Shown here: piece by piece, positions 1 to 64,000 of the stretch | How the letters are laid out: every line of letters begins with the position of its first letter | Numbering within the stretch: position 1 is the first letter of the stretch | Assembly (NCBI GenBank): GCA_024654625.1 | Contig: JANLHB010000016.1 | Coordinates: forward strand, 64,137-128,136 | DNA from: Patescibacteria group bacterium | GTDB lineage: Bacteria > Patescibacteriota > Minisyncoccia > GCA-002772825 | Length of the DNA: 64,000 nt | Direction of reading: 5' to 3' | The notes under the pieces: model-generated | What the model saw: only the letters and a program-made list of their open reading frames with translations | The model's database searches: none | What the model was told of the DNA's origin: nothing | Program-made: the position numbers and the translations under genes

Positions 1-242
1 CTTCCGGTCTTGTGGTTTTAGTTTCAAATAGCGCTTTTGATAATATATTTAGCGCAGATTTGAGGGAGAAGCTGATGTTTAAAGAGCGAGATACTATTGA
101 CCTTGTGTCTAAAATTGAAAATCTGATAAATATCCCTAAAGAAGATATATCGATTATAAAGAAAAATATGAGGGATATTATCGTGAAAAAACATAGTTTA
201 GAAAGTCTAATGGAAAAATTATCTTATGTTCTTAAAGAATAA
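1..242 (+). CDS. 3'-terminal fragment of a gene that starts upstream of the window; function unknown, possibly the end of a glycosyltransferase given the context
   Basis: The open frame runs from the window edge to a stop at 240-242. The next gene overlaps it, in the operon-like arrangement seen throughout the island. Confidence 0.3.
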   Translation, partial: SGLVVLVSNSAFDNIFSADLREKLMFKERDTIDLVSKIENLINIPKEDISIIKKNMRDIIVKKHSLESLMEKLSYVLKE

Positions 243-1002
243 AGTCAGAAAATTAATTTATTCTTTACTGAATATTTTATTACATTTAAGAAGACCGGAG
301 AGAGTAGCTATCTTGATGTATCACTCAGTGGGAGATAGCGACCTTCTTTTTAATGTTTCGCCGGAAAATTTCTTAAGGCAGATTAATTATTTGAAAAATA
401 GGAATTATCAAGTATTGAAGCTTACGGAGGTTATAGATAAAATAAATAGCAAAGAAAGGATTGAGCCGAAAACTGTTGTCATAACTTTTGATGACGGTTA
501 TAAAGATAATTATCAAAATGTTTTTCCTGTATTGAGTGAAAATAATTTTCCAGCCACTATTTTTATCCCGACTTCTTATATAGGAAGTAAGTTTAACGGT
601 TTGGATGTTTTAGACTGGAAAGAGATTAAAGAGATGGCGAGTTCCGGCCTTATTGATTTTGGGTTTCATTCACATACTCACCCTCATAAGATGTCTGATA
701 TAAGTATTGATAATTTTTCTTTAGAGATTAGTGAGGCAAAAAAGATTCTTGAAAAAAATCTTTTTAGATTTGTTTCTGTTTTTGCGTATCCTAGAGGAAG
801 CTACAATGATAGACAGGTTGAATTGTTAAAAAGAGAAGGTTTCGCCGGCGCTGTAACGGTAGAGGAGGGACTAGTAGGAAAAAATGATGACTCAATGAGA
901 CTTAAGAGGAATTTTATCCATAATAAATGCAGTTTTGCCGAGTTTAAGGGCAAATTAGGCTTAAGCGTTGTATGGTTTAATTTTATTAAACATCTTATAT
1001 GA
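226..1002 (+). CDS. polysaccharide deacetylase (CE4/NodB-homology domain)
   Basis: Has the ITFDDGYKDNY motif (TFDDG) and an HSHTHPH histidine motif, in the order and spacing typical of NodB-type deacetylases. Confidence 0.7.
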   Translation: MFLKNKVRKLIYSLLNILLHLRRPERVAILMYHSVGDSDLLFNVSPENFLRQINYLKNRNYQVLKLTEVIDKINSKERIEPKTVVITFDDGYKDNYQNVFPVLSENNFPATIFIPTSYIGSKFNGLDVLDWKEIKEMASSGLIDFGFHSHTHPHKMSDISIDNFSLEISEAKKILEKNLFRFVSVFAYPRGSYNDRQVELLKREGFAGAVTVEEGLVGKNDDSMRLKRNFIHNKCSFAEFKGKLGLSVVWFNFIKHLI

Positions 1003-2387
1003 AGAAAAATACAAAGATAAAAATAATACTATTTTCTATCGCGGTTATTGCTAATTTATTGATGTTTTTTTATCTTTATTCTTCACGTGGTCAAGATTTC
1101 TTTAATCCGTTAACACAGGGAACCGACCAGGCTGAATACGGGCGGATTGCTATTAACTTAGTAGAGCGCCGTTCTTTTTCTGTAGCTGAATTAGATCCAT
1201 ATATTCCTAACCCGGCGCGGACGCCTATTTTTCCATTATTTTTAAGTCTTAGTTATCTTCTCACTGGCGGCTTTATATTGGCAATATTGCTTAACATTCT
1301 TATAAGCGCCATTACAGCTATTATCGTCTTTGATATAGCTTTCTTGGCAGCCAAACGTCCTAATATCGCTTTTTTGTCAGGACTCATTTTTGCCTTGCTT
1401 CCATATAAAATTTATCTTTCAAATTTGATAATGGCTGATATTTTCTTTATGTTTTTTTTCAGTCTTTTTGCATTATCCTTTCTTAAGATTATTGAAGATG
1501 AAGAGGGTTTTAATTTTAAAAATGCTACTTTGGCCGGTAGCTTACTTGGCCTTTCTGTACTCGTACGCCCGATAACTCAATTTTTTATAGTGATACCTGT
1601 CTTTATTACACTATTATTTTTTAAAAAAGATTTTAAGAAAAGAATCGCAGTTTCCGTTTTATTGGTTGTATCGTTTGTTCTTGTTTTAACCCCTTGGCTT
1701 TTAAGAAATGAAATTCATTTTGGAGAACCATTTTTATCATCAGTCGGCAGGTATCATATGTATGTGAGCTATCTGGCGCCTTGGCAAGCGTATAAAGAAA
1801 AGGTATCAAGAGACGAGAAGCATAGAGAGGTTTTAGAATATATTGAGGGTCAATATGGCAATGACGCGATGTATAATATAGAGGCCTCAACAGAGCTCTC
1901 AAAGATAGCCAAGAAAGAGATATTGAGAAATCCTTTGAGCTATCTTTTTTTTCACCTTTCATCAGTACCTATTTATTTTCTGAATAATGATTTTATGCTT
2001 ACAGCCAGAGAAGCATTTAACGCAAAGCTCCCAGACGTATATATAGCACAAAAGATTTTCTCTCTTGATTTTAAGGGGTTACGGCAGGCTATCTTTAGTT
2101 CGGGGATATTTTTTACCGCATTTTTTCTTATCAGTTATCTTGTTGTCGCCATTAAGTCCGGGCTTGGAGTTCTTTGGGTATTTTATTATTTAAAACGCAG
2201 TCTTTATATAAACACTTTTGTTATATTATCCATCTTGTATTTCCCTTTGCTCATCGGCTTTGAGGGGCATGCTAGATTTAGGATACCTATTGAACCCTTC
2301 CTTATAATTTTTTCCGTACTGGCTATTTTTGACATATGGAAGTTTATGAAAGAAAAATTTTTTAAACCGCAAAATGAAAATTTCTAA
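999..2387 (+). CDS. GT-C fold membrane glycosyltransferase, PMT_2/ArnT-like (polyprenyl-phosphate-sugar dependent)
   Basis: Multi-pass hydrophobic protein of 462 aa. An early loop motif NPARTPIFPLFLSL resembles the R-x-P-G-Y-P-x-F-L motif of ArnT/PMT family enzymes. The stop/start ATGA overlaps the neighbouring genes. Confidence 0.55.
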   Translation: MKKNTKIKIILFSIAVIANLLMFFYLYSSRGQDFFNPLTQGTDQAEYGRIAINLVERRSFSVAELDPYIPNPARTPIFPLFLSLSYLLTGGFILAILLNILISAITAIIVFDIAFLAAKRPNIAFLSGLIFALLPYKIYLSNLIMADIFFMFFFSLFALSFLKIIEDEEGFNFKNATLAGSLLGLSVLVRPITQFFIVIPVFITLLFFKKDFKKRIAVSVLLVVSFVLVLTPWLLRNEIHFGEPFLSSVGRYHMYVSYLAPWQAYKEKVSRDEKHREVLEYIEGQYGNDAMYNIEASTELSKIAKKEILRNPLSYLFFHLSSVPIYFLNNDFMLTAREAFNAKLPDVYIAQKIFSLDFKGLRQAIFSSGIFFTAFFLISYLVVAIKSGLGVLWVFYYLKRSLYINTFVILSILYFPLLIGFEGHARFRIPIEPFLIIFSVLAIFDIWKFMKEKFFKPQNENF

Positions 2388-3531
2388 CGGAAAACTTAAA
2401 ATTTTCTATATTGCTAATGCGCGTATCCCCACGGAAAAGGCGCATGGTATACAGATAATGAAGATGTGTGAAGCGTTTGCCACCAAGGGGGCAGACGTTA
2501 CTCTAGTATTGCCTAAGAGGCGTAACCCGATCAAGCAAGACCCTTTCTCTTATTATGAGGTTAAGCCGATTTTTAAGATTAAGAAACTACCTTCTTTGGA
2601 TTTGCTTTTTATTGATAGTCCGGTCACTTTTATATTGAGTGCATTGGTCTTCTCAATATCTGTTTTTGGTTTTCTTTTTTTTAGAAAAAAAGATTATGTT
2701 GTCTATACGCGAGGAGAGATTATTTTATTTTTAAGCAAGTTTTTATCTAGGCGTTTGTTTTGGGAGACACACATTAAACCCTCAAATATAGATAGATACA
2801 AGAAAGCTGTTAGAAAGATTGGTGGTGTTATTGTAGTCACGAAGTATTATAGAGATATATTGATAAAGGAATTTAATGTATTGCCTGAAAAGTTATTATA
2901 TTTTCCCGATAGTGTTGACTTAGATATTTTTGATATAGATATAGACAAAGGAGAAGCGCGGAGGAGATTAAATTTACCGATAGATAAGAAAATAATCGTC
3001 TATACGGGGAGCCTTCTTAAGTGGAAAGGAATTGAAACTTTAATAGAGTCTGCTAATTTTTTAGATGATGATAATTTGCTATATATAGTCGGAGATCTAA
3101 AAAAAGATGATAGTTATTATTTGCCTCTCGTTAAATCTTCTCCTAATATCAAGTTTGTCGGCTTAAAGCCTTATGGTAAAATTCCTTTATGGCTTAAGGC
3201 GTCTGATGTTCTAGTCCTCACGGGCACAGAAAAGAACGAGATTTCAAAATATTATACGTCGCCTTTAAAACTTTTTGAATATATGGCATCAGGTAAGCCT
3301 ATTATCGCTCCGAGATTGCCTTCTTTCTTGGATATTCTTAACGAGAACAATTCCTTCCTAGTCGATTCGGATGATCCAAGGAAGTTGGCGGATCGTATAA
3401 AATTTGTTTTAGCAAACGAAGCTCAGGTTCAAGGTATCACAGAAAAAGCGTATAATGATTCAAAAAATTATTCTTGGAATAAAAGAAGCGAATCAATTAA
3501 GAATTTTATTGAAAATAGATTAATGCTATGA
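2374..3531 (+). CDS. glycosyltransferase family 4 (GT-B, retaining)
   Basis: The C-terminal half carries E-x7-E-like signatures (KLFEYMASGKPIIAP), typical of GT4. Confidence 0.75.
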   Translation: MKISNGKLKIFYIANARIPTEKAHGIQIMKMCEAFATKGADVTLVLPKRRNPIKQDPFSYYEVKPIFKIKKLPSLDLLFIDSPVTFILSALVFSISVFGFLFFRKKDYVVYTRGEIILFLSKFLSRRLFWETHIKPSNIDRYKKAVRKIGGVIVVTKYYRDILIKEFNVLPEKLLYFPDSVDLDIFDIDIDKGEARRRLNLPIDKKIIVYTGSLLKWKGIETLIESANFLDDDNLLYIVGDLKKDDSYYLPLVKSSPNIKFVGLKPYGKIPLWLKASDVLVLTGTEKNEISKYYTSPLKLFEYMASGKPIIAPRLPSFLDILNENNSFLVDSDDPRKLADRIKFVLANEAQVQGITEKAYNDSKNYSWNKRSESIKNFIENRLML

Positions 3532-4607
3532 AAATAGGGATAATTTTACATCCGTATGGAGAAGGGAAGCCGGCCGGCTTAGGTCGTTATATCTTAGAAC
3601 TGACAAAATCTCTTATTGAAAATGATAAAGATAACGAGTATATAGTTTATCTTAAGGAGAAGCCTAAGATAATGCCGGAATTTATTACTTCAAATTGGAG
3701 GGTTGAAGTTTTAGGCTTGGGCAGATTTTGGAGAGAGATAGGGTTTTTCTTTGCGCCAAAGGCGGATATTTATATATTTAACACTCCGGTAATGCCGATC
3801 TTTTTTCGGTCTAAGAAATCTATTGTAATCGCTCTTGATTTTGCTTATCTTTATTTTAAGCCGGATGGAATCAAAGAAAGAATTAATAATTTCTTATTAT
3901 ATAAGATGAATAGTTTTGCTTTGAAGCGAGCGGATAAAATAGTTTCTATATCAGAAGCGACAAAAAAAGATATTATCAAATTGTTTAATATTCTTGATAA
4001 AAAAATAGAAGTGATATATCCCGGCTTTAGTAAAATATGCGCTTTTCCGTCAGAGGAGATTGCTGTTCCTTTAAATTTCTTTCTTTATGTTGGAGTGATC
4101 AAAGAAAGGAAAAATCTTCTAAATATCATAAAAGGTTTTTATGAATTTAAGAAAGAGAATAAGTCTGATATTAAGCTTGTTGTAGCCGGCAAAGGGAGTG
4201 GCGCTTATTATGAAGAAGCATTGTCTTTTGTTGAGGAGGATGATTTAAAAGAAGAAGTGGTCTTCTTGGGATTTGTTAATGACAATCAGTTGTCTTTCCT
4301 ATACAAGAACGCCAGAGCCTTTATCTTTCCTAGTTTGATTGAAGGTTTCGGTATGCCCGTACTTGAGGCGATGGACTGTGGCCTGCCGGTTGTCACTTCA
4401 AGGGAGAGCTCTCTTTCTGAAGTGGCTGGCGGCGCGGCGCTCTTAGTTGACCCGAAAGACCCAAAAGAGATATCAAGAGTTATGGAGAGGGTAGCTTTTG
4501 ATGATAAGCTAAGAGATGATTTGATAGAGATGGGAGATAGAAGGGTGATTGATTTCTCATGGAAGAAATGCGCTAGCCAGTTTATAGTATTACTTAATAA
4601 AATATGA
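3528..4607 (+). CDS. glycosyltransferase family 4
   Basis: Contains the motif EGFGMPVLEAMDCGLPVVTS, canonical for GT1/GT4 nucleotide-sugar binding domains. Confidence 0.8.
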   Translation: MKIGIILHPYGEGKPAGLGRYILELTKSLIENDKDNEYIVYLKEKPKIMPEFITSNWRVEVLGLGRFWREIGFFFAPKADIYIFNTPVMPIFFRSKKSIVIALDFAYLYFKPDGIKERINNFLLYKMNSFALKRADKIVSISEATKKDIIKLFNILDKKIEVIYPGFSKICAFPSEEIAVPLNFFLYVGVIKERKNLLNIIKGFYEFKKENKSDIKLVVAGKGSGAYYEEALSFVEEDDLKEEVVFLGFVNDNQLSFLYKNARAFIFPSLIEGFGMPVLEAMDCGLPVVTSRESSLSEVAGGAALLVDPKDPKEISRVMERVAFDDKLRDDLIEMGDRRVIDFSWKKCASQFIVLLNKI

Positions 4608-6316
4608 ATTCCATAATAAGAAAACATTTTTTGTTTATAATTCTTATTGCTGTTCTTGCTATCTATCTTGGATATATGGCGACTCTTGAGAATACTTGGG
4701 ACGGCTGGGCTTTTGGTTCGGCTCAAACGCTTTTAAGTTCAGAACATTGGTTAAAAGATGGATTTATTTTTAATAAATTCCTTTTTTTGCCTATGGGTTA
4801 TTCAAAAGTAGTTAAGTATCTTGACGAACCGGAATTGAGGCATCTTGCAAGAGGACTCCACGAGGGTCAGGCTATATTGATAGATCAAAGATCTCATTAT
4901 ACTCATTACCCGCCTGGTTATCTTTTGCCATATGCGACTTTGATGAAAATAGGATTTTCCGAGAGATATTGGTTTAGATTTTTGTCGTTATTTTTTTCAT
5001 TTACAGCGCTTGTTTTTATGTACTGGTTTTTTAATTTAATTTCAAATCGTATCGTGGCATTTTTTGCTGTTTCTTATTATGCGGTATCCACAATGTTTCT
5101 TGGATTTGCTGATTCTTTGGCTAATCAGCCGATTGATGATTTTCTGCGATTTAGCATTATGCTTTTGAGCCTTTTTGCCGTAAAGGCGCGTGATAATACT
5201 GAGAAATATAGATTGTATAACATTTTTATCTGGATAATTTATTTTATCTTGGCGATTTCTTCTTATGATTCCACTTTTTTTATTTTCATCTGGCTTGTGG
5301 GACTTGATCTCGTAATGACTAAGAAAATTTTATGGAAGAGATGGCTAATCTTTGTCTTAGCGCCTATTGCGGCATTTACTCTTCAGTTTTTGCAAAACTG
5401 GTGGTATCTTGGATATCCCGATGTCTGGCTTGATGCAAAAGGTATTTTTTTTAAAAGATCTTTAGTTGGTCCAGGAAATAATTTTTTTGAAAAGCATATA
5501 AGGTCCATGTTATCGCCTTTGGCTTATATTACGGGTCTTAGGGTAAGAGTGATTTTGCCAATTATAGCGATAGTGATAGTTATAATTTCAATCTTTATTA
5601 AGAAAATTGTTGATAATAGACAAAATCTATTTAATTTAAAGCTACTTGCAGTTTTGGCTTTAGCCGGCGCTTCTTATCCTTTTATTTTTACCACTCCGGG
5701 GTATTTCGATTACAGCGGCAGACAATTTGCGCCATTTATAGGATTGATGATTGGATTATCAATTTTTCTATTGATTAAAACATTATCTAAAGAAAATAGC
5801 GGAAAGTCCTTCAGTTTTAATAAGTGGAATATAAAATTTATAATCACATTTTTTCTTCTGTCTATATTTGTTGGATTTATATTTTTTATTCAATTACGCA
5901 GGACATACGGATATGTTTTTAATCGGAATATAGATTCCAGTTATAAGCAATTTATCTATAGGGTAGATTATGATATAATTGATTTTTATAGAATCCTAAG
6001 GTCTTTATCTTCGAATGACAGTATAATATTTTACATTACACATAAGGAGGGAGAATATTTTACAAGTAATCCTATTTCTATTAGAGAATATTATGCTGAA
6101 GGGCTTATTCTAGATTCTTTGAAGTATGAAGATGTAATTAATAATTATTTACTTTTGAAGCAATACTCAGAAGAGTTTTTTGATTCTATTATTGTATCGA
6201 CAGAAAGAGAGCCACTGGAAAAAATTTTAAAAGCCTTATCCATGGATGTGGATGGCATTTCTGAAATAAAATTGATTAAGAGCAGGTATGTTATGGTGAT
6301 TAAAGAAAAATTATGA
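4604..6316 (+). CDS. paralogue A of a four-member family of large polytopic membrane proteins (putative GT-C-like glycosyltransferase; variable C-terminal domain)
   Basis: A ~330-aa conserved N-terminal block is shared with 6313-7947, 8697-10352 and 11922-13595(-). Shared motifs are WDGW.FGSAQT..SS.HW..DGF, FLFLPMGYSK, YYTHYP.GYL.PYA.LMK.GF.ER.WFR, ADSLANQP.DD, SSYDSTFF.F.WLVGLDL and LQN.WYL. The protein has many TM segments. Confidence 0.6.
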   Translation: MNSIIRKHFLFIILIAVLAIYLGYMATLENTWDGWAFGSAQTLLSSEHWLKDGFIFNKFLFLPMGYSKVVKYLDEPELRHLARGLHEGQAILIDQRSHYTHYPPGYLLPYATLMKIGFSERYWFRFLSLFFSFTALVFMYWFFNLISNRIVAFFAVSYYAVSTMFLGFADSLANQPIDDFLRFSIMLLSLFAVKARDNTEKYRLYNIFIWIIYFILAISSYDSTFFIFIWLVGLDLVMTKKILWKRWLIFVLAPIAAFTLQFLQNWWYLGYPDVWLDAKGIFFKRSLVGPGNNFFEKHIRSMLSPLAYITGLRVRVILPIIAIVIVIISIFIKKIVDNRQNLFNLKLLAVLALAGASYPFIFTTPGYFDYSGRQFAPFIGLMIGLSIFLLIKTLSKENSGKSFSFNKWNIKFIITFFLLSIFVGFIFFIQLRRTYGYVFNRNIDSSYKQFIYRVDYDIIDFYRILRSLSSNDSIIFYITHKEGEYFTSNPISIREYYAEGLILDSLKYEDVINNYLLLKQYSEEFFDSIIVSTEREPLEKILKALSMDVDGISEIKLIKSRYVMVIKEKL

Positions 6317-7947
6317 AAAGACATTCATTTTTTGTTATATTATGTTTGATTTTAGTCATTTATCTTGGAATCAAGACATTGTCTGATGATGGTTGGGGCG
6401 GGTGGCTTGAGGGGATAGGTGACGCAGCAACTCTTCTTTCTTCCAAACATTGGTCGGAAGACGGTTTTATCTATAGTAAGTTTCTTTTTCTGCCGATGGG
6501 TTACTCAAAGACTGTGAAATATTTTGATGAGCCAGAAATGAGGCAGCATGCTCGCGGCACGGTGACTGGCGGAATGATAGGGAGGCGCCTTTATTATACT
6601 CATTATCCGAGTGGCTATCTTATTCCATATGCATTATTGATGAAAGCTGGATTTGTAGAACGGCATTGGTTTAGATTATTAGCTTTGTTTTTTTCTTTTG
6701 GCTCGCTAATTCTAATGTATTGGTTTTTTAATTTAATTGCCACAAGATCCGTCGCTTTTTTTGCCGCTTTTTATTATGGTATTTCAACTATGTTTCTGGA
6801 TTTTGCTGATTCTTTGGCTAATCAGCCTGTCGATGATTTATTTAGGTTTAGCATTTTAGTTTTAAGTGTTTTAGCTGTTAAATCGATTGATAATTTAAAA
6901 AAGTATGAGATATATAATGTATTTATATGGTTTTTATATTTTGCTCTTGCCAGCTCTTCGTATGATTCCACATTTTTTATTTTTGTCTGGCTGGTTGGGT
7001 TGGATCTTATAACTGTAAGAAAGTTTTTATGGAAAAAATGGCTTATCTTTACATTAGCACCGGTTGCCGCTTTTGGTTTGCAGATAATCCAGAATTGGTG
7101 GTATCTAAGGAGTTGGAAAGATGTTTTCCTTGACATATCTGGCACTTCGTCTGCAAGGGTGCAGACTAGTAATATTTTAAGCCATATAAAACAAGTTTTT
7201 TTTACTTTTAATTTGGCATCAGGCTTAAAAACAGTGACCATCACTTTAATGGTTATAATTCTTTTGACCCTTCTTTATATATTTAGAGGAAAAATTAGTC
7301 AGCTCTACAAAAATTATATCAATGATAGCTTTAAATTATCCCTATTCCAAATTATGATAATACTTTTTTTGGCTGGGGCTTTATATCCTTTTGTGCTAGC
7401 TGGAACGGGGGGTTTTTCTTATCAAGGTCGTCAAGTCATGCCTTTTCTGGCTTTATTGATAGGAGTTAGTACTGTTCTGGCTATTAGATTGTTTAAAATT
7501 AAGGAAAAAACAAGGATTTTTCCTCAAATTATTTTGATTTTTACTTTGATATTTCTATGGGGATGGCAGATATACAGAACAACTCAATATATATATGCCT
7601 GGCCTAATAATAAACCAGATGCTCGTATTATTGAAATTGGCGACTATTTAGAATCATCAAGAACAGGGGATTCGGTAGTTTTTTATTTAGGAGACAGATT
7701 GCCTTTGACTTTATTAACAGAATATTATTTAAATATGCCATTTTTGTTTTTTAAGGATGAATCTAGCTTGGTCAGGGATTTTCTTTGGCTTAAAGAGCAT
7801 TCTGAATATTCTTTTGACACATTTATTATTTCAGATAGAAAAGGAATCAGCGATAATCTGCATAAATTATTATTGAAAGAGAGCGTTAATGAGACAGTAA
7901 GGATAAAATTTATCGCAGGGGAATATCTTTTTAAATTATCATTTTAA
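6313..7947 (+). CDS. paralogue B of the same membrane-protein family
   Basis: Same conserved N-terminal motifs as 4604-6316. The C-terminal ~200 aa are divergent. Confidence 0.6.
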   Translation: MKRHSFFVILCLILVIYLGIKTLSDDGWGGWLEGIGDAATLLSSKHWSEDGFIYSKFLFLPMGYSKTVKYFDEPEMRQHARGTVTGGMIGRRLYYTHYPSGYLIPYALLMKAGFVERHWFRLLALFFSFGSLILMYWFFNLIATRSVAFFAAFYYGISTMFLDFADSLANQPVDDLFRFSILVLSVLAVKSIDNLKKYEIYNVFIWFLYFALASSSYDSTFFIFVWLVGLDLITVRKFLWKKWLIFTLAPVAAFGLQIIQNWWYLRSWKDVFLDISGTSSARVQTSNILSHIKQVFFTFNLASGLKTVTITLMVIILLTLLYIFRGKISQLYKNYINDSFKLSLFQIMIILFLAGALYPFVLAGTGGFSYQGRQVMPFLALLIGVSTVLAIRLFKIKEKTRIFPQIILIFTLIFLWGWQIYRTTQYIYAWPNNKPDARIIEIGDYLESSRTGDSVVFYLGDRLPLTLLTEYYLNMPFLFFKDESSLVRDFLWLKEHSEYSFDTFIISDRKGISDNLHKLLLKESVNETVRIKFIAGEYLFKLSF

Positions 7948-7963
7948 TGTTATTATATGATTT

Positions 7964-8716
7964 ATGTCTTACTATAAAAGCAACGACAGCCAGAAGGAAT
8001 TTTTTAATCAGATTATAGATACATACAGAATAGGAAATGAGGCAAACATAGACCTCTTGCTTAATTTAAGGAATGCAGTATCTGAGTTCATTGAGGGTGA
8101 TATTTTGGATATTGGTAATGGAGGATTAATAAATTTTGATATTGATAAAGCTAAATCAGTGATTTTAGCTGATATTGTTTTGGACCCAATAAAGAATCCA
8201 AAAATAATTAAAGGTAGATCCATTGTAGAGCTGGACGAAGACCATAAGAAACTTTTTAATTTCGTAGAAGCGGATGTTTTAAAAATGCCTTTTGCCGATA
8301 AAAGTTTTGATAGAGTTCTGATGTTTAATGTAGCTCATCATCTTTCGGTGGAATCTTCTAAGGATTCTGTTTTAAATATTAACTATGCCATAGATGGCAT
8401 TAAGAGGATTTTGCGCGATGATGGTATTTTTTTGATATGGGAGACTTGCCCATCTTTTCCGATTAAATTGGCTCAAGATGCGGGCTATAATTTATTATTT
8501 TGGATATTAAAAAAATTTAACAGGCCCTTGCCTTATTTTTTGGCCAGAAAAAATATAAAAAAATTACTGGAGAAAAAGGGATTTAATTTGATTTTAGTTA
8601 AAGAGATAGAATGGGGAGACAAAGTTTATTCACCTATATTTCCAAAGATCCTTGCTCCTAGATGGCTGTGGAATAAAATTTTGAGGACTTATTTATTTGT
8701 GGCTAAGAAAAATTAG
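7964..8716 (+). CDS. class I SAM-dependent methyltransferase
   Basis: Glycine-rich motif I (ILDIGNGGL), an acidic loop, and VLMFNVAHHL (post-II/III region), typical of Methyltransf_11/12. Confidence 0.6.
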   Translation: MSYYKSNDSQKEFFNQIIDTYRIGNEANIDLLLNLRNAVSEFIEGDILDIGNGGLINFDIDKAKSVILADIVLDPIKNPKIIKGRSIVELDEDHKKLFNFVEADVLKMPFADKSFDRVLMFNVAHHLSVESSKDSVLNINYAIDGIKRILRDDGIFLIWETCPSFPIKLAQDAGYNLLFWILKKFNRPLPYFLARKNIKKLLEKKGFNLILVKEIEWGDKVYSPIFPKILAPRWLWNKILRTYLFVAKKN

Positions 8717-10352
8717 ATTTTTCATGAAGTTTTTTTATTCTCATAAATGGTTTATTTTTTTATTCATATTTTTGGTAATATTTTTAAGTTTGAAAGCTAT
8801 ACCGAAAGATTCCTGGGACGATTGGGGTTTTGGTTCGGCGCAGACGATGATGAGTTCTCGTCACTGGGTTAAAGATGGTTTTATCCACAGTAAATTCCTT
8901 TTTTTGCCTATGGGTTATTCAAAGTCGGTGCGTTATTTAGATGGAACGGATATGAGGCATCTTACTCGCGGTACCATGACAGGCAAACTTATAGGCAGTA
9001 GACTTTATTATACTCATTATCCTGCCGGTTATCTTTTGCCATATGCGACTTTGATGAAGATTGGATTCTCTGAAAGGTTTTGGTTTAGATTTTTGGCAAT
9101 ACTCATTTCGCTTGCAGGGATTTCTTTAATGTATGCAGGTTTCTCTCTCATCTCCACGCGGATGATAGCCTTTCTGGCAACTCTGTATTATGCCGGCTCA
9201 ACGATGTTTCTAGGAATAGCGGATTCGCTGGCTAATCAGCCAATAGACGATTTATTTAGATTTTCAATCCTATTTTTAAGCGTGTGGATATATAAAATTT
9301 CTGACGACAAGAAGAAGAGACTTTATAATATATTCATCTGGTTTTTATATTTTGCTCTTGCCGGTTCATCTTACGATTCCACTTTTTTCGTGTTCGTTTG
9401 GCTTGTGGGGCTTGATCTCGTAATGACTAAGAAAATTTTGTGGAAGAAATGGCTTATTTTTGCCACAGCTCCGGTTATGGCATTTTTAGTTCAGCTTTTG
9501 CAAAATCTCTGGTATCTGGGTGTTCATGACGCTTTGCTTGATATCTATGGATCGTTTAGAGCTCGCGCGAATACCGGCCCAGGGACAAATGTATTTGAAA
9601 AACATATTCGCGCTATATTTTCACCTTGGGTTTATATGACTGACTTACGCGCGCGATTTATCATTCCGATTATTGTTGTTTTGTTTTCTATATTCGTGTT
9701 TCTCAAAAGACATGCCCTTAAAAATCTATATAATTTTCCAAAGAATGAAATTCTAGTTCTTTTGGCGATTTCCGGCTTCGCTTATCCTTTTATTCTTGTT
9801 TCTTCGGGTTATTTCCCGTATCAAGCAAGGCAGGCGGCGCTTTTTATATCATTACTACTTGCATCCGCAACAGTTCTTATCTTCCTCATAGCTAAAGATA
9901 TTAAAACTTTTCGCGCTTTTAAATCTGATTTTCAAATTAAAAGAGCCATGGCTCTTTTAATTTTAGTAATTTTAGTCAGTTTGTTATGGTTTAAGCAGGC
10001 AGACAGGACATACGCGTATATCAAACAATGGCCGAATAATGTTGTTGATGAGAAGATTATAAAATTCGGGCAAGATATGAGGGATGTGACTCACGGTCGT
10101 GATAGTGTGATTTTTAGAATGGAGAAGACGAGTTCATATCGTTATCCTCAAGCAGATCCGTTTTTGGAATATTATGCCGGCATGCCGATATTATCTTTTA
10201 AAGATACTAAAGATTTGGCGGATGATTTAATAAAATTAAAGAATCGTTCAGTTTATTCTTTTTTACCGATTATTATTGCTGATGATAAAGAAATAAGAAG
10301 TATAAAAGAATTTATATCCGGTAATAATTATGGCGAGGTTTATATTAAATAA
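8697..10352 (+). CDS. paralogue C of the membrane-protein family
   Basis: Conserved N-terminal block. Two ~60-nt stretches are nearly identical at the nucleotide level to 4604-6316 (compare ~4915-4985 with ~9025-9095, and ~5290-5350 with ~9400-9460). Confidence 0.6.
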   Translation: MWLRKIRFFMKFFYSHKWFIFLFIFLVIFLSLKAIPKDSWDDWGFGSAQTMMSSRHWVKDGFIHSKFLFLPMGYSKSVRYLDGTDMRHLTRGTMTGKLIGSRLYYTHYPAGYLLPYATLMKIGFSERFWFRFLAILISLAGISLMYAGFSLISTRMIAFLATLYYAGSTMFLGIADSLANQPIDDLFRFSILFLSVWIYKISDDKKKRLYNIFIWFLYFALAGSSYDSTFFVFVWLVGLDLVMTKKILWKKWLIFATAPVMAFLVQLLQNLWYLGVHDALLDIYGSFRARANTGPGTNVFEKHIRAIFSPWVYMTDLRARFIIPIIVVLFSIFVFLKRHALKNLYNFPKNEILVLLAISGFAYPFILVSSGYFPYQARQAALFISLLLASATVLIFLIAKDIKTFRAFKSDFQIKRAMALLILVILVSLLWFKQADRTYAYIKQWPNNVVDEKIIKFGQDMRDVTHGRDSVIFRMEKTSSYRYPQADPFLEYYAGMPILSFKDTKDLADDLIKLKNRSVYSFLPIIIADDKEIRSIKEFISGNNYGEVYIK

Positions 10353-11919
10353 GAGGTATTTATTTCTTATTATTGTTCTGCTTTTCGGAGCTTTTTATAT
10401 TTTTAATTTCGTATTTTCTTATAAAGATATTTCTTTTGCTTCAGGTGGCACTCAGGAAGATTTTATACTTGAATATAATGCGGGAAAGAATTTTTCAATA
10501 AAAGGTTTTGGAAAATTGTTTTTTCTTCCTGATTATTCTACTGATTTTAAAACGGACAGCCAACCTGTATTTTATACTCACAATCCGTCTTTACCGTCAG
10601 TTCTTCAGGGTTTTTTGATAGAATTAAGTTTTGATGTTTTTCAGTCAAGAGTATTCTACGCGATAATTTCCTTGGTCGGGATTGCTTTTTTATATCTGTT
10701 TATCAGCGCAATAGCATCAGTGCCTGCTGCTGTTTTTACTTCTTTGTTTTTGGTTCTAAATTTCAGCGGATTTTTAAGTTTAGCGGATCATAGTCAGTAC
10801 TCTTTAAGCTTTCCTATTTTGTTCGGCTATTTGTGGTTAAGATACACTGATATACCAAAAAAATATTTGATTATATCGTCTTTATTCTTTGTTGCTGTTT
10901 TTGCTAATTTTATGCTTGCGGCATTTATGCTTATTTTGGAAGTTTTGCTCGGAATTTTTGAGAAGAACATGAAGTTATCTTTTCTAGCTTTTTTGGCTGT
11001 TATTGGGGGAAGCGTTATTCATATTATTCAGAATATGATAGCCCTCACGCCTTTTGTAGCTTTTCAGGATATATGGCTTACTATACAAAATAGGTTTTTT
11101 AGCATTCCTTCCAGAATGGAGCTTCTGGGTTTTTATCAGGCTAATGACATTGTTCTTTGGGGGTCTAATGCATCTCCACCTTTGAGTAATTATTTATCTG
11201 GCACTATACCTTTTTATTTGTTCAAAATACCATTAACAATAGGAATAATTTTTACTTCTCTTTTTTATATTTTTAGACAAGGTATTATCTATAAAAATAT
11301 AAAATTTATAACCCCTTTATTTTTTTCTGTTTTTATATGGCAGACTATATTTCTTCCAACAATAGGAAATCATCCCTTGTTTTTTCACGCCTTTATGGTT
11401 ATTTTTCTAGGTTTGGTTCTTGGTGATTTGTTTCGCGTCCTTATTGAAAATATAGACACTAATAATGATTTTATAATATTGATTAAGGAAATCTTATTTA
11501 AAATTATAATTTTTGTCGCTATGATTCTTATTGTTTTGGAATACTTTACATGGGCAGCCGGCATAAGCCAAGATGAAAGGCTTCCTGTCATATTGGCGAC
11601 TCTGGAGAATTATCAAGATAAGACTTTTTTTACTAATATTACGCCAAATACCGTATCATTTAAAACAGGCGCTTGGTCCGTGGGTTTTTGTCTTCCAGAT
11701 GGTCTTATAGATATAGATGCTTCAAATTGTTATTCTAAGTTTTCAGGACTTAGTAATGAAAAATTGATACCGGATTATATACTTTTATCATCTTATGCTT
11801 ATGCTTTTGAATGTTCGCGCGAATGTTTCTTTAGCTTGAAGAATAAGCTGATTGCTAAATATGAATTAGTTGAAGAAATAAATAATGGGGAAGATGTAAT
11901 ATATAAAGTTAAAAAATAA
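10330..11919 (+). CDS. polytopic membrane protein, distant member of the same GT-C-like family
   Basis: Many TM helices. It retains an FYTHNPSLPS..GFL loop motif reminiscent of the YYTHYP.GYL motif of the four paralogues. Confidence 0.5.
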   Translation: MARFILNKRYLFLIIVLLFGAFYIFNFVFSYKDISFASGGTQEDFILEYNAGKNFSIKGFGKLFFLPDYSTDFKTDSQPVFYTHNPSLPSVLQGFLIELSFDVFQSRVFYAIISLVGIAFLYLFISAIASVPAAVFTSLFLVLNFSGFLSLADHSQYSLSFPILFGYLWLRYTDIPKKYLIISSLFFVAVFANFMLAAFMLILEVLLGIFEKNMKLSFLAFLAVIGGSVIHIIQNMIALTPFVAFQDIWLTIQNRFFSIPSRMELLGFYQANDIVLWGSNASPPLSNYLSGTIPFYLFKIPLTIGIIFTSLFYIFRQGIIYKNIKFITPLFFSVFIWQTIFLPTIGNHPLFFHAFMVIFLGLVLGDLFRVLIENIDTNNDFIILIKEILFKIIIFVAMILIVLEYFTWAAGISQDERLPVILATLENYQDKTFFTNITPNTVSFKTGAWSVGFCLPDGLIDIDASNCYSKFSGLSNEKLIPDYILLSSYAYAFECSRECFFSLKNKLIAKYELVEEINNGEDVIYKVKK

Positions 11920-11921
11920 TT

Positions 11922-13595
11922 TTAAGGAACAATCAATATCTTTTTATCTTTAATAATTATGGACTGGACCCGGCCATTATCATCTTTTGGAGATTTTGTA
12001 TATATTAGGTCAATTAAGGTTTTTGTTTTTGCTTCAGTCGGCAATATTATTAGAGCTGAAAAAGGATATTCAGATATTTGTTTCAGGTAAGTGAAGTCGC
12101 GAACCAAATCCTCTTTGTCATCAAAGTATAAAATAGGCATATCGTGGTAATACATATCATAATAACGCGTCATTGTCGGTGTGATTGAGTCGCCGTAATA
12201 CTCCGGAGGAAACATGGTGAATATTACAGTATCTTCTAAAGCAAACGGCTTAAGAGAATTTTTTAGTTCATACGCAAAATCTATCTTCTCTTGTTCGTAT
12301 GTGTTATTAGGCCACTGTTTTATATAAGCGAACGTCCTGCTCGTCTGCAGTGACCACATAAAAATACTTAAAGAAATTAAAACAAGAACAAAGATTTTTT
12401 GCGAGAGTTGTTTTTTTATAATCCAATAAATCATAAATATAAATATACCTGCTATAAAAGCCGCAAATACTCCCAATATCCGTCCTTTATAAGGATGATT
12501 ATCTGTCAGTATAAGAGATTGGAAAAAAGCACTTCCTCCTAAGAGTATCGCATACTTGTATATATCGGGTATTGTGCTATTTATATATTTTATTTTTCTT
12601 AACTTGAAAAATGCGACTACAATGGTGGCGATAAAGATCAAAGCATAACGCAATCGGAAAGAGAAAGCAAAAGCCTCAGTTATGGGAAATAGTATTCCTT
12701 GCAGAAAACGCTGTTTTATAAAATTTTGCCCTGAATTTGAAGCAAGTGGAATAGCATTGAAAGCGCCAAAAAAGTCTGAAAGCATATTGTAGAAGCCTAA
12801 ATACCATGAGTTTTGGATTACCTGGACACCAAATGCTAAAACAGGCGCGCAGGAGAAGAGAAGCCATTTTTTCCATGGAAAATTCTTGACGATCAGGATA
12901 TCAAGACCTATGAGCCAGAAAAAGACAAAAAAAGTTGAATCGTAAGAAGATACGGAGAGGACGAAATAAGAGAGCCATGCCCACATGCTATAAGTAAAAT
13001 ATTTTTTGCTATTACTTATGTTTTTGATGGCCAGCACACTAAGAAATAGGATAATAAAACGAAAAAAGTCGTCTATCGGCATATTGGCCAGCGAATCGGC
13101 AAAGTCTAAAAAGGGAACGGATATCATGTAAAACAACACAGCGAAAAACGCGATTGCTTTATTGCTGATCAAAATAAAAAATTTATACAGCAAAAACAAG
13201 CTTCCCATGGAAATGAGTATCTGAAATAACCTAAACCAAAATCGGTTTTCAAAACCAAGCTCCATTAAAAAGGCGAGAGGAAATAAATAACCTGACGGAT
13301 AATGCGTATAATATGTTTGTTTTGTGCCTTTGCCCCCGGTAACATCAACCCAGGCATGTTGTTTTAAATTTGGATCATCAAAATAATGCGTTGTTTTTGA
13401 ATATCCTGCAGGAATAAACAAGAAATAATGATTTGTCCATCCATCATTTACCCAATGTTTGATGCTCATCATCGTCTGGGCTGAGCCAAAACCCCAACCG
13501 TCCCAACTATTTTCATGAGTAGCTTTTACGGTTAGGTATATACCAATAATACTGATAAATGTTATTAATAGGTATGTTAAGAAATGTTTTTTCAT
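11922..13595 (-). CDS. paralogue D of the membrane-protein family (minus strand)
   Basis: Carries WDGWGFGSAQTMMS..HW..DGW, YYTHYPSGYLFPLAFLMELGFENRFWFR, ADSLANMPIDD and SSYDSTFFVFFWLIGLDI. The C-terminus is divergent. Confidence 0.6.
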   Translation of the reverse strand: MKKHFLTYLLITFISIIGIYLTVKATHENSWDGWGFGSAQTMMSIKHWVNDGWTNHYFLFIPAGYSKTTHYFDDPNLKQHAWVDVTGGKGTKQTYYTHYPSGYLFPLAFLMELGFENRFWFRLFQILISMGSLFLLYKFFILISNKAIAFFAVLFYMISVPFLDFADSLANMPIDDFFRFIILFLSVLAIKNISNSKKYFTYSMWAWLSYFVLSVSSYDSTFFVFFWLIGLDILIVKNFPWKKWLLFSCAPVLAFGVQVIQNSWYLGFYNMLSDFFGAFNAIPLASNSGQNFIKQRFLQGILFPITEAFAFSFRLRYALIFIATIVVAFFKLRKIKYINSTIPDIYKYAILLGGSAFFQSLILTDNHPYKGRILGVFAAFIAGIFIFMIYWIIKKQLSQKIFVLVLISLSIFMWSLQTSRTFAYIKQWPNNTYEQEKIDFAYELKNSLKPFALEDTVIFTMFPPEYYGDSITPTMTRYYDMYYHDMPILYFDDKEDLVRDFTYLKQISEYPFSALIILPTEAKTKTLIDLIYTKSPKDDNGRVQSIIIKDKKILIVP

Positions 13596-14965
13596 ATTTT
13601 GGTTTTTTTTGTTAAGTCGAGCAGGCCTGATATTGCAAACATAATAATAAATGGCGAAGCGGAAAAGCGATAGCGTATCATATCTCCTGCCGCCATATTC
13701 CCTATGAGAAGCAGATAAAGTATTATAGACGCAATTAGTATTATATAGGATCTGGTGTTTGTATCTGATTTTTTAAATAAAATAATAGCGCCTAAAACGG
13801 ACAATAATAAAGTTACTATCCAAAAAATTGTTCCAAATATCATTATTAATGCAGCGATTATTTCTTTTGAATGGAAGTTTGAAATCTTTTTTATATTGAG
13901 TTCTAAAATGGCATTTTTTACTTCTTTATGGTAATTGACTTGTCCGCTTGTCCCTTTGATTAGATTTCTTATGGATCCCCACCATGATGAACCAACAGTA
14001 TCTGTCAGAAGATGCTTGAAGTAAAAAGCGGTGAAGCCTAATGGTTTTGATAAAATTATTTTTGTTGATTTTTTTATGGCCGCGGAGGTCTTGTCTAAGT
14101 GGCCTGATTCTTTAAATTTTGGCAAGCCGCTTTCTTTCGGTATTTCTGTCGGTGTATTTTTGAATCCTTTTTGTTCTGCTTTAAATTGCGAGGCGGTTAT
14201 ATAGATACTTGAAGCGTTATCTGAAGAGATTTGCCAAGAATTGAAAGTAATATAATTTCTAAAGGACCACGGTAATAAAAGAATAACATATATAGAGAAT
14301 ATCATACTGAGTTGAATTAATGTTTTCTTTGAAAACATACTGTTTAAGAAATTTAAATTTTCTGTCTTACTGTTAGCGTATATTATAGTGGGCGCAAATA
14401 TCATCGGCAGTAATAAAGAGGTTGGTCTTATGTATGTTAAAGTTGCAAGTAATAATGCGGCGATAAGTATAAAATATTTTGTATTTTTTATTTCACCTGT
14501 GTATTTTATAAAAATACAAACGATTATAAGGAGGAAAAGAATATAAATAGGCTCTGTAAAAAATTGAGATGATATGTCTATAGCGTATAATTCAAAAGCC
14601 CATATTAATGATACGGCTATTGACCAAGATTGATTTAGCCATTTTCTTGAAATTAAATACAAAAGAACAGCGCTTATGCCGGCTATAGCGTGCTGGATAA
14701 ATAAAACGGCCCACCAGTTTTTGAATATACTAAAAATTACAGCTAGAAAAAGAGGATACCCGGGCATTCTTAGGGCCGTAGGGTTAATGCCGTCAAGTGA
14801 GAAGGAGAATGATTTGGATAAATTTTCGGCTATCTGAAAGTAATAATCAGTAGTTAATCCTTCGAGCGGAAGATTGTTGGCTATTTTTAAAAGTGTGAAA
14901 AAGCTATATACTATAAATACTGAGAGAAATATCAAAAGTTCAGTCTTTCTTGTTTTAAGCGTCAT
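13592..14965 (-). CDS. GT-C fold membrane glycosyltransferase, PMT_2/ArnT-like
   Basis: Has the LRMPGYPLFLAVIF loop motif and many TM helices. Its start overlaps the upstream gene. Confidence 0.6.
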   Translation of the reverse strand: MTLKTRKTELLIFLSVFIVYSFFTLLKIANNLPLEGLTTDYYFQIAENLSKSFSFSLDGINPTALRMPGYPLFLAVIFSIFKNWWAVLFIQHAIAGISAVLLYLISRKWLNQSWSIAVSLIWAFELYAIDISSQFFTEPIYILFLLIIVCIFIKYTGEIKNTKYFILIAALLLATLTYIRPTSLLLPMIFAPTIIYANSKTENLNFLNSMFSKKTLIQLSMIFSIYVILLLPWSFRNYITFNSWQISSDNASSIYITASQFKAEQKGFKNTPTEIPKESGLPKFKESGHLDKTSAAIKKSTKIILSKPLGFTAFYFKHLLTDTVGSSWWGSIRNLIKGTSGQVNYHKEVKNAILELNIKKISNFHSKEIIAALIMIFGTIFWIVTLLLSVLGAIILFKKSDTNTRSYIILIASIILYLLLIGNMAAGDMIRYRFSASPFIIMFAISGLLDLTKKTKI

Positions 14966-14988
14966 AAATTTTAATAAATAAATTATAA

Positions 14989-16356
14989 ATGAATTATCTA
15001 TATTTTACAAAGAAATATTGGTTTCCGATTCTAGTGCTTCTCATTATCATCGTCAATGCTTTAATCTTCCTGCCCAAGTATGGCGCGTGGGGTGGACCCA
15101 CTGATGTGGAATATAACGAGACTGCTATTAACATGGCAAATGGCGACGGCTTTTCTTTGGGTGGAGAGAGAACGATGTTTCGTGAGCCGGCTTATCCTTT
15201 CTTTTTGGCTTTGAACTATAGGTTATTTGGGGTTAATTGGACAATAATTAGGATAGAGCAATTTTTATTGCTGTTTCTAATAATTTATCTTACCTATATA
15301 ATTTCTTATGAGATTTTTGGTGTTTTAACGGCGAGAATCGCCTCCTTGGCAATAGTTGTGTTGCCGATATTTCCTATATATGCCACAGATATTATTTCCG
15401 AAATTTTTGCCGCTTTTTTGGTAGTTTTATTTATTTATTTATTTTTAAAAAGTCTAAGCTTCAAAAAGGTGAGACCTTTTTATGTGGAAAAAGGTCTCAC
15501 CTTTTTGTTATTAAGCGGGTTGGTCTTTGGAATACTGGCTCTTACAAAAAGTATTTTTATTTTTTTACCTGTTTTGATTTTGCCGATCTATTTATTAAAG
15601 GACAGAAAATATGGTTTAAAAAATATAGTATTATTCTTTTTTGCTTTTTTAGTTATTGTATCCCCATGGGTTTATAGAAATTATATAAATTTTGGAAATA
15701 TGGCTATTGCCGATAGAGGGGGGATGCTTATGTATCTTCACTCTATAAAAAGCGAATTTAGCGTCAATAAATTGAAAGATTATGCTGTCGCCTCTTTAAC
15801 CGGAGAATATATCGTCCGTCTTTATAATCCGGATTTTAATATTGTTGAGGGAGAGGGGATATACCTGATGAATCAGCATAGGGCAGAACTTTTAAATAAT
15901 GGATTGAATTTCTCCCAAGCTGATGAAGTGATGTCAAAAGAGGCTGAAGTATTATATCTGAAGCATCCTGTTAAAAATTTGTTAATAGGCTTCTTGGAGG
16001 TAGCGAAAGTTAATGCGCCTATGGCGCCAAAGTACTCTATAATGTTCGCTTTCCCTGAAGATATCGGCAGTTCACTTTTTGAAAAGGTTATGAAAACGGG
16101 AATTGTCTTAATTATAAGGCTATTATGGGCTATTATCTTGCTTATGGCTTTTTGGGGCGCTTATAAGGCTTTAAGAGAAAAAAATATAAAAGCTATAGTG
16201 ATGTTATTTTTTATAATTTATCTAAATGGTGTAATTTTTTTTCTGCAAGGCGTGCCAAGATTTATTTTTGTAATTTATCCTTTTTATTTTATTTTTTTTG
16301 CTTTCAGTATTTCTATTATTTTAAATAAATTTTTTTATGGAAATAAAGAATTATAA
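14989..16356 (+). CDS. GT-C fold membrane glycosyltransferase, PMT_2/ArnT-like
   Basis: Has the FREPAYPFFLALNYRLFG motif. It is transcribed divergently from 13592-14965 with only 23 bp between the two start codons. Confidence 0.6.
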   Translation: MNYLYFTKKYWFPILVLLIIIVNALIFLPKYGAWGGPTDVEYNETAINMANGDGFSLGGERTMFREPAYPFFLALNYRLFGVNWTIIRIEQFLLLFLIIYLTYIISYEIFGVLTARIASLAIVVLPIFPIYATDIISEIFAAFLVVLFIYLFLKSLSFKKVRPFYVEKGLTFLLLSGLVFGILALTKSIFIFLPVLILPIYLLKDRKYGLKNIVLFFFAFLVIVSPWVYRNYINFGNMAIADRGGMLMYLHSIKSEFSVNKLKDYAVASLTGEYIVRLYNPDFNIVEGEGIYLMNQHRAELLNNGLNFSQADEVMSKEAEVLYLKHPVKNLLIGFLEVAKVNAPMAPKYSIMFAFPEDIGSSLFEKVMKTGIVLIIRLLWAIILLMAFWGAYKALREKNIKAIVMLFFIIYLNGVIFFLQGVPRFIFVIYPFYFIFFAFSISIILNKFFYGNKEL

Positions 16357-17062
16357 ATTAAAACTTACAATAGTAGTACCGGCTTTTAACGAAGAAAAGA
16401 ATCTTGAGTTTACCATAAGAGGACTCATGTACGTTCTAAATGAAAAACGCTTAGAAAATTATGAAATCATTATTTTTGATGACTCTTCATCTGATAGAAC
16501 AGGAATTATTGCTGATCGGCTTGCCTTAGAAAATAAGGGAATAAAGGTGATTCATAATAAGATAAATATGGGCTTTGGCTACAATTATAAGAAGGGTGTA
16601 GAAATGTCAGCCGGAGAGTATGTGATGATTATCCCAGGGGATAATGAAGTAATATCTTCTTCTTTTGGATACTTGATTGATTCAATAGGCAAGGCAGATA
16701 TAGTCTTAAGCTATATTGATAACGTAAAAGAACGATCTTGGATTCGCAGGATAATTTCATTTTTTTATGTTAAGTTTTTGAATTTTCTTTTTAGTTTGAA
16801 TATGAAATATTATAACGGGATAAGCATATATCCTGTTTCATTGGTTAAAAAAACTATGCCGACAACTTTTGGTTTTGCCTTTGCGGCGGAGATTGCAATA
16901 AGACTTTTAAAGTCAGGGGCGACTTATATTGAGGTTCCAATGTTTATAAGGCCAACTAATAAGACTTCGGCTTTTAGATTGAAAAATATTATAAGTGTTA
17001 TGAAAACTATAATTATTCTTTTCTGGAGTATTAATATAAAAAAAGAGAGAGCGGAAATTTGA
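16337..17062 (+). CDS. GT2 glycosyltransferase, DPM1/GtrB-like polyprenyl-phosphate glycosyltransferase
   Basis: IVVPAFNEEKNL, an IIFDDSSSD DxD-type motif, and a C-terminal membrane anchor. It is a paralogue of 21897-22619. Confidence 0.75.
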   Translation: MEIKNYKLKLTIVVPAFNEEKNLEFTIRGLMYVLNEKRLENYEIIIFDDSSSDRTGIIADRLALENKGIKVIHNKINMGFGYNYKKGVEMSAGEYVMIIPGDNEVISSSFGYLIDSIGKADIVLSYIDNVKERSWIRRIISFFYVKFLNFLFSLNMKYYNGISIYPVSLVKKTMPTTFGFAFAAEIAIRLLKSGATYIEVPMFIRPTNKTSAFRLKNIISVMKTIIILFWSINIKKERAEI

Positions 17063-17086
17063 CACCCTTTACTTTTCTCATATAAA
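17059..17086 (+). promoter_or_regulatory. sigma70-like promoter TTGACA-N16-TATAAA upstream of the GT9 gene
   Basis: TTGACA at 17059-17064 and TATAAA at 17081-17086. The downstream leader is shared with the three radical-SAM leaders. Confidence 0.5.
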
Positions 17087-17158
17087 AGTTAGTATATTTT
17101 TGGAAGATAAAATAAAATATTCGGTTCTTTAATTTAAACATAAATAAGGGGGTGTAAA

Positions 17159-18172
17159 GTGAAGAAAGAAAAAGTCCTTATAATAAAGCCCGGGTATTCC
17201 GAGACGCTTGTAAATGACATCGGAACAAAAACAAGCCTTGGTGATGTGCTAAGAAGCACTGTCATATTGCCTTTGTATAAAGATGCTCATGTCACATGGC
17301 TAGTAGATGAGAAGGCAGTATCTTTGCTCAAGGGGAATATCTACATCGACAGGATAATGACTTACGATCTCACGAGTATCTTACAGCTTCAGAAGGAGAG
17401 GTTTGATACTGTCATAAACCTTGAGAAGGTTGGCGGACTTTGCGCCCTCGCCGATAGTATAAATGGCTGGAGGCGATACGGTTTCAGGTTTGACCCTGAG
17501 ATCGGAGAAATCAAGGCTTATGACGGTTCTCAGCATGTCGTGGAGCTGTGTTCAAATCTTGACGGGAAACGCTCTAACCAGAAGCTATGGGAAGAGTTTC
17601 TCTTTGAGATGGTGGGCGCCAAGTGGGATGGCGAGATGCCTATTCTTGGTTACAAACCGAAATCAAAAGAGATTTTTGACATCGGCTTTAACCACAATGT
17701 CGGCGATAAATGGCCAATAAAGGCGTGGCCTAAAGATTACTGGGAAAAATTACAGCAATTTATCGGCGGAAGATTTTCTGTTTCATGGCAACAGGGACTC
17801 GGCTCTATAGAAGAGTATATAGAGTGGATAAGTTCTTGCCGTTTTATTATCACTAACGACAGTCTTGGTCTGCACATCGCTCACGCCCTTGATAAAAAGA
17901 TCATCGCCCTTTTTGGCCCAACTGTTTCAGGTGAAGTGTATGTTAGGAAAGGGATAAAGCTTTTACCTGATCCTAGGCCGGATTGCCTCCCGTGTATGAG
18001 CAATATATGCAAGCAAGGAGTGTCTTGCATGTATGACATAAGACCGGAGAGGGTGCTCGCTGAAGTCAACAATCTAATGTCGGGTGGCGAGACTTCTTCG
18101 GGCGAAAGTGATATTCAAGAGAAGCGCGGTCTTATCCCTTCTAAGCCGGATTTCAAAGGTATCGGCTATTGA
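17159..18172 (+). CDS. GT9 family glycosyltransferase (ADP-heptose:LPS heptosyltransferase-like)
   Basis: GTG start. An N-terminal KVLIIKPGYS..GD block and a C-terminal FIITNDSLGLHIAHALDKKIIALFGPT block match the GT9 signature. GC is higher than the surrounding genes. Confidence 0.6.
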   Translation: MKKEKVLIIKPGYSETLVNDIGTKTSLGDVLRSTVILPLYKDAHVTWLVDEKAVSLLKGNIYIDRIMTYDLTSILQLQKERFDTVINLEKVGGLCALADSINGWRRYGFRFDPEIGEIKAYDGSQHVVELCSNLDGKRSNQKLWEEFLFEMVGAKWDGEMPILGYKPKSKEIFDIGFNHNVGDKWPIKAWPKDYWEKLQQFIGGRFSVSWQQGLGSIEEYIEWISSCRFIITNDSLGLHIAHALDKKIIALFGPTVSGEVYVRKGIKLLPDPRPDCLPCMSNICKQGVSCMYDIRPERVLAEVNNLMSGGETSSGESDIQEKRGLIPSKPDFKGIGY

Positions 18173-18200
18173 TTTATGTCCGATCTTGATGTTCTATCGC

Positions 18201-18243
18201 CCCTCATCTTTTCTTATAAAAGAAAAGATGAGGGGTTTTTTTC
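18201..18243 (+). terminator. rho-independent terminator
   Basis: Stem CCCCTCATCTTTTC / GAAAAGATGAGGGG followed by T7. Confidence 0.75.
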
Positions 18244-18327
18244 TTGCAAAAATGCGAAATAATGATATCGTTTAAGTGGAAAAAAGAAGGTCTTTAACTT
18301 TTAAATATAAATAACAGGAGGGTTAAA
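18244..18327 (+). promoter_or_regulatory. promoter TTGCAA-N16-TATCGT plus conserved 5' leader (copy 1 of 3 near-identical units)
   Basis: TTGCAA at 18244-18249 and TATCGT at 18266-18271. The leader ...GTTTAAGTGGAAAA...GGTCTTTAACTTTTAAATATAAATAACAGGAGG precedes the ATG at 18328. Confidence 0.6.
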
Positions 18328-19203
18328 ATGGAGAAGAAAGTTATGTTGCCGTCAGTAAAGATTCCCGAGCCTTATAATTACATAGCGGTGTTTTTAACAC
18401 TTGCTTGTAACTTAAAGTGCAGTTACTGCATCAATGACTTTGAGTCAGGATCCAAAAAGAAAGGCGGGGAGCTTTTATCCGGAGATGAGTGGATAACCGG
18501 TCTAAAGAGGATTATCTCAAGATCAGACCTGCCTGTAACTCTTCAAGGCGGAGAGCCAAGCTTGCATAAGGATTTTATATACATACTTAATAATATAAAA
18601 TCCGAATTGCATGTAGATGTTCTTACGAATCTTCAGTTTAACGTTGATGAGTTTATCAAGAAGGTTGACCCGAATCGCGTGAAGAGAGAATCACCTTACG
18701 CATCTATACGAGTGAGTTATCACCCTGAGCAGGTGAACCTCGGCTCCTTGGTAAATAAAGTTTTGAAGATGCAGTATGTAGGGTTTCATATAGGTATCTG
18801 GGGCGTGATGCATCCTGCTCAGAAGGGGTATATCCTTGACGCCCAGAGACATTGCCTTTATCAGGGAATAGATTTTCGCCTTAAAGAATTTCTCGGTGAG
18901 CATAAAGGAAAGATGTACGGGGAATATAAGTATCCTGAAGCTTGCAATAGAGAATCAAAAAAAACGGTTCTTTGTAAGACGACTGAGCTTATCATCGGTC
19001 CTGACGGATCGGTATACCGCTGTACAGCTGACCTCTATGAAGGCAGAGAACCGGTAGGGCATATCCTTGATCCGGATTTCAGGATAGAGGATAAATACAG
19101 GCCATGTAACTGGTATGGCCATTGCAACCCGTGTGACATAAAAGTGAAGACCAATCGTCATCAAAAGTTTGGTCACACTTCTGTTGATATAATCGGAGCT
19201 TAG
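18328..19203 (+). CDS. radical SAM protein with C-terminal Cys-rich (SPASM/twitch-like) domain
   Basis: CNLKCSYC (CxxxCxxC) near the N-terminus and a TLQGGEP SAM motif. C-terminal cysteine clusters are CKTTELIIGPDGSVYRC and CNWYGHCNPC. It resembles BtrN/anSME-type dehydrogenases in size and layout. Confidence 0.7.
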   Translation: MEKKVMLPSVKIPEPYNYIAVFLTLACNLKCSYCINDFESGSKKKGGELLSGDEWITGLKRIISRSDLPVTLQGGEPSLHKDFIYILNNIKSELHVDVLTNLQFNVDEFIKKVDPNRVKRESPYASIRVSYHPEQVNLGSLVNKVLKMQYVGFHIGIWGVMHPAQKGYILDAQRHCLYQGIDFRLKEFLGEHKGKMYGEYKYPEACNRESKKTVLCKTTELIIGPDGSVYRCTADLYEGREPVGHILDPDFRIEDKYRPCNWYGHCNPCDIKVKTNRHQKFGHTSVDIIGA

Positions 19204-19220
19204 AGTAACTATTTAACACC

Positions 19221-19254
19221 AACCCCGCCAGTTTTAAATGGCGGGGTTTTTTTA
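19221..19254 (+). terminator. rho-independent terminator
   Basis: Stem AACCCCGCC / GGCGGGGTT followed by a T-run. Confidence 0.75.
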
Positions 19255-19334
19255 TTGCAAAAACATAGAATAATGGTATGGTTTAAATGGAAAAGGATAT
19301 ATAAACTTGAACTTTAAAATAAAAGGAGGCGTTA
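19255..19334 (+). promoter_or_regulatory. promoter TTGCAA-N16-TATGGT plus conserved leader (copy 2)
   Basis: Near-identical to 18244-18327 and 20541-20632. Confidence 0.6.
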
Positions 19335-20486
19335 ATGAAAAGCAATACGGATCTGGACAGCAACCTTATATTAGATGGCCATAAGCTCTGGCTTCCTGAA
19401 CACAGGGATCGTTTGGAAGCATGGCAGATGGGTGAAAGAATAGTGCCTATCACTATCGATATGGCGCTGACAAGAAGTTGCAACTATAGGTGCGAGTATT
19501 GTTACGCCACGCTTCAGGATAATGATATAAAGAAGATGACGCTTGATGTCATCTATCGTTTCCTTGATGATGCATCAGAGATGGGCGTTAAAGCGATAAG
19601 CTTTGTCTCAGACGGAGAGAGTACTTGTTCACCTCATCTTTATGATGCCATCTTGCGTGGGCATAACAACGGACTTAGTATGGCTCTTGGCACCGCTGGC
19701 TATCTTCTTAAAGACGAGCGGTTGGAAGAGATACTTCCGGCTTTGACATATTTGAGATTCAATATGTCGGCGGGTGTGCCTAGCCGGTATTCCGAGATCC
19801 ACGGTGTGCCGAAAGACTACTTCAATAAAGTGGTAAACACTGTTATAAAAGCGGTGGATATAAAGAGAAAGAAAAGTCTTGGTGTCACAATCGGACTTCA
19901 GATGGTCCTCCTCTCTAAGTATAAGGATCAGATCATACCTTTATCTCACTTGGGAAAAGTGCTCGGTGTAGACTATCTTGTACTGAAGCACTGCTCGGAT
20001 GACCAGAAGGGTTCACTAGGCGTAGATTTCTCGTCATATCATGAGCCTGATATTATGGCTCTACTTGATTCGGCAGAAGCGCTCTCTAGTGATTCCTATA
20101 CCGTTAAAGCGAAAAGGTCAAAGATCTTTAGTGACGGTAAAAGATGTTACTCTCGTTGCTATGGTCCGCCGTTTTTCTTACAGTTCTCTGGGAGTGGACT
20201 GGTTGCGCCGTGCGGGATGCTTTTCGGCAAAGAGTATAAGAAGTATCACATCGGCAATATCGCCGAGAAGTCGTTTAAGGAGATCTGGCAGAGCGATAGA
20301 TACTGGGAAGTGCTGAATATTCTCTCTTCAGGCAGGTTTGATGCACAGACTATGTGCGGGTGCCTGTGTATCCAGCATAAGATAAACGAGTTTCTTTGGT
20401 CTTTGAAAGAGGGAAATTCGGGTAGGATCATTGAGGAGTGTGACAAAATAGATAGTTTCGGGCTTATCCACCGTAACTTTCTTTAG
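19335..20486 (+). CDS. radical SAM/SPASM-domain protein
   Basis: CNYRCEYCY radical-SAM motif and C-terminal clusters CYSRCYGPPF...APCG...CGCLCIQH. It is a paralogue of 20573-21754. Confidence 0.7.
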   Translation: MKSNTDLDSNLILDGHKLWLPEHRDRLEAWQMGERIVPITIDMALTRSCNYRCEYCYATLQDNDIKKMTLDVIYRFLDDASEMGVKAISFVSDGESTCSPHLYDAILRGHNNGLSMALGTAGYLLKDERLEEILPALTYLRFNMSAGVPSRYSEIHGVPKDYFNKVVNTVIKAVDIKRKKSLGVTIGLQMVLLSKYKDQIIPLSHLGKVLGVDYLVLKHCSDDQKGSLGVDFSSYHEPDIMALLDSAEALSSDSYTVKAKRSKIFSDGKRCYSRCYGPPFFLQFSGSGLVAPCGMLFGKEYKKYHIGNIAEKSFKEIWQSDRYWEVLNILSSGRFDAQTMCGCLCIQHKINEFLWSLKEGNSGRIIEECDKIDSFGLIHRNFL

Positions 20487-20501
20487 TTCTTTCGGGTTTA
20501 T

Positions 20502-20540
20502 GACCCACGTTTCGCGTTAAGCGGAGCGTGGGTCTTTTTA
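20502..20540 (+). terminator. rho-independent terminator
   Basis: Stem GACCCACG / CGTGGGTC followed by T5. Confidence 0.7.
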
Positions 20541-20632
20541 TTGCAAAAATGTGAAATAATGATATGGTTTAAATGGAAAATATAAGATCTTTAACTTTAA
20601 ACTTTCTAAAATATAAGGGGGTTGCGATGAGT
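20541..20632 (+). promoter_or_regulatory. promoter TTGCAA-N16-TATGGT plus conserved leader (copy 3)
   Basis: TTGCAA at 20541-20546 and TATGGT at 20563-20568. It contains the same GTTTAAATGGAAAA and TCTTTAACTTTAAAC blocks as the other two copies. Confidence 0.6.
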
Positions 20633-21754
20633 GATAAATATCTTATAGACGGACAGAAGCTTAAGTATCACGAAGAGAGGGTAAAAAGATGGCTTAGTGC
20701 GACGACGTGGAAAAATGCGAAAAAGATTTATCCTATCTATCTTGAGATCTCGCCTTTTGGCGCTTGTAATCACCGTTGCGTTTTTTGCGGGGTTAAGACT
20801 TTAGGGTATAAGAATAATTTTATCAGGCGAGAAGTGCTTCTTGAGAGAATCAAGGAGATGGGGCGCCTGGGGATAAGAAGCATAATGTATGCTGGAGAAG
20901 GCGAGCCTCTTCTTCACTCTAATATCGCAGAGATTGTATCTGCGACTAAAGAGGCGGGGATTGATGCGGCTTTCACCACGAATGGCGTTTTTTTGGAGAA
21001 GATATTTCCTATCCTTGGCGACATCTCTTGGGTCAAAGTCAGTATAAATGCCGGCACCGCAGGCACTTATAAAGAGATCCATAAAGCCAAAGAAGGTAAT
21101 TTTGAGAAAGTCTTAGGAAATATCAGAAAAGCGTTTTGGCTTAAAAAGAATAAGAACTACTCCTGTGTTATCGGCGCGCAAATAGTTGTCCTTCCGGAGA
21201 ATGAGAACGAGATACTCATTCTCGCGGGCGAGTTGTCAAAAAAGGGTGCCGATTATCTTGTAGTCAAACCGTACTCTTCTCACCCACTTGATAACAATGA
21301 CGCTATTGATATCAAGAATCTCGGTTATTATGATCCTGGGTTTCTTGTGTCTTTAGAGTGGGTAGAACACCGCGCTTCCTCAAAAAATTTTAAGGTTATC
21401 GTCCGTTATAATGCCTTTAGAAGTGTTGCGGATAAAGAAAAATCTTATGATAGGTGTCTTTCAGTTCCTTTTTTCTGGGGATACATTACCGCAAAGGGCG
21501 ACGTGTATTCTTGCTCTGTCTTCTTTGGAGATGAAAGATTTAAGCTCGGTAATATAAACGAGCAGACTTTTCAGGAGATATGGGAAGGGGAAAAGAGACG
21601 ACAAAACTGGGAGATGATGAAAGATTTTGATGCCTCAGTGTGCCGTAAGGGGTGCCGAATGGATGCCTGCAATAGATTTCTGTCTTCAGTGAAAGAGCAA
21701 GGATTTCCTGTTCTTGTTGACAGAAAGGATATCAAACACATCAACTTTATATAA
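20573..21754 (+). CDS. radical SAM/SPASM-domain protein
   Basis: CNHRCVFCG motif and a glycine-rich AGEGEPLL motif. C-terminal clusters are CSVFF...CRKGCRMDAC. The start could instead be the ATG at ~20633 (MSDKY...) given the leader alignment. Confidence 0.65.
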   Translation: MENIRSLTLNFLKYKGVAMSDKYLIDGQKLKYHEERVKRWLSATTWKNAKKIYPIYLEISPFGACNHRCVFCGVKTLGYKNNFIRREVLLERIKEMGRLGIRSIMYAGEGEPLLHSNIAEIVSATKEAGIDAAFTTNGVFLEKIFPILGDISWVKVSINAGTAGTYKEIHKAKEGNFEKVLGNIRKAFWLKKNKNYSCVIGAQIVVLPENENEILILAGELSKKGADYLVVKPYSSHPLDNNDAIDIKNLGYYDPGFLVSLEWVEHRASSKNFKVIVRYNAFRSVADKEKSYDRCLSVPFFWGYITAKGDVYSCSVFFGDERFKLGNINEQTFQEIWEGEKRRQNWEMMKDFDASVCRKGCRMDACNRFLSSVKEQGFPVLVDRKDIKHINFI

Positions 21755-21772
21755 AGAAAGAGAGACTTCAAC

Positions 21773-21805
21773 CAAACCCGTCTTGCGTCAGGCGGGTTTT
21801 TCTTT
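21773..21805 (+). terminator. rho-independent terminator
   Basis: Stem ACCCGTC / GGCGGGT (one G-U pair) followed by T5. Confidence 0.6.
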
Positions 21806-21817
21806 TGTCTATAATCT

Positions 21818-21843
21818 GTTCAATCCGCCATGGCGGATTGAAC
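21818..21843. repeat. 26-bp perfect palindrome GTTCAATCCGCCATGGCGGATTGAAC
   Basis: Read directly from the sequence. It lies just after the cassette terminator and before the downstream GT2 paralogue. Confidence 0.8.
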
Positions 21844-21896
21844 ATGGATTTAAGATATAGTTACTGGAAAAAAAGCGAGAAATCAGCTATATTTTA

Positions 21897-22619
21897 ATGA
21901 TGACAAAGCTTTCTATAATTGTTCCCGCCTATAATGAGGAGAGGGGATTAGCCTTGGCTGTGAACAGCCTTTTTTCTCTATTGTCGGAGAATAATATGGC
22001 AAGCGATGCCGAGATTTTAATATTCAATGATTGTTCTTTAGATAAGACCGGAGAGATTGCTAATGATCTTGCTAAGAATATAAATATAGTAAAGGTCTTT
22101 CATAATAAAAAAAATATGGGTCTTGGCTTCAACTTCAGAGAAGGGGCAAGACAATCCAAGGGAGAATATGTAACATGGTTTCCGGGCGATAACGAGAACT
22201 TACCGCAGTCTTTCGTAGACACTGTTAGTCGAATAGGCGAGGCGGATATCATCATTCCCTATACTGACAATATGGAAGTGAGGCCATTTTTACGCCGTCT
22301 TGTCTCCAGACTCTATACGGATTTAAATAATTTTCTCTTTAGACTGCATTTAAAATACTACAATGGTCTTTCTGTATATCGTCGCGATCTCCTGTTGTCT
22401 GTCTTGCCGAAGATTGGTGATAGTTTCGCTTTCTCCGCTCAGATACTCATTATGCTCTTGAAATCGGGCGCCAGTTTCGTAGAGGTGCCTATTAAAATAC
22501 AATCAAAGCCGGGCGGTAAGAGTTCTGCCTTTAGAATGAAAAATATAATAGGAGTTATAAAAGCCATTCTTTCTCTGTTCTGGAGAATTAATATAAAGAG
22601 AGAAAGAGTAAAAATATAA
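21897..22619 (+). CDS. GT2 glycosyltransferase, DPM1/GtrB-like (paralogue of 16337-17062)
   Basis: LSIIVPAYNEE, an FNDCSLD motif, and a C-terminal tail SAFRMKNIIGVIKAILSLFWRINIKRERVKI nearly identical to the tail of 16337-17062. Confidence 0.75.
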   Translation: MMTKLSIIVPAYNEERGLALAVNSLFSLLSENNMASDAEILIFNDCSLDKTGEIANDLAKNINIVKVFHNKKNMGLGFNFREGARQSKGEYVTWFPGDNENLPQSFVDTVSRIGEADIIIPYTDNMEVRPFLRRLVSRLYTDLNNFLFRLHLKYYNGLSVYRRDLLLSVLPKIGDSFAFSAQILIMLLKSGASFVEVPIKIQSKPGGKSSAFRMKNIIGVIKAILSLFWRINIKRERVKI

Positions 22620-22628
22620 TATAAAAAA

Positions 22629-23699
22629 ATGAAAGTTTGTTTTATAGGACAAGATTTGAATATTAAATCAGGATGGGGGAGGCTCACTGGTGAAATAACA
22701 GAAGGGATAAAAAAAAGAGGAATTCAAATTGATAGCATCAATACCGGAAAGGCATTGAGGAGCTGGAGATTTTTTTCTATTTTTCTAGATGCTTTTTATG
22801 TTAGAAATAAAATAAAAGATTGCGACATTATACACTGCTTTGATGGGTATCCTTATGGTATTATCGGCGCTTTGGCAAATATCGGTTTGAAGAAAAAATT
22901 GATTATAAATGGCGTAGGGACATATTCTGTGCTACCTCTCTATCAGCGTAAATACAAAAAACTCTTAATTTGGGCTTATAAAAAAGCGAGCAAAATATTG
23001 TGTATTAGTCATTTTACCGCGAGTGAGATTAAAAAAGCAGTTGAACTTGATAATATAGAGGTCGTAACTTTGGGAGTTGATTTGAAAAAGTTCGGCAATT
23101 GTCCTAGTAAGGGTAAAAAAACAGATGATCAAAAAGTCATTTTGAGCGTAGGAGGTTTAATGTTTAGGAAAGGTTATCATGTTTCTATACCAGCTGTGGC
23201 TAAGGTTAAAGAGTCTTATCCTGATATTCTCTATTACATAATAGGCGATCAGTCTAATGAAGAATATTTTAATAGATTGAAAAAGATGGTGAGAGATTAT
23301 GGACTGAACGGTAATGTAAAATTTTTCAGTAATATTTCTGACGAGGAATTATCCAGGATGTATTGTGGTGCTGACCTTTTTCTTTTGACATCAGTCAATG
23401 ATGGGCACAAGTTTGAGGGTTTTGGTTTGGTATATTTGGAAGCAAATGCGGAAGGATTGCCTGTTATAGGCACTTTAGGTTGCGGAGCGGAAGATGCGAT
23501 AAAGGACGGATACAGCGGTTTTCTTGTGCCGCAAAATAATGCGGAAGAAACGGCTAAAGCGATATTGAAAATTCTTGATGATGAAAGTATGACAGAAGAG
23601 ATGAAAAGCAACGCACTGCTCTGGGCAAAAGCGAATTCTTGGGATACTGTTATAGATAAATATATAAGCATTTATGAAAAAGTTATCGGAAAGAATTAA
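22629..23699 (+). CDS. glycosyltransferase family 4
   Basis: EGFGLVYLEANAEGLPVIGT motif. Confidence 0.75.
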   Translation: MKVCFIGQDLNIKSGWGRLTGEITEGIKKRGIQIDSINTGKALRSWRFFSIFLDAFYVRNKIKDCDIIHCFDGYPYGIIGALANIGLKKKLIINGVGTYSVLPLYQRKYKKLLIWAYKKASKILCISHFTASEIKKAVELDNIEVVTLGVDLKKFGNCPSKGKKTDDQKVILSVGGLMFRKGYHVSIPAVAKVKESYPDILYYIIGDQSNEEYFNRLKKMVRDYGLNGNVKFFSNISDEELSRMYCGADLFLLTSVNDGHKFEGFGLVYLEANAEGLPVIGTLGCGAEDAIKDGYSGFLVPQNNAEETAKAILKILDDESMTEEMKSNALLWAKANSWDTVIDKYISIYEKVIGKN

Positions 23700-24981
23700 A
23701 ATATTACCGAAAGTTTCTTTCGTAAGAGATACGGCGGTGATGCAGATTGGGAACGGTTTTTCTACGTTTATCAACGTATTAGCCTCGGTCGCCTTTGCCA
23801 GAATCCTCCTTCCCGAGAAATACGGCATCTACAGTTTGGTGTTTGCTCTTGCTGGTTTGTTTGCCTTATTCATGAATCTTGGGGCTGACAGAGCGACACT
23901 TATCCTTTTTGCCGAGGCTTATCAAAAGAAGGATAAGAAAGAAGTATTAAATATCTTTGTTTACTTCTTGAAAATTTCTCTCATTGTATCGTTGGGTGTA
24001 TGGGGTCTGGCTATAATAATAGCTCCTATCGTTTCTATATATATGTATGGCGCGCCTTATGTAGGGGAATTGGTAAGGATAATAATACTTGCAAATATTC
24101 TTGGAATTTTTTATGAAATGGTATCAATCATCCTTCAGGTGATGAGGAAGATTAAAGGATATGTGTTTTTTGATAATGTAAAAAATCTTTTAAGGATTTT
24201 GTTTGGTTTCGCTTTTATATTTAGCCTGGGGGTCTTTGGCTTGATGGTCGGCTATCTGTTGGCTTCCGCTATCGCCATGGTATTGGCTATTTTTATTTAC
24301 TCGCATCTTCGGAAGAAATATGACCTATTGCCTTCTTTTAGAGAAATAGCGGCTAATTGGAAAAAAGTTTATATCAAAAATTATTTCAGGTTCGGTTTTT
24401 TGATCGCCATAAACCAAAACGTAAGCAGGTTGTATGGTATCTTGCCGGTTCTTTTGTTGAGTCTTTTCTATCCGACTGAGACGGTAGGATATTTCAATAT
24501 CGCTATGAAATATGTTTCTCTCCCGCTAGTGTTTCTTTCTCCCGTATCTCAGCTTCTGGCGGTGCGATTGCCTCAACTTAAAGCTGAAAAAAACCCGCTT
24601 TTTGCCAGAAACTTTTTTAAGGCTTCAATAATGTCAGGGGCGATAGCCCTCTTATTGATTATCCCCGCCATAATACTCGCGCCTTTTCTAGTCGAGCTGT
24701 TCTACGGTAAAGAATATATTGAATCTATAAAAGTGATATATTGGCTTTCTCCATTCACTATTCTTTCGGGGCTTGCCGTGGGGATAGGCCCGCTCTTTAG
24801 AACGCTGAACAAAATGAAAGAGGTTATAATGATCAATTCTCTGGTGATTATCTTAGGGTTATTGCCTGGATTTTATCTTATAAAAAATTACGGACTTTTT
24901 GGCATGGCGGCTATTACTGTGGTTTGGTTTGCCGCTTCTGATTTATTGGCTTTTATCTATATTAGGAAATTTATAAAATAA
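23674..24981 (+). CDS. Wzx-like polysaccharide flippase (MOP/MATE-like superfamily)
   Basis: About 12 predicted TM helices, a size typical of O-unit flippases, and a position inside a glycan cluster. Confidence 0.5.
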   Translation: MKKLSERIKILPKVSFVRDTAVMQIGNGFSTFINVLASVAFARILLPEKYGIYSLVFALAGLFALFMNLGADRATLILFAEAYQKKDKKEVLNIFVYFLKISLIVSLGVWGLAIIIAPIVSIYMYGAPYVGELVRIIILANILGIFYEMVSIILQVMRKIKGYVFFDNVKNLLRILFGFAFIFSLGVFGLMVGYLLASAIAMVLAIFIYSHLRKKYDLLPSFREIAANWKKVYIKNYFRFGFLIAINQNVSRLYGILPVLLLSLFYPTETVGYFNIAMKYVSLPLVFLSPVSQLLAVRLPQLKAEKNPLFARNFFKASIMSGAIALLLIIPAIILAPFLVELFYGKEYIESIKVIYWLSPFTILSGLAVGIGPLFRTLNKMKEVIMINSLVIILGLLPGFYLIKNYGLFGMAAITVVWFAASDLLAFIYIRKFIK

Positions 24982-24986
24982 TTAGT

Positions 24987-25634
24987 ATGGCAGTCATTTT
25001 TCAACCGGATCGCATCTTGTTAAAGGAACAGATAAAAAAATATAGAGATCATATAAAAGGAATAGTCCTTGATGCCGGAGCAGGCGGTTTTGATAGATAT
25101 TCGGAGCTTTTTTCATTTGAAAAATATCTTAAATTAGATATTGATGAGGCTAATAATCCGGATGTTATCGGTTCAGTCGAGGACATCCCGCTTCCAGATA
25201 ATTCGGTTGATTCAATTGTTTCGATGCAGGTCTTAGGCGATGTAGAAAATTTAGATAAAGCAATATTAGAATTTCACAGAGTACTAAAGCCTAGAGGCGC
25301 GATACTTGTTACTGAATCTTTAATATCTGCGATTCATGATGAGCCGGTAGATTTCTGGCGTTTTACTGATTTTTTGCTTAAAAATCTTTTTGAAAAGAAT
25401 GGCTTTGAGATTGTTTTGATTGAGGCAAGGGGAGGATTTTTCGCAAGTGTTACTCAGAGTATCATTCGTTACTTAATAGACAGATTGGATTTGTATAATA
25501 ATTTTCTAGGCAAGATATTAAGGTTCCCCATAAGTATCTTTGGAAGGATAATGCTTTGGATAGACAGGAGAGATAGGAGCAAGGCTTCTTTGCGTCAGAC
25601 AATGGGCTGGTGCTTGGTAGCTGTTAAAAAATAA
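24987..25634 (+). CDS. class I SAM-dependent methyltransferase
   Basis: VLDAGAGG motif I and a later VLKPRGAILV block. Confidence 0.55.
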   Translation: MAVIFQPDRILLKEQIKKYRDHIKGIVLDAGAGGFDRYSELFSFEKYLKLDIDEANNPDVIGSVEDIPLPDNSVDSIVSMQVLGDVENLDKAILEFHRVLKPRGAILVTESLISAIHDEPVDFWRFTDFLLKNLFEKNGFEIVLIEARGGFFASVTQSIIRYLIDRLDLYNNFLGKILRFPISIFGRIMLWIDRRDRSKASLRQTMGWCLVAVKK

Positions 25635-25635
25635 T

Positions 25636-26397
25636 ATGAAAGAAGTTATTGTAACAACCAGCTGGGATGACGGGGCGGTGGAAGATATTAAACTTCTTAA
25701 TCTCTTAAATGAATACGGACTAAAGGGAACTTTTTACATACCGGAGAGCATTGATTATGAGATAGAGGATGGGAAGAAAGTAGTTAGAATGCCTGATGAT
25801 GATGTGAAGCGCATTGCGGAGAGCCAGGAAGTAGGCGCTCATTCATTGAGTCATATATATTTTGATAAATTAAACAGGGAAGATGTAAAGGCGGAAATCA
25901 GCGGTTCAAAAGGGTATCTTGAGGATTTGCTTGGTAAAGAAGTAAAGATGTTTTGTTATCCCGGAGGAGTATTTACGGAGAATGATGCTTATGAAGTTAA
26001 GAGTGCCGGTTTTTTGGGGGCAAGGACAGTGGATCTTTTTAAGTTTGAGGTGAATGATTTTTTCCAGATGCCGACTTCTATAAATTGCTATCCTTTTCCT
26101 TTCAGATATGACAGTTTGCGCGCATTTTTCCAGCCAGTCTTAAAATATAAAGAGGAGATATTCAAATTAAAACTCTCTATAAAATCTTTCTTAAGTTGGC
26201 AGAACCTTGCCATGGCGATGTTTGACCACGCTGTTTCAAATGGAGGAATGTTTCACTTATGGGGCCACTCCTGGGAGATAGAGAAAAATAATATGTGGCA
26301 AGACTTGGAAGAAGTGTTTAAATACATTTCAAATAAAGAAGGCGTAAAATATATGACTAATTCTGAAACCCTTGAGTTTTTAAAGCAGGGAAAATAA
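25636..26397 (+). CDS. polysaccharide deacetylase-like (CE4)
   Basis: TTSWDDG (a variant of the TFDDG motif), an HSLSHIYF histidine motif, and a later HLWGH motif. Confidence 0.55.
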   Translation: MKEVIVTTSWDDGAVEDIKLLNLLNEYGLKGTFYIPESIDYEIEDGKKVVRMPDDDVKRIAESQEVGAHSLSHIYFDKLNREDVKAEISGSKGYLEDLLGKEVKMFCYPGGVFTENDAYEVKSAGFLGARTVDLFKFEVNDFFQMPTSINCYPFPFRYDSLRAFFQPVLKYKEEIFKLKLSIKSFLSWQNLAMAMFDHAVSNGGMFHLWGHSWEIEKNNMWQDLEEVFKYISNKEGVKYMTNSETLEFLKQGK

Positions 26398-26491
26398 TTT
26401 TAATGAAAAACATATTTGAAATAATGAAGCTGGTCGATGTAATTAATTTAAAAAATAAATTTACGGCTTTTAAAAAATTATAAATATTATT

Positions 26492-26507
26492 AATCTAATT
26501 AGATTAG
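26492..26507. promoter_or_regulatory. 16-bp perfect palindrome TAATCTAATTAGATTA immediately upstream of 26517-28070 (candidate operator)
   Basis: Read directly from the sequence. It sits in an AT-rich 119-bp intergenic gap. Confidence 0.45.
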
Positions 26508-26516
26508 AATTATATT

Positions 26517-28070
26517 ATGAAAAAAATATTAAGTATTTTAGGTAAAAAGACGGTTTATCTGCTGGTATTAATAGCGGTAACTATTTTTGGTTTTGGTATG
26601 TTTAATTTTGTCACTATGGCAATAATAGATCCAATTCCAGAAAGTTTACACTTAAAAGTTCTACCATCTGATGTTATTGGTTATAGAGTAGGAAAAGACC
26701 TAAGAAGAGAAGGTGATGTTATGACCGATTATGGTGATATTATTTCGTATGCCTATAGAGGAGAAATACAACCTATGTTAGATGGCGAAATGTTTAGAAC
26801 AAATTTTGGTGAATTTTATAAAAAGGGAGTAAATAATAACGGGGAAGAATGGCAAGCTAAAATTTACACAGGATATACTTATGACAAAAAAGGGAATAAT
26901 TGGTATATAGTCGAGCATGCTACGACTACTGTCGGTGCGTTTAATCAGCAGATAGGTCAAAGAGAAAGAAAATCTATTCTTGCTTATCAGTTTACTAATA
27001 TGGTTTATGCTGATAGTTTGAATAATGAATTTTCTGGTGCAGGCGACGGTACTGTTCGCGTTAATGATACATCTTGGATCAATGCTCATGATGCCACATC
27101 AGGAGATTCTGCAGACTCTACTGCTTCTCAGCATTACATTGTTTCTCAATGGACTGGAAGTGCTGCAAATATTTACAGGGGGTTTTTCCCAATACCCGGT
27201 ACAGATCAATTACCTGATACTGCAGTTGTAACTGCTGCTGACTTTAATCTTTATGTAGATTCTAAATCTGACCCCGATGACGATGCCTATGATTATATTA
27301 GTATTGTAGGACCAACTTCTCAGAATGCAACAACAACCTTAGTAGTTGATGATTATGATAATTGTGGTTCTACACATAGCCCTACAGAATGGACAACGGA
27401 TATTGCTTTAAATAATATTTCCACGGGAGCTTATAATTCTTGGAATTTTAATGCTTCAGGTATAAGCAATATTTCAGTTGCTACAACAACAAAACTAGGA
27501 ATGCGTGAAGGACATGATATAAATGATAGTTCGCCAGATGCTGGGGAGGAATTCAATATTTATTTTAGATTATTAGAATATGCTGGCACATCTTATGATC
27601 CATATCTTGATGTAACTTATACAGTGTCTCCTGCTACTGGAATGAAAGCTAGAAAGGATTCTGACCAAAGCGTTATAAATACAGTAAATCTTCAAAATGA
27701 TAATGAGCTTAAAGTTGGTTTGATTAGTGCTAACACTTCATACATAATAGATGGAGTTATCTTTGCCAGTGCGGACAGCGTGGCTCCTGATATTAAAATT
27801 GGTTTTGCGCTCAGTTCGCCTTTGGGGACAATTATAGATTTGGCTTATGTTGCTGATGATTCTGGGGATGCAGGAGTATTCGAAAGTTCTGGTGGAGAAA
27901 GTCCGGAGATCACTTTAAAAGCGGGCGGTAAAGAAATAATACAAATAATTGGTACAGTAAAAACAGGTAGTTCTGGCTCAACTTTACAATTGCAGTGGGC
28001 GCAAAATAATTCAAGTTCGGCCTCTACAACTGTGCAGGCCGGTAGTTATCTTAGGGCAGAAGCAATATAA
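26517..28070 (+). CDS. secreted or membrane-anchored Ser/Thr/Asp/Gly-rich protein of unknown function
   Basis: An N-terminal hydrophobic anchor (LLVLIAVTIFGFGMF) is followed by a long low-complexity S/T/D-rich polypeptide with no enzymatic motifs. Confidence 0.5.
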   Translation: MKKILSILGKKTVYLLVLIAVTIFGFGMFNFVTMAIIDPIPESLHLKVLPSDVIGYRVGKDLRREGDVMTDYGDIISYAYRGEIQPMLDGEMFRTNFGEFYKKGVNNNGEEWQAKIYTGYTYDKKGNNWYIVEHATTTVGAFNQQIGQRERKSILAYQFTNMVYADSLNNEFSGAGDGTVRVNDTSWINAHDATSGDSADSTASQHYIVSQWTGSAANIYRGFFPIPGTDQLPDTAVVTAADFNLYVDSKSDPDDDAYDYISIVGPTSQNATTTLVVDDYDNCGSTHSPTEWTTDIALNNISTGAYNSWNFNASGISNISVATTTKLGMREGHDINDSSPDAGEEFNIYFRLLEYAGTSYDPYLDVTYTVSPATGMKARKDSDQSVINTVNLQNDNELKVGLISANTSYIIDGVIFASADSVAPDIKIGFALSSPLGTIIDLAYVADDSGDAGVFESSGGESPEITLKAGGKEIIQIIGTVKTGSSGSTLQLQWAQNNSSSASTTVQAGSYLRAEAI

Positions 28071-28086
28071 TGAAATAAAGTAAATT

Positions 28087-28119
28087 TCACTCCCATTTTT
28101 TAGATAAAAGTGGGAGTGA
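28087..28119 (+). terminator. putative terminator hairpin
   Basis: Stem TCACTCCCA / TGGGAGTGA with a U-rich loop and flank. Confidence 0.4.
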
Positions 28120-28149
28120 GGTCTAGTTAATTTTAAGGTAATTAAAAAT

Positions 28150-28776
28150 ATGAATAATCTAATACAAACAAAAGATGTAGTAAATAAATTTGTTCCATTG
28201 TATGCAAAAGGGGAGTCTTTGGATATTGGTGCCGGGACTGCTAAATATAAAGAGATTATAGAGAGAAATGTGACTTCATATAAAACTAGTGATGTTAACG
28301 ATGTCCCAGGCATTGATTATATTGAAGACATTAAAAATTTAAGCTTTAAAGATGGAAGTTTTGATACTATTTTTTGTTTTCAGGTTCTTGAACATGTTGA
28401 TGATTCAAAAAAGGCGGTTTCTGAAATATATCGATCTTTGAAGGGTGGTGGAGTGTGTATAGCTACTGCTCCTTTTCTTGTTCCTGTTCATAGCGACCCT
28501 GGTGATTTCGGACGTTTTACTGTCGAGGGGTTTAGATCTTTGTTTGAGAAGGAGAATTTCAAAGTATTAGAGTGCGGTCCTTATGGTGGTTTGTTTACTG
28601 TGCTGGGTGAGTTTATAAAGTTTTTGTTTCTAAATCCATATAAAGATAAAAAATATAGCAGACTAAGAAGAGCTATCTTTGGACGACTTATAAGATTACT
28701 CTATTTTTTTGATAGGATAAGGTTTTTAAAAACCCCTGATTTTTATGCTAATGTTTATATGGTTGCCCAAAAGTAA
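28150..28776 (+). CDS. class I SAM-dependent methyltransferase
   Basis: LDIGAGTAKY motif I and a later FQVLEHVDD block. Confidence 0.6.
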   Translation: MNNLIQTKDVVNKFVPLYAKGESLDIGAGTAKYKEIIERNVTSYKTSDVNDVPGIDYIEDIKNLSFKDGSFDTIFCFQVLEHVDDSKKAVSEIYRSLKGGGVCIATAPFLVPVHSDPGDFGRFTVEGFRSLFEKENFKVLECGPYGGLFTVLGEFIKFLFLNPYKDKKYSRLRRAIFGRLIRLLYFFDRIRFLKTPDFYANVYMVAQK

Positions 28777-28786
28777 ATTATAAAAT

Positions 28787-30022
28787 ATGAAGATTTTAAT
28801 TTTACAAGACGATTTTCCTCCAAAAAGCTACGGCGGAGCCGGGGTGGTGGCTTTTAATCTAGCGAAAGGTTTTAAAGATAAAGGAAATGATGTTTATGTA
28901 ATTTCTACTGTGAAAGACAAAGCAGAAGAAGGAAAGGATAAGTATGGAGGGTTTGAAGTCTATAACATATATTCTAATTACCATGAGAGATGGCGTGCTT
29001 ATTTGAGCTTATATAATCCGATGACGGTAATAAAAGTAAAGAATCTTATCAATGAGATAAAGCCAGATGTTGTCTTTGCAAGTAATATACATTTTCATAT
29101 TTCTTATTATTCTTTGAAATTAGCTAAGAAAGGCGAAGCAAAAGTCTTTCTTATTGCGCATGATGTAATGCTCTTTCATTATGGAAAGTTAACGGAGTTT
29201 ATAAATCCATGCGATTTATCTATACCTGATAAATTTAAATATAAAATAAATTTCTTGGAGCAAGTTAAAAAATTCAAGAAAAGATATAATCCTTTACGAA
29301 ATCTTTTTATCAATCACTATCTTAAATATGTTGATAAGATTTTTGCTGTTAGTTTTGCTCTTCAGGAAGCTCTTGAGGGAAACGGGATAAAAAATATCAA
29401 GACTGTTCATGCAGGTATCAATTTTTCTTTGTGGGAGATAGATGAGGGTAAAATAAATGACTTTAAAAAAGAATATGGAGTCCTAGATAAAAAAATTGTT
29501 TTATTTGGAGGTAGATTAAGCGGAGCAAAAGGAGGTAGGGAGATATTAAAAGCGATGATTAAAATTATAGAAAAGGTTCCCAGCGCGGTGCTTTTAGTTG
29601 TCGGAGAAGGAAAAGGGTATGAGAAAGATATGGTTAATACAGCCGAAAAATTTGGACTTAAAGATAGAATCATTTTTACGGGATGGATATTAGGAGACAA
29701 ACTTAAGGCAGCTTATCATTCAAGTGATGTTGTTGTGGTATCTTCTGTCTGTTTTGACTCTTTCCCAGTTATCAATCTTGAGGCTATGGCGTGTGCTAAG
29801 CCGGTGGTGGGGACCTGTTTTGGAGGGACGCCGGAGATAGTGGAAGATAATGTTACCGGATTTATCGTTAATCCTTTCAATACCGAGGTTATGGCGGAGA
29901 AAATCTCTTATCTTCTTTTAAATCCGGAAAAAGCTCGAGAGTTTGGAAAAAGAGGATATAATAAAATAAAGGAGAAATTTAGTATTGATAAATGGATAGA
30001 TAAGTATCTAAAGAATATATAA
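28787..30022 (+). CDS. glycosyltransferase family 4
   Basis: GT-B architecture with a LEAMACAKPVVGT..GG.PE motif. Confidence 0.75.
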   Translation: MKILILQDDFPPKSYGGAGVVAFNLAKGFKDKGNDVYVISTVKDKAEEGKDKYGGFEVYNIYSNYHERWRAYLSLYNPMTVIKVKNLINEIKPDVVFASNIHFHISYYSLKLAKKGEAKVFLIAHDVMLFHYGKLTEFINPCDLSIPDKFKYKINFLEQVKKFKKRYNPLRNLFINHYLKYVDKIFAVSFALQEALEGNGIKNIKTVHAGINFSLWEIDEGKINDFKKEYGVLDKKIVLFGGRLSGAKGGREILKAMIKIIEKVPSAVLLVVGEGKGYEKDMVNTAEKFGLKDRIIFTGWILGDKLKAAYHSSDVVVVSSVCFDSFPVINLEAMACAKPVVGTCFGGTPEIVEDNVTGFIVNPFNTEVMAEKISYLLLNPEKAREFGKRGYNKIKEKFSIDKWIDKYLKNI

Positions 30023-30024
30023 AT

Positions 30025-31578
30025 ATGAATAAAAAAATAATATTTTCAATAATCGCTTTATTTATTTTATCGTTTGGTTTGCGGATAGCGCCAGTCTTGT
30101 ATAAAGGCTACGCGCCGACTGGCTTGCATGATAATTTAATTCTCTCTAGGAATTTGGCAAAAACAGGGGAGTATAAATTAGAAAATGAAAAGAATGTCAT
30201 CCTCGCTTCTTCTAAAGTAAAAGATGAAGGGGTTACTTCATCTTTTGGAAATAAATTAAGTATATTTTTAGAGGCAGAGATTTTTAAATTTTTTGATTTT
30301 AGTCCAAATCTCCCTTTTTATTCTTCTATTTTTCTTTTTGCTTTATCTACAGTTTTAATTTTTCTTTTAGTCTTTAGGATTTTTGGTAATCTTTACTTGG
30401 CATTTTCTGCGGCGCTTTTTGATACATTTATGCCGTTTGTCTGGAAGGGGGCGCTCTTTGCCGGTTCTTATGAATTTGCCAGTGTGTTTTTTCTTTTTGG
30501 TCTTCTGGTCTATTTTTGGAATGGCTTTAAAGAATTATCTTTTTCTTTTAATGATTATGGAGGTGGATTCACCAGAAAAATAACTTTATTTTTGCATAAT
30601 TATACGCAGTTGTTTATTACCGGTATTTTTCTTGGTTTGGCCATCGTTTCTCGCAACGCTTTTATCTTTTCTGTTGCGCCTGTCATTATTTATGAATTAT
30701 ATATAAGCCGTTCTTGGAGAAGGGTGATTATTTTTGCTTTGCCGGTAATTTTAATTTTCGGTTTTTTCGGAGTTTTTAATAATTCTTATATAACAGGTAC
30801 TGACGAATCATTTAGTCGTTTCGGCCACCTTTTCCCGGATCCATATACTTACCACTTTGAGAAAGACGCTTATATAGAAAGTATTGCCGGTTTAAGCGAC
30901 CCGGATCTCTTGGAATTTCAAATTAAATATGGATATGATGTTCCTATCTTAAATCAGGTTAAGGTGTATATTAATTCTGCCGTTTTTTATCCTAAGCAGG
31001 CTTTCTCTATTATAAATTTCGGCGGGCCGTTCTTTCTCTTTTTAATTTTCTTAGGCGGAGCGTATCTTTATAAAGAAAGAAAAGAGTTATTTAAATTTTT
31101 CTTAACCTGGGTATTTTTGTGGTATATTGGGTTGGTTGCCCTAAAGACAAATAATTGGGACCATTTCCTTGAAATACGTTTTGCTATAGTTTTGTTGATC
31201 TCTTTAGGTGTATTGGTATTGATCAAAATGTTTAGCCGGTCTATTGAAAGCAGGCGAAAATATATATTATTTGGAGTTAGTTTGGTGGTTCTTTTGTCTC
31301 TTCAGCTTTTTGTCTCAAACAAATGGATGTTCCACGAGTCCTATGAGACGAGCTTCTTACCGGAGGCGATACCTATTATAGAAGAATTAGCGAAAGAGGA
31401 TATTAGTGACAACGAAGTGATAGGGGTAAGTTTCAATCAAAACGCGCCTCTTCTTTTCAATTATTATCTTGATAAAAATTTTATCTATTTTGCTCCGGAG
31501 ACGATAGATAAATTAAGGGCGGAAGGTAGACTAGAAGAAGTTTTTAGTCAGTTTGGTGTTACAAGACTTATAGAATAA
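30025..31578 (+). CDS. polytopic membrane protein (possible GT-C-type glycosyltransferase or polymerase)
   Basis: More than 10 predicted TM helices and a large C-terminal soluble domain. No diagnostic motif was recognised. Confidence 0.45.
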   Translation: MNKKIIFSIIALFILSFGLRIAPVLYKGYAPTGLHDNLILSRNLAKTGEYKLENEKNVILASSKVKDEGVTSSFGNKLSIFLEAEIFKFFDFSPNLPFYSSIFLFALSTVLIFLLVFRIFGNLYLAFSAALFDTFMPFVWKGALFAGSYEFASVFFLFGLLVYFWNGFKELSFSFNDYGGGFTRKITLFLHNYTQLFITGIFLGLAIVSRNAFIFSVAPVIIYELYISRSWRRVIIFALPVILIFGFFGVFNNSYITGTDESFSRFGHLFPDPYTYHFEKDAYIESIAGLSDPDLLEFQIKYGYDVPILNQVKVYINSAVFYPKQAFSIINFGGPFFLFLIFLGGAYLYKERKELFKFFLTWVFLWYIGLVALKTNNWDHFLEIRFAIVLLISLGVLVLIKMFSRSIESRRKYILFGVSLVVLLSLQLFVSNKWMFHESYETSFLPEAIPIIEELAKEDISDNEVIGVSFNQNAPLLFNYYLDKNFIYFAPETIDKLRAEGRLEEVFSQFGVTRLIE

Positions 31579-31611
31579 TTTTGCTGGTAAGTAATGTTTA
31601 AAATATAATTT

Positions 31612-32352
31612 ATGAATAAAGAAAAAGAAGTGAAAACTCAGGATTTTGTAGCAGACTTTTATGAAAAGGTTCGATATGAGAAAGAATATTCCAGAAAATA
31701 TCATAATTTTTGGTTTGGGAAGATGATGAAAATGGCTCCGCCGAGGGGCTTGGTGCTTGATGCCGGCTGTGGGACAGGAGAAATGATGGAATTCTTGAAA
31801 GAAAATAATTTTGATAATTTTATCGGCTATGACATCTCTTTCAATATGCTTGTTCATGCTAAAAATAGAGCCGAGAGGTTGGTTTGTGCTGATGCGGAGA
31901 ATCTTCCTTTTGCCGATGGCTCTTTTGACGTTATCTATGCTCGCGCGCTCCTGCACCACCTCTTTGATGTGTCAAAGGCCCTGTGTGAGATAAAGAGGGT
32001 TTTAAAGTCGGGTGGAGAAGTTGTGTTTGCTGATACTAATAAATCTTTTGTTAATGATTTGCCGAGGAAGATTATGAACAAGGGTGAGCATTTTGCCGAG
32101 AGCCATAAGAATTTTAAAAGTAGCGAGATAATAGAACTTATCAAAAAAGAATTCAACATCAAGGAGGTTTATTATTTTGGTTATATCGCTTATCCTCTGT
32201 TAGGTTTCCCTGATATGGTCAATATTTACAGATTCTTTCCGGGTAAATTCATCTTGACACCTACCCTCATATTTATTGATAAAATCATCAGTCAAATCCC
32301 GATTGTAAAAAAGCTCGCTTTCGGTATAATGATAAGTGCTAAGAAAAGATAA
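31612..32352 (+). CDS. class I SAM-dependent methyltransferase
   Basis: LDAGCGTGE motif I and a later ALLHHL block. Confidence 0.65.
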   Translation: MNKEKEVKTQDFVADFYEKVRYEKEYSRKYHNFWFGKMMKMAPPRGLVLDAGCGTGEMMEFLKENNFDNFIGYDISFNMLVHAKNRAERLVCADAENLPFADGSFDVIYARALLHHLFDVSKALCEIKRVLKSGGEVVFADTNKSFVNDLPRKIMNKGEHFAESHKNFKSSEIIELIKKEFNIKEVYYFGYIAYPLLGFPDMVNIYRFFPGKFILTPTLIFIDKIISQIPIVKKLAFGIMISAKKR

Positions 32353-32354
32353 AT

Positions 32355-33080
32355 ATGCCTGAAAATTTTGAAAAGATACAAGAATCAAATGAAAACATAG
32401 AGAAAGAACCAAAACCTTTTTCTACTTTGGTGTTACTCGGAGGTCCGCTTAAGGAAAATGAAAAAAGAGGTTTTCAGTATGATCAAGAGGGCGGCCTGGA
32501 ATATGAGTATAAAGATGGAGGTTGGCAACTTGGAAGATGGGCGAAGATGAGAGCTATTGCCGCTTCGGATCTCATTGAAAGGGATTTGGTTGATAAGCTT
32601 ATCATTACAGGTGGCAAGAATTGGGGAGAAGAGAATCCTTCGGCAGCAGAGGTGATGGCCGAATTTATAAAAAGGAAGATTGAGAAAGACACTAAAGAAG
32701 AAGTAATTTTCCCTAATGATAAGATAATATTGGCAGATAAGTATCATGATACAGCAAGTAGTTTAAAACAAGTTTTGGATGATTTGCCCAAGGAAGATAT
32801 CGAGAAGATTACTTTTCTGACCAATGAGTTTCATTTAAAAAGGAGTAAGCAGTCTTTAGAAAACCTAGGATTTAAAGAAAAGGATATTGAGGGGATAGAT
32901 GCGGAAAAGATTTTAACTGAAAGATCAGATCATTATAAATCTTTTGTTAAGAAATTTAATAGAACACCTGATACTATTAAACAAGAAATTTTAGAAGTGA
33001 TCGGTCGTGGCATTATGTCCGTCCGTGGAGAGAAACTTATAAAAGCTTTGGCTGATTTAATAAGAAAAGATAAAAAATAA
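32355..33080 (+). CDS. DUF218/YdcF-ElyC-like protein (tentative)
   Basis: LVLLGGP and a later IITGG block resemble DUF218 signatures. This is weak, motif-level evidence. Confidence 0.35.
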   Translation: MPENFEKIQESNENIEKEPKPFSTLVLLGGPLKENEKRGFQYDQEGGLEYEYKDGGWQLGRWAKMRAIAASDLIERDLVDKLIITGGKNWGEENPSAAEVMAEFIKRKIEKDTKEEVIFPNDKIILADKYHDTASSLKQVLDDLPKEDIEKITFLTNEFHLKRSKQSLENLGFKEKDIEGIDAEKILTERSDHYKSFVKKFNRTPDTIKQEILEVIGRGIMSVRGEKLIKALADLIRKDKK

Positions 33081-33084
33081 TAAT

Positions 33085-34548
33085 ATGAAAAAAATAATTT
33101 TTATAAACCCGCCCACGCCCGAACTTGGGGTAATGGTTATAAGAGATTTGGACCGCTCTGGCCGAAAGACGCGCGAGAAGACAATCTGGCCACAGACAAA
33201 CCTGGCTTATTTGGCAGCGGTTATGAAGGATAAAGGTTTCAGCGTAGACCTGATGGATTGTATTGCTGACGAGATTCATTGGAGTGAGCTAGGAGGGAAT
33301 TTTGAGGAAATTATAGATAAGAAAAAACCGGATTATATCCTTTTTAATGCTATAAGCTCCACTATCTCAAATGATATGAGAGTAGCGAGTATTGCTAAGA
33401 AGGTTGGCGCCAAGAGCATCGCTGTCGGTTCTCATGTCACTGCTTTGCCGAAAGAGAGTATAGAGAAATTCAAAGACCTTGATTTTGTAATTGAAGGCGA
33501 AGCTGAGGAGACTCTGTCAGAGCTTGTGGATGTTGTTGAGAAAGGAGGAGATTTATCTCTCGTGAAAGGTATTGCTTACAGAAAAGAAAGCGGGGAAGCT
33601 ATTGCTAATGAAAAGAGGCCTTTGATAAAAGATCTTGATTCTCTCCCTATCCCTCTTCATGAGCTTATGCCTATAGAGAAGTATAATCTTCCTTTTATCG
33701 GCTCTAAATTTACTTTCGTTACAGCTTCGAGGGGGTGCCCTTTCCGTTGTATGTTTTGCCGTTCGCCGATTGCTTGGAATAGAATTTTTAGGCAACGTTC
33801 AAATGACAGTATTCTTGCGGAGTTAAGATACCTAAAGAAGCTTGGCATTAAAAATATTTTATTTCACTCAGATACTTTTACTGTAAATAAGAAAGAGATT
33901 ATTGAGTTATGCAAAAGAATGGTTAATGAAAATTTAGGTATAAGATGGATGTGTAACTCCAGAGTAGATACTGTGGACTTTGAAACGCTTGAGTGGATGA
34001 AAAGAGCCGGATGCGAGATGGTAATGTTTGGCCTAGAGTCAGGTTCTCAGAAAGTTTTAGATAATGCCAGGAAAGATATTACCATAGAGAAGATACGAGA
34101 GAGTGTTAATAATGCCGCCCGTGCCGGTATCAAGGTGTGGGGTTACTTTATAATAGGTCTACCCGGAGAAAATAAGGGAACTGTAGATGAGACAATCAAG
34201 TTAGCTAAAGAATTACCCTTAACTCTGGCTAATTTTGCAGTTGCTTCTCCTTACCCTGGTACGGATTTCTTTAAGCTTGTCACTGAAGAAGGCTGGCTTA
34301 CAAGCAGTAACTGGGAAGATTTTGATCAGAATTATTCAGCTATCGTAGATTATCCTGATTTCTCAAGTGAAGAGATTGTAAATAGCATGAAAAGGGCTTA
34401 CAAAGAGTTTTATTTAAGACCAAAAGCTGTCTGGAATATGCTAAAAGGAATAAGAAGTTTCCACGATGTTAAGGTCTTAACTGACGTTGCTTGGACGCAC
34501 CTTAAGTGGATTCTTTTCTATAAAAAATCCGCAAAGCCAGCCAAATAA
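33085..34548 (+). CDS. B12-binding-domain radical SAM enzyme (class B-like)
   Basis: An N-terminal Rossmann-like cobalamin-binding region is followed by ASRGCPFRCMFC (CxxxCxxC) and the radical-SAM core. Confidence 0.7.
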   Translation: MKKIIFINPPTPELGVMVIRDLDRSGRKTREKTIWPQTNLAYLAAVMKDKGFSVDLMDCIADEIHWSELGGNFEEIIDKKKPDYILFNAISSTISNDMRVASIAKKVGAKSIAVGSHVTALPKESIEKFKDLDFVIEGEAEETLSELVDVVEKGGDLSLVKGIAYRKESGEAIANEKRPLIKDLDSLPIPLHELMPIEKYNLPFIGSKFTFVTASRGCPFRCMFCRSPIAWNRIFRQRSNDSILAELRYLKKLGIKNILFHSDTFTVNKKEIIELCKRMVNENLGIRWMCNSRVDTVDFETLEWMKRAGCEMVMFGLESGSQKVLDNARKDITIEKIRESVNNAARAGIKVWGYFIIGLPGENKGTVDETIKLAKELPLTLANFAVASPYPGTDFFKLVTEEGWLTSSNWEDFDQNYSAIVDYPDFSSEEIVNSMKRAYKEFYLRPKAVWNMLKGIRSFHDVKVLTDVAWTHLKWILFYKKSAKPAK

Positions 34549-35457
34549 ACTATTTACAAAAAAAGTAAAAAGAATTAAGACGGAGAATGATATTGCCTCA
34601 GGGCTAGACAGTCCTATTTGAGAAAATAAAAATATCAATGATATGTCTCTTGTACCTATCCCCGATATGGAGATCGGTATTAAGTTAAGTGATGTAATTA
34701 TGGCAGCTATCAAGAAGGCGGTCAGTAAATCGATCTTTAGGTTGAGTGCTACGGTCAATAAATATAATTGGAAGAAATAAAAACCCCAAGCGACGAGAGT
34801 TATCAGTAAATTTTGGATGATGAGGATCGTCGGTTTTTTAAATGAAGCAAACAGATCGTCAATCTCTTTTTCAGCTATATCTTGGATTTTAGAATGAGTG
34901 ATACTCTCTTGGCGTTTAGCAAGCTTCTTTAGTATCTTGAATAAAACTTTCTTTAATATATTTTTATTTAGAACAAAGATCAAGATAATGATTATTATTA
35001 TTCCCAGCATCGCTGTCAGAACATAAGTGATCCCATTGATATCTTTGAAAAATAGCAGTACGCCTGTAATCCCGAGCAGTAGAATCGTCACCATATCAAA
35101 TAATCTGTCAAAGATGACGCTGGCCGCCGATTTGCCCCAGGAGATATGCTTCTTATTGAGAAAGAGTATTTTTACAAGTTCGCCTAGTTTGGCCGGTGTG
35201 ATTGCTCCCCAGAAGACTGCGTAGAAATATATAAAAAGAGACTCCATGAAAGGTATATTCACCCCTTCGTTTTTTAGTAATTTTTGCCATCTTATATTCC
35301 TCAAAATTATGGCTGGTATGCCCAAGAGTAGAGATAAGAAGATGATAAAGACATTGGCGCTTAGCGCTATCTCGAGACTCTTGTTTATATCTATTCTGTA
35401 TAAGACGATGGCGAAAATGACGAGGCCGATAAATTGAAAATAGTGCTTGAAGGTCAT
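34477..35457 (-). CDS. UPF0104/lysyl-PG-synthase-TM-domain-like membrane protein (flippase-like)
   Basis: About 8 TM helices. It is directly coupled (ATG/stop overlap) to the GT2 gene 35457-36320, an arrangement common for this family. Confidence 0.4.
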   Translation of the reverse strand: MTFKHYFQFIGLVIFAIVLYRIDINKSLEIALSANVFIIFLSLLLGIPAIILRNIRWQKLLKNEGVNIPFMESLFIYFYAVFWGAITPAKLGELVKILFLNKKHISWGKSAASVIFDRLFDMVTILLLGITGVLLFFKDINGITYVLTAMLGIIIIIILIFVLNKNILKKVLFKILKKLAKRQESITHSKIQDIAEKEIDDLFASFKKPTILIIQNLLITLVAWGFYFFQLYLLTVALNLKIDLLTAFLIAAIITSLNLIPISISGIGTRDISLIFLFSQIGLSSPEAISFSVLILFTFFVNSLFGWLCGFFIEKNPLKVRPSNVS

Positions 35458-36320
35458 TATTTTTCATTTCTCATTATTGTGGATGTCTGGTCGGCCAAGA
35501 GTCCGTTAAAGAAGATTAAGAAACTGGTCAGAAGGATGAGAAGTCCGGATATCGGGAATTTCCCAAAGGATACTATCCCATATAGAGAGAATGACACCCC
35601 CAGCAGAAATAGAACAAAACTGGCCGGTAAAAATATTTTGAGGGGATTGAAAAGCATTATCATCCTTAATATCAGGAGAATTGTTTGGAGTCCGTGTTTT
35701 GTCTTAACAGTACTCTTTGATTCTTCATTCCTTTTGTTTATGGTTATTGGAATATATTTTACATTCAGCCCTTCTCTGAAGAAAGCCAATGTTATGGTTG
35801 TTGTGAGGGAAAATGAGTTAGGAAAGAGATGCATGAATCTAAAGAAGCCGCTCTTTTTTACCAATCTAAAACCTGAGTTTAGGTCTGGTATTTCTGCGTT
35901 GACTAAATATTCGGCTAGCGCTTTTAAAAATCTTTTACCTGGCTGTCTAAAGGTAGGGCCTTTGTAAGCCGTTCTTTCTCCTACAATCATGTCGTAATTG
36001 TCAGTGTGCTCTAAAAGCTCAAGTATATAATCTGTTTTGTGCTGTCCGTCTGAGTCAAAAAACATCACCCAATCATAAGATGAATTTTTAACGCCGGTTT
36101 TTAGCGTCGCTCCGTATCCGCGGTTTTTGTCATGAGTTATGAGTTTGATACCTTCTATTTGTTTTAATACATTTTTAGTTTTTTGGTTTGACCCGTCATC
36201 AACTGCTATTATCTCATGCTCTCCTGTGTTTTTATTTAAAAAAGTTTTTAAGTCTTCAAGAGTGCGTCTTGCGCTTTCGCCCTCATTATAGACAGGTATT
36301 ATGATTGAAAATTTTACCAT
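35457..36320 (-). CDS. GT2 glycosyltransferase, DPM1-like with C-terminal membrane anchor
   Basis: FSIIIPVYNE and IIAVDDGSNQKT (DxD) motifs. Confidence 0.75.
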   Translation of the reverse strand: MVKFSIIIPVYNEGESARRTLEDLKTFLNKNTGEHEIIAVDDGSNQKTKNVLKQIEGIKLITHDKNRGYGATLKTGVKNSSYDWVMFFDSDGQHKTDYILELLEHTDNYDMIVGERTAYKGPTFRQPGKRFLKALAEYLVNAEIPDLNSGFRLVKKSGFFRFMHLFPNSFSLTTTITLAFFREGLNVKYIPITINKRNEESKSTVKTKHGLQTILLILRMIMLFNPLKIFLPASFVLFLLGVSFSLYGIVSFGKFPISGLLILLTSFLIFFNGLLADQTSTIMRNEK

Positions 36321-36547
36321 ATTAGTTATTTTTTATATTTTTAATTTAAAAGTATTGGGATTTCGTCCTTTATTTCATATTTTTTCCCGCATTTTAGACA
36401 GAGGAGACTATTCTCTTTATCGTTGTATTCCAGCTTTCCTTTATCTGTTGGACAGACTAATATTTGGAGGAGATTCGGATTAATTTCTTTTTTATTTTGA
36501 TTGTCTTTCATAAACAATTAAATTCTATACTTATTTTGGCGTTTTGA

Positions 36548-36578
36548 CAATTGGTTCTGATTGTTATATTTTATAGAG
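36548..36578 (+). promoter_or_regulatory. sigma70-like promoter (TTGACA ... TATATT) for the ferredoxin gene
   Basis: TTGACAattggttctgattgttaTATTTT upstream of the ATG at 36583. It lies in a 260-bp divergent intergenic region. Confidence 0.4.
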
Positions 36579-36582
36579 ATAT

Positions 36583-36819
36583 ATGTCTAAAAAAAAGACA
36601 AAAATATATCAGGACCATGAGGGGTGCATAGGCTGTGGGAGCTGTGTGGCTGTTTGCCCTAAATTCTGGAAGATGGGCGATGACGATAAGGCGGAGATAA
36701 TAGGCGGAAAGAAGAATGAGAAAGGGGATTATGAGCTTGATATTGACGAAGTCGGTTGCAATAAAGACGCTGAAGAAGCTTGTCCGGTGCAAGTTATTAA
36801 AGTTATGGAAAATAAATGA
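36583..36819 (+). CDS. small [4Fe-4S]/[3Fe-4S] ferredoxin
   Basis: CIGCGSCVAVCP cluster motif plus a distal C...CP. Confidence 0.6.
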   Translation: MSKKKTKIYQDHEGCIGCGSCVAVCPKFWKMGDDDKAEIIGGKKNEKGDYELDIDEVGCNKDAEEACPVQVIKVMENK

Positions 36820-39014
36820 AGCAAAAAGAATTAAAAATTTTATCTTATGTTGTTAGGGGCGGTATTTTCATCCTCCCCGTCATTTTCCTGATTGTTTCTA
36901 GTATGTTCTTTTTTCCTTTTATAACAGGGAAAAATTTTTTCTTTAGAACAGTTGTTGAAATTATATTTTTATTATGGGTTGTCTTGGCTGTATTTGATAA
37001 GAGTTATAGACCGAGAAAGACTCCCGTTCTTCTCGCTTTAGGAGCGACTCTTTTTGTATTATCTTTAGCAACTATTTTTGGGGAGAATCCTTATCGCAGT
37101 TTTTGGTCTAATTTTGAGAGAATGGAAGGGTTAGTGGGGCATATACATTTATTTTTGTATTTTATAATAGCAATAAGTTCGTTAAGACTGAAAGAAGATT
37201 GGCTATGGCTTTTTAGAAGTATTGTTGCCTTCGGCACATTAGCTATTCTTTATGCTTATTTTCAGCTTTTTGGAGCGTTTAAGATACATCAAGGTTCAAC
37301 TAGGCTTGATTCCACTTTTGGCAATGCTTCTTATTTGGCTATCTTTGTTATATTTCAGCTTTTTATACTAACTATTCTTTATCTTAGGTCTTCGGACACT
37401 AAGATAAAATATTTATATGCCGGTCTAGCGGTAATCAGTTTGCCGATACTTTATTATACTGCCACGAGAGGCGCTATTTTAGGATTCCTTGTCGGGCTTG
37501 TTACTTTTGGTATTGTTGCCGGTCTTTTGACTAAAAATAAAAATGTCCGCAGGTTCTCGCTAGGCGCAATTATCGTTGTGGTTCTGGCAACGGGTCTTTT
37601 TATAGCCGTTAAAGATTCTTCGTTTGTTGCCAAGAGTCCAGTTCTAAATAGACTTTCTTCCATATCTTTGACAGAGAAAACGGTTGAGTCCAGGTTCCTG
37701 ATATGGAACATGTCTATAAAAGGATTTAAAGAGCATCCGATCTTAGGTTGGGGTCCAGAGAATTATAATCTTTTGTTCAATAAATATTATGATCCGCGAC
37801 TTTGGGGGCAAGAGCAATGGTTTGACAGAGCGCATAATGTCTTCTTTGATTGGCTTACAACTGCCGGAATACTCGGGCTTCTAGCTTATCTTTCAATATT
37901 TGTCACTTCTCTATTTATGGCATGGAAGCTTTACAAGAAAGGAAGAATGAGTATTTTTGAAATCGCGGCGATTTTTGCCGTTTTTGCCGCTTATGGTTTT
38001 CATAATCTTTTCGTGTTTGATAATTTAATTTCATATTTTTTATTCTTCAGCATACTAGGATATATAAGTTATCAATATAGTGAAGAGGGCGCTATTTCTC
38101 AAAAAATTGATCTAAGTAAAAATGAACCTAGTCTTTTGGGATATTCTGTTGTCATTTTGGCTTTTATGTTTGTTTTGACTTCTCTTTATTTTGTAAATCT
38201 AAAGCCCGCGCTAGCTGCTAAAAATCTTATTGATACATTAAGATATTCCGGGACAGGTCAAAGTTCAAGTGTTGTGCTGGATAATTTTAAACGCGTGATT
38301 TCTTTGAATACTTTCGGTACTGCTGAGGCGGTGGATCAACTCTCTGATTATGCCAATAAAGCAAGATCTTCAGATAATTTCTCAGATGAAGAAAAAATAA
38401 AAATTCTTAATATGGCAACATCTGAAATTGACAAGCAGATAGAGAGGAGTCCTAAAGATTTAAGATATTATCTCTTTGCCGGATCGCTTTATAATAAGTC
38501 CGGTCAAGTTGAAAAATCGCTTGAAAGACTGACTAAGGCGCAAGCTCTTGCGCCGACAAAACAAGCTGTTTATTTTGCTTTGGCTGACACTTATGTAAAA
38601 GCCAATAAGCCGGAAGATGCGTTTGAGGCGGCAGAAATTGCCTATAACCTTGATAGGGACTATGGAGAGGCAGTAAAAAATTTTGCGATAATGGCTGCTA
38701 TTGCGAAAAAACAAGAATATGTCAATGAAATTATAGAGAAGTATTATTACGGTAAGGATATCCCAAGCACTAATCTTGCAACAGCTTATTTTATGGTGGG
38801 TAATTTTGAAAAAGTTAAAGATACTTGGATCGCGCTTGTAAATTCAGACCCTATGAATGCTCAATATCATGTAAGCTTAGCGGCCGCTTATTCAGAGCTT
38901 GGCATGAAGGGTGAGGCGATAAGGGAAATTGAAGAGGCAATCAAATTGATGCCTGAATTTAAAGCGCAAGGAGAGTATTATATAAATGAAATTAAAGCCG
39001 GGAGAAAACCTTAA
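36816..39014 (+). CDS. O-antigen ligase/polymerase-family (Wzy_C) membrane protein with C-terminal TPR repeats
   Basis: More than 10 TM helices. TATRGAILGF and RAHNVFFDWLTTAGILG resemble conserved WaaL/Wzy_C motifs. The C-terminal 250 aa have TPR-like periodicity. Confidence 0.5.
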   Translation: MKQKELKILSYVVRGGIFILPVIFLIVSSMFFFPFITGKNFFFRTVVEIIFLLWVVLAVFDKSYRPRKTPVLLALGATLFVLSLATIFGENPYRSFWSNFERMEGLVGHIHLFLYFIIAISSLRLKEDWLWLFRSIVAFGTLAILYAYFQLFGAFKIHQGSTRLDSTFGNASYLAIFVIFQLFILTILYLRSSDTKIKYLYAGLAVISLPILYYTATRGAILGFLVGLVTFGIVAGLLTKNKNVRRFSLGAIIVVVLATGLFIAVKDSSFVAKSPVLNRLSSISLTEKTVESRFLIWNMSIKGFKEHPILGWGPENYNLLFNKYYDPRLWGQEQWFDRAHNVFFDWLTTAGILGLLAYLSIFVTSLFMAWKLYKKGRMSIFEIAAIFAVFAAYGFHNLFVFDNLISYFLFFSILGYISYQYSEEGAISQKIDLSKNEPSLLGYSVVILAFMFVLTSLYFVNLKPALAAKNLIDTLRYSGTGQSSSVVLDNFKRVISLNTFGTAEAVDQLSDYANKARSSDNFSDEEKIKILNMATSEIDKQIERSPKDLRYYLFAGSLYNKSGQVEKSLERLTKAQALAPTKQAVYFALADTYVKANKPEDAFEAAEIAYNLDRDYGEAVKNFAIMAAIAKKQEYVNEIIEKYYYGKDIPSTNLATAYFMVGNFEKVKDTWIALVNSDPMNAQYHVSLAAAYSELGMKGEAIREIEEAIKLMPEFKAQGEYYINEIKAGRKP

Positions 39015-39031
39015 TCTGTAAAATATAAAAT

Positions 39032-39943
39032 ATGGAAAATAAAAAGATAAAAGTAGTGGTAACTGGAGGAGCCGGCTTTATAGGCTCTCATTTAGTAGAT
39101 GAACTTATCGAAAGGGAATTTGATGTTCACATAATAGATAATCTTTCAAACGGCAAGGTAGAGAATGTAAATCCTAAAGCGGTTTTGCATAAGGAGGATA
39201 TAAGAAACTTTGAAGCTGTTAAAAAAATTGTTGATGGAACTCGATACGTATTTCATTTGGCGGCGCTTCCTCGGGTGCAGTATTCAATAGAAAATCCGAT
39301 TGAGACACATGATGTTAATGTCAATGGAACATTAAATCTATTGGTTGCAGCAAAGGATGCTGGCGTGAAGAAGTTTATCTATTCTGCTTCAAGTTCTGCT
39401 TACGGAGATCAGAATATGATGCCTCTTCATGAAGAAATGCCTGCAAATCCAATTAGTCCTTATGGCCTGCAAAAGTATATAGGCGAATTAAAATGCCGGG
39501 TTTTCAGTAGGGTTTATGGTTTGCCGACAGTTTCTCTTCGTTATTTCAATGTCTACGGTCCTCGTTTTAACGCGGACGGCGCTTATGCTCTTGTGATAGG
39601 GAAATTCTTAAAGCAGAAAAAAGAAGGAAAGCCTATGACTGTTGTTCCGGATGGAGAGCAGACTAGAGACTTTACCAATGTTAGAGATGTTGTAATGGCT
39701 AATATTTTGGCTATGGAAAGTGACAAAGTTGGAAAAGGAGAGGTATTTAACATCGGTGCTGGCAGGAATTTTAGCGTCAATCAAGTCGCTTCTTTAATAG
39801 GCGGACCGACTGAATTTTGCGAGCCTCGGCTTGAGCCAAAGCATACACTTGCCGATAATTCTAAAGCAAAAAATATTCTAGGTTGGGAGCCGAAAGTCTC
39901 TTTAGAAGAGGGAATTGAAGAGTTAAAAAGATTATATCTTTAA
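39032..39943 (+). CDS. NAD-dependent NDP-sugar epimerase/dehydratase (SDR extended family, GalE-like)
   Basis: VTGGAGFIGSHL Rossmann motif, an SSSAYG serine, and a YGLQKYIGE YxxxK catalytic motif. Confidence 0.85.
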   Translation: MENKKIKVVVTGGAGFIGSHLVDELIEREFDVHIIDNLSNGKVENVNPKAVLHKEDIRNFEAVKKIVDGTRYVFHLAALPRVQYSIENPIETHDVNVNGTLNLLVAAKDAGVKKFIYSASSSAYGDQNMMPLHEEMPANPISPYGLQKYIGELKCRVFSRVYGLPTVSLRYFNVYGPRFNADGAYALVIGKFLKQKKEGKPMTVVPDGEQTRDFTNVRDVVMANILAMESDKVGKGEVFNIGAGRNFSVNQVASLIGGPTEFCEPRLEPKHTLADNSKAKNILGWEPKVSLEEGIEELKRLYL

Positions 39944-40021
39944 AATCGCTTGACTTATTTATTTATTTATGATACATATTAAATATATGAGTGTTCCTTT
40001 TTATCAATAATTAGGAATCCA

Positions 40022-40058
40022 AAAATGTTTGCACTTGGCCCGCCTCACGGCGGGCTTT
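40022..40058 (+). terminator. putative terminator after the epimerase gene
   Basis: GCCCGCC tcac GGCGGGC followed by TTTGTGTTT. Confidence 0.45.
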
Positions 40059-40222
40059 GTGTTTCTATATACATATTGTGTTTCAGACGTGTTTCTTGTA
40101 GTATTATAGCTAGGTAAGATAGATAAGATTTTCCAACCTGATAAAGGAGCGATGATAAGCGCTCATATAATTAAACATTTTTGGAGTTAGCCTCATCGCT
40201 CCTTTAGTGGGTTGGAATTAAT

Positions 40223-41170
40223 ATGATAATGAAGATTGAAGAAAATATCTCCTTAGCGCCCTTCACTACTTTTAAAGTGGGCGGTATCGCGCGTTATTTT
40301 GTCTCTGTTTCCGATAAACAGGAACTTTTTGACGCGCTTCTATGGGCAAAAGATAAGGGGTTGCTAATTTTTATTTTAGGCGGAGGTTCTAATGTTTTAA
40401 TTTCCGATTCCGGTTTTGCGGGACTTGTTATAAGGATTCAAATTAAAGGATTATCAATTGATGGTCTGAGAATTGTTGCATCTTCCGGTGAAAGTTTGGC
40501 GAAGCTTGTACAGTCTTCGGCAGAGCATTCACTCTCCGGACTTGAGTGGGCGGTCGGTATACCAGGAACTGTCGGTGGAGCCGTCCGTGGCAATGCCGGA
40601 GCGTTTGGAAAGAGCATCTCTCTTAATATTGAAGAAGTGGAAACCATTAACCTTGATACTTTGGCTGTTAAAAAATTTAATAGGGAAGAATGTCTTTTTG
40701 ATTATAGGGAATCTCTGTTTAAAAAAGATCCCAGATTTATTATTTTGTCTGTCGTATTGAAGATGAAACAAGGCAAAGAAGATGAGATAAGAAATATTAT
40801 GATTGAGAATACAAAGTCGCGCGCCTCGTCTTGTGATTACTGCGGCAAGTCAGCCGGGTGCTTCTTTAAAAATATTTCCTGGGATAATATTGGTATAGAT
40901 AAAGAGAAATTGATCTCAACTTTTCCTCTGTTTAAAAAAGTGGAAAATAAATATAAATTGCCAGCCGGCTTTTTAATACAAGAGGCTGGATTGTCCGGAG
41001 TGAATATAGGAGAAGCTTTTGTGTCAGAAAAGCACTGCAATTATATTTTGAATAAAGGGAACGCGACAGCGAAAGATGTAAGATCACTAGCTGAGCTTTG
41101 CAAGAAAAAAGTTTATGAAAAATTTAAAATTAAAATTGAAGAAGAAGTTCAGCTGGTTGGGAATTTTTAA
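40223..41170 (+). CDS. murB: UDP-N-acetylenolpyruvoylglucosamine reductase
   Basis: FAD-binding FTTFKVGG.ARYF, a later ILGGGSNVL block and AGAFG, and a MurB C-terminal domain. Confidence 0.85.
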   Translation: MIMKIEENISLAPFTTFKVGGIARYFVSVSDKQELFDALLWAKDKGLLIFILGGGSNVLISDSGFAGLVIRIQIKGLSIDGLRIVASSGESLAKLVQSSAEHSLSGLEWAVGIPGTVGGAVRGNAGAFGKSISLNIEEVETINLDTLAVKKFNREECLFDYRESLFKKDPRFIILSVVLKMKQGKEDEIRNIMIENTKSRASSCDYCGKSAGCFFKNISWDNIGIDKEKLISTFPLFKKVENKYKLPAGFLIQEAGLSGVNIGEAFVSEKHCNYILNKGNATAKDVRSLAELCKKKVYEKFKIKIEEEVQLVGNF

Positions 41171-41339
41171 ATTTAAAAAAAATAATTTATTTTAATAATT
41201 TATTTTTTGAAAAGTTATCCACAGTTTTGATTTTTTTTTGTTGTTTTTATTCTCTTAAAGAAAGATAATTATATTAAAGAACTTGAAATAACATTTCAAA
41301 AGGTCGATGTTATTATAAATTTTTAAGTTTTAAAATAAA

Positions 41340-41435
41340 ATGGCTACAAAAAGAAAAGCTGCGAAGAAAAAGACTGTAAAGAAAGCTGCAAAGAAAAAGA
41401 CTGCAAAAAGAAAACCAGCAAAGAGAAAAAAATAA
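41340..41435 (+). CDS. 31-aa Lys/Ala-rich basic peptide (MATKRKAAKKKTVKKAAKKKTAKRKPAKRKK), histone-H1/Hc1-like tail composition
   Basis: The ORF is below the 60-aa track cutoff. It has an internal nucleotide tandem repeat, a strong terminator immediately downstream (41456-41483), and an AAGGTCGA motif 31 nt upstream. Confidence 0.4.
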   Translation: MATKRKAAKKKTVKKAAKKKTAKRKPAKRKK

Positions 41436-41455
41436 GATAAAGCGCAAAGCTTTAA

Positions 41456-41483
41456 CCCCCGCCAAGGCGGGGGTTTTAGTTTG
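41456..41483 (+). terminator. rho-independent terminator
   Basis: CCCCCGCC aag GGCGGGGG followed by TTTTAGTTT. Confidence 0.7.
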
Positions 41484-41513
41484 CTTAAATACATGCTAAT
41501 ATATAGGACTAAT

Positions 41514-44018
41514 ATGTCATTTTTATCTAAAATAAATAATAGCATTTTTAATAAGGAAAGCCCTTTACTCAAAGAAGGCCGAAATCTTGTGCTTAAAATC
41601 AACGATATAGAAATTGATATCAGTACTCTGAAAGATGAAGATCTCCCTTTAAAAACAATTGAATTAAAAGACAGAATATCAAAAGGAGAAACGCTGGATG
41701 ATATTTTACCTGATGCTTTTGCCCTAGTAAGAGAAGCGGCAAAAAGGACTCTTGGACAGAGGCATTATGATGTTCAGTTATTAGGCGGTATAGTGCTCCA
41801 TAAAGGAGGAATTGCTGAGATGAAAACAGGAGAAGGTAAAACTCTTGTTGCCACTCTTCCTGCATATCTTAACGCACTCTCTGGAAAAGGAGTTCATGTT
41901 GTTACTGTTAATGATTATCTTTCAAGAAGAGATGCTGTATGGATGGGACAAGTTTATCATTATCTTGGTCTTTCTGTAGGATGCATAAATCACGAATCTT
42001 CTTTCTTATATGATCCAACTCATGAAAAAAATGACTTGGATAAAGAAAGAGACGAGAAAGGAAGTTACCAAGTTGTTCATGAGTTTTTGAAACCGTGTTC
42101 CAGGAGGAAGGCTTATTCAGCTGATATAACTTATGGCACTAATAATGAGTTTGGTTTTGATTATTTGAGAGACAACATTGTCTATAATGAAAGCGAGTTG
42201 TCTCAGAGAGATTTTCATTATGCGATTGTTGATGAGATTGACTCTATATTGATAGACGAAGCAAGGACGCCTCTCATCATCTCCGCCCCGTCGGCTGAGT
42301 CAGAGGATCTTTATAAGACATTTGCTAAGATTGCCGAGAAGATGAATAGAGAGGAAGATTATGAAGTTGATGAAAAGCTTCGCGCTATATCTTTGACAGA
42401 GGAGGGGATAGATAAAGCGGAAAAAATTCTTGGTATAGGAAATATCTATACCGAGAAAGGAATTAAATATGTGCACCACCTGGAGACCGCCGTTCGCGCC
42501 AAGGCGCTCTTTGAAAGGGATAAAGATTATGTGGTTAAAAATGACGAAGTGATAATAGTAGATGAATTTACGGGGAGGCTTCAGCCGGGCAGACGCTGGT
42601 CGGAGGGTCTTCATCAGGCTGTTGAAGCAAAAGAAGGAGTTTCTGTGCAAAGAGAAAGCCGGACTTTTGCAAGCGTTACTTTCCAAAATTATTTTAGGAT
42701 GTATGAGAAGCTTTCCGGCATGACGGGAACCGCCATGACTTCAGCCGAAGAATTTCACAAAGTCTACAATTTGGATGTTGCTTCTATCCCTACGAACAAG
42801 CCTTTATTGAGAAAAGACAATGAGGATTTTATTTTTCAGACATCAGGGGGAAGGTTTAAGGCAGTGGCGGAGAAAGTGAAAGAGCTCCACGGCAAAGACC
42901 AGCCTGTGCTTGTGGGAACAGTCTCCATAGAGAGAAATGAATATCTTTCATTGCTGTTAAAGAAAGAGGGCGTGCCACACGAAGTTTTAAATGCAAAGAA
43001 TCATGAAAAAGAAGGAGAGATCATAGCCCAAGCAGGAAAGCTTGGCAGAGTGACTATTGCCACCAATATGGCCGGCCGAGGAGTGGACGTTGTCTTAGGC
43101 GGCAATCCTCCTGATAAAGAGGAACAAGAAAAAGTGAAAGAACTTGGCGGTCTTTATGTGATAGGTACAGGGCGACATGAAGCAAGACGCATAGATAACC
43201 AGTTAAGAGGACGTTCCGGCAGGCAAGGCGACCCAGGAGAGACACGATTTTATGTGTCTCTTGAGGATGACTTAATGAGGGTCTTTGGTTCGGACCGTAT
43301 TAAGTCTATGATGGGCAGGTTTGGCATCCCAGAAGACCAGCCTATTGAAAATAGATTAGTCACAAAATCTCTTGAAGCGGCTCAGACTAAAATAGAGGGA
43401 ATGAATTTTGACTCTAGGAAACATATTTTAGAGTATGACGATGTTTTAAATAAACAGAGGAAAGCTATATATTCCAGGAGGAGGAATGCGCTCTTAGGAG
43501 ATAGAGATTCTTTACTTGCTAATATAGAGGATGTTTATAAAAATTATGAGGAGTTATTTGATGTTGTTATTAAAAAAAGAGAAGAGATGGGCGACGAGTT
43601 ATTTTTTAAAAACTTAAGAATGACTATGTTACAGAATATTGATATGCTTTGGCTTGAGCATTTGGAAGCGATGGATTATGTGCGTTCTTCTGTGAGACTT
43701 CGGGCTTTCGGTCAGAGAGATCCTTTGATTGAATACAAGAATGAAGGTTTACGACTTTTCCATGAGCTTGAAGAGACAATAGATTCTAATCTGATAAAAC
43801 TTGTTCCTCATATGGGTGGGGGTGTCTTTATGGAAGAGAAGAAAAAACTTGAAGAAGTGCACAAAAGCGGCGCACTGATAGGTGGTAGCAATCCTCCCAA
43901 GGCGGATGCTCAAACTGGCAATTCCGCAAGAAGCGGAAGCCAGTTTGGCAAAGTCGGACGCAATGATCCCTGTCCGTGTGGTAGTGGAAAAAAATATAAA
44001 AAGTGTCATGGGTCATGA
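41514..44018 (+). CDS. secA: preprotein translocase ATPase SecA
   Basis: DEAD-like motor motifs (MKTGEGKT Walker A, DEIDSILIDEA), preprotein cross-linking and helical scaffold regions, and a C-terminal zinc-binding CPCGSGKKYKKCHG. The start was chosen at MSFLSKI; the track ORF begins 33 nt earlier. Confidence 0.95.
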   Translation: MSFLSKINNSIFNKESPLLKEGRNLVLKINDIEIDISTLKDEDLPLKTIELKDRISKGETLDDILPDAFALVREAAKRTLGQRHYDVQLLGGIVLHKGGIAEMKTGEGKTLVATLPAYLNALSGKGVHVVTVNDYLSRRDAVWMGQVYHYLGLSVGCINHESSFLYDPTHEKNDLDKERDEKGSYQVVHEFLKPCSRRKAYSADITYGTNNEFGFDYLRDNIVYNESELSQRDFHYAIVDEIDSILIDEARTPLIISAPSAESEDLYKTFAKIAEKMNREEDYEVDEKLRAISLTEEGIDKAEKILGIGNIYTEKGIKYVHHLETAVRAKALFERDKDYVVKNDEVIIVDEFTGRLQPGRRWSEGLHQAVEAKEGVSVQRESRTFASVTFQNYFRMYEKLSGMTGTAMTSAEEFHKVYNLDVASIPTNKPLLRKDNEDFIFQTSGGRFKAVAEKVKELHGKDQPVLVGTVSIERNEYLSLLLKKEGVPHEVLNAKNHEKEGEIIAQAGKLGRVTIATNMAGRGVDVVLGGNPPDKEEQEKVKELGGLYVIGTGRHEARRIDNQLRGRSGRQGDPGETRFYVSLEDDLMRVFGSDRIKSMMGRFGIPEDQPIENRLVTKSLEAAQTKIEGMNFDSRKHILEYDDVLNKQRKAIYSRRRNALLGDRDSLLANIEDVYKNYEELFDVVIKKREEMGDELFFKNLRMTMLQNIDMLWLEHLEAMDYVRSSVRLRAFGQRDPLIEYKNEGLRLFHELEETIDSNLIKLVPHMGGGVFMEEKKKLEEVHKSGALIGGSNPPKADAQTGNSARSGSQFGKVGRNDPCPCGSGKKYKKCHGS

Positions 44019-44068
44019 GGGAAGCCTAAAAAACCTTTAAAACCGGGAATTTAAGCCAAAAGCTCAAA

Positions 44069-44098
44069 CCCGATGTCTTACGAGACATCGGGTTTTTG
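44069..44098 (+). terminator. rho-independent terminator after secA
   Basis: CCCGATGTCT tacg AGACATCGGG followed by TTTTTG. Confidence 0.75.
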
Positions 44099-44140
44099 TA
44101 TTACCAACAGAAAGTGTCACGGGAATTAACCAATAAAAAT

Positions 44141-44389
44141 ATGAGCACAAACATGAGAAATTCACACTTAGAAAAATCGAAGCGAAACCAGCAGATCAAG
44201 AAGTTGCTGGCCAGCGGAAGGACTCAGGCGGAAGTCGCCAGAGAGTTCAACATCACTGTCCAGCGACTCAACCAACTGGTGCAGAAGTGGGTCTGGCAAG
44301 GACTCCTCGAAAGGAATGAGGAAGGGTTTGCCATGCCCTCAAAGGTCGAACACCAGCAAAAGTTATCCACAACCAATAAAAAAATATGA
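44141..44389 (+). CDS. small HTH DNA-binding protein (first gene of the phage-like region)
   Basis: The GRTQAEVAREFNITVQRLNQLVQKW helix-turn-helix resembles sigma-region-4 or resolvase HTH domains. Codon usage switches to GC-rich here. Confidence 0.45.
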   Translation: MSTNMRNSHLEKSKRNQQIKKLLASGRTQAEVAREFNITVQRLNQLVQKWVWQGLLERNEEGFAMPSKVEHQQKLSTTNKKI

Positions 44390-44682
44390 ACTACGACAAA
44401 TACCAATTTGTCCTCGACTGGGATGATCTCCCCGAGGACTTCAAAGAAGAAAAGATAACCGAGTACATCGAAAAAGGCGGGAAGCGAGCATGCGAGGAAT
44501 GTGACGGGACCGGCTCAACCTCGATACCGGCAAGCCAAGAGGCCGGCGAGATCAAGGACGAAGAAACCCAAACATGCAGTCACTGCGGCGGATCAGGCGA
44601 GGTCGATCCCGATCCAGAGGATCTTCACCAACGAGAAGAAGCCGAAGATTACATCAAAGCGCACTTCCCGATTTATTTCTAA
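44386..44682 (+). CDS. small zinc-finger protein with DnaJ-like CxxCxGxG repeats
   Basis: CEECDGTGS and a later CSHCGGSGE repeat. Confidence 0.45.
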   Translation: MNYDKYQFVLDWDDLPEDFKEEKITEYIEKGGKRACEECDGTGSTSIPASQEAGEIKDEETQTCSHCGGSGEVDPDPEDLHQREEAEDYIKAHFPIYF

Positions 44683-44717
44683 AGGTCGAATTAATAAACC
44701 AATTAAAAATTACAACC

Positions 44718-44966
44718 ATGACAAAAGCACAATTGAAAAAATCCATCGATAAGGAGATTCGAGCGATGAGAAGCAGAATCACCGACATCGTAAAAAACCG
44801 AATCGCCGATCAGATCATCGATGACCTCGGAGACGAAACCGGCGAACTGATGGGAAAGCTGACAGTGGATTTCGTAGACGATCCCAAACTTACCGATTAC
44901 GCCTACGGAAAGATATACGATGCCCTGCTCGAGGAACTCATTAAGTACCTCAAGGGATCGAAATAA
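44718..44966 (+). CDS. hypothetical phage protein
   Basis: An ORF consistent in strand and spacing with its neighbours. It is preceded by the TAAAGGTCGAA motif. Confidence 0.4.
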   Translation: MTKAQLKKSIDKEIRAMRSRITDIVKNRIADQIIDDLGDETGELMGKLTVDFVDDPKLTDYAYGKIYDALLEELIKYLKGSK

Positions 44967-45001
44967 AGGTCGAACATTGAAAATCTAAAACCAACATCAC
45001 T

Positions 45002-45481
45002 ATGACAAACGAATGGCAAGAAAAACTCAAGAAGTTTCAAGAGGCCAGAAAAGCGAAATCCGAATGGTACGAAAAGACCGGCCGGGAAATCCTCGAAGAG
45101 CACCAGATAACGGCCTGCTACAAGTGCGACTGCCGAGGATGGGGACGGGAGACGAAACACAGCCGAGCCCACGCTCATACCAAGAAGCGAATCGTCTGCC
45201 TCGATGCTGTGCCAAAAGGATACAAGTCATTCTTCACCCTCCTGCACGAAATAGGACACATCGTAGCGGAGAAAGCGGACTACTCGAGCGGAGTGCCGAG
45301 ATCGCTGGCCGAACACAACGCTACCGAGTGGGCATATAAGACGCTGAAAGAACATGGCCTGCCGATCAAACGGAAAGTCAAAGGAGAATACGACAGCTAC
45401 ATCAAAGAAAAAGTCGCGCGAGGTCTGAGGCGAGGATTAAAAGAAATCCCAAAAGAACTTCGAAAGCATTTCAAAAGTTAG
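45002..45481 (+). CDS. putative HExxH zinc-metallopeptidase-like protein
   Basis: FFTLLHEIGHIV contains HExxH. The protein is small, consistent with ImmA/IrrE- or SprT-like regulators. Confidence 0.45.
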   Translation: MTNEWQEKLKKFQEARKAKSEWYEKTGREILEEHQITACYKCDCRGWGRETKHSRAHAHTKKRIVCLDAVPKGYKSFFTLLHEIGHIVAEKADYSSGVPRSLAEHNATEWAYKTLKEHGLPIKRKVKGEYDSYIKEKVARGLRRGLKEIPKELRKHFKS

Positions 45482-45540
45482 CAACTGACTCTGCTCTCGA
45501 TGAATCGAGATCAGAGATGAGGGGCTAAAAATAAAAGCAA

Positions 45541-45737
45541 AAGGTCGACCCTCAAGAATCAAGCACATTAATAACCTTATAACTGTTCCCGACCCGCTTC
45601 TGCCGAAGCGAGAAGGGATCTCCCGCCAAGCGGGACGAGTTGGAGCACAGCTATAAGAACTAACCCAGAACCTCTTCCCGAAAGGGAGCTCGGCGAAAGC
45701 CGAAGTTGGAGCAGAGGGAAAGGAACAAAACACAATC
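45541..45737 (+). ncRNA. candidate structured ncRNA (multiple short hairpins with GAAA/GNRA-type loops, internal repeat GTTGGAGCA)
   Basis: The hairpins are GCTTCtgccGAAGC, CCCGCcaaGCGGG, CTCCC-GAAA-GGGAG and TCGGC-GAAA-GCCGA. No convincing ORF lies on the gene strand. Confidence 0.3.
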
Positions 45738-46001
45738 ATGGAAATAACACTCAAGTCCCACCGGGACTACATGAGTCGGATGCTTGGAAGCATGAGCGTC
45801 CGAGATGCCGAAAGACATTCAGGGTTTATTACAGCCCTATATGCTACCGAGGCCTTCTTAGTCGAAAGGACTCGAAAGGAATTAATTAAAAACAAGACCG
45901 ATCAGGCCCTGCTTAAAAAAGGCAAAAGCCCTGCTTTCGCAGAGCTCTCACCTATCTATGTCTTTAGCATAGCAAACCAGCCTGAAGCGGTCAATGCCTA
46001 A
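45738..46001 (+). CDS. hypothetical phage protein
   Basis: ORF with consistent strand and GC. Confidence 0.4.
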   Translation: MEITLKSHRDYMSRMLGSMSVRDAERHSGFITALYATEAFLVERTRKELIKNKTDQALLKKGKSPAFAELSPIYVFSIANQPEAVNA

Positions 46002-46806
46002 CAACATGACGGAAAAAACAACAACCAGAAAAGAGATCGTCGTGCCGCAAGTCGCCCTTCCCCAAAAGCGGGGAAGGCGACCGGCACCGCGAACCGAAGC
46101 GGTGATGCCGGCCGTGTCGGAAGCTCAAGAAAATGTCTATGAGCTTATGGATCGCAAAGACGATCAGCAGATTCTTGCCGAACTGCAAGGGAGATTCTTG
46201 GACGAGTATGTCTACGAATTCCCGCAGGACGGAAAAACGGTCACCGGCCTCTCATGGATCGGGACCAAGGAAGCGAGCCGGGAATATGGAGGCATCCAGG
46301 TCCCGCTCGAAAAATTAAAGATCATTGCCGAGGACGACAAGAGCGTCACGGTGGCGGTCGAGTCGTTTGATGTCTACACCGGCACCTCGCGGATAGGCCT
46401 CAAGCGACAGCAAAAGCACCTCCGCCTCCGAGACGGAAGGGTGCTGGAGAACCCCTTCTACTTCGAGCAAGCGGTATCCAAGGCCCAGCGAAACGCCATC
46501 AACGCGGTGATCCCATACACCTTCGTCAAAGCGTGGATTCAGCTCAAGAGAAAAGGCGCGACGCCAAAACAGATGCAGGAAGCCGAACAGCAAATCCAGG
46601 AGATCAAAGAGCAATCCGTAGATCAGAAAAAGATTCAGATTGCCGCCCTGCTCAAAAAACTCGGACACTCTCCTCAGGGTCCGGCCGAGTATCAAAAGGT
46701 CGTAAAAGACATTACTAACATAAAACTTGAGCCCCAAAACTACGATGAGGTCATCTCGCGATTGCAGATCAGCGTAGCCGAGGCCAATGGAAACGGAAAA
46801 CTATGA
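45994..46806 (+). CDS. hypothetical protein, possible single-strand annealing/recombination partner of the downstream exonuclease
   Basis: It sits immediately upstream of the Cas4-like nuclease, overlapping it, which is a typical SSAP-exonuclease pairing. No family motif was recognised. Confidence 0.4.
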   Translation: MPNNMTEKTTTRKEIVVPQVALPQKRGRRPAPRTEAVMPAVSEAQENVYELMDRKDDQQILAELQGRFLDEYVYEFPQDGKTVTGLSWIGTKEASREYGGIQVPLEKLKIIAEDDKSVTVAVESFDVYTGTSRIGLKRQQKHLRLRDGRVLENPFYFEQAVSKAQRNAINAVIPYTFVKAWIQLKRKGATPKQMQEAEQQIQEIKEQSVDQKKIQIAALLKKLGHSPQGPAEYQKVVKDITNIKLEPQNYDEVISRLQISVAEANGNGKL

Positions 46807-47711
46807 ACGGACAAACACTAACCCACGAAGCCGCCTATCCGGCGGCAGTAAAGGAAAAAGAGAAGCGGCACTTCTCGGTCTCGCAACTGCTCACTTACCA
46901 GAAGTGTCCGCTCCACTACAAATTCCGCTACATCGACGGACTCAAGATTCCGCCAAGATCGGTAATGACGCTGGGAAGCTCGGTCCATGCCGCCCTCGAG
47001 CACAATTTTCGGCAGAAGATCGAAAGCCACAAGGATCTGAAAGTAAACGATGTGCTGGATGCTTTCTCCGACAGCTTTGACTTGGCAAAACAAGAGACGC
47101 TCTGGAATAAGGATGAGAACCCATCAATGGTCAAAGACGAGGGCGTGAATCTGGTGTGCGCCTACCACACCGGCAAAGACCGCCAAGGCGAACCATTCAT
47201 CTACCGAGAGCTCAATCCCAAGACGAGGAAGTACGAAAAGAAACCCGTCAAAGCGCTGTCGCCGACCATTCAACCGCTCATGGTCGAAGAACCCTTCGAG
47301 GTGAACTTCGACAATGTGGACTACAAATTTATCGGCCGAATGGACTTGGTGGATGACAAGATGAGAATCCGAGACACCAAGACGAGCGCGAGAACTCCGA
47401 CTCAAGATCAGGTGGACACTGACCTTCAGATGACCGCCTACAGCATGGGATTCCGGGTAAAGACCGGGAAGATCGAGAAGGGACTCGTGATGGATTACAT
47501 CGTCAAAAACGGCGTGCCGAAAGTGGTCAGCGTCGCCACCAAGAGAACCGAAGAGGATATTCAGCGACTCTTGAATCTTATGGCGAGAATTGCCCATGCC
47601 ATAGATTGCGGAGTGTTCTACTGCAGTTGCAACCCGATATTCTGCAACCCGAATAATTGCGGATATTGGGATTTAGGGAACGGCAGAGGTTGCAGATACG
47701 GAATCGGGTAA
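46803..47711 (+). CDS. PD-(D/E)xK exonuclease, Cas4/RecB-like with C-terminal Cys cluster
   Basis: N-terminal FSVSQLLTYQKCP, catalytic GRMDLV.D...IRDTKTS, QMTAYSMGF (QxxxY), and four C-terminal cysteines (CGVFYCSCNPIFCNPNNC). Confidence 0.7.
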   Translation: MNGQTLTHEAAYPAAVKEKEKRHFSVSQLLTYQKCPLHYKFRYIDGLKIPPRSVMTLGSSVHAALEHNFRQKIESHKDLKVNDVLDAFSDSFDLAKQETLWNKDENPSMVKDEGVNLVCAYHTGKDRQGEPFIYRELNPKTRKYEKKPVKALSPTIQPLMVEEPFEVNFDNVDYKFIGRMDLVDDKMRIRDTKTSARTPTQDQVDTDLQMTAYSMGFRVKTGKIEKGLVMDYIVKNGVPKVVSVATKRTEEDIQRLLNLMARIAHAIDCGVFYCSCNPIFCNPNNCGYWDLGNGRGCRYGIG

Positions 47712-47787
47712 TCGGCAACTGACAGCCGGCCCTACGGATCATCGTAGTTGCGTGATCCAGAAGTAGGACCGGCTGATGAGAGGCCGG

Positions 47788-47816
47788 GAAGAAGTCCGAG
47801 TGCGGACTTCTTCTTC
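47788..47816 (+). terminator. putative terminator hairpin (11-bp perfect stem)
   Basis: GAAGAAGTCCG agtg CGGACTTCTTC followed by a weak U-tract. Confidence 0.35.
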
Positions 47817-47832
47817 GGGGGGAAGAAACTAT

Positions 47833-48084
47833 ATGACATATACAAAAACAACAACTGAATACAGACAACCGACCAGCGCCGAGCAGTACCGCTTTTTGTG
47901 CGGCATTTTGCTTCCGCAAATTCAAGCCGTTTTTGGTTGTGATCGAAAAACCGCGCATAAACGCATGAGAGACAGGCTCATCGAGTGGGGCTACATCAAA
48001 CGATCCCGATCCGAGCTCGCCTATCATCAGACCATAGAGATCACGCAAAGGTTCAAAAATTATTTAGCAAAACAAAAAACATGA
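47833..48084 (+). CDS. hypothetical phage protein
   Basis: ORF; start chosen after the hairpin. Confidence 0.35.
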   Translation: MTYTKTTTEYRQPTSAEQYRFLCGILLPQIQAVFGCDRKTAHKRMRDRLIEWGYIKRSRSELAYHQTIEITQRFKNYLAKQKT

Positions 48085-48305
48085 CTGATTTAGAAAAAGC
48101 AAAAATTTTATATGAGTGCCAATTTTGGATGGGTGGTAACGGTCACTTTTATTTGAGCCCCGAAGATGTGGCTGAAGTTTTGCGACTTATGCGAACAAAG
48201 AAAAACCCCGAAGCCCTAAAGGTCGCATTGCGGGATTTTTACGATAACCACCCGAAAGCAAAAGCGGTCGATCGGGGGTTAGAAGAAAATTATTTGGAAT
48301 ACTAA
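48081..48305 (+). CDS. hypothetical phage protein
   Basis: ATGA-coupled to the upstream ORF. Confidence 0.4.
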   Translation: MTDLEKAKILYECQFWMGGNGHFYLSPEDVAEVLRLMRTKKNPEALKVALRDFYDNHPKAKAVDRGLEENYLEY

Positions 48306-48310
48306 CTTTT

Positions 48311-49060
48311 ATGAAAAACGGATGGGTATCAATTTGGCGTAAACTGCAACATCACTGGATATGGGATGACAGGCCCTTCAGCCGGGCCCAGGCGTGGATT
48401 GACTTGATCATGCGAGCTACGCACAAGAGCGATAAAACAGTGCTGTTTTTGAATAGGAACTTCACTCTTACCCGAGGAGAGCTCGTCACCTCGTTGCGCT
48501 TTTTAGCCAAAGAATGGGGATGGTCAAAAAACAAAGTGAGCAAGTTTTTGGATGCGCTTGCGGCCGACAAAATGATTGAAAAAAGGGACACCGCGCGGGA
48601 CAGCCAATTCACTCGGATTTTGATAGCGAATTACGGGAGATTTCAACCGCAGAAAAACGAGGAGAGGGACAGCAAAAGGGACACGCGAGGGACACGAAAG
48701 GGACAGCAAAAGGACAGGAACAATAATGATAACAATGTTGACAATGGTAACAAAAAAGATAAGCGCACGAAGGAAGCGGAATACGATACTCTTTTTGAGA
48801 TTTTCTGGAAAGAGTATCCAAACCATAAATCCAGAAAAAGAGCCCTGCAATCTTGGCATAAGTTGAAGCCAACTCCTGAACTGACGCAAGTCGTTGTCAA
48901 TGCGGTGCGGAAAGCGAGAGAAAGCCCGCAGTGGAAAAAAGATAACGGTCAGTTTATACCCCATCCCTCAACCTACTTGAACCAAGAGCGATGGAACGAT
49001 GAGTTGGAATCACCAAAAACAAAGGTCGGAAAATACGATCACTTAATAACCAAAGATTAA
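48311..49060 (+). CDS. phage replication initiation/replisome-organizer-like protein (N-terminal winged-helix)
   Basis: N-terminal W.SIWRKL..HWIW...FS..QAWIDLIM.A is typical of phage replication-initiator N-domains. It lies upstream of the DnaC-like loader. Confidence 0.45.
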   Translation: MKNGWVSIWRKLQHHWIWDDRPFSRAQAWIDLIMRATHKSDKTVLFLNRNFTLTRGELVTSLRFLAKEWGWSKNKVSKFLDALAADKMIEKRDTARDSQFTRILIANYGRFQPQKNEERDSKRDTRGTRKGQQKDRNNNDNNVDNGNKKDKRTKEAEYDTLFEIFWKEYPNHKSRKRALQSWHKLKPTPELTQVVVNAVRKARESPQWKKDNGQFIPHPSTYLNQERWNDELESPKTKVGKYDHLITKD

Positions 49061-49062
49061 AC

Positions 49063-49848
49063 ATGGAAAAAATTGAAACAACCATAAAAGAAAATCAGCC
49101 GGCCCCGCCGCCGACTGCCTGCAGGCGATGCGGGAGTTTGACTGCGCCGAAGTTTATCACGCTTCTCGGCTGGCGCCAGCAGGATCATTGCGATTCTTGC
49201 AGTGTGATTATTGCCGAAGAAAGAGAGAGGCGGGAAACGGAAACCCATAAAAAGATGACCATAGAAACCTATCTTGAACGATCCGGCATCGTTCGTGGAA
49301 TTTTGGCGCGAATGACCTTTGAAACATTCGATAACTCACATAAGGGCAAAGCGTATGAAATCGTCAAAGAATACGCCGAAGGATTCGGCCGGGAGACGAC
49401 AAGCGGCCTCATGCTTTATGGAAAAGCTGGCTCGGGCAAAACACATCTCGCGGTTGCAATAACCCGGCACATCATCGAGCAAAAACAGATTCAAGTCAGG
49501 TTTGCCCGCGTTGTCGATTTGCTGGCAGAGATCAGAAAAACCTTTAACGAGAACGAGCAGTATCGCACTGAAAACGAATCGGACTTGATAAGCCGATACA
49601 CCTCCGCGCCTCTGCTTGTCATTGACGATTTGGGCGCGGAAAAGACCACTGACTGGGTCCGCCAGATTCTGTATCAAATCATTGACGAGCGATGGATAGA
49701 GCAGAAGCCGATCATTGTTACCTCGAACCTCAACCTTGAAGAACTGGAAGCGAGGTTTGAGGAAAGGATAGCTTCCCGAGTCGCCGGCATGTGCCGGCTG
49801 GTCGAGTCCCGGGATTACGATTACCGAATCAAGAAATCAACACCATGA
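49063..49848 (+). CDS. DnaC/IstB-like AAA+ helicase loader
   Basis: Walker A YGKAGSGKTHLAVAI and Walker B LLVIDDLGAEKTTDW. There is an N-terminal CxxC...CxxC zinc ribbon. Confidence 0.8.
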   Translation: MEKIETTIKENQPAPPPTACRRCGSLTAPKFITLLGWRQQDHCDSCSVIIAEERERRETETHKKMTIETYLERSGIVRGILARMTFETFDNSHKGKAYEIVKEYAEGFGRETTSGLMLYGKAGSGKTHLAVAITRHIIEQKQIQVRFARVVDLLAEIRKTFNENEQYRTENESDLISRYTSAPLLVIDDLGAEKTTDWVRQILYQIIDERWIEQKPIIVTSNLNLEELEARFEERIASRVAGMCRLVESRDYDYRIKKSTP

Positions 49849-50078
49849 CTTTAATCACAGGAACGGAAAAACAAATCGAAGAAGGCGCGCGCGATTACTG
49901 GACGATAGAAGCGATGACGAAATACGGCGGATCGTTTGTGAAAGCTCTTGCCGAAGCGGCAAGACACGCTGACAGGCAAAACCTTGTGAAGATAAAAGCG
50001 ACATGGATCGAATACTGGACGGAGTACGAAAAGACGGGACGCGAGATGGAAGAAAAACACGAGCAAGGAAAAATATAA
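49845..50078 (+). CDS. hypothetical phage protein
   Basis: ATGA overlap with the upstream gene. Confidence 0.4.
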   Translation: MTLITGTEKQIEEGARDYWTIEAMTKYGGSFVKALAEAARHADRQNLVKIKATWIEYWTEYEKTGREMEEKHEQGKI

Positions 50079-50112
50079 AAGGTCGAAGTAAAAAATTAAT
50101 TTCAACAAAATT

Positions 50113-50337
50113 ATGTCAAGAAAAATAGGAGCGTTATGGATCAAGAAATCGCAGGACGGGAGAAATTACTTGTCCGGCGTGATCCAGGACTTAAGCGGAG
50201 ACATCAACATTGCTGTCTTCAAGAACGATAAAAAAGAAGCGGACAAACAGCCCGATTATAATATCGTGTTGTCGGAAAGATCGAAGCCGGCCCCTCAGGT
50301 CGAAGGAGCCCCGGGTCCAGACGATATCCCGTTCTAA
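50113..50337 (+). CDS. 74-aa protein ending in an SSB-type C-terminal tail (…PGPDDIPF)
   Basis: The C-terminal DDIPF matches the conserved SSB-Ct protein-interaction motif. The gene lies in the replication module and is preceded by the TAAAAGGTCGAAG motif. Confidence 0.5.
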   Translation: MSRKIGALWIKKSQDGRNYLSGVIQDLSGDINIAVFKNDKKEADKQPDYNIVLSERSKPAPQVEGAPGPDDIPF

Positions 50338-50354
50338 TGCCAGAATTGAGCGGA

Positions 50355-50408
50355 TTTGCCAAAAACCTTGCCACTTGTTTGCCCCTGTGTGCGATTCTTT
50401 GGCAAAAG
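50355..50408. repeat. three direct TTGCC(A/C) repeats at 11-12 bp phasing, nested in an inverted repeat (ATTTGCCAAAA / TTTGGCAAA)
   Basis: Read directly from the sequence between the SSB-tail gene and the KH-domain gene. Confidence 0.5.
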
Positions 50409-50480
50409 CCGACCCGTACCACCTGATAAAGAAAAAGGCGAAAGGGGCGAAAAATTAATCAACTAATTACAAAACGAATT

Positions 50481-50765
50481 ATGGAATCACAAGACAAAGC
50501 AGTATTGGAGACAATACTCAAAGCAATAGTAAGTCAGCCCGAAAAAGTATTGGTGAATCGCACGACGGATGAGATGGGCGTGTTGCTCACAGTTAAGCTC
50601 GGTGAGGGCGATGCCGGCGTTGTTATCGGTAAGCAAGGCCAGAGCATCAACGCGATCCGAAGCGTCATCAACATCGTAGGTCGAAAAAACCAAGCGAAAG
50701 TAAATGTGAAGCTCGATGTGCCAGAGGTGCGCCGAGGGACAGCGAGACCAGAATCCCATCTATGA
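50481..50765 (+). CDS. KH-domain RNA-binding protein (KhpA/UPF0109-like)
   Basis: VIGKQGQSINAIRSV is a GxxG KH motif. The size is ~90 aa. Confidence 0.6.
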   Translation: MESQDKAVLETILKAIVSQPEKVLVNRTTDEMGVLLTVKLGEGDAGVVIGKQGQSINAIRSVINIVGRKNQAKVNVKLDVPEVRRGTARPESHL

Positions 50766-51532
50766 AAAATAAAAAAGTCGAAAAACGAATATCGCAATTT
50801 GTGTCTGTTGAGAAATGCCGGCCGAATGCTTGGAATCCAAGAGGCATGAACAAAAAAGAGTTTGAGGCACTGAAGCTCTCAATCAGTGAGCACGGGCAGA
50901 CCCAGCCGATTCAAGTCCGGCCGATTAAAGACGGATACGAAATCATTGGCGGTTACCACCGCTGGCTGGCCATGAAAGAACTGAAACTTTTGGAAGTGGA
51001 AGTAAACATCACGCCGATGAATGATGATGAATCAAAAATCTTCAGCTTGCAGGATAACATTCACGGTAATGATGACTTGCTTCGTCTTGGAAAACTTGTC
51101 TACGAACTGACCGAGAAAGGATTCTCGATTAAAAAGATTGCTCAAGTGTATGGCACGGAAGAAGATGCCTTGAAAGACGCGCTCAAGGTCGCCCAAGAAG
51201 ATATTTCAAAGAAGTTGCAGAAGCTCAAAGAGGAAATGACCAAAGAAAACTTTGTCGAGCTGTCTTTTATCGTTGACGAGAAACCAAAAGATCAACTCAA
51301 AACATTCGTGAAAGAGGTCACAAAGTTCGCCGAAACCAAGGGTGCGGAAGTTGAGTCGGTGAAAGAAAAAATCAATCCGAAAAAGGTCACGATTGCGCTG
51401 ATTACCTTTAGCGTCACCGGCCCGCAGGCCAAAGTAATAAACCGAGCCATAGAAAAGCTGATAAAGGCCGAAAAGGTGTCGAAATCAAGGGCACTGGAAT
51501 TGATATGCGCGGACTTTATGGCCGGCAACTAA
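50762..51532 (+). CDS. ParB-like N-terminal nuclease-domain protein
   Basis: NPRGMNK and later SISEHGQTQPIQVR and GGYHRWLA blocks match ParB/Srx signatures. Confidence 0.7.
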   Translation: MKNKKVEKRISQFVSVEKCRPNAWNPRGMNKKEFEALKLSISEHGQTQPIQVRPIKDGYEIIGGYHRWLAMKELKLLEVEVNITPMNDDESKIFSLQDNIHGNDDLLRLGKLVYELTEKGFSIKKIAQVYGTEEDALKDALKVAQEDISKKLQKLKEEMTKENFVELSFIVDEKPKDQLKTFVKEVTKFAETKGAEVESVKEKINPKKVTIALITFSVTGPQAKVINRAIEKLIKAEKVSKSRALELICADFMAGN

Positions 51533-51560
51533 GGACACTTAAGGACACTTAAGGACACTT
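51527..51560. repeat. tandem repeat, 3.4 × AAGGACACTT (10-mer)
   Basis: Perfect copies between the ParB-like stop and the small-terminase start. Confidence 0.85.
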
Positions 51561-51562
51561 TT

Positions 51563-52024
51563 ATGCCTATCCCATTAAAACTCGAAAAGTATCACAAAAG
51601 AGCTATGGAACTCCGCTACAGTGGCCGATATTCTTATGTCGAGATAGCTGAAAAACTCCAGGATGAATTCGGCAAAAAACCGAAAAAAGTGTCCTTCAAT
51701 GAAGATACGCTAAAAAATTGGTTCAGAACCGAAGGAGAATTATACGAGGTGTATCGGGAATATGAAAAAGAGCAGGACGAATTGAACAAAGAAGCATTCG
51801 ACATTATCAAGAAAGCCGGCCTAAGAGTTCGAGCCGAAAACTTTCGAATAGCCAATGAAATGCTCGTTGCCCTTTTAGGAAGCGACAATGATGCAGTGAA
51901 GCTCGGCGCCATTAAAGAATTATTTGACCGCACCGAGGGCAAGCCAACGCAGAAAACCCAGCTGGAGATAGTAAAAACTCTTGAAGATTATGCCAAAGAA
52001 TACTACGAAAGAAAAAACAGGTAG
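51563..52024 (+). CDS. putative terminase small subunit (HTH)
   Basis: It is a small HTH protein immediately upstream of, and overlapping, the large terminase. Assignment is by position. Confidence 0.45.
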   Translation: MPIPLKLEKYHKRAMELRYSGRYSYVEIAEKLQDEFGKKPKKVSFNEDTLKNWFRTEGELYEVYREYEKEQDELNKEAFDIIKKAGLRVRAENFRIANEMLVALLGSDNDAVKLGAIKELFDRTEGKPTQKTQLEIVKTLEDYAKEYYERKNR

Positions 52025-53597
52025 TGATTTATATGCCGAATGGGTTGAGATTCCCCGAAGTTTTATCGAGAGCGCTCTTCAAATCAAAACGGAAGATCAA
52101 CGGCGAATTCTTTTCGAGTTCAATAATGTTCAAAACATGCTGTATCAGAAGATTGATGCGATCCGACAGCAGAAAAAACCAGTCCGCATTATTATCTTGA
52201 AGGCCCGGCAAGAAGGCGTGTCAACTTTTACGGAAGGAATGATTTTTCAAGACACCTCTCTGAAGCCGAATGTAAATTCGTTGATTGTCGCGCATGAACC
52301 AGAATCCACTGAAGCAATATTCGAAATGTCGAAACTCTTCTACGACATGATGCCTAAATTAATCCGGCCACTAAAGCGGTATGACAACAAAAAGCAATTG
52401 GTATTTGATAATCCAGATGAAAAAGCGCGAGTCGAGAAACCGGGTTTGCGATCCAGAATAGTTATTGCTACGGCCGGCAAGGTAAAAATTGGACGCGGCT
52501 TGACCATCCATAATTTCCACGGCTCCGAAGTCGCATTTTGGAAAGACGGAAAAGAACTGATGCTCTCAGTGATGCAGGCAATACCCGATCTCCCGAATAC
52601 AATGGTCATTCTCGAATCAACTGCAAATGGGTTCGGTGGCGACGGAGAATATTTCTACAACATGGTGCAGGATGCCCGATCCGGCAAGAATGATTTTGAG
52701 CTCATTTTCTTGCCGTGGCATTTGATGCCGAAGTATTCGATACCATTCTCCAGCGAAGAAGAAAAAACAAAGTTTACTGAGACACTGGATGTTTACGAAA
52801 AAGAAATCCAGAAAAGCTTCAATCTGAAGCTCAAACAATTAAACTGGCGGCGTTGGGCGATCAAAAACAAATGTGGTGGTGATACCGATAAGTTCAAACA
52901 AGAATACCCGATCACTATCGAGGAAGCGTTCGTCGCCTCGGCAAGCACGGTAATTCCCAAACAGCACATTGAGGCCCAGCGGAAATTTATCAGAGAACCG
53001 ATTGATAAGCTGGACGGCGATGTCTTGATTTACGGGCATGTGAAAAATAATCACTATTACAGCTTGGGTGGCGATCCGTCCGAGGGCGCGGGTCGGGACG
53101 ACTCCGCATTTACGGTAATAGACAAGATGACCGGCCGGGAAGTGGCGCACTACGCCAACAACCGAATACCGCCTGACTTATTTGCCAAAAAAATGGTGAA
53201 AACAGCCGAATATTTCCAGAACGCGATTATAGTGCCAGAAATAAACGGACACGGAATTGCGGTGCTGAATGAACTGCAAAAGCTGGAATATCCGAATATC
53301 TTCCGTCAAAGATACTATGACCATACCAGTAAGCAGTGGACTCGCAGGTTGGGCTGGAAAACTACGAAGATAACGAAACCGTTGATGGTGGACGAATTCA
53401 AAGAGGGTCTGCGAGAAGAGGAAATTGGGATGTCGTCTGCCGCGACTGTAGGTCAAATGCTTACTTTCGTTCACACCAACGAAGCCGGCCATCATGGCAT
53501 GGGAGCTGAAACCGGCCAGAAAGATGATCGCCTTATTTCGGCCATGCTCGCATGGCAAGGATTAAAAGACCTTCCATCGGAATTTATATATGACTAA
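51981..53597 (+). CDS. terminase large subunit
   Basis: The Walker-A variant ILKARQEGVST fits the KxRQxG(K/V)S terminase signature. The size and downstream structural genes are consistent. Confidence 0.65.
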   Translation: MKIMPKNTTKEKTGSDLYAEWVEIPRSFIESALQIKTEDQRRILFEFNNVQNMLYQKIDAIRQQKKPVRIIILKARQEGVSTFTEGMIFQDTSLKPNVNSLIVAHEPESTEAIFEMSKLFYDMMPKLIRPLKRYDNKKQLVFDNPDEKARVEKPGLRSRIVIATAGKVKIGRGLTIHNFHGSEVAFWKDGKELMLSVMQAIPDLPNTMVILESTANGFGGDGEYFYNMVQDARSGKNDFELIFLPWHLMPKYSIPFSSEEEKTKFTETLDVYEKEIQKSFNLKLKQLNWRRWAIKNKCGGDTDKFKQEYPITIEEAFVASASTVIPKQHIEAQRKFIREPIDKLDGDVLIYGHVKNNHYYSLGGDPSEGAGRDDSAFTVIDKMTGREVAHYANNRIPPDLFAKKMVKTAEYFQNAIIVPEINGHGIAVLNELQKLEYPNIFRQRYYDHTSKQWTRRLGWKTTKITKPLMVDEFKEGLREEEIGMSSAATVGQMLTFVHTNEAGHHGMGAETGQKDDRLISAMLAWQGLKDLPSEFIYD

Positions 53598-54072
53598 TAT
53601 GCAGTGTAAAAAATGCCAAGAAAAATATCCGAATAAACTCCATCAGGGAATTTGCAAGTTTTGCTGGTCAAAGATCGGCAAGAAATCAAAACGCAAAGGC
53701 GCGAGAAACGAGCGAGAGGGCGGCGCAAAGTTTTATGAAAAGGAGTTTGGGATTACGGTCCGAAGGACACCGCGATCCGGCGGGTTTGGATCGTTTATGC
53801 CCGGCGACATTATGGCCAGAGGAGAAACCATCCTCAATGATTTTTATATTGAAATGAAAAACTGTGAGCAGTGGAAACTTTTGGAGTGGTACAAGAAAGC
53901 GAGAGAAGAGTCCCTTGACTTGGGACTTTCAAAAATACCGATTATTGATGTGACGCGCAATTTGGAAGAACATTTTATATTCATACGCCGAGATCATTTT
54001 GTAAAAATAATGAGAGAACTGGAAGGATATAGAAAAAGCGATTCGCAGAGGTCGACGGATCGCCAAAATTAA
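53590..54072 (+). CDS. zinc-finger hypothetical protein
   Basis: N-terminal CKKCQ...CKFC. Confidence 0.4.
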   Translation: MTNMQCKKCQEKYPNKLHQGICKFCWSKIGKKSKRKGARNEREGGAKFYEKEFGITVRRTPRSGGFGSFMPGDIMARGETILNDFYIEMKNCEQWKLLEWYKKAREESLDLGLSKIPIIDVTRNLEEHFIFIRRDHFVKIMRELEGYRKSDSQRSTDRQN

Positions 54073-54090
54073 TAACTAAAGAATAATCAT

Positions 54091-54225
54091 ATGGACGAAG
54101 AAAAAAAATTGAACGAGGATCAAGCTTCTGGCGAGGAAGGACAGGCAGAGGACACAGGTGACAAGGCCAAAGAAGATGCCGACACCGATTCATCCGAGGC
54201 CAGCCAAGAAGGAAGCCGGGAGTAA
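54091..54225 (+). CDS. 44-aa highly acidic peptide (Asp/Glu-rich)
   Basis: MDEEKKLNEDQASGEEGQAEDTGDKAKEDADTDSSEASQEGSRE. It is below the track cutoff and has a weak RBS. Confidence 0.3.
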   Translation: MDEEKKLNEDQASGEEGQAEDTGDKAKEDADTDSSEASQEGSRE

Positions 54226-54282
54226 TTGATTTTTCACGAGGCGGAAAGCCTCGGCTATCCGTCTCAATGAGGAATTAAAATT

Positions 54283-54495
54283 ATGCGAGAAACTATCAGC
54301 CACTGCCCATATTGCACTAAGGTTTTATTCAAAGATGCATCGTTCAAAGGCGAGGCGGATTTTGAGACGAACTGCCATCACTGCGGCAAGCCAATTATGG
54401 TTGAGGTGAAAAGAGAAATCTCCATTATAGTCAAGCCGATCATTAAGGTGGCCATAAAAAGAGGCCCGAAAGACCCATGTGGAAAACCTTGTTGA
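54283..54495 (+). CDS. zinc-ribbon hypothetical protein
   Basis: CPYC...CHHC. Confidence 0.4.
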   Translation: MRETISHCPYCTKVLFKDASFKGEADFETNCHHCGKPIMVEVKREISIIVKPIIKVAIKRGPKDPCGKPC

Positions 54496-54578
54496 TGCAC
54501 AAAGATATGCTATAATAAAAATACAACTGAATAGTCCTTGCTCTGCGGGGCAAGCGTGAATCGTATATTCCGAGTCTG

Positions 54579-54641
54579 CGGGCTCGCAAATGTTGCCAAG
54601 CGAAAGCACAACTCTGGCACCATTTGCGGGCCCGTTTTTTA
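54579..54641 (+). terminator. long stem-loop terminator (about 18-bp stem) with T6 tail
   Basis: GGGCTCGCAAATGtTGCCA ... TGGCAcCATTTGCGGGCCC followed by GTTTTTT. Confidence 0.5.
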
Positions 54642-54764
54642 TTTGTAGGCCCTTATCTCTGGCTCTCTTAAAGGTCGAAGCGCATCCATCGACCTCCACC
54701 TGAAAGGGTGTAAAAAGGAGCGTTGAGAGGGCCAGAAATAAGGGCTTAACAACCCAAAACAATT

Positions 54765-55793
54765 ATGTCGTGGACAAAATTTGAATCATTGCCGAATTAC
54801 TTCGGCGGAAAAAGAAAACTGGTGCAGGACATCTTCAAGCACATTAAGAAAAAAGATGGCGTGTTTATAGATGCATTTCTCGGCGGCGGCTCGGTGAGTT
54901 TATGGGCGAAAGCCAAAGGATACAAAGTCGTTTGCAACGACATTGCCGAGCGATCCGTTATTGTCGGCAAAGCTCTTATTGAAAACTCGCGGCATCAAAT
55001 CACCGATGAGGACCTAGCCCGCCTTTTTATAGAAACCAAACACAAAAGTTTTATTGAGCAAAACTATGTCCCAAAAGTATTCGTCAAACAAATCGCCGAA
55101 TTTTTGGACAACGCCTTCGTGATGGTTCGGGACAACTTTATTCCAGGAAGCACCAAGCAATATCTGATGTACCATCTTCTCATTAAATTTATTGGAAGCA
55201 CCCGGCAGTTCGGAAAATTCACACATACGAGAGACACCATCGACCTCTCAAACGAAAGCTATGATTGGCCGCTTCGTTCGAAATCCCACGCGCCAAAAAA
55301 CATCCGCATGATCGAGCACCCGCTGATTGGACTCTTGCATCTCAAGAATGTAATCAATCGCGGCATTTTTGATAACCATCAAGAAAACGAAGTTCACAAA
55401 GGAGATGTGTTTGATTTTTTGAAAAGAGCAAGCGGCGATGTGGTCTATTTTGACCCGCCCTATCCAGAATCAAGCGCATACGAAAATGAATACTATGTCC
55501 TTGATTGCATCTTGGCCGAAAAGAAAATCACGAAAGAAGTGAGCGTGTTTTCAAAGGCCGATGCTAAAATATTTCTCGAAAAAATGTTTGAGTGTTCACG
55601 GCATATTCCACAATGGATCATTTCGCTTGGCCAAACCAATCCCGATACTGGCATAAAACCAGATGAGCTTTTGAAGGTGGTGCGAAAATTCAGAAAAGCA
55701 GAGGTCGAAATGCTTGATCACAAATGGAGTGTGTCCAATGCCGGCGGCCGACCCCAAAGCGACAACATAGAGTACATCGTCTACACCCTATGA
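54765..55793 (+). CDS. N6-adenine DNA methyltransferase (Dam/D12 class)
   Basis: Motif I FIDAFLGGGSV and motif IV VVYFDPPY. Confidence 0.7.
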   Translation: MSWTKFESLPNYFGGKRKLVQDIFKHIKKKDGVFIDAFLGGGSVSLWAKAKGYKVVCNDIAERSVIVGKALIENSRHQITDEDLARLFIETKHKSFIEQNYVPKVFVKQIAEFLDNAFVMVRDNFIPGSTKQYLMYHLLIKFIGSTRQFGKFTHTRDTIDLSNESYDWPLRSKSHAPKNIRMIEHPLIGLLHLKNVINRGIFDNHQENEVHKGDVFDFLKRASGDVVYFDPPYPESSAYENEYYVLDCILAEKKITKEVSVFSKADAKIFLEKMFECSRHIPQWIISLGQTNPDTGIKPDELLKVVRKFRKAEVEMLDHKWSVSNAGGRPQSDNIEYIVYTL

Positions 55794-56050
55794 AATTTTT
55801 ATTGAGAAAAGTTAAAGAATTTATCAATTGGATTCGCGGGCTCTTCAAAGAATCGTCCGGCATTGCCATTTACGAGGTGCTCGCAATAACCCCGGGCAGA
55901 AACCGAGTATGGGTCAACTCAAGCGTTGGCGTGATTAAAAAACCAAACGGCTCGATCCCGTCAAAACTCCTCGATGAGTTTGGCGGATACAACCGGGAAC
56001 GCTATATGCGATTTATTTCACAAAAATTATGGCCTCAATCGACCAACTAA
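55790..56050 (+). CDS. hypothetical phage protein
   Basis: ATGA-coupled to the methyltransferase gene. Confidence 0.35.
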   Translation: MKFLLRKVKEFINWIRGLFKESSGIAIYEVLAITPGRNRVWVNSSVGVIKKPNGSIPSKLLDEFGGYNRERYMRFISQKLWPQSTN

Positions 56051-57981
56051 AAAAATACTACGAGGAATACGATGACGCGAAAAAACACTTCTTGTATTAC
56101 TACAAGCCCGAATTTGATCGCGCCTACAAGCAATTTGCCCAGTACACCGGCGACAGAGCCAAAGAGCTTGAACGGACAACCGAGGGAGATGTTTGGCAAT
56201 CGAACGCCTACTGGGGCCAAGTATTCGCCTACATCAAAATCTTCCTGCAAAAGACCATCGGCATGGCTCCCGATTTCAAGCTCGAGGGCAAAAACTCCGA
56301 ACCCTTAAAACAAGTCATTGACTGGTTGTGGGAGGTCGGCATGTCAGATGACTTGATCGACCACTTCCTGCAGACATTTATCTGCGGCACGAGCTTAGGC
56401 AAAGACATTTTGAAAAAAGAGGTGAGAAAAAGACGCAAAAAAGAAGTCGTCATGATCGAAGAGGAACCGCCGACGGGGCTCTTTGGAGAAATGGTCGGCA
56501 AGCTCAAATCTTTCTACAAAAAACTCACCACGAAATCCGAGGTTGCCAGCATCACTTTCCGTCCCGATTTTGAACCAGTGGATATGTATAATTGCTATCC
56601 GCATCCGAGGATGAAGAAGCTCTCGGACAAACTTCCACTTTTTCAACGCTATGTGCTGACGCTCGATGAAATGAAAGAGCAATATCCAAATGTTCCAAAA
56701 ACTTTTTGGAATCAATTCAGTGACAAATCCGGCAATGTGGTTTTGCAGGGCGGAGACATTACCGACTACGCATGGGTGAGAAAAGAAGTGCTGACCGAAG
56801 CGCGGCAAAACATTAGAGACACTAAAGCGTCAACTCCGTTCGGAGGCGGCGACACCGGCATACCGTCCGATCAGCCGCAGATGAAAGAAAAGCTATTCGA
56901 GGTGGTTGAGCGATGGGTTGACGACCACTTGGTCGTGTTTCTGCCAATGTCAGGGGTGCCAAAAGAGATCAAGGACATCGACAATCCCTATGACCATAAC
57001 GAAAAACCATACAAGAGAATCGTCTTCTTCCCGAGGCCGTTCCAGTTTTACGGATTTGGCATTGTGAAGCTCGTGGAAAAACTTCAGGACTTACTGAACT
57101 CGGTCGTAAACCAGCGCGTGGATTCGGTCACTTTGAAAATGCACAGCATGATAGCCGCCGCGCCAGTGTCCCTAACAGGACGCAGAAAAGGCATAAATAT
57201 CCGGCCACTCGGTATTTTATGGACAAACGATCCGAACTCCATACGAGAGCTGAAATTTGGAGATGTGAATCCGTCCGCCTATCTTGAGCCAGACAAGATC
57301 AAGGAGATGATGCGGGTGATTATCGGCATAGATGACTACTCGACGCTCAAAGGAACTGACCGCAAAGAAACCGCCACCGTCGCATCGTTCATGCGCGAAG
57401 CAACTCTTGAAGGAGTGAAGCTATTTCTCATCATGATGCGAAATGCCTACACCGGCCACTTTGACCATTGGATTTCGATGATTAAGCAGTTCTGGACTAG
57501 GCGAAGCGTTGTGCCGAAAAAAGCCCTTGCCATTATCGATGACTTTGCCGACACGGACTTCACTCCGCTCGAGGAGAGCTGGATCGGAGAGAACGGAGAG
57601 CATCTGCTTTTCAATGATGAATACGAACTCTCCATCGAGGCCTCGTCTACGCTTGCCACTTCAACCGAACTCAAAAAAGCGAAGGATTTGGAACTTTGGG
57701 AATTAGTCAAAGATGCCGGCGACATGATTGACGAGGAGTCCGGCCAAATTTACAGCATCAAGAAATTCAAGATTTTAATGAAAGTCATTGATGACTACGG
57801 CTGGGAAGCGGAAAACTATGTCGTGCCAAGACAGATTCCGCAAGAGGTCGTTGATAACCAAGCAATACCGCCCGCGGCTCCGCCCGCAGGGTCACCGCCG
57901 GCAGAGGTCCCGGCGCCCCGAGCCCCGTCCTTAGCTGGACGGCGAGCAGGAGGAGAATTGGCGGCGGCATTAAGACAATAA
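56029..57981 (+). CDS. putative portal protein
   Basis: A 650-aa protein at the portal position, downstream of the terminase and upstream of scaffold and capsid. It has a Pro/Ala-rich C-terminal tail. No motif-level confirmation. Confidence 0.4.
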   Translation: MASIDQLKKYYEEYDDAKKHFLYYYKPEFDRAYKQFAQYTGDRAKELERTTEGDVWQSNAYWGQVFAYIKIFLQKTIGMAPDFKLEGKNSEPLKQVIDWLWEVGMSDDLIDHFLQTFICGTSLGKDILKKEVRKRRKKEVVMIEEEPPTGLFGEMVGKLKSFYKKLTTKSEVASITFRPDFEPVDMYNCYPHPRMKKLSDKLPLFQRYVLTLDEMKEQYPNVPKTFWNQFSDKSGNVVLQGGDITDYAWVRKEVLTEARQNIRDTKASTPFGGGDTGIPSDQPQMKEKLFEVVERWVDDHLVVFLPMSGVPKEIKDIDNPYDHNEKPYKRIVFFPRPFQFYGFGIVKLVEKLQDLLNSVVNQRVDSVTLKMHSMIAAAPVSLTGRRKGINIRPLGILWTNDPNSIRELKFGDVNPSAYLEPDKIKEMMRVIIGIDDYSTLKGTDRKETATVASFMREATLEGVKLFLIMMRNAYTGHFDHWISMIKQFWTRRSVVPKKALAIIDDFADTDFTPLEESWIGENGEHLLFNDEYELSIEASSTLATSTELKKAKDLELWELVKDAGDMIDEESGQIYSIKKFKILMKVIDDYGWEAENYVVPRQIPQEVVDNQAIPPAAPPAGSPPAEVPAPRAPSLAGRRAGGELAAALRQ

Positions 57982-57985
57982 ATTT

Positions 57986-58342
57986 ATGGCTCACACTGAC
58001 GAATTAAAAAAAGTAAAAGGAACGAAAATGCCGGCGGTTGAAAAACCGTCCGAGCCGAAGCGCGAATTGCCTCGCGTGACTTTTACCGCCGATGATGTTC
58101 CAGAAATCAAGGATTGGAAAATTGGTGGCAAATATTATCTCGAACTTGAAGTTGAGCAGGTTGCGGCGGAAAAAGACCGCTACGGATACGAGGGCGAAAA
58201 AGAAAGGCCGCTCACTGCGACATTTAAGGTAATGGCGGTGAAAGCTCTGAACCACGAGTCCAAAAAAGAAAACTCCGATGGTGAGAAGAAGAAAAAAGAG
58301 ATCGAGTTCGGCAATTACAAAAATCCGAATCGCATTGGCTAA
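57986..58342 (+). CDS. hypothetical phage protein
   Basis: ORF in the structural module. Confidence 0.4.
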   Translation: MAHTDELKKVKGTKMPAVEKPSEPKRELPRVTFTADDVPEIKDWKIGGKYYLELEVEQVAAEKDRYGYEGEKERPLTATFKVMAVKALNHESKKENSDGEKKKKEIEFGNYKNPNRIG

Positions 58343-58346
58343 ATCT

Positions 58347-58601
58347 ATGAACGAACACAATTACACACTCAATAAAGAAAGCGAGCAGGATTTGGTGAAT
58401 CTGTATGAGACGAAATATTTTCGCGCCTTGCAGGCATTGGTGGACGAGGAATTGGACGGCACTAAAACCTGCATGCTCAATAAGAATTTGAGCGCGGACG
58501 ATTTGCGATTTTATCAAGGCCGCGCCGAGGGACTAGCGGTCGTTCTTATAAGAATCAAGGCCTTATACGAAGAGGCAATGAGAGAACCTAAAAATCAATA
58601 A
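58347..58601 (+). CDS. hypothetical phage protein
   Basis: ORF. Confidence 0.35.
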   Translation: MNEHNYTLNKESEQDLVNLYETKYFRALQALVDEELDGTKTCMLNKNLSADDLRFYQGRAEGLAVVLIRIKALYEEAMREPKNQ

Positions 58602-58602
58602 T

Positions 58603-58764
58603 ATGCCATACGGACTTCCCAAAAAATTGAATACTTCCGCCAACGATGCCAAGGTCGAGCGTTGCGTTGAGGAGAATATGGCGAAAGGAATGGAAAAAGA
58701 ACTCGCCATCCGTATTTGCAAAGCATCAATCATGGGCACAACTAAAAGGTCGAAGAAAAAATAG
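58603..58764 (+). CDS. 53-aa hypothetical protein
   Basis: ATGA-coupled small ORF. Confidence 0.25.
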   Translation: MPYGLPKKLNTSANDAKVERCVEENMAKGMEKELAIRICKASIMGTTKRSKKK

Positions 58765-58894
58765 GTTTTCCGCGAGAGGTTCAACTCGGCGCTTTATGAG
58801 AATCGAGTTGAGCCTCTTAGCGAGGTTCTGCGGACGCCTCCCTTCTGAGGTCAAAAGGAAGGAAGAAGCAATCCGTGTAAATTAATCAAATCCT

Positions 58895-59794
58895 ATGACG
58901 AAAGAAACCAAAGCGGACGCCATCCCGAAAGACGACAAAGAAACCTTTGACGATCTTGTCGGGAAGGACCAATCCGCAAAAGAATCTTCGGACACTCCCA
59001 AAGAGGGAGAACAATCCGATAAAAAACCAGACGCCGCGGGTGAAAAACCCGAGGAGAAATCTGGCGAAACTCCCGGCGAAGAGGGAGAAAGTCCTGAAGG
59101 CGAAACGCCCAAAAAAGGCGGGGAACCCGAAGGCGAAAAACTCTTCTGGGACAAGTTTAAGAGTGAGTCCGACGCCAAGAAATCTTATGGCGAAGCCCAG
59201 GGAAAAATTATCGAGCAGGGCAAGGAGTTGAACGAACTCAAAACCCACGCCAAAGAAAATGAAGATTTTCTGGCGACGCTCGATAAAGCTCTGCTCAAAA
59301 ATCCCGAACTTGCCGAACAGCTGAAGTCGGTCATTGCCGGCGAAGCCAAAGGCGAGGAAGAGGACGAAGAGCCAGAAGAGGGCGCTCAAGATAAGGATCT
59401 CGACGCGAAAATCGAGCGAAAGCTCGAGGAGCGTGAGAACCGGGTCAAAATCAAGCGCGAGCGGGACGCATGGATCGAAAAGCATCCAGAATTTAAAAAG
59501 CCCGAAATCGGACATAAGGTTCTGGACTTGCTTGAAGAAGAGGGTTTGCCTTTCACCGCTAAAACTTTGGATATCGCATACAACTATGTGACCAAAGAAA
59601 GCCAAGTGAAAAAGGCAAAGGATGAGACAGCCAAAGAAACCGCGAAGCGCGAAGAGGCGGCCGCTCTCGAGCGAGAAGAGGCGTCAGCCGTTGGCGGCGG
59701 ATCACCGCAAGCCAAAGGCAAAGTCCCCCAAGATGCGAATCCATTCGATGATCTTGTGGGTGATTCAGTAAATCCAAACATAGTGCGGACATAA
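58895..59794 (+). CDS. putative scaffolding protein (highly charged Lys/Glu-rich, helical)
   Basis: The composition is charged and helical. It has an FDDLVG motif at both the N- and C-termini and lies immediately upstream of the capsid gene. Confidence 0.45.
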   Translation: MTKETKADAIPKDDKETFDDLVGKDQSAKESSDTPKEGEQSDKKPDAAGEKPEEKSGETPGEEGESPEGETPKKGGEPEGEKLFWDKFKSESDAKKSYGEAQGKIIEQGKELNELKTHAKENEDFLATLDKALLKNPELAEQLKSVIAGEAKGEEEDEEPEEGAQDKDLDAKIERKLEERENRVKIKRERDAWIEKHPEFKKPEIGHKVLDLLEEEGLPFTAKTLDIAYNYVTKESQVKKAKDETAKETAKREEAAALEREEASAVGGGSPQAKGKVPQDANPFDDLVGDSVNPNIVRT

Positions 59795-59849
59795 CTCGGC
59801 GGAGATTGAGGTCTTCTTACCGGGAGAATCCGCAAACAGCTAAACGCAT

Positions 59850-61070
59850 ATGGCAGAACCAACACACATACAGGGAACGAGAGACACTCTCATTATTGAG
59901 CAATCTCGGCGCATCCCCGATGTAGATGACAGAATCTACATTCTTGAACCGAACGAATCTCCATTGACCGCTTTTCTTACGCAAGTGGGAAAGATCGGCG
60001 ACGGAGGCGGGAAGTTCAGAGGAACCGCGCTTCAAAAGAGAGGCATTCATAATCCAGAGTTTACCGAATACGAAGATCAGTACTCCGGCGTCTGGGCGCA
60101 GATTAACAACGCCGCCGGCTATACTTCCGGCGCCACCGCTCTTGTTGTTGATAATCCGGGAGCCGCAATCTTCACCAAGTACGACCTCGTGAAAGTAGTC
60201 CGAACGGGCGAAATCATGCGAGTCACTTCGGTGAACTACTCCACGAACACCTTGACGGTAACTCGTGGGGCGGGCGCGACTGCGGCCGCGGCAATTCTCG
60301 ACAACGATTGGCTTCTCGTTATCGGTCCGGCGTTCGAAGAAGGTTCGAAGTCCGGCGATTCCAACACGACTAAGCTCGTGAAGGTCACGAACTATACCCA
60401 AATCTTCAAAACGAAATTTGGCGTGACTCTTACCGCCGACGCTTCGAAACTCTATCCGGCCGAAGTCGCCAAAGACCTTAAGTACTTGAGAGCCAAATAC
60501 GGAATTGAGCACGCCAAGAAAATTGAGCGGGCTTACTGGTTTGGCGAGAAGAAAGAGGTTGTCGGTCCAGACAACAAGCCGCTTCGCTTGACCGGCGGAA
60601 TCTTGGAAGCGATCAACTCCGCGGGCAATGTCCAGGACGAAGCGTCCTCGGGCTTGACCGAATCGGAGTTCCGAAACTTCCTGCGCGATTACGCCTTCAA
60701 GTTCGGCTCGTCCGAGAAGTACTTCTTCTGCGGCAACATTGTTCTGGGTTATTTGGAGAGTTTCTCTGCGAATAACTTGAGGACAGTTCCCGGCGAGAAA
60801 ACCTACGGCGTGGAAGTGCGCAAGTGGATCTCCTCGTTCGGCGCGTTGAATATCGTTCGGCATCCAATGTTTGATAATCAGTACTCCGGCATGGGCGTGG
60901 TGCTTGACCTCGGAACGGTTAAGCATTGCCCGCTTGCCAACCGCGACACGGCATTGGAAACGAGCATTCAGGAAAACGACGCTGACGAGCAGGTGGATCA
61001 GTACAAATCCGAAGTCGGTCTTCAGAGAACGAACTTCGAGAAAAACGCGCTTCTCAAAGGAGTCGTCTAA
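59850..61070 (+). CDS. putative major capsid protein
   Basis: A 406-aa protein directly after the scaffold gene. Assignment is by position and size only. Confidence 0.45.
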   Translation: MAEPTHIQGTRDTLIIEQSRRIPDVDDRIYILEPNESPLTAFLTQVGKIGDGGGKFRGTALQKRGIHNPEFTEYEDQYSGVWAQINNAAGYTSGATALVVDNPGAAIFTKYDLVKVVRTGEIMRVTSVNYSTNTLTVTRGAGATAAAAILDNDWLLVIGPAFEEGSKSGDSNTTKLVKVTNYTQIFKTKFGVTLTADASKLYPAEVAKDLKYLRAKYGIEHAKKIERAYWFGEKKEVVGPDNKPLRLTGGILEAINSAGNVQDEASSGLTESEFRNFLRDYAFKFGSSEKYFFCGNIVLGYLESFSANNLRTVPGEKTYGVEVRKWISSFGALNIVRHPMFDNQYSGMGVVLDLGTVKHCPLANRDTALETSIQENDADEQVDQYKSEVGLQRTNFEKNALLKGVV

Positions 61071-61210
61071 ACGGAAGCGTGATCCCGGCTTTCTTACTCA
61101 ACGGGATATCAGGCGTTGCCCTGACCATCTGATGCTGATTTGTTTCGGCGTCAGTGGTTAGGGTGACGCGTTGAGAGGTCGCAACGAACGATCACTTAAA
61201 AGTCAAAGCC

Positions 61211-61627
61211 ATGCCAACACCGAAATACAGCGAAAAAGAGCTTTTGAATCTCATCCTTGATGAGGTCAATCAAGCGATTAAACAGCGGAGAGTAAATCCG
61301 ATTCTTACTTCGGAATTGCTCGCATCGGGCGCGCGGACAGTGTCGGGCGAAGGATCTTCCATTGATCTCGGAAATACCAGAGAACTTATTGTGACTCTGG
61401 ATGTATCCGCGGCCAGCGGAACATCGCCGACGCTCGATGTAAAACTTCAGCATTCTCCCGACGGATCAATGTGGTCTGACTTGGGCACCGCGTTTGCCCA
61501 AAAAACAGGCGTAAGTCGAGAGGTCAAGGTGTTCACCCAATATCACCGCTATGTGAAAGCGGTTTACACCATCGCGGGCACATCGCCGAGCTTTACCTTT
61601 TCGGTCGAGGCGACGGCGAAAGAATAA
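61211..61627 (+). CDS. hypothetical structural protein
   Basis: ORF. Confidence 0.4.
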   Translation: MPTPKYSEKELLNLILDEVNQAIKQRRVNPILTSELLASGARTVSGEGSSIDLGNTRELIVTLDVSAASGTSPTLDVKLQHSPDGSMWSDLGTAFAQKTGVSREVKVFTQYHRYVKAVYTIAGTSPSFTFSVEATAKE

Positions 61628-61646
61628 ATTAACCACAAAAATTCCC

Positions 61647-62009
61647 ATGACATTATTTAATTCACGCATCAAAACTTTGCGAATCGTCTTGACGCCATCG
61701 CGGCCGATTTACGAGCAGGGCGTCCGGCTCGGCGATACGCAGGGAAAGTATGTCCAATTTGAGAACGGGCGTTTTCAAACGGACGACAATGAAACTATCG
61801 AGAAATTGCAAAAACTCCCCAACTTCGGAGTTGATTTCTGGAAAGTTTCCGATGAGCCGGCAAAGCCGCAAGAACCGCAGGCAAACCAAGAAAGCGATCT
61901 TGGATCGCTGACTAAGCAGGAGCTTATCGAGCTTGCGAAGTCAAAAAACATAGAGGTCGATGAAGGCCTAACCAAGGTAGAAATTATCGCGCGTCTCAAG
62001 ACGCAATAA
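61647..62009 (+). CDS. hypothetical protein with Rho-N/SAP-like C-terminal helix-hairpin (LTKQELIELAKSKNIEV)
   Basis: Motif-level evidence only. Confidence 0.35.
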   Translation: MTLFNSRIKTLRIVLTPSRPIYEQGVRLGDTQGKYVQFENGRFQTDDNETIEKLQKLPNFGVDFWKVSDEPAKPQEPQANQESDLGSLTKQELIELAKSKNIEVDEGLTKVEIIARLKTQ

Positions 62010-62014
62010 ATCCT

Positions 62015-62284
62015 ATGGATTACAAAATCGTAAAAATCGAAAAAACAAACGACGGCATTGAAGTAGAGGTGCAGTTCCTCGAGGACGAGGAAGTCGTTGA
62101 TTCCAGAAAATACCTCTACAACGCATCGCTCGAGCAGGATGAGTTGGAATCAGCAGTGAGAAAAGACGCGGAAGGAGTAATCGCCGATTATGAACTCCGC
62201 GCTGAAAATGCAGAAAGAGATCGGCGAGAAAAAGAGGTCGACACGAAAGTCGAGGGATTAAAAGAATCCTTTGACTTGGAATAG
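62015..62284 (+). CDS. hypothetical phage protein
   Basis: ORF. Confidence 0.35.
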   Translation: MDYKIVKIEKTNDGIEVEVQFLEDEEVVDSRKYLYNASLEQDELESAVRKDAEGVIADYELRAENAERDRREKEVDTKVEGLKESFDLE

Positions 62285-62313
62285 AGGTCAAATAAATTAA
62301 TTAAATCAATACC

Positions 62314-62886
62314 ATGACTAATCTTGAAAAAAAGGGAACATTCCGTCTCAAACAGAATATTGAATATGTTCTGCGGGACAAAAACGGCAAAGTAAAACAG
62401 CTTTGGAACGAGAACGCGCTTGCCCGATTCTTCAGAGAAGAACTCGGCATCAGTTTGCCTCGCATCCCGTTGCTCTTCGGTTTCTGGGGCCTGACTCTTA
62501 ACATTCACAACCTCGTTGTGAATGCAGGCATGGCCGGCGTTGCTTCCCGAATCAACGGAGCTGGCGGCGAAGCGGCATTCACCTTCATTGCTATCGGCAC
62601 TGGAGTTGTTGCACCGGCGGCTGGCGATACCACGCTTGGCACAGAAATCACCACCGGCGGCGGCGCTCGAGCGGCGGCAACTGCATCCCGAGTCACGACA
62701 GATGTGACGAACGATACGGCCCAGCTCGTGCTGACATTCAACTTCACCGCTTCTTTTGCGGTGACCGAATCCGGCGCGCTCAACGCGGCCGCGGCAGGCG
62801 TCCTGCTTGCTCGCCAGACCTTCAGCGCGATCAATGTCGCCAACGGCGACAGCTTGCAGGTCACTTGGAAGTTCGATGTCGATTAA
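62314..62886 (+). CDS. Gly/Ala/Thr-rich putative structural protein
   Basis: Composition. It is preceded by the AGAGGTCAAA variant of the intercistronic motif. Confidence 0.4.
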   Translation: MTNLEKKGTFRLKQNIEYVLRDKNGKVKQLWNENALARFFREELGISLPRIPLLFGFWGLTLNIHNLVVNAGMAGVASRINGAGGEAAFTFIAIGTGVVAPAAGDTTLGTEITTGGGARAAATASRVTTDVTNDTAQLVLTFNFTASFAVTESGALNAAAAGVLLARQTFSAINVANGDSLQVTWKFDVD

Positions 62887-62975
62887 TAGTGAAGTTTGAG
62901 GTCAACTTCAGAAATCAAAGCCCGATGAAAAAGTTTGAAAATTGGGCTTTCTCATCGTTGGTTTATTGTCCCTGA

Positions 62976-63362
62976 ATGCCGATAAAAGCGTTCAAAATTT
63001 GGTATAGCGACAAAACCTTTGATTCCGCGCAAGCAACGGCAAAGGATATTTTTGGCGCGTGGAAAGAAGCCCCAGACCAGGATATCCAAGTGGTCGTATT
63101 TTACTTTGACGAAAACGACGGACTGGGGCGTCCCGCAAGAAGATATATGCGCGGTCAGGATTTTTACGCAATGGATGGCGAGGAGAATCTTTCTGAGAGT
63201 TTTGACGATATTACGAAAATTAAGGGCGAAGTGAAATATGGGAAGTACACCACTGATGAAAACATTTCCAAAATTGAAGTTGAGTCTCTCGGCGATTATG
63301 GCGAGGGTTGGCTGTGGTCGAAGCCAGTGACACACATTCAAGGCATAAAAACCGACATTTGA
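62976..63362 (+). CDS. hypothetical phage protein
   Basis: ORF. Confidence 0.4.
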   Translation: MPIKAFKIWYSDKTFDSAQATAKDIFGAWKEAPDQDIQVVVFYFDENDGLGRPARRYMRGQDFYAMDGEENLSESFDDITKIKGEVKYGKYTTDENISKIEVESLGDYGEGWLWSKPVTHIQGIKTDI

Positions 63363-63363
63363 T

Positions 63364-64000
63364 ATGGCTACTTACATACTAAAAGCAAAAACTTCGGACT
63401 TGTCTGGCGGCGCTGATTTCAACCGAGAGATTTCTGCCGATGCTGAAACAGCAGGTTCGATTACCGTAACAGTTGCTAACGGCGCAACTGAAACGAGCTA
63501 CGGATTTACCAAGCCATATAAACCCAATAACGCTGACTGGGAAACCGCTACACTTGTTGCCGAGGTTCGCGTAACGACTGCAAACGCCAATATGTTTGTG
63601 AAAGCCAGCGCCTCGCGTCTTAATAGTGCTGGTGCAGTTCAAGAAACTTCGGGAGAAAGCGCCGAGGTGCAATTAGACCTTGTCGGCACATATGGATTGA
63701 CAATTCCAAGCATGAATTGGACGGCTGGCAATTGTACCGACCGCCTCCGCATCAATTATATTTTTAGAAGCGCCAATGCTCACGGAGGCGCAATTAATGT
63801 TGTGATTGAAACTGGCACAATCCAAGCTGAAGTCACAACTTCTATCACCGAGAACGCAGGAACTTGCCGAGCTACCTTCGTCAAGAATCTTCGTCAATAC
63901 AAGCCCGACCACAAAACCATTATCGCCGAGGGCGGCAGTACGGGCGGCGATGGCGTTTCAAATAATATTTATCTCGATTCGCTCATTGCTTCGCGCGACA
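63364..64000 (+). CDS. 5' part of a structural protein gene that runs off the window
   Basis: ATG at 63364 with no stop to the window edge in that frame. The strand is consistent and the composition is Ala/Thr/Gly-rich. The gene is not in the ORF track because it is open-ended. Confidence 0.45.
   Translation, partial: MATYILKAKTSDLSGGADFNREISADAETAGSITVTVANGATETSYGFTKPYKPNNADWETATLVAEVRVTTANANMFVKASASRLNSAGAVQETSGESAEVQLDLVGTYGLTIPSMNWTAGNCTDRLRINYIFRSANAHGGAINVVIETGTIQAEVTTSITENAGTCRATFVKNLRQYKPDHKTIIAEGGSTGGDGVSNNIYLDSLIASRD

Follow-up and report, generated by a model that had tools for sequence, protein, structure and literature searches.

A gene island of a Parcubacterium that probably encodes a hybrid Wzx and GT-C pathway for envelope glycoconjugates carrying radical-SAM-tailored sugars

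In actinobacteria, pairs of GT2 and GT-C enzymes are proven machines of protein O-glycosylation. The eukaryotic and archaeal lipid-linked oligosaccharide pathway consists of cytosolic ALG glycosyltransferases, luminal GT-C enzymes (ALG3/9/12) and STT3/AglB, and it runs through cytoplasmic GT-B/GT-A steps, a flip, GT-C extension from polyprenyl-phosphate sugars and en-bloc transfer. In the Arn pathway (ArnC/ArnD/ArnE-F/ArnT), L-Ara4N is passed from undecaprenyl phosphate to lipid A, and in the assembly of mycobacterial LM, LAM and arabinogalactan (Ppm1, PpgS-Rv3779, PimE, Mpt, Emb/Aft) many GT-C enzymes act in series on polyprenyl-phosphate sugars. A three-component logic has been described in which an undecaprenyl-phosphate-linked monosaccharide, made by a GT2 enzyme, is flipped to the outer face of the membrane, where a GT-C enzyme uses it (PMC12041528). 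The order GT2, flip, GT-C is found in the surface-glycan decoration systems GtrA/GtrB/GtrX and CsbB/GtcA/YfhO and in the streptococcal protein O-glycosylation systems GtrB-PgtC2 and PgfS-PgfM1. Streptococcal GT2 and GT-C pairs are proven to glycosylate proteins, and the known targets of bacterial O-glycosylation are disordered poly-Ser/Thr regions (PMC12041528).

We analysed a window, by which we mean the whole 64,000-nucleotide stretch of DNA, from the metagenome-assembled, tiny genome of a Parcubacterium (Patescibacteria), and found that positions 226-39943 form a probable envelope-glycan gene island of ~40 kb (genes are on the + strand unless marked -). Pfam and NCBIfam searches, complemented for the GT-C proteins by homology and fold and for the ferredoxin by reading its sequence directly, gave nine GT-C-type membrane transferases, three GT2, four GT4 and one GT9 enzymes; a Wzx protein, a WaaL-like Wzy_C-TPR protein and a flippase-like LPG_synthase_TM protein for export and ligation; and four methyltransferases, two CE4 proteins, four radical-SAM enzymes, a DUF218 protein, a ferredoxin and an epimerase. 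Of the ~36 island genes, 17 encode glycosyltransferases grouped into paralogous families, an arrangement far from chance. The HMM searches, which the initial annotation had called for, together with this reading bore out every gene class that it listed, and the inventory proved denser than it had stated. Its count of at least eight GT-C enzymes became nine (Pfam, BLAST, hhalign, AlphaFold and Foldseek), and the GT4, GT9, Wzx-like, Wzy_C-TPR, methyltransferase, CE4 and B12-radical-SAM genes were all recovered in place and in the numbers claimed. The epimerase is likewise present (PF01370, 213 bits; an NAD-dependent NDP-sugar epimerase/dehydratase), but at 39032-39943 it lies just beyond the end previously assigned to the island, 39014. 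Three radical-SAM genes, the DUF218 gene, the flippase-like gene and a small Trm112-like ORF had been overlooked. MurB and SecA follow the epimerase, the last island gene. At its other end the island probably continues upstream of the window; in close relatives (L004-L006), synteny places further GT4 and methyltransferase genes upstream of the island.

Five of the nine GT-C enzymes belong to a single family, here called family A, that has no description in any database and no Pfam or NCBIfam model: four close paralogues and one distant member. The paralogues (4604-6316, with ~11 TM segments; 6313-7947; 8697-10352; and 11922-13595, -) gave no Pfam or NCBIfam match and are 36-49% identical among themselves (49% between 4604-6316 and 8697-10352, 44-48% for 6313-7947 and 36-41% for 11922-13595). 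The AF2 model of 8697-10352 (pLDDT 89.5, pTM 0.90) predicts a multi-TM core and, at the C terminus, a small alpha/beta domain. The 32 highest-ranking PDB matches to this model in Foldseek are GT-C enzymes without exception. Judged by this model, family A has a GT-C fold, with a TM-score of ~0.45-0.49 that says nothing of donor or acceptor. The closest folds are STT3/OST, ArnT, AglB/PglB, AftA/B and ALG9; Pmt4 appears only at rank 27. Four acidic residues are invariant in the family (D82, D184, D227 and D282 in the numbering of 8697-10352) and D176 is nearly so, and the conserved acidic residues sit in the first loop and in later loops. The distant member, 10330-11919, for which 124 relatives were found, is assigned to GT-C by transitivity: its family (A5) aligned with that of A1 in hhalign at 99.4% probability (E 8.3e-22, 326 columns).

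Like mycobacterial LM/LAM/arabinogalactan assembly, the island has many GT-C enzymes that would act in series on polyprenyl-phosphate sugars, as well as short soluble GT2 enzymes of the PpgS type, and the fold matches of family A include AftA, AftB, EmbC and PimE. However, its GT-C enzymes bear no sequence-level relationship to GT53, GT85, GT87 or GT89, it contains no DprE1/E2 or UbiA-type donor genes, and its phylum and envelope are different. The succession of steps in the eukaryotic and archaeal pathway is also comparable, and family A has its best fold matches in STT3, AglB, PglB and ALG9, but it lacks the large C-terminal domain that bears the WWDYG motif, and the island's candidate for the final transferase is WaaL/Wzy_C-like rather than an OST.

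The other four GT-C enzymes are related to the PMT_2 group. The gene at 999-2387 (~9 TM segments) is the only one of the nine to match PF02366 (34.1 bits; PF13231, 32.1 bits), the others having either the generic PF13231 or no match. PF13231 is also found in 14989-16356 (32.5 bits). For 13592-14965 (-), its score of 23 bits falls below the gathering score of 26.1, and the assignment is supported by BLAST relationships to 14989-16356 (E 1e-12) and 999-2387 (E 6e-6) and by a match to the Agl23 model TIGR03663 (E 2e-6). The fourth, 30025-31578 (family C), gave no match when the protein itself was searched against Pfam; some of its homologues bear PF13231, and its family profile aligned with the PMT_2 group in hhalign (probability 92.5%, E 4.7e-7), which makes it a divergent relative.

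Three GT2 enzymes had been described as DPM1-like; all three exist, but the hallmarks of DPM1, GtrB and ArnC are confined to the one at 35457-36320 (-; PF00535, 103 bits). This protein carries the motif DSDGQH and, at the C terminus, a TM hairpin; its best NCBIfam matches are AglJ, PgfS, PpgS, ArnC and a Dol-P-hexose transferase, and its best PDB matches are ArnC, GtrB and DPMS. It is abutted, in the same orientation, by the flippase-like membrane protein at 34477-35457 (-; LPG_synthase_TM/TIGR00374; PF03706, 159 bits; TIGR00374, 116 bits), a pairing that recurs in a Geobacter locus (L030). The other two, at 16337-17062 (241 aa) and 21897-22619 (240 aa), match PF00535, are 49% identical, are without TM segments and read PGDNE where GtrB has DADLQ, so that a lipid-phosphate acceptor can be assigned to them tentatively. 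By NCBIfam 16337-17062 is a generic GT2, and its PDB matches, GtrB (E 9e-9) and DPMS (E 6e-7), make it a candidate polyprenyl-phosphate-sugar synthase. Both GT2 types match the PgfS model weakly. The gene at 16337 overlaps the PMT_2 gene at 14989, and the same overlapping pair occurs in other Patescibacteria (L002). The general logic originally proposed, in which a GT2 enzyme supplies a polyprenyl-phosphate sugar to an extracytoplasmic GT-C enzyme, is therefore upheld by the motif, hairpin, best matches and flippase-like neighbour of 35457-36320, by this recurring pair and by the linkage of family A to small GT2 genes.

That linkage extends across phyla. Family A is known from at least eight phyla, where it is part of a conserved cassette with the gene order radical-SAM/SPASM, small GT2, radical-SAM/SPASM, GT-C and radical-SAM. 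In GTDB, 19 of 49 loci have both a small GT2 and a radical-SAM/SPASM gene within 6 kb of it, and Nitrospirota, Desulfobacterota and Geobacter are among the lineages represented. The Geobacter locus combines a GT9 gene, three radical-SAM genes, a GT2 gene, family A, a flippase-like gene and a B12-radical-SAM gene with a second GT2 gene and a DegT aminotransferase gene. In the window, the cassette is a GC-rich islet that begins with the GT9-like GT-B enzyme at 17159-18172 (PF01075, 39 bits; GC 45%), which is 52-54% identical to orthologues in the Geobacter locus and a Deferrisomatales locus (L040). It continues with a small radical-SAM enzyme at 18328-19203 (PF04055; 57-64% identity to cassette orthologues), radical-SAM/SPASM enzymes at 19335-20486 (65-71% identity to Nitrospirota and Geobacter orthologues) and 20573-21754 (both PF04055 and PF13186), and the GT2 at 21897-22619, which has cassette orthologues in 19 loci. 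The nearest solved relatives of these radical-SAM enzymes are BlsE, BtrN, MoaA and viperin, the substrates of which are nucleosides or nucleotide sugars; 20573-21754 matches BlsE best (E 7e-10), a nucleoside-sugar decarboxylase of the glucuronate decarboxylase type, and also BtrN. Because a small GT2 and radical-SAM/SPASM enzymes accompany family A across phyla, we suggest that its donor is a sugar remodelled by radical-SAM chemistry.

We consider the island to encode a hybrid Wzx and GT-C pathway for envelope glycoconjugates with radical-SAM-tailored sugars, a reading to which we assign a probability of about 0.6. In a first, cytoplasmic arm, the four GT4 enzymes (2374-3531, a GT-B protein; 3528-4607; 22629-23699; and 28787-30022; PF00534, 71, 123, 138.7 and 126 bits), the GT9-like enzyme and possibly the soluble GT2 enzymes would assemble a lipid-linked oligosaccharide. 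Its sugars would be tailored by the SAM-dependent methyltransferases (7964-8716, 24987-25634, 28150-28776 and 31612-32352; PF08241, 95 bits for the last), the CE4 deacetylases, the epimerase and the radical-SAM enzymes, which include an HpnJ/BchE-like B12-binding protein at 33085-34548 (PF02310 and PF04055; TIGR03471, 288 bits, below cut-off). Neither of the CE4 proteins, which belong to the polysaccharide deacetylase family (226-1002, overlapping the GT-C gene at 999, and 25636-26397; PF01522, 94.9 and 67 bits), has a predicted TM segment or signal peptide, in keeping with enzymes that, like ArnD, act on intermediates at the cytoplasmic face. The product would be exported by the Wzx-like flippase (23674-24981, ~11 TM segments; PF01943, 79 bits; PF13440) and then ligated or polymerised by the WaaL/Wzy_C-TPR protein (36816-39014; PF04932, 85 bits, plus C-terminal TPR matches), which aligns over residues 38-367 with the WaaL structure 7tpg (E 1.6e-6) and has an orthologue in a Paceibacterota locus (L018). 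Two absences count against this reading: among 35 scanned window genes there is no priming phosphoglycosyltransferase of the PF00953/PF02397 type, so the Wzx arm is without its first enzyme here, and a GtrA-family flippase is likewise lacking. In a second, extracytoplasmic arm, 35457-36320 would load a monosaccharide onto polyprenyl phosphate, as the small GT2 enzymes probably do; the charged lipid would be translocated by the adjoining flippase-like protein, and, beyond the membrane, each of the nine GT-C enzymes would extend the glycan by one sugar. The analysis shows the gene families, the paralogy, the GT-C fold, the cassette shared across phyla and the islet of deviating composition; from these we infer the chemistry of the donor lipids, the sequence of reactions and the identities of the sugars, and we favour a final acceptor that is glycan or lipid-linked rather than protein. 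For comparable Patescibacteria islands, the literature searched gave generic statements and no known product.

Could the acceptor be a protein after all? The initial annotation had likened the island to PMT/Ppm-type protein O-mannosylation, with a Ser/Thr-rich secreted protein as a plausible acceptor. More broadly, Ser/Thr residues of a surface protein (for example, an S-layer protein, a pilin or the 517-aa protein at 26517-28070) might receive glycans from some of the GT-C enzymes, in the PMT/Ppm or the GtrB-PgtC2/Pgf manner, or from the Wzy_C-TPR protein acting as a PglL-like O-oligosaccharyltransferase. The precedents of streptococci and actinobacteria speak for this, as do the PF02366 match, the DPM1/GtrB-like GT2, the weak PgfS matches, the frequent binding of proteins by TPR domains, and a family A first loop with an invariant D followed by D/E. 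Yet the PMT comparison is not supported: PF02366 is limited to one GT-C enzyme, PMT structures rank low among the folds, and the GT39-specific architecture (PMT_4TMC or MIR) is lacking. As for the other GT2-dependent systems, none of the island GT-C enzymes belongs to the YfhO family, and the window holds no GtrA-family flippase. The 517-aa protein is indeed the most Ser/Thr-rich of the island (18.0% versus 10.8% island-wide) and extracytoplasmic, with an N-terminal hydrophobic anchor or signal, so that the lack of a signal peptide, which would have refuted the initial annotation, does not apply; but its longest Ser/Thr run is three residues and it contains no Ser/Thr-rich disordered tract like those of known bacterial targets; nor was such a tract found in the window's other real genes, so that no streptococcal-type acceptor is encoded near the island. 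Its AF2 model (pLDDT 74.9) predicts three beta-sandwich domains, the core of which (residues ~163-376) is CBM-like, with a Foldseek match (probability 1.0, TMt 0.59) to 7vbo, an alginate-binding CBM. Phage virion-module proteins have this conserved core too; homologues are encoded in the structural modules of phages, and relatives of the domain are encoded in 43 phage contigs (IMG/VR loci). The protein is accordingly a poor acceptor candidate, and we propose from its modelled fold that it may instead bind glycan. Since nine GT-C enzymes, a Wzx flippase, a WaaL-like ligase, GT4 and GT9 enzymes and tailoring functions accord better with a complex glycan built step by step than with single-step protein mannosylation, and are more than a single-sugar system requires, we regard protein O-glycosylation, of this or another target, as unlikely.

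Less probable still is an Arn-like modification, in which a sugar made by a radical-SAM decarboxylase (e.g., an amino-pentose) would be placed on undecaprenyl phosphate by a GT2, deacylated by a CE4 enzyme, flipped and transferred by a GT-C enzyme onto a membrane lipid or lipoglycan anchor. The same sequence of steps occurs in the Arn pathway; ArnT is a top fold match of family A (E 5e-6), 35457-36320 shares the DxDxQH-type motif and C-terminal TM segments of ArnC and aligns with its structures, the CE4 genes without signal peptides adjoin GT-C genes, and one radical-SAM enzyme is BlsE-like. Outside the window, the Geobacter cassette includes the DegT gene, the L002 locus has a UDP-glucose dehydrogenase, and the cassette occurs in diderm phyla possessing lipid A. 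However, Parcubacteria are not known to make lipid A; the window has no ArnA, ArnB, DegT or formyltransferase gene, the flippase candidate is LPG_synthase_TM-like rather than ArnE/F, and radical-SAM enzymes stand in place of NAD-dependent tailoring. Nine GT-C enzymes, against one in the Arn pathway, far exceed the needs of one modification, and the GT4, Wzx and WaaL-like proteins indicate an oligo- or polysaccharide product. It is highly improbable that the radical-SAM/SPASM enzymes mature a ribosomal peptide that is then glycosylated, as might be imagined from mycofactocin. SPASM domains are typical of peptide maturases, weak NCBIfam matches point to sactipeptide and MftC-type maturases and an MftF-like GT2, and CteB is among the PDB matches, but the better PDB relatives act on nucleosides or sugars, and the cassette has sugar-nucleotide enzymes (E1 alpha/beta, DegT and epimerase) around it. 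The gaps between 17062 and 21897 contain no convincing precursor-peptide ORF, and the cassettes of other phyla, with genes that touch or overlap, leave no room for one.

Three further genes complete the island. The DUF218 protein (PF02698) is encoded at 32355-33080, between a methyltransferase gene and the B12-radical-SAM gene. Upstream of the GT2 gene at 35457, the 58-aa Trm112-like ORF at 36341-36517 (-) displays the zinc-ribbon motif CPxxKG...CxxCG, and the 78-aa ferredoxin claimed in the initial annotation is evident at 36583-36819, where its CxxCxxC...CP pattern (CIGCGSCVAVCP ... CP) can be read directly in the sequence.

How is the glycosylation machinery of this Parcubacteria-group MAG arranged? 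ORF calling and Pfam/NCBIfam scans of the window (locus tags NUV64_004xx, on a 213,731-bp contig) revealed a nearly unbroken run of about 35 genes at 226-39943, followed by the housekeeping genes for MurB (40223) and SecA (41481); the GC content is about 34% at 1-44 kb, compared with 45-52% at 44-64 kb. Every gene class listed in the initial annotation of the island was recovered in these scans: GT4 enzymes (2374, 3528, 22629 and 28787), a GT9-like enzyme (17159), GT2 enzymes (16337, 21897 and, on the minus strand, 35457), a Wzx-like flippase (23674-24981; PF01943, 79 bits; PF13440, 67 bits), a WaaL-like Wzy_C protein with TPRs (36816-39014; PF04932, 85 bits; WaaL structure PDB 7tpg, E = 1.6e-6), SAM methyltransferases (7964, 24987, 28150 and 31612), CE4 enzymes (226 and 25636), a B12-radical-SAM enzyme (33085), a 78-aa ferredoxin (36583-36819) with a CxxCxxC...CP motif seen in its sequence, and an epimerase (39032), which begins slightly past the end originally assigned to the island. 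To this inventory we add three radical-SAM genes (18328, and 19335 and 20573 with SPASM domains), a DUF218 gene (32355) and two minus-strand genes, one encoding a flippase-like LPG_synthase_TM/TIGR00374 protein (34477-35457) and the other a 58-aa Trm112-like zinc-ribbon protein (36341-36517). Trm112-type proteins are activators of methyltransferases; the small ORF immediately precedes, and is co-oriented with, the GT2/flippase-like pair, in an island with four methyltransferases. The window contains no tRNA and no match to an Rfam family. In three loci from close relatives (L004-L006), the CE4/PMT_2 pair is preceded by additional GT4 and methyltransferase genes, so the island probably begins before the window.

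The window encodes nine candidate multi-TM GT-C proteins, in line with the initial annotation's estimate of at least eight, as judged from PMT_2 matches, hhalign comparisons, AF2 modelling with Foldseek, and paralogy. Three are of the PMT_2 type, one is the protein at 30025, four are mutual paralogues that we call family A (4604, 6313, 8697 and 11922) and one is the protein at 10330; five of the nine (family A and 10330) lack a curated model, and annotation pipelines label all five 'hypothetical'. The HMM annotation suggested as a check (PMT_2, PF13231) matched 999 and 14989, and more weakly 13592, but none of these five. The PF13231 score of 13592 is under the gathering score, and BLAST links this protein to 999 and 14989. 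A phmmer search of PDB with the PMT_2 proteins returned no GT-C matches, and ArnT-like and PMT-like types are thus not separable by sequence. Protein 30025 has no Pfam match, some of its homologues match PF13231, and its family profile is related to the PMT_2 group (hhalign probability 92.5%, E = 4.7e-7), whereas hhalign detected no relationship to family A; a profile search of PDB sequences with this family found nothing.

The four family A proteins share 36-49% identity and have no Pfam or NCBIfam match, even at permissive thresholds (E <= 10 or E <= 1); PF13231 is found on only a few of their distant homologues. Could family A simply be a divergent branch of PMT_2? We rejected this possibility at the profile level, because hhalign detected no relationship to the PMT_2 group of the window (probability 0.2%). 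The family A profile also had no match among PDB sequences, and the GT-C assignment accordingly rests on fold. An AF2 model of 8697-10352, built from a 31-sequence alignment, reached a pLDDT of 89.5 and a pTM of 0.90, and in a Foldseek search of PDB ranks 1-32 were all GT-C enzymes (E down to 1e-6, TM-score 0.41-0.49), including STT3/OST, ArnT, AglB, PglB, AftA, ALG9, AftB, ALG12, Pmt4, Emb, ALG3 and PimE. The model thus predicts a multi-TM GT-C core fold for family A. D82 is invariant in the family, and D/E83 and E/D37 are each present in 84% of sequences; all three map to the stretch from TM1 to the TM helices that follow it, D82 and D/E83 to the first loop, and are candidate catalytic residues. 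Further Asp residues at 176, 184, 227 and 282 are invariant or nearly so. Profile comparison places 10330-11919 as a remote member of the same superfamily (37 sequences; hhalign probability 99.4%, E = 8e-22). Among the distant relatives of 10330 are proteins ending in F5/8 type C (discoidin, carbohydrate-binding) domains, consistent with an extracytoplasmic, carbohydrate-facing role. Diderm phyla often have, next to family A, proteins of about 550-670 aa that are predicted to cross the membrane 6-11 times and that end in a TPR array (L030 345-2360, L031 11726-15519, L034 4348-6054, L051 1351-3177, L054 6622-8592 and others); their membrane part has no Pfam match, and their predicted architecture resembles that of GT-C-TPR proteins (TMTC-like or PMT_2-TPR).

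Among GTDB species representatives, family A was detected in 49 loci, from Patescibacteria, Nitrospirota, Thermodesulfobacteriota/Deltaproteobacteria, Geobacter, Planctomycetia, Elusimicrobia, Omnitrophota and Riflebacteria. When neighbouring genes were annotated by similarity to the window proteins, a small GT2 and rSAM-SPASM genes lay within 6 kb of family A in at least 19 of these 49 loci, the count being a minimum because many contigs are short. The usual order is rSAM-SPASM (20573-type), small GT2, rSAM-SPASM (19335-type) and family A, followed in six loci by the small rSAM gene (18328-type), and GT9 is upstream in two. The Geobacter locus (L030) additionally encodes E1 alpha/beta TPP enzymes, a flippase-like protein, a B12-rSAM enzyme, a second GT2 and a DegT aminotransferase, and a Logan contig adds a PMT, two YfhO-like GT-C genes and a nucleotidyltransferase. 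Family A cassettes of other organisms repeatedly include split transketolase/E1-dehydrogenase (TPP) alpha/beta pairs (L001 9043-10802, L030 4757-6775, L053 1-1681), which may add two-carbon branches to keto-sugars; the window has no such pair.

Within the island, the GT9, the three rSAM genes and the small GT2 (17159-22619) form a compositional islet, with a GC content of 39-45% and a GC3 of 40-50%, compared with 31-36% and 25-35% in the flanks. The Parcubacterium and distant-phylum orthologues are 65-71% identical for rSAM 19335, 57-64% for rSAM 18328 and 52-54% for GT9; family A proteins reach only 32-35%. The deviating composition, together with the 52-71% identity of the GT9 and two rSAM proteins to Geobacter and Nitrospirota orthologues, suggests that this tailoring cassette was acquired horizontally. 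What might its radical-SAM enzymes do? Their closest solved relatives are BlsE (E = 7e-10), BtrN, MoaA, TYW1 and viperin, with nucleoside or nucleotide sugars and cyclitols as substrates. A role as RiPP maturases was considered and rejected, because these relatives act on sugar substrates and the gaps of the cassette hold no convincing precursor-peptide ORF; from these homologies we read the enzymes as probable sugar-tailoring enzymes.

With regard to donor synthesis, the initial annotation had proposed three DPM1-like GT2 enzymes. Three GT2 enzymes are indeed present, but 35457-36320 is the only one that resembles a polyprenyl-phosphate sugar synthase. It combines a DSDGQH motif with a C-terminal TM hairpin, ArnC, GtrB and DPMS are among its PDB matches, and its best NCBIfam matches (AglJ, PgfS, PpgS, ArnC and Dol-P-hexose transferase) are all under the equivalog cut-offs. 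It resembles DPM1, GtrB, ArnC and AglJ at the family level and is a candidate polyprenyl-P-sugar synthase. It adjoins the flippase-like gene (34477-35457) on the same strand. Of the parts expected in a three-component Und-P-sugar system of the Gtr/Arn type, the window has a TM-hairpin GT2 and GT-Cs, and its flippase candidate is of the TIGR00374/LPG_synthase_TM type, not GtrA or ArnE/F. The suggested donor logic, in which lipid-phosphate sugars would feed the GT-C enzymes, is supported. The other two GT2 enzymes (16337 and 21897) are soluble proteins of about 240 aa, 49% identical to each other and generic by NCBIfam, with PGDNE at the position of the GtrB DADLQ. Gene context links them strongly to GT-C enzymes: the PMT_2 gene 14989 overlaps 16337, and this PMT_2/GT2 pair is also found in other Patescibacteria.

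Does the island glycosylate a protein? The initial annotation had interpreted it as a PMT/Ppm-type protein O-mannosylation system, with the 517-aa protein at 26517-28070 as a Ser/Thr-rich secreted acceptor. Among the GT-Cs of the window, PF02366 is matched only by 999-2387 (34 bits), the remainder matching PF13231 or nothing, and the Pfam scans reported no PMT_4TMC or MIR domain. Protein 26517-28070 has a charged N-terminus followed by a hydrophobic helix of about 24 residues, and is therefore predicted to be extracytoplasmic, either anchored or secreted. Its Ser+Thr content is indeed elevated (18.0%, compared with 10.8% island-wide), but its longest S/T run is three residues, and no other real gene of the window encodes an S/T tract. 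Known targets of bacterial GT2/GT-C protein O-glycosylation are poly-Ser/Thr disordered regions (PMC12041528); in contrast, 26517-28070 lacks such a region, and its AF2 model (pLDDT 74.9) comprises three beta-sandwich domains, the best domain-level structural match being an alginate-binding CBM (7vbo; probability 1.0, TMt 0.59). Only 14 homologues were found, sharing the core at residues ~163-376, and all three retrieved contexts were phage structural modules with portal, capsid, protease, tail-tube and SU10-adaptor genes. Relatives with 25-44% identity are encoded on 43 IMG/VR viral contigs, and the core domain is widespread in uncultivated phages (L055-L100); it has no PHROG or Pfam model, and screening 26517 together with its phage-context homologues against PHROGs yielded nothing meaningful. 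The gene has the lowest GC3 of the island (21%). The protein is more plausibly a glycan-binding protein than a substrate. Neither the acceptor role nor protein O-mannosylation, a tempting reading of such an island, is supported.

How, then, might the island work? We propose that cytoplasmic GT-B/GT-A enzymes would build a lipid-linked oligosaccharide, which methyltransferases, CE4, epimerase and rSAM enzymes would tailor and Wzx would move across the membrane. Polyprenyl-P-monosaccharides made by GT2 would be flipped by the TIGR00374-type protein and used by the nine GT-Cs to extend or decorate the glycan outside, and the WaaL-like TPR protein would ligate or polymerise the product. This scheme has the same logic as the eukaryotic ALG/OST pathway and mycobacterial LAM/AG assembly, and the island resembles the Arn system in having a CE4 beside a GT-C and a BlsE-like decarboxylase. 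Like a Wzx/Wzy-dependent pathway, it has a Wzx and a WaaL/Wzy_C-type protein, but no family match to an initiating phosphoglycosyltransferase or a Wzz chain-length regulator was found among the 35 genes at 226-44018. A broader reading, to which we give roughly a one-in-four chance, is that family A is a new phylum-spanning GT-C family acting as the terminal transferase of an undescribed pathway. The rSAM/SPASM enzymes would remodel a nucleotide- or polyprenyl-phosphate-linked sugar, possibly by BlsE-like decarboxylation or BtrN-like oxidation/epimerisation, as an anaerobic counterpart of ArnA or DprE1/E2, and a dedicated small GT2 and GT-C would install this sugar on the cell envelope. In this scenario the cassette would have reached the Parcubacterium by horizontal transfer, the transferase would have multiplied there into five paralogues, and 26517 would have a glycan-binding domain of the kind with which phages recognise this glycan.

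The use of lipid-phosphate sugar donors by GT-C enzymes is a well-known kind of system. Four features appear to be new. One is a GT-C family without a curated model, which has grown here to five paralogues, and a second is that this family is linked in several phyla to a small GT2 and to radical-SAM/SPASM enzymes. The third is that the rSAM/GT2 cassette apparently entered the Parcubacterium by horizontal transfer, and the fourth is the phage-type CBM-like protein inside a glycan island. Full-text literature searches on GT-C enzymes in Patescibacteria/CPR, or on rSAM with GT-C, yielded generic papers at most, none describing these four features. Patescibacteria live as ultra-small episymbionts, and it is through their surfaces that they attach to hosts and are recognised by phages; we know of no Patescibacteria surface glycan that has been characterised. 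The island devotes about 4% of a roughly 1-Mb genome to one glycoconjugate. It exposes a GT-C family missed by current HMM libraries, and the GT2/radical-SAM/GT-C cassette, common to Nitrospirota, Desulfobacterota, Planctomycetota and Elusimicrobiota, offers a concrete, testable way into new lipid-linked sugar chemistry of anaerobes.

Directly downstream of SecA, the window continues with a prophage-like block (44000-64000), which may represent either a true CPR prophage or a chimeric assembly. No tRNA or Rfam match marks its junction, and tblastn found no paralogue of 26517 within it. The block encodes an IstB/DnaC-like ATPase (49063), a ParB-like protein (50762), two PD-(D/E)XK nucleases (46803 and 53590), a Dam-type methyltransferase (54765), an SU10/P22-like portal (56029-57981) and an SU10-type major capsid protein (59850-61070), and its GC content of 45-52%, compared with 34% for the host, is accompanied by a strong A-skew.

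Follow-up and report, generated by a model that had tools for sequence, protein, structure and literature searches.

Four old paralogues of an unnamed GT-C_A-fold membrane protein family, probably glycosyltransferases of a Parcubacteria surface glycan

The window analysed here, a 64,000-nt stretch of an uncultivated Parcubacteria genome with a GC content of 33%, carries in its first ~40 kb a glycan cluster of GT4, GT2 and GT9 glycosyltransferases, deacetylases, methyltransferases, a Wzx-like protein and a Wzy_C protein. On the + strand of this cluster lie the genes for A (NUV64_00435, 570 aa, 4604..6316), B (NUV64_00440, 544 aa, 6313..7947) and C (551 aa, 8697..10352), with a + strand SAM-dependent methyltransferase of the Methyltransf_11 family (7964..8716) between B and C; D (NUV64_00460, 557 aa, 11922..13595) is encoded on the − strand. 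All four open reading frames were found where the original prediction had placed them. C is read here from a TTG start at 8697, and its public annotation (NUV64_00450) begins at the ATG at 8724 and gives 542 aa. The + strand gene E (529 aa, 10330..11919), which bears YTHNP, ADH and QN motifs, belongs to a sister subfamily. Three PMT_2-like GT-C genes, F (13592..14965, − strand), G (14989..16356, + strand) and H (999..2387), form a family separate from A–D. Further along are a short GT2 of 241 aa (16337..17062, + strand), a candidate for the polyprenyl-phosphate sugar synthase by which the donor would be provided, and two + strand radical SAM/SPASM genes (19335–20486 and 20573–21754) whose products may modify the sugar. 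The cluster also encodes a Wzx-like MOP protein (23674–24981), an exported, anchored S/T-rich protein (26517–28070) and the Wzy_C protein (36816–39014).

A–D are paralogous across almost their whole length, as had been proposed (BLASTP identity 37–49%, E 1e-105 to 1e-158, 518–573 aligned residues), and every motif quoted in support of this is present: WDGW.FGSAQT, FLFLPMGYSK, YYTHYP.GYL, ADSLANQP.DD, SSYDSTFF and LQN.WYL. The conserved N-terminal core is likewise real, but it spans ~280 aa rather than the ~330 aa first estimated, with identity falling from ~0.65 to ~0.26 across alignment columns 270–330. Within these ~280 residues the four proteins are 51–65% identical, and over the remainder 22–35%. 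The last ~200 aa had been described as essentially unrelated and hypervariable, and neither description survives. The C-terminal halves are not unrelated, because they are collinear at 22–35% identity and share the motifs Y.K.WPNN, DSVIF and EYY..MPIL.F.D..DL..D...LK..SE.PF..II. Nor are they hypervariable, since C or D compared with its orthologues in other genomes retains 60–78% identity in this half. The notion of a cassette-like system is not supported either: C and D represent old, separately conserved orthologue groups that are paired in several genomes. Orthologues of C in other Patescibacteria are 70–77% identical, and those of D (70–84%) reside on the same contigs as C-type orthologues. 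For A, no orthologue closer than ~49% was found, the C-type group being nearest.

Near-identical nucleotide stretches shared by A and C had been attributed to recent gene conversion. The stretches themselves exist, matching at 62/71 nt (4915–4985 vs 9026–9096) and 55/61 nt (5290–5350 vs 9398–9458), and a third, exact run of 33 nt lies at 4774/8891. Exact runs of 33, 32 and 29 nt against a background identity of ~67%, in a gene A whose nearest relatives are the C-type group, are what conversion between paralogues might leave behind. However, identical codons at identical amino acids are not clustered (longest A/C run 9, p = 0.32; best 15-codon window with 13 identical codons, p = 0.38), and this clustering is nonsignificant in all six paralogue pairs. 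The tracts coincide with invariant peptide motifs in an AT-rich genome (33% GC) where about half of identical amino acids share the same codon anyway, and third-position identity between A and C, at 51%, is no higher than between A and B (51%). Recent conversion is therefore very doubtful.

That the exact family could not be recognised from the sequence has proved apt, in that no named family matches A–D. Neither Pfam nor NCBIfam holds a model for the family, its database names are all “hypothetical protein,” and searches at the sequence level matched it to none of the solved GT-C structures. It is rare: a set of 185,579 species genomes contains 48 loci, every one of them in a MAG or SAG. Only uncultivated lineages have it. 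E, once suggested to be a more distant member, is indeed a distant relative (hhalign to the family profile, E 4.3e-5); it scores 77.5 bits (E 5e-26) against a sister-subfamily HMM built without it, and the family and sister subfamily align to each other with 100% probability (E 2.4e-62). The likeness once noted between the YTHYP loop and the motif of ArnT/PMT-type enzymes also holds: the loop, which takes the form YYTHYPPL in the sister subfamily, aligns to the start of Pfam PMT_2 (PF13231), and for the neighbouring PMT_2-like genes hhalign gives a weak match of the loop to their R.PGYPLF motif (E 0.0019, probability 14%). At the level of sequence the link to PMT_2, and with it to the CAZy GT39–GT83 neighborhood, is remote and weak. 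Sub-threshold PF13231 matches occur in 6 of 55 family members (best E 3.7e-6) and in half of the sister subfamily (14/28, best E 2.6e-7), the per-member matches listed scoring 19–25 bits, under the Pfam gathering threshold of 26.1 bits; for A, B, C, D and E, the Pfam search returned no PMT_2 match even at E ≤ 1.

The AF2 model of B, the protein chosen for modeling (pLDDT 93.1, pTM 0.92), was matched by Foldseek to the ArnT structure 5f15 over its full length with TM-scores of 0.58/0.58. Overall, ALG12 and ArnT are its best structural matches, the top matches by E-value are STT3/AglB, and no transporter appears among the significant ones. The model of E (pLDDT 73) returned the same Foldseek list, and its GT-C_A fold was confirmed separately. 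In both models seven TM helices form a conserved N-terminal module and a variable module comes after it, the arrangement that defines the GT-C_A class (PMC13503287). For B, 11 TM helices are predicted, N-in/C-out, with a long first external loop (EL1, residues 22–116) and a C-terminal alpha/beta domain (437–544). The predicted order in each protein is an internal N-terminus, TM1, an external loop of ~95 aa that carries most of the invariant residues, six helices that complete the seven-helix module, four more, and an alpha/beta domain of ~115 aa outside. Lysines and arginines near the short loops number 17 inside versus 5 outside, and we infer an N-in topology that places both the external loop and the C-terminal domain outside the cell. 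The conserved N-terminal block corresponds to the seven-helix GT-C_A module, and the divergent half to the variable module plus the ~115-aa domain predicted to lie outside. The division first noticed, between a conserved membrane core and a C-terminal part that diverges more, fits the published anatomy of this class, in which the variable module makes most of the acceptor contacts (PMC13503287). In keeping with the inferred topology, the C-terminus of some relatives bears carbohydrate-binding domains (NPCBM, Laminin_G_3 or F5/8-type-C) or TPRs.

The predicted outer-face loops hold a set of invariant or near-invariant residues: D218, D274, H97, D72, D166, R117, R121, Q257, Q260 and N261. Together with E/D25 and D29 or D37, these are candidates for donor binding and catalysis. 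R117 and R121, like the linked GT2 described below, speak indirectly for a polyprenyl-phosphate-linked donor. The GT-C_A class has a two-helix first external loop of great length, with a catalytic Asp/Glu on the first helix or close to it. In the B model, EL1 contains helices at 31–50, 66–72 and 101–111, and its motif is the variant WGGW-LE-GIGDAAT. Position 37, on the first EL1 helix at the canonical site of the base, is Ser in A, C and D and in 47/55 members overall; Asp occupies it in the sister subfamily, B and four other family members. Position 25 is acidic in 48/55 members, and position 29 in 38/55.

Gene neighborhoods supply the remaining context. Sequence matches of the GT2 at 16337–17062 include the structures of GtrB (E 9e-9), DPMS (6e-7) and ArnC (5e-5), with two uncharacterised GT2s scoring better, so that its candidacy as a polyprenyl-phosphate-sugar synthase reflects generic GT2 similarity. 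Full-length homologues of it lie 1–4 kb from a family member in 14 other loci. Among the 23 loci flanked by 5 kb or more on each side, the window counted, 12 have such a homologue within 7 kb, and about half of complete loci have none nearby. In 17 other loci, homologues of the radical SAM/SPASM genes occur no more than 7 kb from a family member, and in the Nitrospirota/Geobacter-type loci listed they stand directly upstream of it. The PMT_2-like family of F, G and H co-occurs with the A–D family in 12 loci, TPR-membrane proteins neighbor it in 14, and in one locus (L001) a member adjoins a gene of the same methyltransferase Pfam families (Methyltransf_23/_11). Homologues of A–D are also found in EPS clusters with Wza/Wzc/Bac_transf. 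The Wzx-like MOP protein is the only flippase candidate near the genes; no GtrA-like small flippase was seen, and the packed interval 13.5–26.5 kb has no unassigned small ORF.

Taken together, A–D are best read as four old paralogues of a family of integral-membrane glycosyltransferases with the GT-C_A fold, and E as a member of its sister subfamily, transferring lipid-linked sugars to a surface glycan; we give this reading a probability of roughly 0.72. Counting against it are the Ser at position 37 in most members, the failure to match any solved GT-C structure by sequence, the generic nature of the GT2 similarity, the GT2 missing near about half of the complete loci, and the lack of a GtrA-like flippase gene. 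The most likely role of A–E is to attach sugars delivered on a lipid carrier to a glycan of the cell surface, on the outside of the cell. The class of fold and the surrounding genes suggest the following mechanism, with A–D presumably depending on polyprenyl-phosphate sugars. The cytoplasmic GT2 would load a sugar onto polyprenyl phosphate, the linked radical SAM or methyltransferase enzymes might tailor it, and the lipid-linked sugar would be flipped across the membrane. Each GT-C paralogue would then transfer the sugar in an inverting reaction and serve its own position or acceptor, the target being a surface glycan or glycoconjugate that the GT4/GT2/Wzx/Wzy_C cluster around the genes would build. 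Donor binding and the catalytic residues would fall to the conserved N-terminal module, and the divergent variable module with the C-terminal domain would set acceptor specificity.

A different acceptor is conceivable, if unlikely. As PMT/TMTC-type protein O-glycosyltransferases, A–D would pass sugar from a polyprenyl-phosphate donor to Ser/Thr-rich surface proteins instead of a polysaccharide, with S-layer proteins, pilins or the S/T-rich anchored protein of the cluster as candidate substrates. The cluster does encode that exported protein, PMT_2 is the sole sequence link to a named family, some relatives have C-terminal TPR arrays as TMTC enzymes do, and TPR-membrane proteins are among the neighbors. 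PMT_2, however, also includes ArnT-like lipid and glycan transferases, the MIR domain is absent, other relatives have carbohydrate-binding modules, and diderm homologues sit in Wza/Wzc EPS loci. A different donor is improbable on several counts. The STT3/AglB matches and the Wzx-type flippase used by the cluster would suit enzymes that take polyprenyl-diphosphate-linked oligosaccharides, resembling an oligosaccharyltransferase or a glycan polymerase or ligase, rather than monosaccharide transferases. Against this, the C-terminal domain has ~115 aa and no large OST-type domain was found; searches of Pfam, NCBIfam and PDB sequences returned no OST/STT3 family model; and a Wzy_C protein is already encoded separately in the cluster. 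Moreover, the small GT2 recurs nearby, as expected with monophosphate-sugar donors, which ALG12 and ArnT, the best structural matches overall, use. That A–D might be transporters or noncatalytic membrane scaffolds merely resembling GT-C draws on the want of a family-level sequence match, and is highly improbable given the conserved acidic, His, Arg, Gln and Asn residues of the outer face and fold matches free of transporters.

The glycosyltransferase reading invites a bolder and distinctly speculative extension. Short GT2, radical SAM/SPASM enzyme and GT-C enzyme, in that order, might constitute a new extracytoplasmic glycosylation module conserved in Patescibacteria, Nitrospirota, Desulfobacterota and Planctomycetota, in which the radical SAM enzyme would remodel the sugar either on its lipid carrier or immediately ahead of loading, and the GT-C enzyme would install the unusual sugar on the surface. 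On this view the family expanded in Parcubacteria into four specialised paralogues, and the catalytic acid may have shifted from the canonical Asp37 of the first EL1 helix, which B and E keep, to a site further upstream in A, C and D (Asp29 or Glu25). In loci of Nitrospirota, heptose and TPP-dependent branching genes may be where this sugar comes from. The recurrent radical SAM linkage in itself hints at an unusual sugar.

The A–D family is new and unnamed but belongs to an enzyme class that is known, and the finding is incremental rather than conceptual, because the class and its general logic are already well known. CPR bacteria have tiny genomes, yet ~40 kb here is given to surface-glycan synthesis, with five GT-C genes of the unnamed family (A–E) and three PMT_2-like ones. 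Characterization of one member would probably found a new CAZy family, as happened recently with GT136, and would give a handle on CPR surface chemistry, which mediates attachment to hosts.

Among known systems, ArnT (GT83; PDB 5f15/5ezm), the undecaprenyl-phosphate-L-Ara4N:lipid A transferase, is close in build. It has 541 aa against 544 in B, which is predicted to share with it an N-in topology, a long first loop on the periplasmic side and, at the C-terminus, a small alpha/beta domain on that side too, and the A–D family lies in its remote PMT_2 sequence neighborhood. Unlike ArnT, A–D show only ~10% identity to it with no HMM-level match, have 11 predicted TM helices, and bear the motifs YYTHYPxGY, ADSLANQP, SSYDS and QxxQN. 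No lipid A genes were seen in the 64-kb window, and lipid A synthesis is not known from Parcubacteria. With PMT_2 (PF13231) proteins, including F, G and H, the A–D family shares a fold at clan level, its YTHYP(P/S)(L/G) aligning to the model start, although A–D and E fall below any reportable PMT_2 threshold.

Three-component periplasmic glycosylation systems, compared here as GtrB/GtrA/Gtr*, CsbB/GtcA/YfhO and the GT136 system of Citrobacter, likewise combine a GT2-type polyprenyl-phosphate-sugar synthase (a candidate here) with one or several GT-C enzymes in a polysaccharide locus. Several GT-C enzymes per locus are documented, as is a CBM on the GT-C enzyme in some members (PMC11127046). 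Unlike these systems, the present locus has no dedicated GtrA/MATE-type flippase identified adjoining A–D, its GT-C family is another one, and its linked radical SAM/SPASM genes are absent from those described. The eukaryotic ER enzymes ALG12/ALG9/ALG3 (GT22/GT58), Dol-P-Man-dependent luminal mannosyltransferases, differ from A–D in sequence (8–11% identity) and place their catalytic base on the first LL1 helix, where most A–D family members have Ser. They are nevertheless a paralogous set whose members attach one donor sugar at several positions of a single glycan (PMC13503287), and, as in A–D, a conserved seven-helix module is joined to a divergent variable module and C-terminal luminal domain.

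Six tightly packed ORFs occupy 4604-13595. Four encode the paralogous membrane proteins A (4604-6316, + strand, 570 aa, NUV64_00435), B (6313-7947, +, 544 aa, NUV64_00440), C (8697-10352, +, 551 aa from a TTG start, NUV64_00450; 542 aa from the public ATG start at 8724), and D (11922-13595, − strand, 557 aa, NUV64_00460). The other two are a SAM methyltransferase (7964-8716, 250 aa) and the more distant protein E (10330-11919, +, 529 aa). A database search placed the four NUV64 genes on a 213,731-bp contig of a Parcubacteria group MAG. Pairwise BLASTP among A-D returned 37-49% identity over 518-573 aligned residues (E 1e-105 to 1e-158), which at the sequence level marks them unambiguously as paralogues, and every motif quoted in the original prediction was found in the family proteins. 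Identity is distributed asymmetrically, at 51-65% over the first ~280 residues and 22-35% over the remainder, with the drop located between alignment columns 270 and 330.

The C-terminal halves, previously described as unrelated, align collinearly and carry motifs common to 55 family members (Y.K.WPNN, DSVIF, and EYY..MPIL.F.D..DL..D...LK..SE.PF..II). C shares 70-77% identity overall, and 60-75% over the C-terminal half, with five orthologues from other genomes or metagenomes; for D and four orthologues the figures are 70-84% and 63-78%. The orthologues of B are 93% and 64% identical to it, while the closest relative of A is only ~49% identical, its nearest proteins being of the C type. In four further cases, C-type and D-type orthologues come from equal-sized contigs, which may be different contigs, suggesting that the two form a conserved pair. 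Because the C-terminal halves are collinear and conserved within orthologue groups, A-D are old, functionally fixed paralogues; with 60-78% identity in these halves within the C and D groups, neither “hypervariable” C-termini nor a “cassette-like” system finds support.

A similar revision applies to the proposal of recent gene conversion between A and C. The near-identical nucleotide tracts on which it was built do exist (62 of 71 nt identical, 4915-4985 vs 9026-9096; 55 of 61 nt, 5290-5350 vs 9398-9458; and an exact 33-nt run at 4774/8891), but they fall on invariant peptide motifs. A permutation test of synonymous-codon identity, restricted to codons with identical amino acids, asked whether codon identity clusters. 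Between A and C it does not: the longest run is 9 (p = 0.32), the best 15-codon window holds 13 (p = 0.38), and the five other A-D pairs are non-significant too. Third-position identity between A and C, at 51%, equals that between A and B. Recent conversion is unnecessary for explaining the tracts and finds no support.

The match between E and the family profile is only a weak one (hhalign E 4.3e-5 over 243 columns). Exhaustive profile searching recovered a sister subfamily, and an HMM of 27 of its proteins, built without E, matches E residues 7-403 with 77.5 bits (E 5e-26), so that by sequence E is assigned to this subfamily and not to the A-D family proper. Full-length homology links the sister subfamily itself to the A-D family (hhalign probability 100%, E 2.4e-62, 490 columns); the subfamily consensus includes the motif YYTHYPPL, and 14 of its 28 members match Pfam PMT_2 below threshold. 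The A-D family is rare: a set of 5.8 billion clustered proteins contains 137 matches, all named hypothetical; one of 1.84 billion contains 480 representatives at E≤1e-3; and 185,579 species genomes yield 48 loci, all MAG or SAG. These loci are spread over Patescibacteria, Nitrospirota, Deltaproteobacteria/Thermodesulfobacteriota, Geobacteraceae, Planctomycetia, Omnitrophota, Elusimicrobia, and others. Nearly all hold one copy and five hold two (at least four of the five labelled Patescibacteria); the four copies plus E in the window are the maximum seen.

Sequence searches left the identity of these proteins blank. Pfam and NCBIfam scans of A-E returned no family, the sole match, Flp1_like at E 0.039, being due to chance. 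Profile searches of PDB sequences with the family, sister-subfamily, and neighbouring PMT_2-like alignments gave no GT-C match. By hhalign, the family showed no relationship to F (a PMT_2-like gene), I, or J, and only a weak one to the neighbouring PMT_2-like alignment; a literature search on GT-C enzymes in Patescibacteria found no paper that describes it. Structure prediction settles the question. An AlphaFold2 model of B from a 55-sequence alignment (pLDDT 93.1, pTM 0.92) has ArnT (5f15) as its best reciprocal Foldseek match (TM 0.58/0.58). The E model (pLDDT 72.9, about 90 over the N-terminal module) finds the same folds (AglB 18.9, ALG12 17.7, ArnT 16.9). The modelled structures therefore show a GT-C fold, and the original prediction was right both in its core observation and in naming such a fold; the absence of a GT-C fold and a match to a transporter, named as contrary outcomes, did not occur. 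A Wzy-like polymerase, suggested by the EPS context of one locus, was rejected: the fold matches GT-C_A and not GT-C_B/Wzy, and the window has its own Wzy_C gene.

The model helices, together with the positive-inside rule (K+R near short loops, 17 inside vs 5 outside), predict 11 TM helices and an internal N-terminus for B. Its first external loop, EL1 (residues 22-116, 95 residues), contains helices at 31-50, 66-72, and 101-111; two short outer loops carry ADSLAN (165-170) and SYDS (216-219). TM7 ends in QxxQNxxY and is followed by a 41-residue outer loop, four more helices, and a predicted external alpha/beta domain (437-544). Fully conserved across 55 sequences are W28, W47, Y95, T96, H97, P99, G113, S128, S158, L212, D218, P250, Q257, Q260, N261, Y264, D274, and Y472, with D72, R117, R121, D166, and D174 among the near-invariant; most of the active-site candidates in these sets lie on predicted outer-face segments. 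The conserved ~280 residues correspond to TM1-TM7. In GT-C_A enzymes, a conserved seven-helix module has its catalytic base in the first luminal loop, and the variable module that follows makes most acceptor contacts (PMC13503287). Since this layout matches, the earlier idea of a shared donor-binding catalytic core joined to a divergent acceptor part is reasonable, except that the divergent part comprises four TM helices in addition to a soluble domain. Some family and sister-family relatives, six of them from other metagenomes, bear C-terminal fusions to NPCBM, Laminin_G_3, F5/8-type-C, or long TPR arrays, which support the predicted external C-terminus and are consistent with glycan (or protein) acceptors.

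The first EL1 helix includes, at position 37, the site where GT-C_A enzymes put their base. This residue is Asp in the sister subfamily including E (motif WSAWAxGDAQ), in B, and in four other family members, whereas it is Ser in A, C, and D and in 47 of 55 family members overall. Most Ser37 members carry Asp29 instead (WDGW), and position 25 is Glu or Asp in 48 of 55. B combines G29 and D37 with an insertion of two residues, LE, and reads WGGW-LE-GIGDAAT at residues 25-40 (window 6385-6435) against WDGW--GFGSAQT in A, C, and D. To judge from these residues, A, C, and D may differ from B by a relocated catalytic acid, or in donor specificity.

The genes lie in one glycan-biosynthesis region, the first ~40 kb of the window. 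Three PMT_2-like genes (999-2387; 13592-14965, −; 14989-16356) bring the GT-C-fold genes to eight within 16 kb, and 12 loci, mostly Patescibacteria, contain members of both this PMT_2-like family and the A-D family. The region also holds polysaccharide deacetylases, GT4s, GT2s, a GT9-like gene, several methyltransferases, three radical-SAM genes (18328-21754), a Wzx-like flippase (23674-24981), an HpnJ-like B12-binding radical SAM gene (33085-34548), an LPG_synthase_TM-family gene (34477-35457, −), a further GT2 (35457-36320, −), and a Wzy_C (O-antigen ligase/polymerase-like) gene fused to TPR repeats (36816-39014). A search for small ORFs in the packed interval 13.5-26.5 kb found no GtrA-like gene. 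Two 517-aa ORFs match nothing in Pfam or NCBIfam: the product of 26517-28070, whose single TM helix is N-terminal and whose soluble region is rich in Ser, Thr, and Asp, is a possible surface protein or glycosylation substrate; that of 30025-31578, multi-pass with a C-terminal soluble domain loosely recalling that of A-D, could be another divergent GT-C, its hhalign match to the family being non-significant.

Homologues of the GT2 at 16337-17062 (E≤1e-26) occur within 7 kb of a family gene in 15 of 49 loci including the window; among the 23 loci whose flanks reach 5 kb or more on each side, the number is 12. Radical SAM/SPASM genes resembling those at 19335-21754 occur in 18 loci, and 12 loci have both kinds of gene. 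Among the Nitrospirota/Geobacter-type loci listed, the order is GT2, radical SAM/SPASM, family gene; the module, located at about 4-12 kb in each of eleven loci, is conserved across Nitrospirota, Geobacteraceae, and other phyla, and its counterpart in the window lies at 16337-21754. It is often preceded, in Nitrospirota, by genes for an HldE-like kinase, a SIS (GmhA-like) isomerase, and TPP-dependent E1 alpha/beta-like proteins. This gene content points to a sugar donor out of the ordinary, perhaps branched or derived from heptose. Against sequences of known structures, the window GT2 matches GtrB (E 9e-9), DPMS (6e-7), and ArnC (5e-5), and generic GT2s score similarly. One Deltaproteobacteria MAG has the family gene within a Wza/Wzc/Bac_transf EPS locus.

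Directly past secA (41481-44018), the composition becomes very unlike that of the host. Between 44000 and 64000, GC rises abruptly to 45-52%, against 33-37% before, and the A>T skew is strong. ORFs in this segment match a PD-(D/E)XK nuclease (46803-47711), an IstB/DnaC-like ATPase (49063-49848), a Dam-type D12 methyltransferase (54765-55793), an SU10/P22-like portal (56029-57981), and an SU10 major capsid protein (59850-61070). It lacks tRNA and rRNA genes, as Rfam and tRNA scans of the whole window were empty, and resembles a prophage or a segment that is phage-derived or chimeric.

The analysis shows the fold, predicted topology, conservation pattern, and gene linkage of the family, for which lipid-linked extracytoplasmic glycosylation is the best-supported model. 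The main alternative is that these enzymes O-glycosylate proteins: PMT_2 is their only sequence neighbour, some relatives carry TPR fusions, and 26517-28070 codes for a Ser/Thr-rich exported protein. Less likely is a role resembling that of an OST or a polymerase, with diphosphate-linked donors, given the small C-terminal domain, the lack of a match to any OST family, the separate Wzy_C gene, and the linked GT2. A non-catalytic or transporter role is unlikely because polar outer-face residues are invariant.

The proteins thus form a new, unnamed family inside a well-known enzyme class, expanded in the source genome to four old paralogues and one sister-family member. The family would be useful to glycobiologists rather than surprising, and its most interesting leads are the repeated linkage of GT2, radical-SAM, and GT-C genes and what appears to be a shifted acidic residue in EL1. 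The logic of lipid-linked glycosylation is established in ArnC/ArnT, GtrB/Gtr*, CsbB/YfhO, and the GT136 system (PMC11127046). Under this preferred model, with donor type, sugar, flippase, and acceptor all putative, a GT2 would load the sugar onto polyprenyl phosphate, the lipid-sugar would be flipped across the membrane, and each GT-C paralogue would attach the sugar at its own site on a surface glycan. Sugars are likewise added at distinct glycan sites by ALG3/9/12 in eukaryotes and by the Emb/Aft enzymes of mycobacteria.

What the first reader, a model, noticed from the sequence alone, without database searches (positions are those of the whole stretch)
17059..21850. Compositionally distinct cassette of GT9 plus three radical-SAM/SPASM genes, each monocistronic, inserted between two GT2 paralogues
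Genes 17159-21754 are visibly more GC-rich, with different codon usage, than the surrounding ~30% GC island. Every gene has its own sigma70-like promoter and its own rho-independent terminator, whereas the flanking glycan genes are ATGA-coupled operon genes. The cassette sits exactly between the two most similar DPM1-like GT2 genes, 16337-17062 and 21897-22619, whose C-terminal tails are nearly identical. The combination of three SPASM/twitch-type radical-SAM enzymes with a heptosyltransferase-like GT9 is unusual. Two readings are possible. One is a sugar-tailoring module, with BtrN/anSME-like radical dehydrogenation or epimerisation of a heptose or other sugar. The other is a peptide-maturation module whose precursor lies elsewhere.
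Basis: partly seen in the sequence, partly recalled or inferred. Interest (0 to 1): 0.8.

Follow-up and report, generated by a model that had tools for sequence, protein, structure and literature searches.

The report
Radical-SAM sugar-tailoring cassette, horizontally acquired
A foreign-looking block of four genes in a Parcubacteria surface-sugar locus belongs to a widespread, unstudied enzyme module that most likely builds and attaches an unusual heptose-type sugar, and each gene has its own near-identical on/off signals.

Summary
Genes 17159-21754 have GC 0.42 against 0.35±0.015 for the host part of the window (z=4.8). Their GC3 is 0.44-0.50 against about 0.31, and their codon usage lies outside 2000 resamplings. 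Each gene ends in a strong hairpin terminator. Three intergenic regions carry a roughly 85-nt promoter/leader unit found nowhere else in the 64 kb.

The interpretation needs correcting. This is not an arbitrary insert between two GT2 paralogues. It is one version of a conserved module: GT9 + rSAM1 + twitch-type rSAM3 + DPM1-like GT2, with or without rSAM2, a TPP enzyme and a B12-rSAM. About 100 loci from CPR, Thermodesulfobacteriota/Deltaproteobacteria, Omnitrophota and Brocadiaceae carry it. The GT2s belong to the module.

The cassette sits at the same site in four related CPR contigs, so it is not a strain-specific insertion. Composition, phylogeny and mosaic identities still point to horizontal origin.

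In three proteobacterial contigs the rSAM3 homologue lies in an operon with GmhA-like and HldE-like heptose-activation genes, an SDR and a TPP enzyme, followed by a further radical SAM gene (shown to be an rSAM2 homologue only in Methylomonas). One of these operons lies beside flagellin genes. Sugar tailoring of a heptose is favoured. Peptide maturation is not supported. No curated family or paper describes the module.

The parts
14989..16356 (+). PMT_2 / GT-C family membrane glycosyltransferase. It lies immediately upstream of the module in all relatives of the window's group.
   Evidence: Pfam PF13231, 32.5 bits against a cut-off of 26.1. Orthologues of 70-71% identity lie directly upstream of GT9 or GT2a in L006, L019 and L020.
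16337..17062 (+). GT2a, a DPM1-like family-2 glycosyltransferase of 241 aa with host-like composition (GC3 0.29). It overlaps the end of the PMT_2 gene.
   Evidence: PF00535, 79.8 bits. It is 79-84% identical to the GT2 upstream of GT9 in L006 and L022, 49% to GT2b, and 40-45% to the module GT2 of deltaproteobacterial loci.
17059..17158 (+). GT9 upstream region with two candidate promoters: TTGACA-16-TATAAA, and TTTACT-16-TAGTAT, which is conserved in four loci. It also holds a leader box TTCTTTAATTTAAA just before the Shine-Dalgarno GGGGG.
   Evidence: Read from sequence. The region is conserved in L006, L019 and L020. The leader box was found at 17126-17139. Promoter function is inferred.
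17159..18172 (+). GT9-family (heptosyltransferase-fold) glycosyltransferase of 337 aa with a GTG start. It has an invariant CxxCx4Cx5C motif and a disordered 30-aa tail.
18199..18236 (+). Intrinsic terminator after GT9: 17-bp stem followed by a T-run.
   Evidence: The hairpin is conserved with 4 compensatory pairs in L019 and L020.
18241..18327 (+). Promoter/leader unit 1: CTTGCAA-N16(TGA)-TATCGT, leader GTTTAAGTGGAAAA...TCTTTAACTTTTAAATATAAA, then SD AGGAGGG.
   Evidence: D1; nhmmer E=2.7e-17.
18328..19203 (+). rSAM1, a 291-aa radical SAM enzyme. It has CX3CX2C at residues 27-34 and a C-terminal auxiliary-cluster domain with five conserved Cys: 216, 232, 260, 266 and 269 (Cx15C with Gx4C, then Cx5Cx2C).
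19221..19248 (+). Intrinsic terminator after rSAM1.
19252..19334 (+). Promoter/leader unit 2.
   Evidence: E=4e-11.
19335..20486 (+). rSAM2, a 383-aa radical SAM/SPASM-type enzyme and a paralogue of rSAM3 (about 27% identity). It has an N-terminal DGxKLxxHxxR motif, a C-terminal HxNF motif, and five conserved auxiliary Cys.
   Evidence: PF04055 54.8 bits and PF13186 34.7 bits. Orthologues occur in L020 (83%), L005 (63%) and L014 (65%). It is 38.5% identical to the 463-aa rSAM of the Methylomonas heptose-type operon.
20502..20534 (+). Intrinsic terminator after rSAM2.
   Evidence: It is conserved in L019 and L020 with one compensatory pair.
20539..20626 (+). Promoter/leader unit 3. The ATG at 20573 lies inside it and is not the gene start.
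   Evidence: E=1.5e-14.
20627..21754 (+). rSAM3, a 375-aa twitch-type radical SAM enzyme with exactly four conserved auxiliary Cys. It is the module's most widespread rSAM.
   Evidence: PF04055 70.1 bits and PF13186 43.7 bits. The best solved relatives are BlsE 7vob (E=6e-10) and the BtrN C-terminal domain (E=4e-5). It is present in 24 of 28 complete loci. Homologues of 46-48% identity lie in GmhA/HldE-like operons.
21774..21799 (+). Intrinsic terminator after rSAM3.
   Evidence: Equivalent hairpins are present in L019 and L020.
21861..21896 (+). GT2b promoter region: TTACTGG...GCTATATTTTA. Its -10-like TATATT ends about 5 nt before the ATG, which suggests a leaderless or near-leaderless mRNA.
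   Evidence: Sequence conserved in L019 and L020. Function is inferred.
21897..22619 (+). GT2b, a DPM1-like GT2 of 240 aa with intermediate composition (GC3 0.40). It is the first gene of the downstream GT4-Wzx-methyltransferase operon.
   Evidence: PF00535, 80.1 bits. It is 87-88% identical to the GT2 following the cassette in L019 and L020, and 43-49% to the module GT2 in deltaproteobacterial loci.
39032..39943 (+). SDR-family nucleotide-sugar epimerase/dehydratase, a possible distal partner of the module.
   Evidence: It is 46% identical to the SDR inside the Methylomonas rSAM3 / GmhA-like / HldE-like operon. Pfam Epimerase, 213 bits. NCBIfam gives no equivalog above cut-off. The link is inferred.

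Best explanation
The four genes are a horizontally acquired version of a conserved, uncharacterised glycan module that occurs in several phyla.

Proposed working, with shown and inferred steps marked:
1. A nucleotide-activated heptose-type sugar is the substrate. This is inferred from the GT9 fold and from proteobacterial operons that add GmhA-like and HldE-like genes.
2. The twitch-type enzyme rSAM3 and its paralogue rSAM2 carry out radical, oxygen-independent tailoring of that sugar. This is BtrN/BlsE-like chemistry, such as dehydrogenation to a keto-sugar, epimerisation or decarboxylation (inferred). In most relatives a two-subunit TPP enzyme then adds a C2 unit. This window lacks that enzyme.
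3. The GT9 enzyme, always paired with rSAM1, transfers the sugar to a non-LPS acceptor (inferred).
4. The DPM1-like GT2 and the neighbouring PMT_2 GT-C enzyme pass a polyprenyl-phosphate-linked sugar to a cell-surface acceptor (inferred).

The block entered an ancestor of this Parcubacteria/Saccharibacteria group from a higher-GC lineage. It has stayed at the same site beside the PMT_2 gene. Its genes are expressed as separately insulated units, each with a terminator, a shared promoter, a shared leader and a Shine-Dalgarno sequence, and they have been swapped or lost individually.

The confidence of 0.55 is for the overall reading: a sugar/glycan-tailoring member of the conserved GT9-rSAM module, of horizontal origin. 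The specific claim that the substrate is a heptose stands at about 0.4.
For: Module membership:
- Among 28 loci with at least 6 kb on both sides of GT9, rSAM1 is present in 24, rSAM3 in 24, one or the other in 28, GT2 in 19, E1 alpha/beta in 16-17 and rSAM2 in 12 (arrangements).
- GT9 and rSAM1 are 60-81% identical across CPR, Thermodesulfobacteriota, Nitrospirae and others.

GT9 identity:

Heptose link:
- rSAM3 homologues (46-48% identity) in Methylomonas sp. BW4-1, Paludibacterium purpuratum and a third contig lie in operons with an SDR, an SIS/GmhA-like gene, an HldE-like adenylyltransferase+kinase gene, a TPP enzyme and a further radical SAM gene, together with large GTs in Methylomonas and Paludibacterium. 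Only the Methylomonas rSAM was compared with rSAM2 (38.5% identity). The third operon is beside fliC, flaG, fliD and fliS.
- rSAM3 is immediately followed by a TPP enzyme (PDH-E1-like or split transketolase) in 26 of 47 cases, and one is present in the locus in 40 of 47.

Glycan context:
- The window itself carries GT4s, Wzx, Wzy_C, deacetylases and methyltransferases.
- Other loci carry SDRs, GT4, AsnB and B12-rSAMs.

rSAM classification:
- CX3CX2C plus 4-5 conserved auxiliary Cys. The nearest solved relatives are BlsE and BtrN.

Horizontal origin:
- GC3 is +0.15 over the flanks in the window, L019, L020 and L005, while the module is compositionally native in high-GC hosts such as L001.
- In an NJ tree the window's group is sister to the high-GC deltaproteobacterial clade.
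- Identities are mosaic. For rSAM1 the window is 74% identical to L006 but 57% to L019 and L020. For rSAM2 it is 83% to L020 but 44% to L019. Flanking genes are 70-88% identical.

Insulated units.
Against: - No enzyme of the module has been characterised, and every NCBIfam equivalog score is far below its cut-off.
- No GmhA-like or HldE-like gene is present in the window or within 10 kb of GT9 in about 100 loci. The heptose donor therefore rests on the GT9 family assignment and on three proteobacterial operons that lack GT9.
- The GmhA-like and HldE-like genes themselves score below cut-off, and the HldE-like domains are in swapped order.
- The window and L019 lack the TPP enzyme that accompanies rSAM3 elsewhere, so the chemistry here may differ.
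- The very high conservation of GT9 and rSAM1 is unusual for surface-glycan enzymes and would also fit a small-molecule or cofactor pathway.
- The GC3 contrast persists in lineages whose flanking genes have diverged to 70-88% identity. This is hard to reconcile with a single old transfer followed by normal amelioration.
- Promoters are inferred, and the generic promoter scan was not enriched.
Confidence: 0.55

Rival explanations
1. The genes form a peptide (RiPP) maturation module. The SPASM/twitch rSAMs would cross-link or epimerise a ribosomal peptide encoded elsewhere, and the GT9 would glycosylate it.
Against: No credible small ORF lies in or beside the cassette. The intergenic DNA is fully taken up by terminators and promoter units. 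No conserved short ORF recurs across about 100 loci. The constant partners are GT9, GT2, TPP enzymes, SDRs and, in proteobacteria, heptose-activation genes. Sugar-acting rSAMs (BlsE, DesII, BtrN) score as well as or better than peptide maturases.
Confidence: 0.05
2. The module makes a small molecule or lipid rather than a surface glycan, for example a glycosylated cofactor, a compatible solute or a modified membrane lipid head group. GT9 and rSAM1 would be its conserved core.
For: GT9 and rSAM1 are 60-81% identical across distant phyla, with more than 100 invariant columns. That level is typical of core or cofactor enzymes rather than serotype-variable glycan enzymes. B12-rSAMs frequently accompany the module. 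In deltaproteobacterial loci the operon stands alone, without other glycan genes.
Against: In CPR the module is embedded between a GT-C and a GT2-GT4-Wzx operon. In proteobacteria the rSAM3 sub-module sits with giant GTs and once beside flagellin genes. In the deltaproteobacterial clade it abuts pilin genes. Gene content is variable, which suits glycan diversification.
Confidence: 0.15
3. The compositional contrast is not a trace of transfer. It would be maintained by selection on these genes, for example for expression level or mRNA properties, in a vertically inherited locus.
For: The same GC3 excess (+0.14 to +0.16) is seen in the window, L019 and L020, although their flanking genes have diverged to 70-88% identity and the cassette sits at the same site. 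No mobility genes were found.
Against: Other low-GC hosts carry fully ameliorated versions of the same genes, with GC3 differences near 0 in L039-L060. The window's group is sister to a high-GC clade. Identities are mosaic and gene content differs between relatives. Housekeeping genes MurB and SecA have host-like GC3.
Confidence: 0.12
4. The cassette is an assembly artefact: a GC-richer fragment from another organism joined into a metagenome-assembled contig.
For: The window comes from a MAG and also contains a second GC-rich block, the prophage.
Against: The same junctions, PMT_2-(GT2a)-GT9 and rSAM3-GT2b-GT4, occur in at least four independent assemblies from different samples: L006, L019, L020 and L022.
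Confidence: 0.01

Closest known systems
LPS-core ADP-heptose heptosyltransferases WaaC/WaaF (CAZy GT9; PDB 2H1F, 1PSW) and the Veillonella GT9 3TOV
   Different: Sequence identity is only 19-22%. NCBIfam heptosyltransferase I/II/III scores are 22-43 bits against cut-offs of 134-185. The protein is shorter (about 310 aa core) and has an insertion after strand 1. The host is a CPR bacterium, where an LPS-core acceptor is not expected (from knowledge of CPR, not tested). It is always paired with a radical SAM enzyme, which classical Waa enzymes are not.
Twitch/SPASM radical SAM enzymes that act on sugars: BtrN (2-deoxy-scyllo-inosamine dehydrogenase), BlsE (cytosylglucuronate decarboxylase) and DesII
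   Same: A CX3CX2C core plus a C-terminal auxiliary [4Fe-4S] domain. rSAM3 has exactly four conserved auxiliary Cys, like a twitch domain. BlsE is the best solved relative of rSAM3 (E=6e-10) and BtrN matches its C-terminal domain (E=4e-5). All sit in sugar or glycan gene contexts.
   Different: NCBIfam BlsE, DesII and anSME models score 32-44 bits against cut-offs of 349-450. rSAM2 and rSAM3 carry an N-terminal DGxKLxxHxxR extension and a C-terminal HxNF motif. These were not compared with the solved enzymes. The substrate is unknown.
PDH-E1-like two-subunit TPP enzymes proposed for two-carbon branch attachment on sugars (AviB1/AviB2 of avilamycin; YerE-type chemistry). Cited from my own knowledge, not checked in the paper library.
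   Same: In most relatives rSAM3 is followed by an E1 alpha/beta pair or a split transketolase. That pairing would suit C2 addition to a keto-sugar.
   Different: This window has no TPP enzyme.
Three-component extracytoplasmic glycosylation systems (GtrB/ArnC/DPM1-type GT2 plus a GT-C such as ArnT/PMT)
   Same: A roughly 240-aa DPM1-like GT2 with a hydrophobic C-terminal tail lies next to a PMT_2 GT-C.
   Different: No equivalog-level match was found. No GtrA-type flippase was identified. The deltaproteobacterial versions have the GT2 but no recognisable GT-C.

Membership tests
CAZy GT9 / Pfam PF01075 (heptosyltransferase family) | Profile match above the curated threshold | tested here: met
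   PF01075, 39.3 bits against a gathering score of 22, although it covers only profile positions 173-214.
CAZy GT9 / Pfam PF01075 (heptosyltransferase family) | GT-B fold closest to solved GT9 enzymes | tested here: met
CAZy GT9 / Pfam PF01075 (heptosyltransferase family) | Conserved N-terminal Asp (GD motif), Lys of the KxWP motif and C-terminal NDSGxxH motif | tested here: met
   D29, K184/K188 and N233-D234-S235...H239 are invariant in 26 homologues and align with 3TOV and 1PSW.
CAZy GT9 / Pfam PF01075 (heptosyltransferase family) | Uses ADP-heptose as donor | not testable with these tools
   Only indirect evidence exists: rSAM2/rSAM3 homologues share operons with GmhA-like and HldE-like genes in proteobacteria.
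LPS heptosyltransferase I/II/III equivalogs (TIGR02193/02195/02201) | Score above the NCBIfam equivalog cut-off | tested here: not met
   43.2 against 134.6, 30.5 against 185.3 and 22 against 170.2.
Radical SAM superfamily (PF04055) | CX3CX2C motif and a profile match above threshold in all three proteins | tested here: met
   36.4, 54.8 and 70.1 bits against 29.5. The three Cys are 100% conserved in 49, 16 and 51 homologues respectively.
SPASM/twitch subgroup | C-terminal auxiliary Fe-S domain: Cx9-15Gx4C followed by further Cys; 7-8 Cys for SPASM, about 4 for twitch | tested here: met
   rSAM2 and rSAM3 score 34.7 and 43.7 bits on PF13186 against 21.5. Conserved auxiliary Cys number 4 in rSAM3 (twitch-like), 5 in rSAM2 and 5 in rSAM1. 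rSAM1 has the Cx10Gx4C element but no Pfam SPASM hit.
Named rSAM equivalogs (BtrN-like, anSME, DesII, BlsE, PqqE, MftC, MoaA, QueE, tungsten-cofactor maturase) | Score above the curated NCBIfam cut-off | tested here: not met
   The best is TIGR04317 at 75-78 bits against 380. MoaA scores 55-58 against 284-325, QueE 42.6 against 260, BlsE 43.9 against 400, DesII 32 against 450, anSME 31.6 against 349, PqqE 28-38 against 381 and MftC 27-40 against 265. No BtrN model appeared among the listed NCBIfam matches. BtrN was compared only through PDB.
RiPP biosynthetic cluster | Precursor peptide gene next to the maturase(s) | tested here: not met
   No credible ORF of 20 aa or more lies in the intergenic DNA. 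No conserved small ORF recurs across loci.
Mobile gene cassette (integron cassette, transposon or genomic islet) | Integrase or transposase, attC/att or terminal repeats, and presence/absence polymorphism | tested here: not met
   No such genes lie in 1-44 kb. The only flanking direct repeat is the 99-nt GT2 tail at 78% identity. The cassette is present at the same site in all related contigs found. An empty site was not searched for exhaustively.
Anti-phage defence (prokaryotic viperin) | Full-length match to pVip models | tested here: not met
   Only the N-terminal cluster-binding region matches, about 90-150 of 257 profile positions, at 38-53 bits.

The most novel reading that the evidence does not exclude
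The GT9-rSAM1 pair together with rSAM3/rSAM2 and a TPP enzyme could define a previously undescribed, oxygen-independent pathway. It would convert a nucleotide-heptose into a new heptose-derived sugar, possibly branched or of higher carbon number, and attach it to non-LPS acceptors: pilins, flagellins or envelope polymers. The pathway would be spread by horizontal transfer among anaerobic groundwater and sediment bacteria, including monoderm CPR. In the window's lineage it would be carried as a string of individually insulated units (terminator, promoter, leader, gene), which allows gene-by-gene exchange.
Probability: 0.35. Interest if true: 0.8.

Novelty: new variant of a known kind. Interest (0 to 1): 0.6.

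Why it matters
Radical SAM enzymes that tailor sugars are few and each has revealed new chemistry (my own knowledge, not checked here). This module offers three unassigned families. At least two are very large: about 2,400 GT9, 2,800 rSAM1 and 3,700 rSAM3 relatives at E≤0.001. They show unusually strong conservation and have a testable substrate hypothesis, a nucleotide-heptose.

The module places a heptosyltransferase-fold enzyme in CPR bacteria, where an LPS-core acceptor is not expected (my own knowledge, not tested here). That points to an unknown acceptor and to surface chemistry relevant to how these episymbionts attach to hosts.

Cultivated carriers of the rSAM2/rSAM3 sub-module (Methylomonas, Paludibacterium) make the question experimentally tractable.

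The repeated terminator-promoter-leader units are a clean natural example of modular, insulated gene expression in a transferred cassette.

Tried and rejected
- Exact-sequence look-ups of window proteins found nothing for rSAM3 with either start, or for the first ORF. I could therefore not extend beyond the window to look for GmhA or HldE in the same genome.
- Rfam found nothing at gathering thresholds. At E≤1 it gave only sub-threshold hits that overlap the terminators.
- The conserved leader has no consensus RNA structure: 0 pairs in 9 sequences. A riboswitch-like element is rejected. There is no conserved upstream ORF either (by eye).
- A DNA-pattern scan of JGI metagenomes for the promoter/leader unit found 0 matches. 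The unit is known only from the window, L019, L020 and L022.
- L005, another GC-contrast locus, has terminators but no repeated unit.
- PADLOC gave only a partial viperin-core match, so a defence reading is rejected.
- Eight literature searches found no description of the module. They combined heptosyltransferase, GT9, radical SAM, SPASM, ADP-heptose, thiamine, transketolase, flagellin glycosylation and Geobacter pilA. A Geobacter transcriptome paper (PMC10599522) lists GSU1514, 'heptosyltransferase family protein'. I could not test whether it is an orthologue.
- The AFDB fold library was unavailable.
- The pilin adjacency in deltaproteobacterial loci was considered as evidence for pilin glycosylation but down-weighted. 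All those loci fall in one GT9 clade, so they count as roughly one evolutionary observation.

Full report
**1. What is in the sequence**

The window comes from a Parcubacteria-group MAG. Its GT9 and rSAM1 proteins are 100% identical to NCBI proteins on a 213,731-bp contig.

Positions 1-40 kb form one large surface-glycan locus. It holds GT4s, three DPM1-like or other GT2s, two PMT-type GT-C enzymes, many Pfam-less 450-570-aa proteins (several of them paralogous), methyltransferases, polysaccharide deacetylases, Wzx, a Wzy_C-TPR protein, a B12-rSAM and an SDR. MurB and SecA follow.

The four genes of the finding are:
- GT9, 17159-18172
- rSAM1, 18328-19203
- rSAM2, 19335-20486
- rSAM3, which starts at 20627, not 20573, and ends at 21754

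**2. Check of the observation**

The cassette GC is 0.423. Other 4.6-kb windows in the host part average 0.349±0.015, giving z=4.8. Codon usage (RSCU distance 3.22) exceeds all 2000 resamplings of host genes. The difference lies mainly at third positions: GC3 is 0.44-0.50 against about 0.31. It therefore does not come mainly from amino-acid composition.

The four strongest terminator-like hairpins in 10-29 kb lie directly after the four genes. They are kept with compensatory changes in orthologous positions of two other contigs.

The three internal intergenic regions share a unit with these parts, in order:
- the T-run of the terminator
- CTTGCAA
- a 16-nt spacer ending in TGn
- TATSGT
- GTTTAAAYRGAAAAT
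- a variable stretch
- CTTTAACTTTTAAATATAAA
- the Shine-Dalgarno sequence

The unit occurs 3 times in 64 kb against 0 expected. It is conserved upstream of rSAM1, rSAM2, rSAM3 and a fused E1 gene in L019, L020 and L022.

GT9 has a different conserved upstream region that ends in the same TTCTTTAAYTTWAAA box. The generic promoter scan was not enriched, so promoter activity is an inference from position and conservation. The leader has no conserved RNA structure and no Rfam match.

Flanking genes overlap one another. GT2a and GT2b are 49% identical in protein. Only their last 33 codons are notably more alike, at 77% DNA identity against 57% overall.

**3. What it is: comparative evidence**

Homologues of GT9 are 60-81% identical in Thermodesulfobacteriota/Deltaproteobacteria, Paceibacterota, Saccharibacteria, Omnitrophota and Brocadiaceae. 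I collected 17 non-redundant loci and 80 metagenome loci and annotated them by BLAST against reference proteins.

Among 28 loci with at least 6 kb on each side of GT9:

| Partner | Loci with it (of 28) |
|---|---|
| rSAM1 | 24 |
| rSAM3 | 24 |
| rSAM1 or rSAM3 | 28 |
| module-type GT2 | 19 |
| PDH-E1 alpha/beta pair | 16-17 |
| rSAM2 | 12 |
| B12-rSAM (orthologue of the deltaproteobacterial operon's gene) | 11 |

In high-GC deltaproteobacterial contigs the genes form one compact operon: rSAM3-E1a-E1b-GT2-B12rSAM-small protein-GT9-rSAM1. Its composition is native (GC3 about 0.8 throughout L001). It lies next to a TPR protein, a pilin gene and PilS/PilR.

The module's GT2 is 40-49% identical to both GT2a and GT2b, but only 26% identical to the window's other GT2 at 35457-36320. 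The 'flanking paralogues' are therefore components of the module, not landmarks of an insertion site.

**4. The window's own lineage**

Four independent contigs share the arrangement (L006 labelled Saccharibacteria, plus L019, L020 and L022):

PMT_2-[GT2a]-GT9-rSAM1-[fused E1]-rSAM2-rSAM3-GT2b-GT4...Wzx

Flanking genes are 70-88% identical to the window's. In these contigs too the cassette genes are GC3-rich (0.38-0.52 against 0.25-0.36) and separated by 100-176-nt spacers.

This means the cassette is at the same site in all relatives found, and no mobility genes are present. The 'recent strain-specific insertion' idea is therefore weakened. Three observations still point to horizontal origin and later piecemeal exchange:
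- Other low-GC hosts carry compositionally ameliorated, compact versions.
- In an NJ tree the window's group is sister to the high-GC deltaproteobacterial clade.
- Identities are mosaic. For rSAM1 the window is 74% identical to L006 but 57% to L019 and L020. For rSAM2 it is 83% to L020 but 44% to L019. The fused E1 gene occurs only in L020, and GT2a only in the window, L006 and L022.

Why the GC3 excess persists in lineages this diverged remains unexplained.

**5. Function**

No protein reaches any NCBIfam equivalog cut-off.

- **rSAM3** has exactly four conserved auxiliary Cys, which is twitch-like. Its best solved relatives are BlsE and the BtrN auxiliary domain.
- **rSAM2** is a paralogue of rSAM3. 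The two share N-terminal DGxKLxxHxxR and C-terminal HxNF motifs.

The most informative result concerns rSAM3 homologues of 46-48% identity in proteobacteria:
- In Methylomonas sp. BW4-1 and Paludibacterium purpuratum they lie in operons with an SDR, an SIS/GmhA-like isomerase, an HldE-like adenylyltransferase+kinase, E1 alpha/beta, a 463-aa radical SAM protein and giant GTs. The Methylomonas 463-aa protein is 38.5% identical to rSAM2; the Paludibacterium one was not compared.
- A third contig has the same set, with a split transketolase and a 354-aa radical SAM gene (not compared with rSAM2), beside fliC, flaG, fliD and fliS.

In the low-GC clade the pair of unknown ORFs that follows rSAM3 is also a split transketolase. 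Overall, 26 of 47 rSAM3 genes are directly followed by a TPP enzyme, and 40 of 47 have one in the locus.

The window's SDR at 39032-39943 is 46% identical to the Methylomonas operon's SDR.

Together with the glycan context in CPR, this favours radical, oxygen-independent tailoring of a nucleotide-heptose-type sugar, transfer by GT9, and export through the GT2 and GT-C enzymes.

Caveats:
- The GmhA-like and HldE-like genes score below their equivalog cut-offs.
- None is found near any GT9 locus or in the window.
- The window lacks the TPP enzyme.

**6. Rivals**

- A RiPP module is unlikely. There is no precursor ORF, and the partners are glycan genes.
- A small-molecule or cofactor pathway remains possible because GT9 and rSAM1 are so strongly conserved.
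- A defence system and an assembly artefact are rejected.

**7. Novelty**

Eight full-text searches found no description of the module, and no curated model covers its proteins. I rate it a new variant of a known kind: radical-SAM sugar tailoring inside a glycan locus.

Two features are distinctive:
- the obligate pairing of GT9 with a radical SAM enzyme, in organisms where an LPS-core acceptor is not expected (my own knowledge of CPR; not tested here)
- the insulated, repeated terminator-promoter-leader units

Interest is 0.6.

Noticed in passing
window 44000-64000: A GC-rich block (0.43-0.54, GC3 0.45-0.67) with strong A-over-T skew, all on the + strand, encodes phage functions: an SU10-like major capsid protein (59850-61070), a portal protein (56029-57981), ParB, a DnaC/IstB-like ATPase, a Dam methylase and two PD-(D/E)XK nucleases. 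It is probably a prophage in a Parcubacteria genome, directly after secA. A chimeric join in the MAG is the alternative.
   Followed up: partly
window 21817-21844: A perfect 28-nt palindrome (TGTTCAATCCGCCA|TGGCGGATTGAACA) lies within extra sequence between the rSAM3 terminator and the GT2b promoter. The orthologous spacers of L019 and L020, which are about 42-53 nt shorter, lack it. It could be an operator, an extra hairpin or a small insertion.
   Followed up: no
window 21861-21899; L019 14900-14938; L020 12020-12057: GT2b's conserved -10-like TATATT ends about 5 nt before the ATG and no Shine-Dalgarno sequence is present. This suggests a leaderless or near-leaderless mRNA heading the GT2b-GT4-Wzx operon, in contrast to the long leaders of the cassette genes.
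   Followed up: no
window 4604-6316, 6313-7947, 8697-10352, 11922-13595(-): Four large proteins without Pfam hits are mutual paralogues. All match the same L019 gene (6957-8579) at 39-72% identity. They represent an expanded family of unknown, probably membrane, proteins in the glycan locus. The neighbouring Pfam-less ORFs 10330-11919 and 13592-14965(-) did not match that gene, and their relationship was not tested.
   Followed up: partly
L001, L007, L010, L011, L021, L023-L029 (deltaproteobacterial loci): In this clade the module operon is consistently followed, on the opposite strand, by a TPR protein, a type IV pilin-like (N_methyl) gene and PilR/PilS. A third proteobacterial contig has the rSAM3 sub-module beside flagellin genes. 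This hints that the product decorates surface filaments.
   Followed up: partly
L047 10912-12226; L071 7849-9280; contig: The TPP enzyme after rSAM3 is a PDH-E1 alpha/beta pair in some lineages and a split transketolase (Transketolase_N + Transket_pyr) in others. This looks like non-orthologous replacement at the same operon position. L020 has alpha and beta fused into one 658-aa protein.
   Followed up: partly
L102 12676-14196 (Methylomonas sp. BW4-1): The HldE-like protein has its domains in swapped order relative to E. coli HldE: adenylyltransferase at the N-terminus and PfkB kinase at the C-terminus. It scores well below the HldE cut-off (168 against 521 bits). It may therefore activate a sugar other than the LPS heptose.
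   Followed up: no
window 26517-28070: This ORF has very unusual codon-position composition (GC1+2 0.44, GC3 0.21), no Pfam hit, and its own upstream gap.
   Followed up: no
window 33085-34548 and many related loci (L016, L052, L057, L075): B12-binding radical SAM genes are strikingly abundant around the module, with up to four per 20 kb. The window's copy is only 20-27% identical to the deltaproteobacterial operon's B12-rSAM, so it is not an orthologue.
   Followed up: partly
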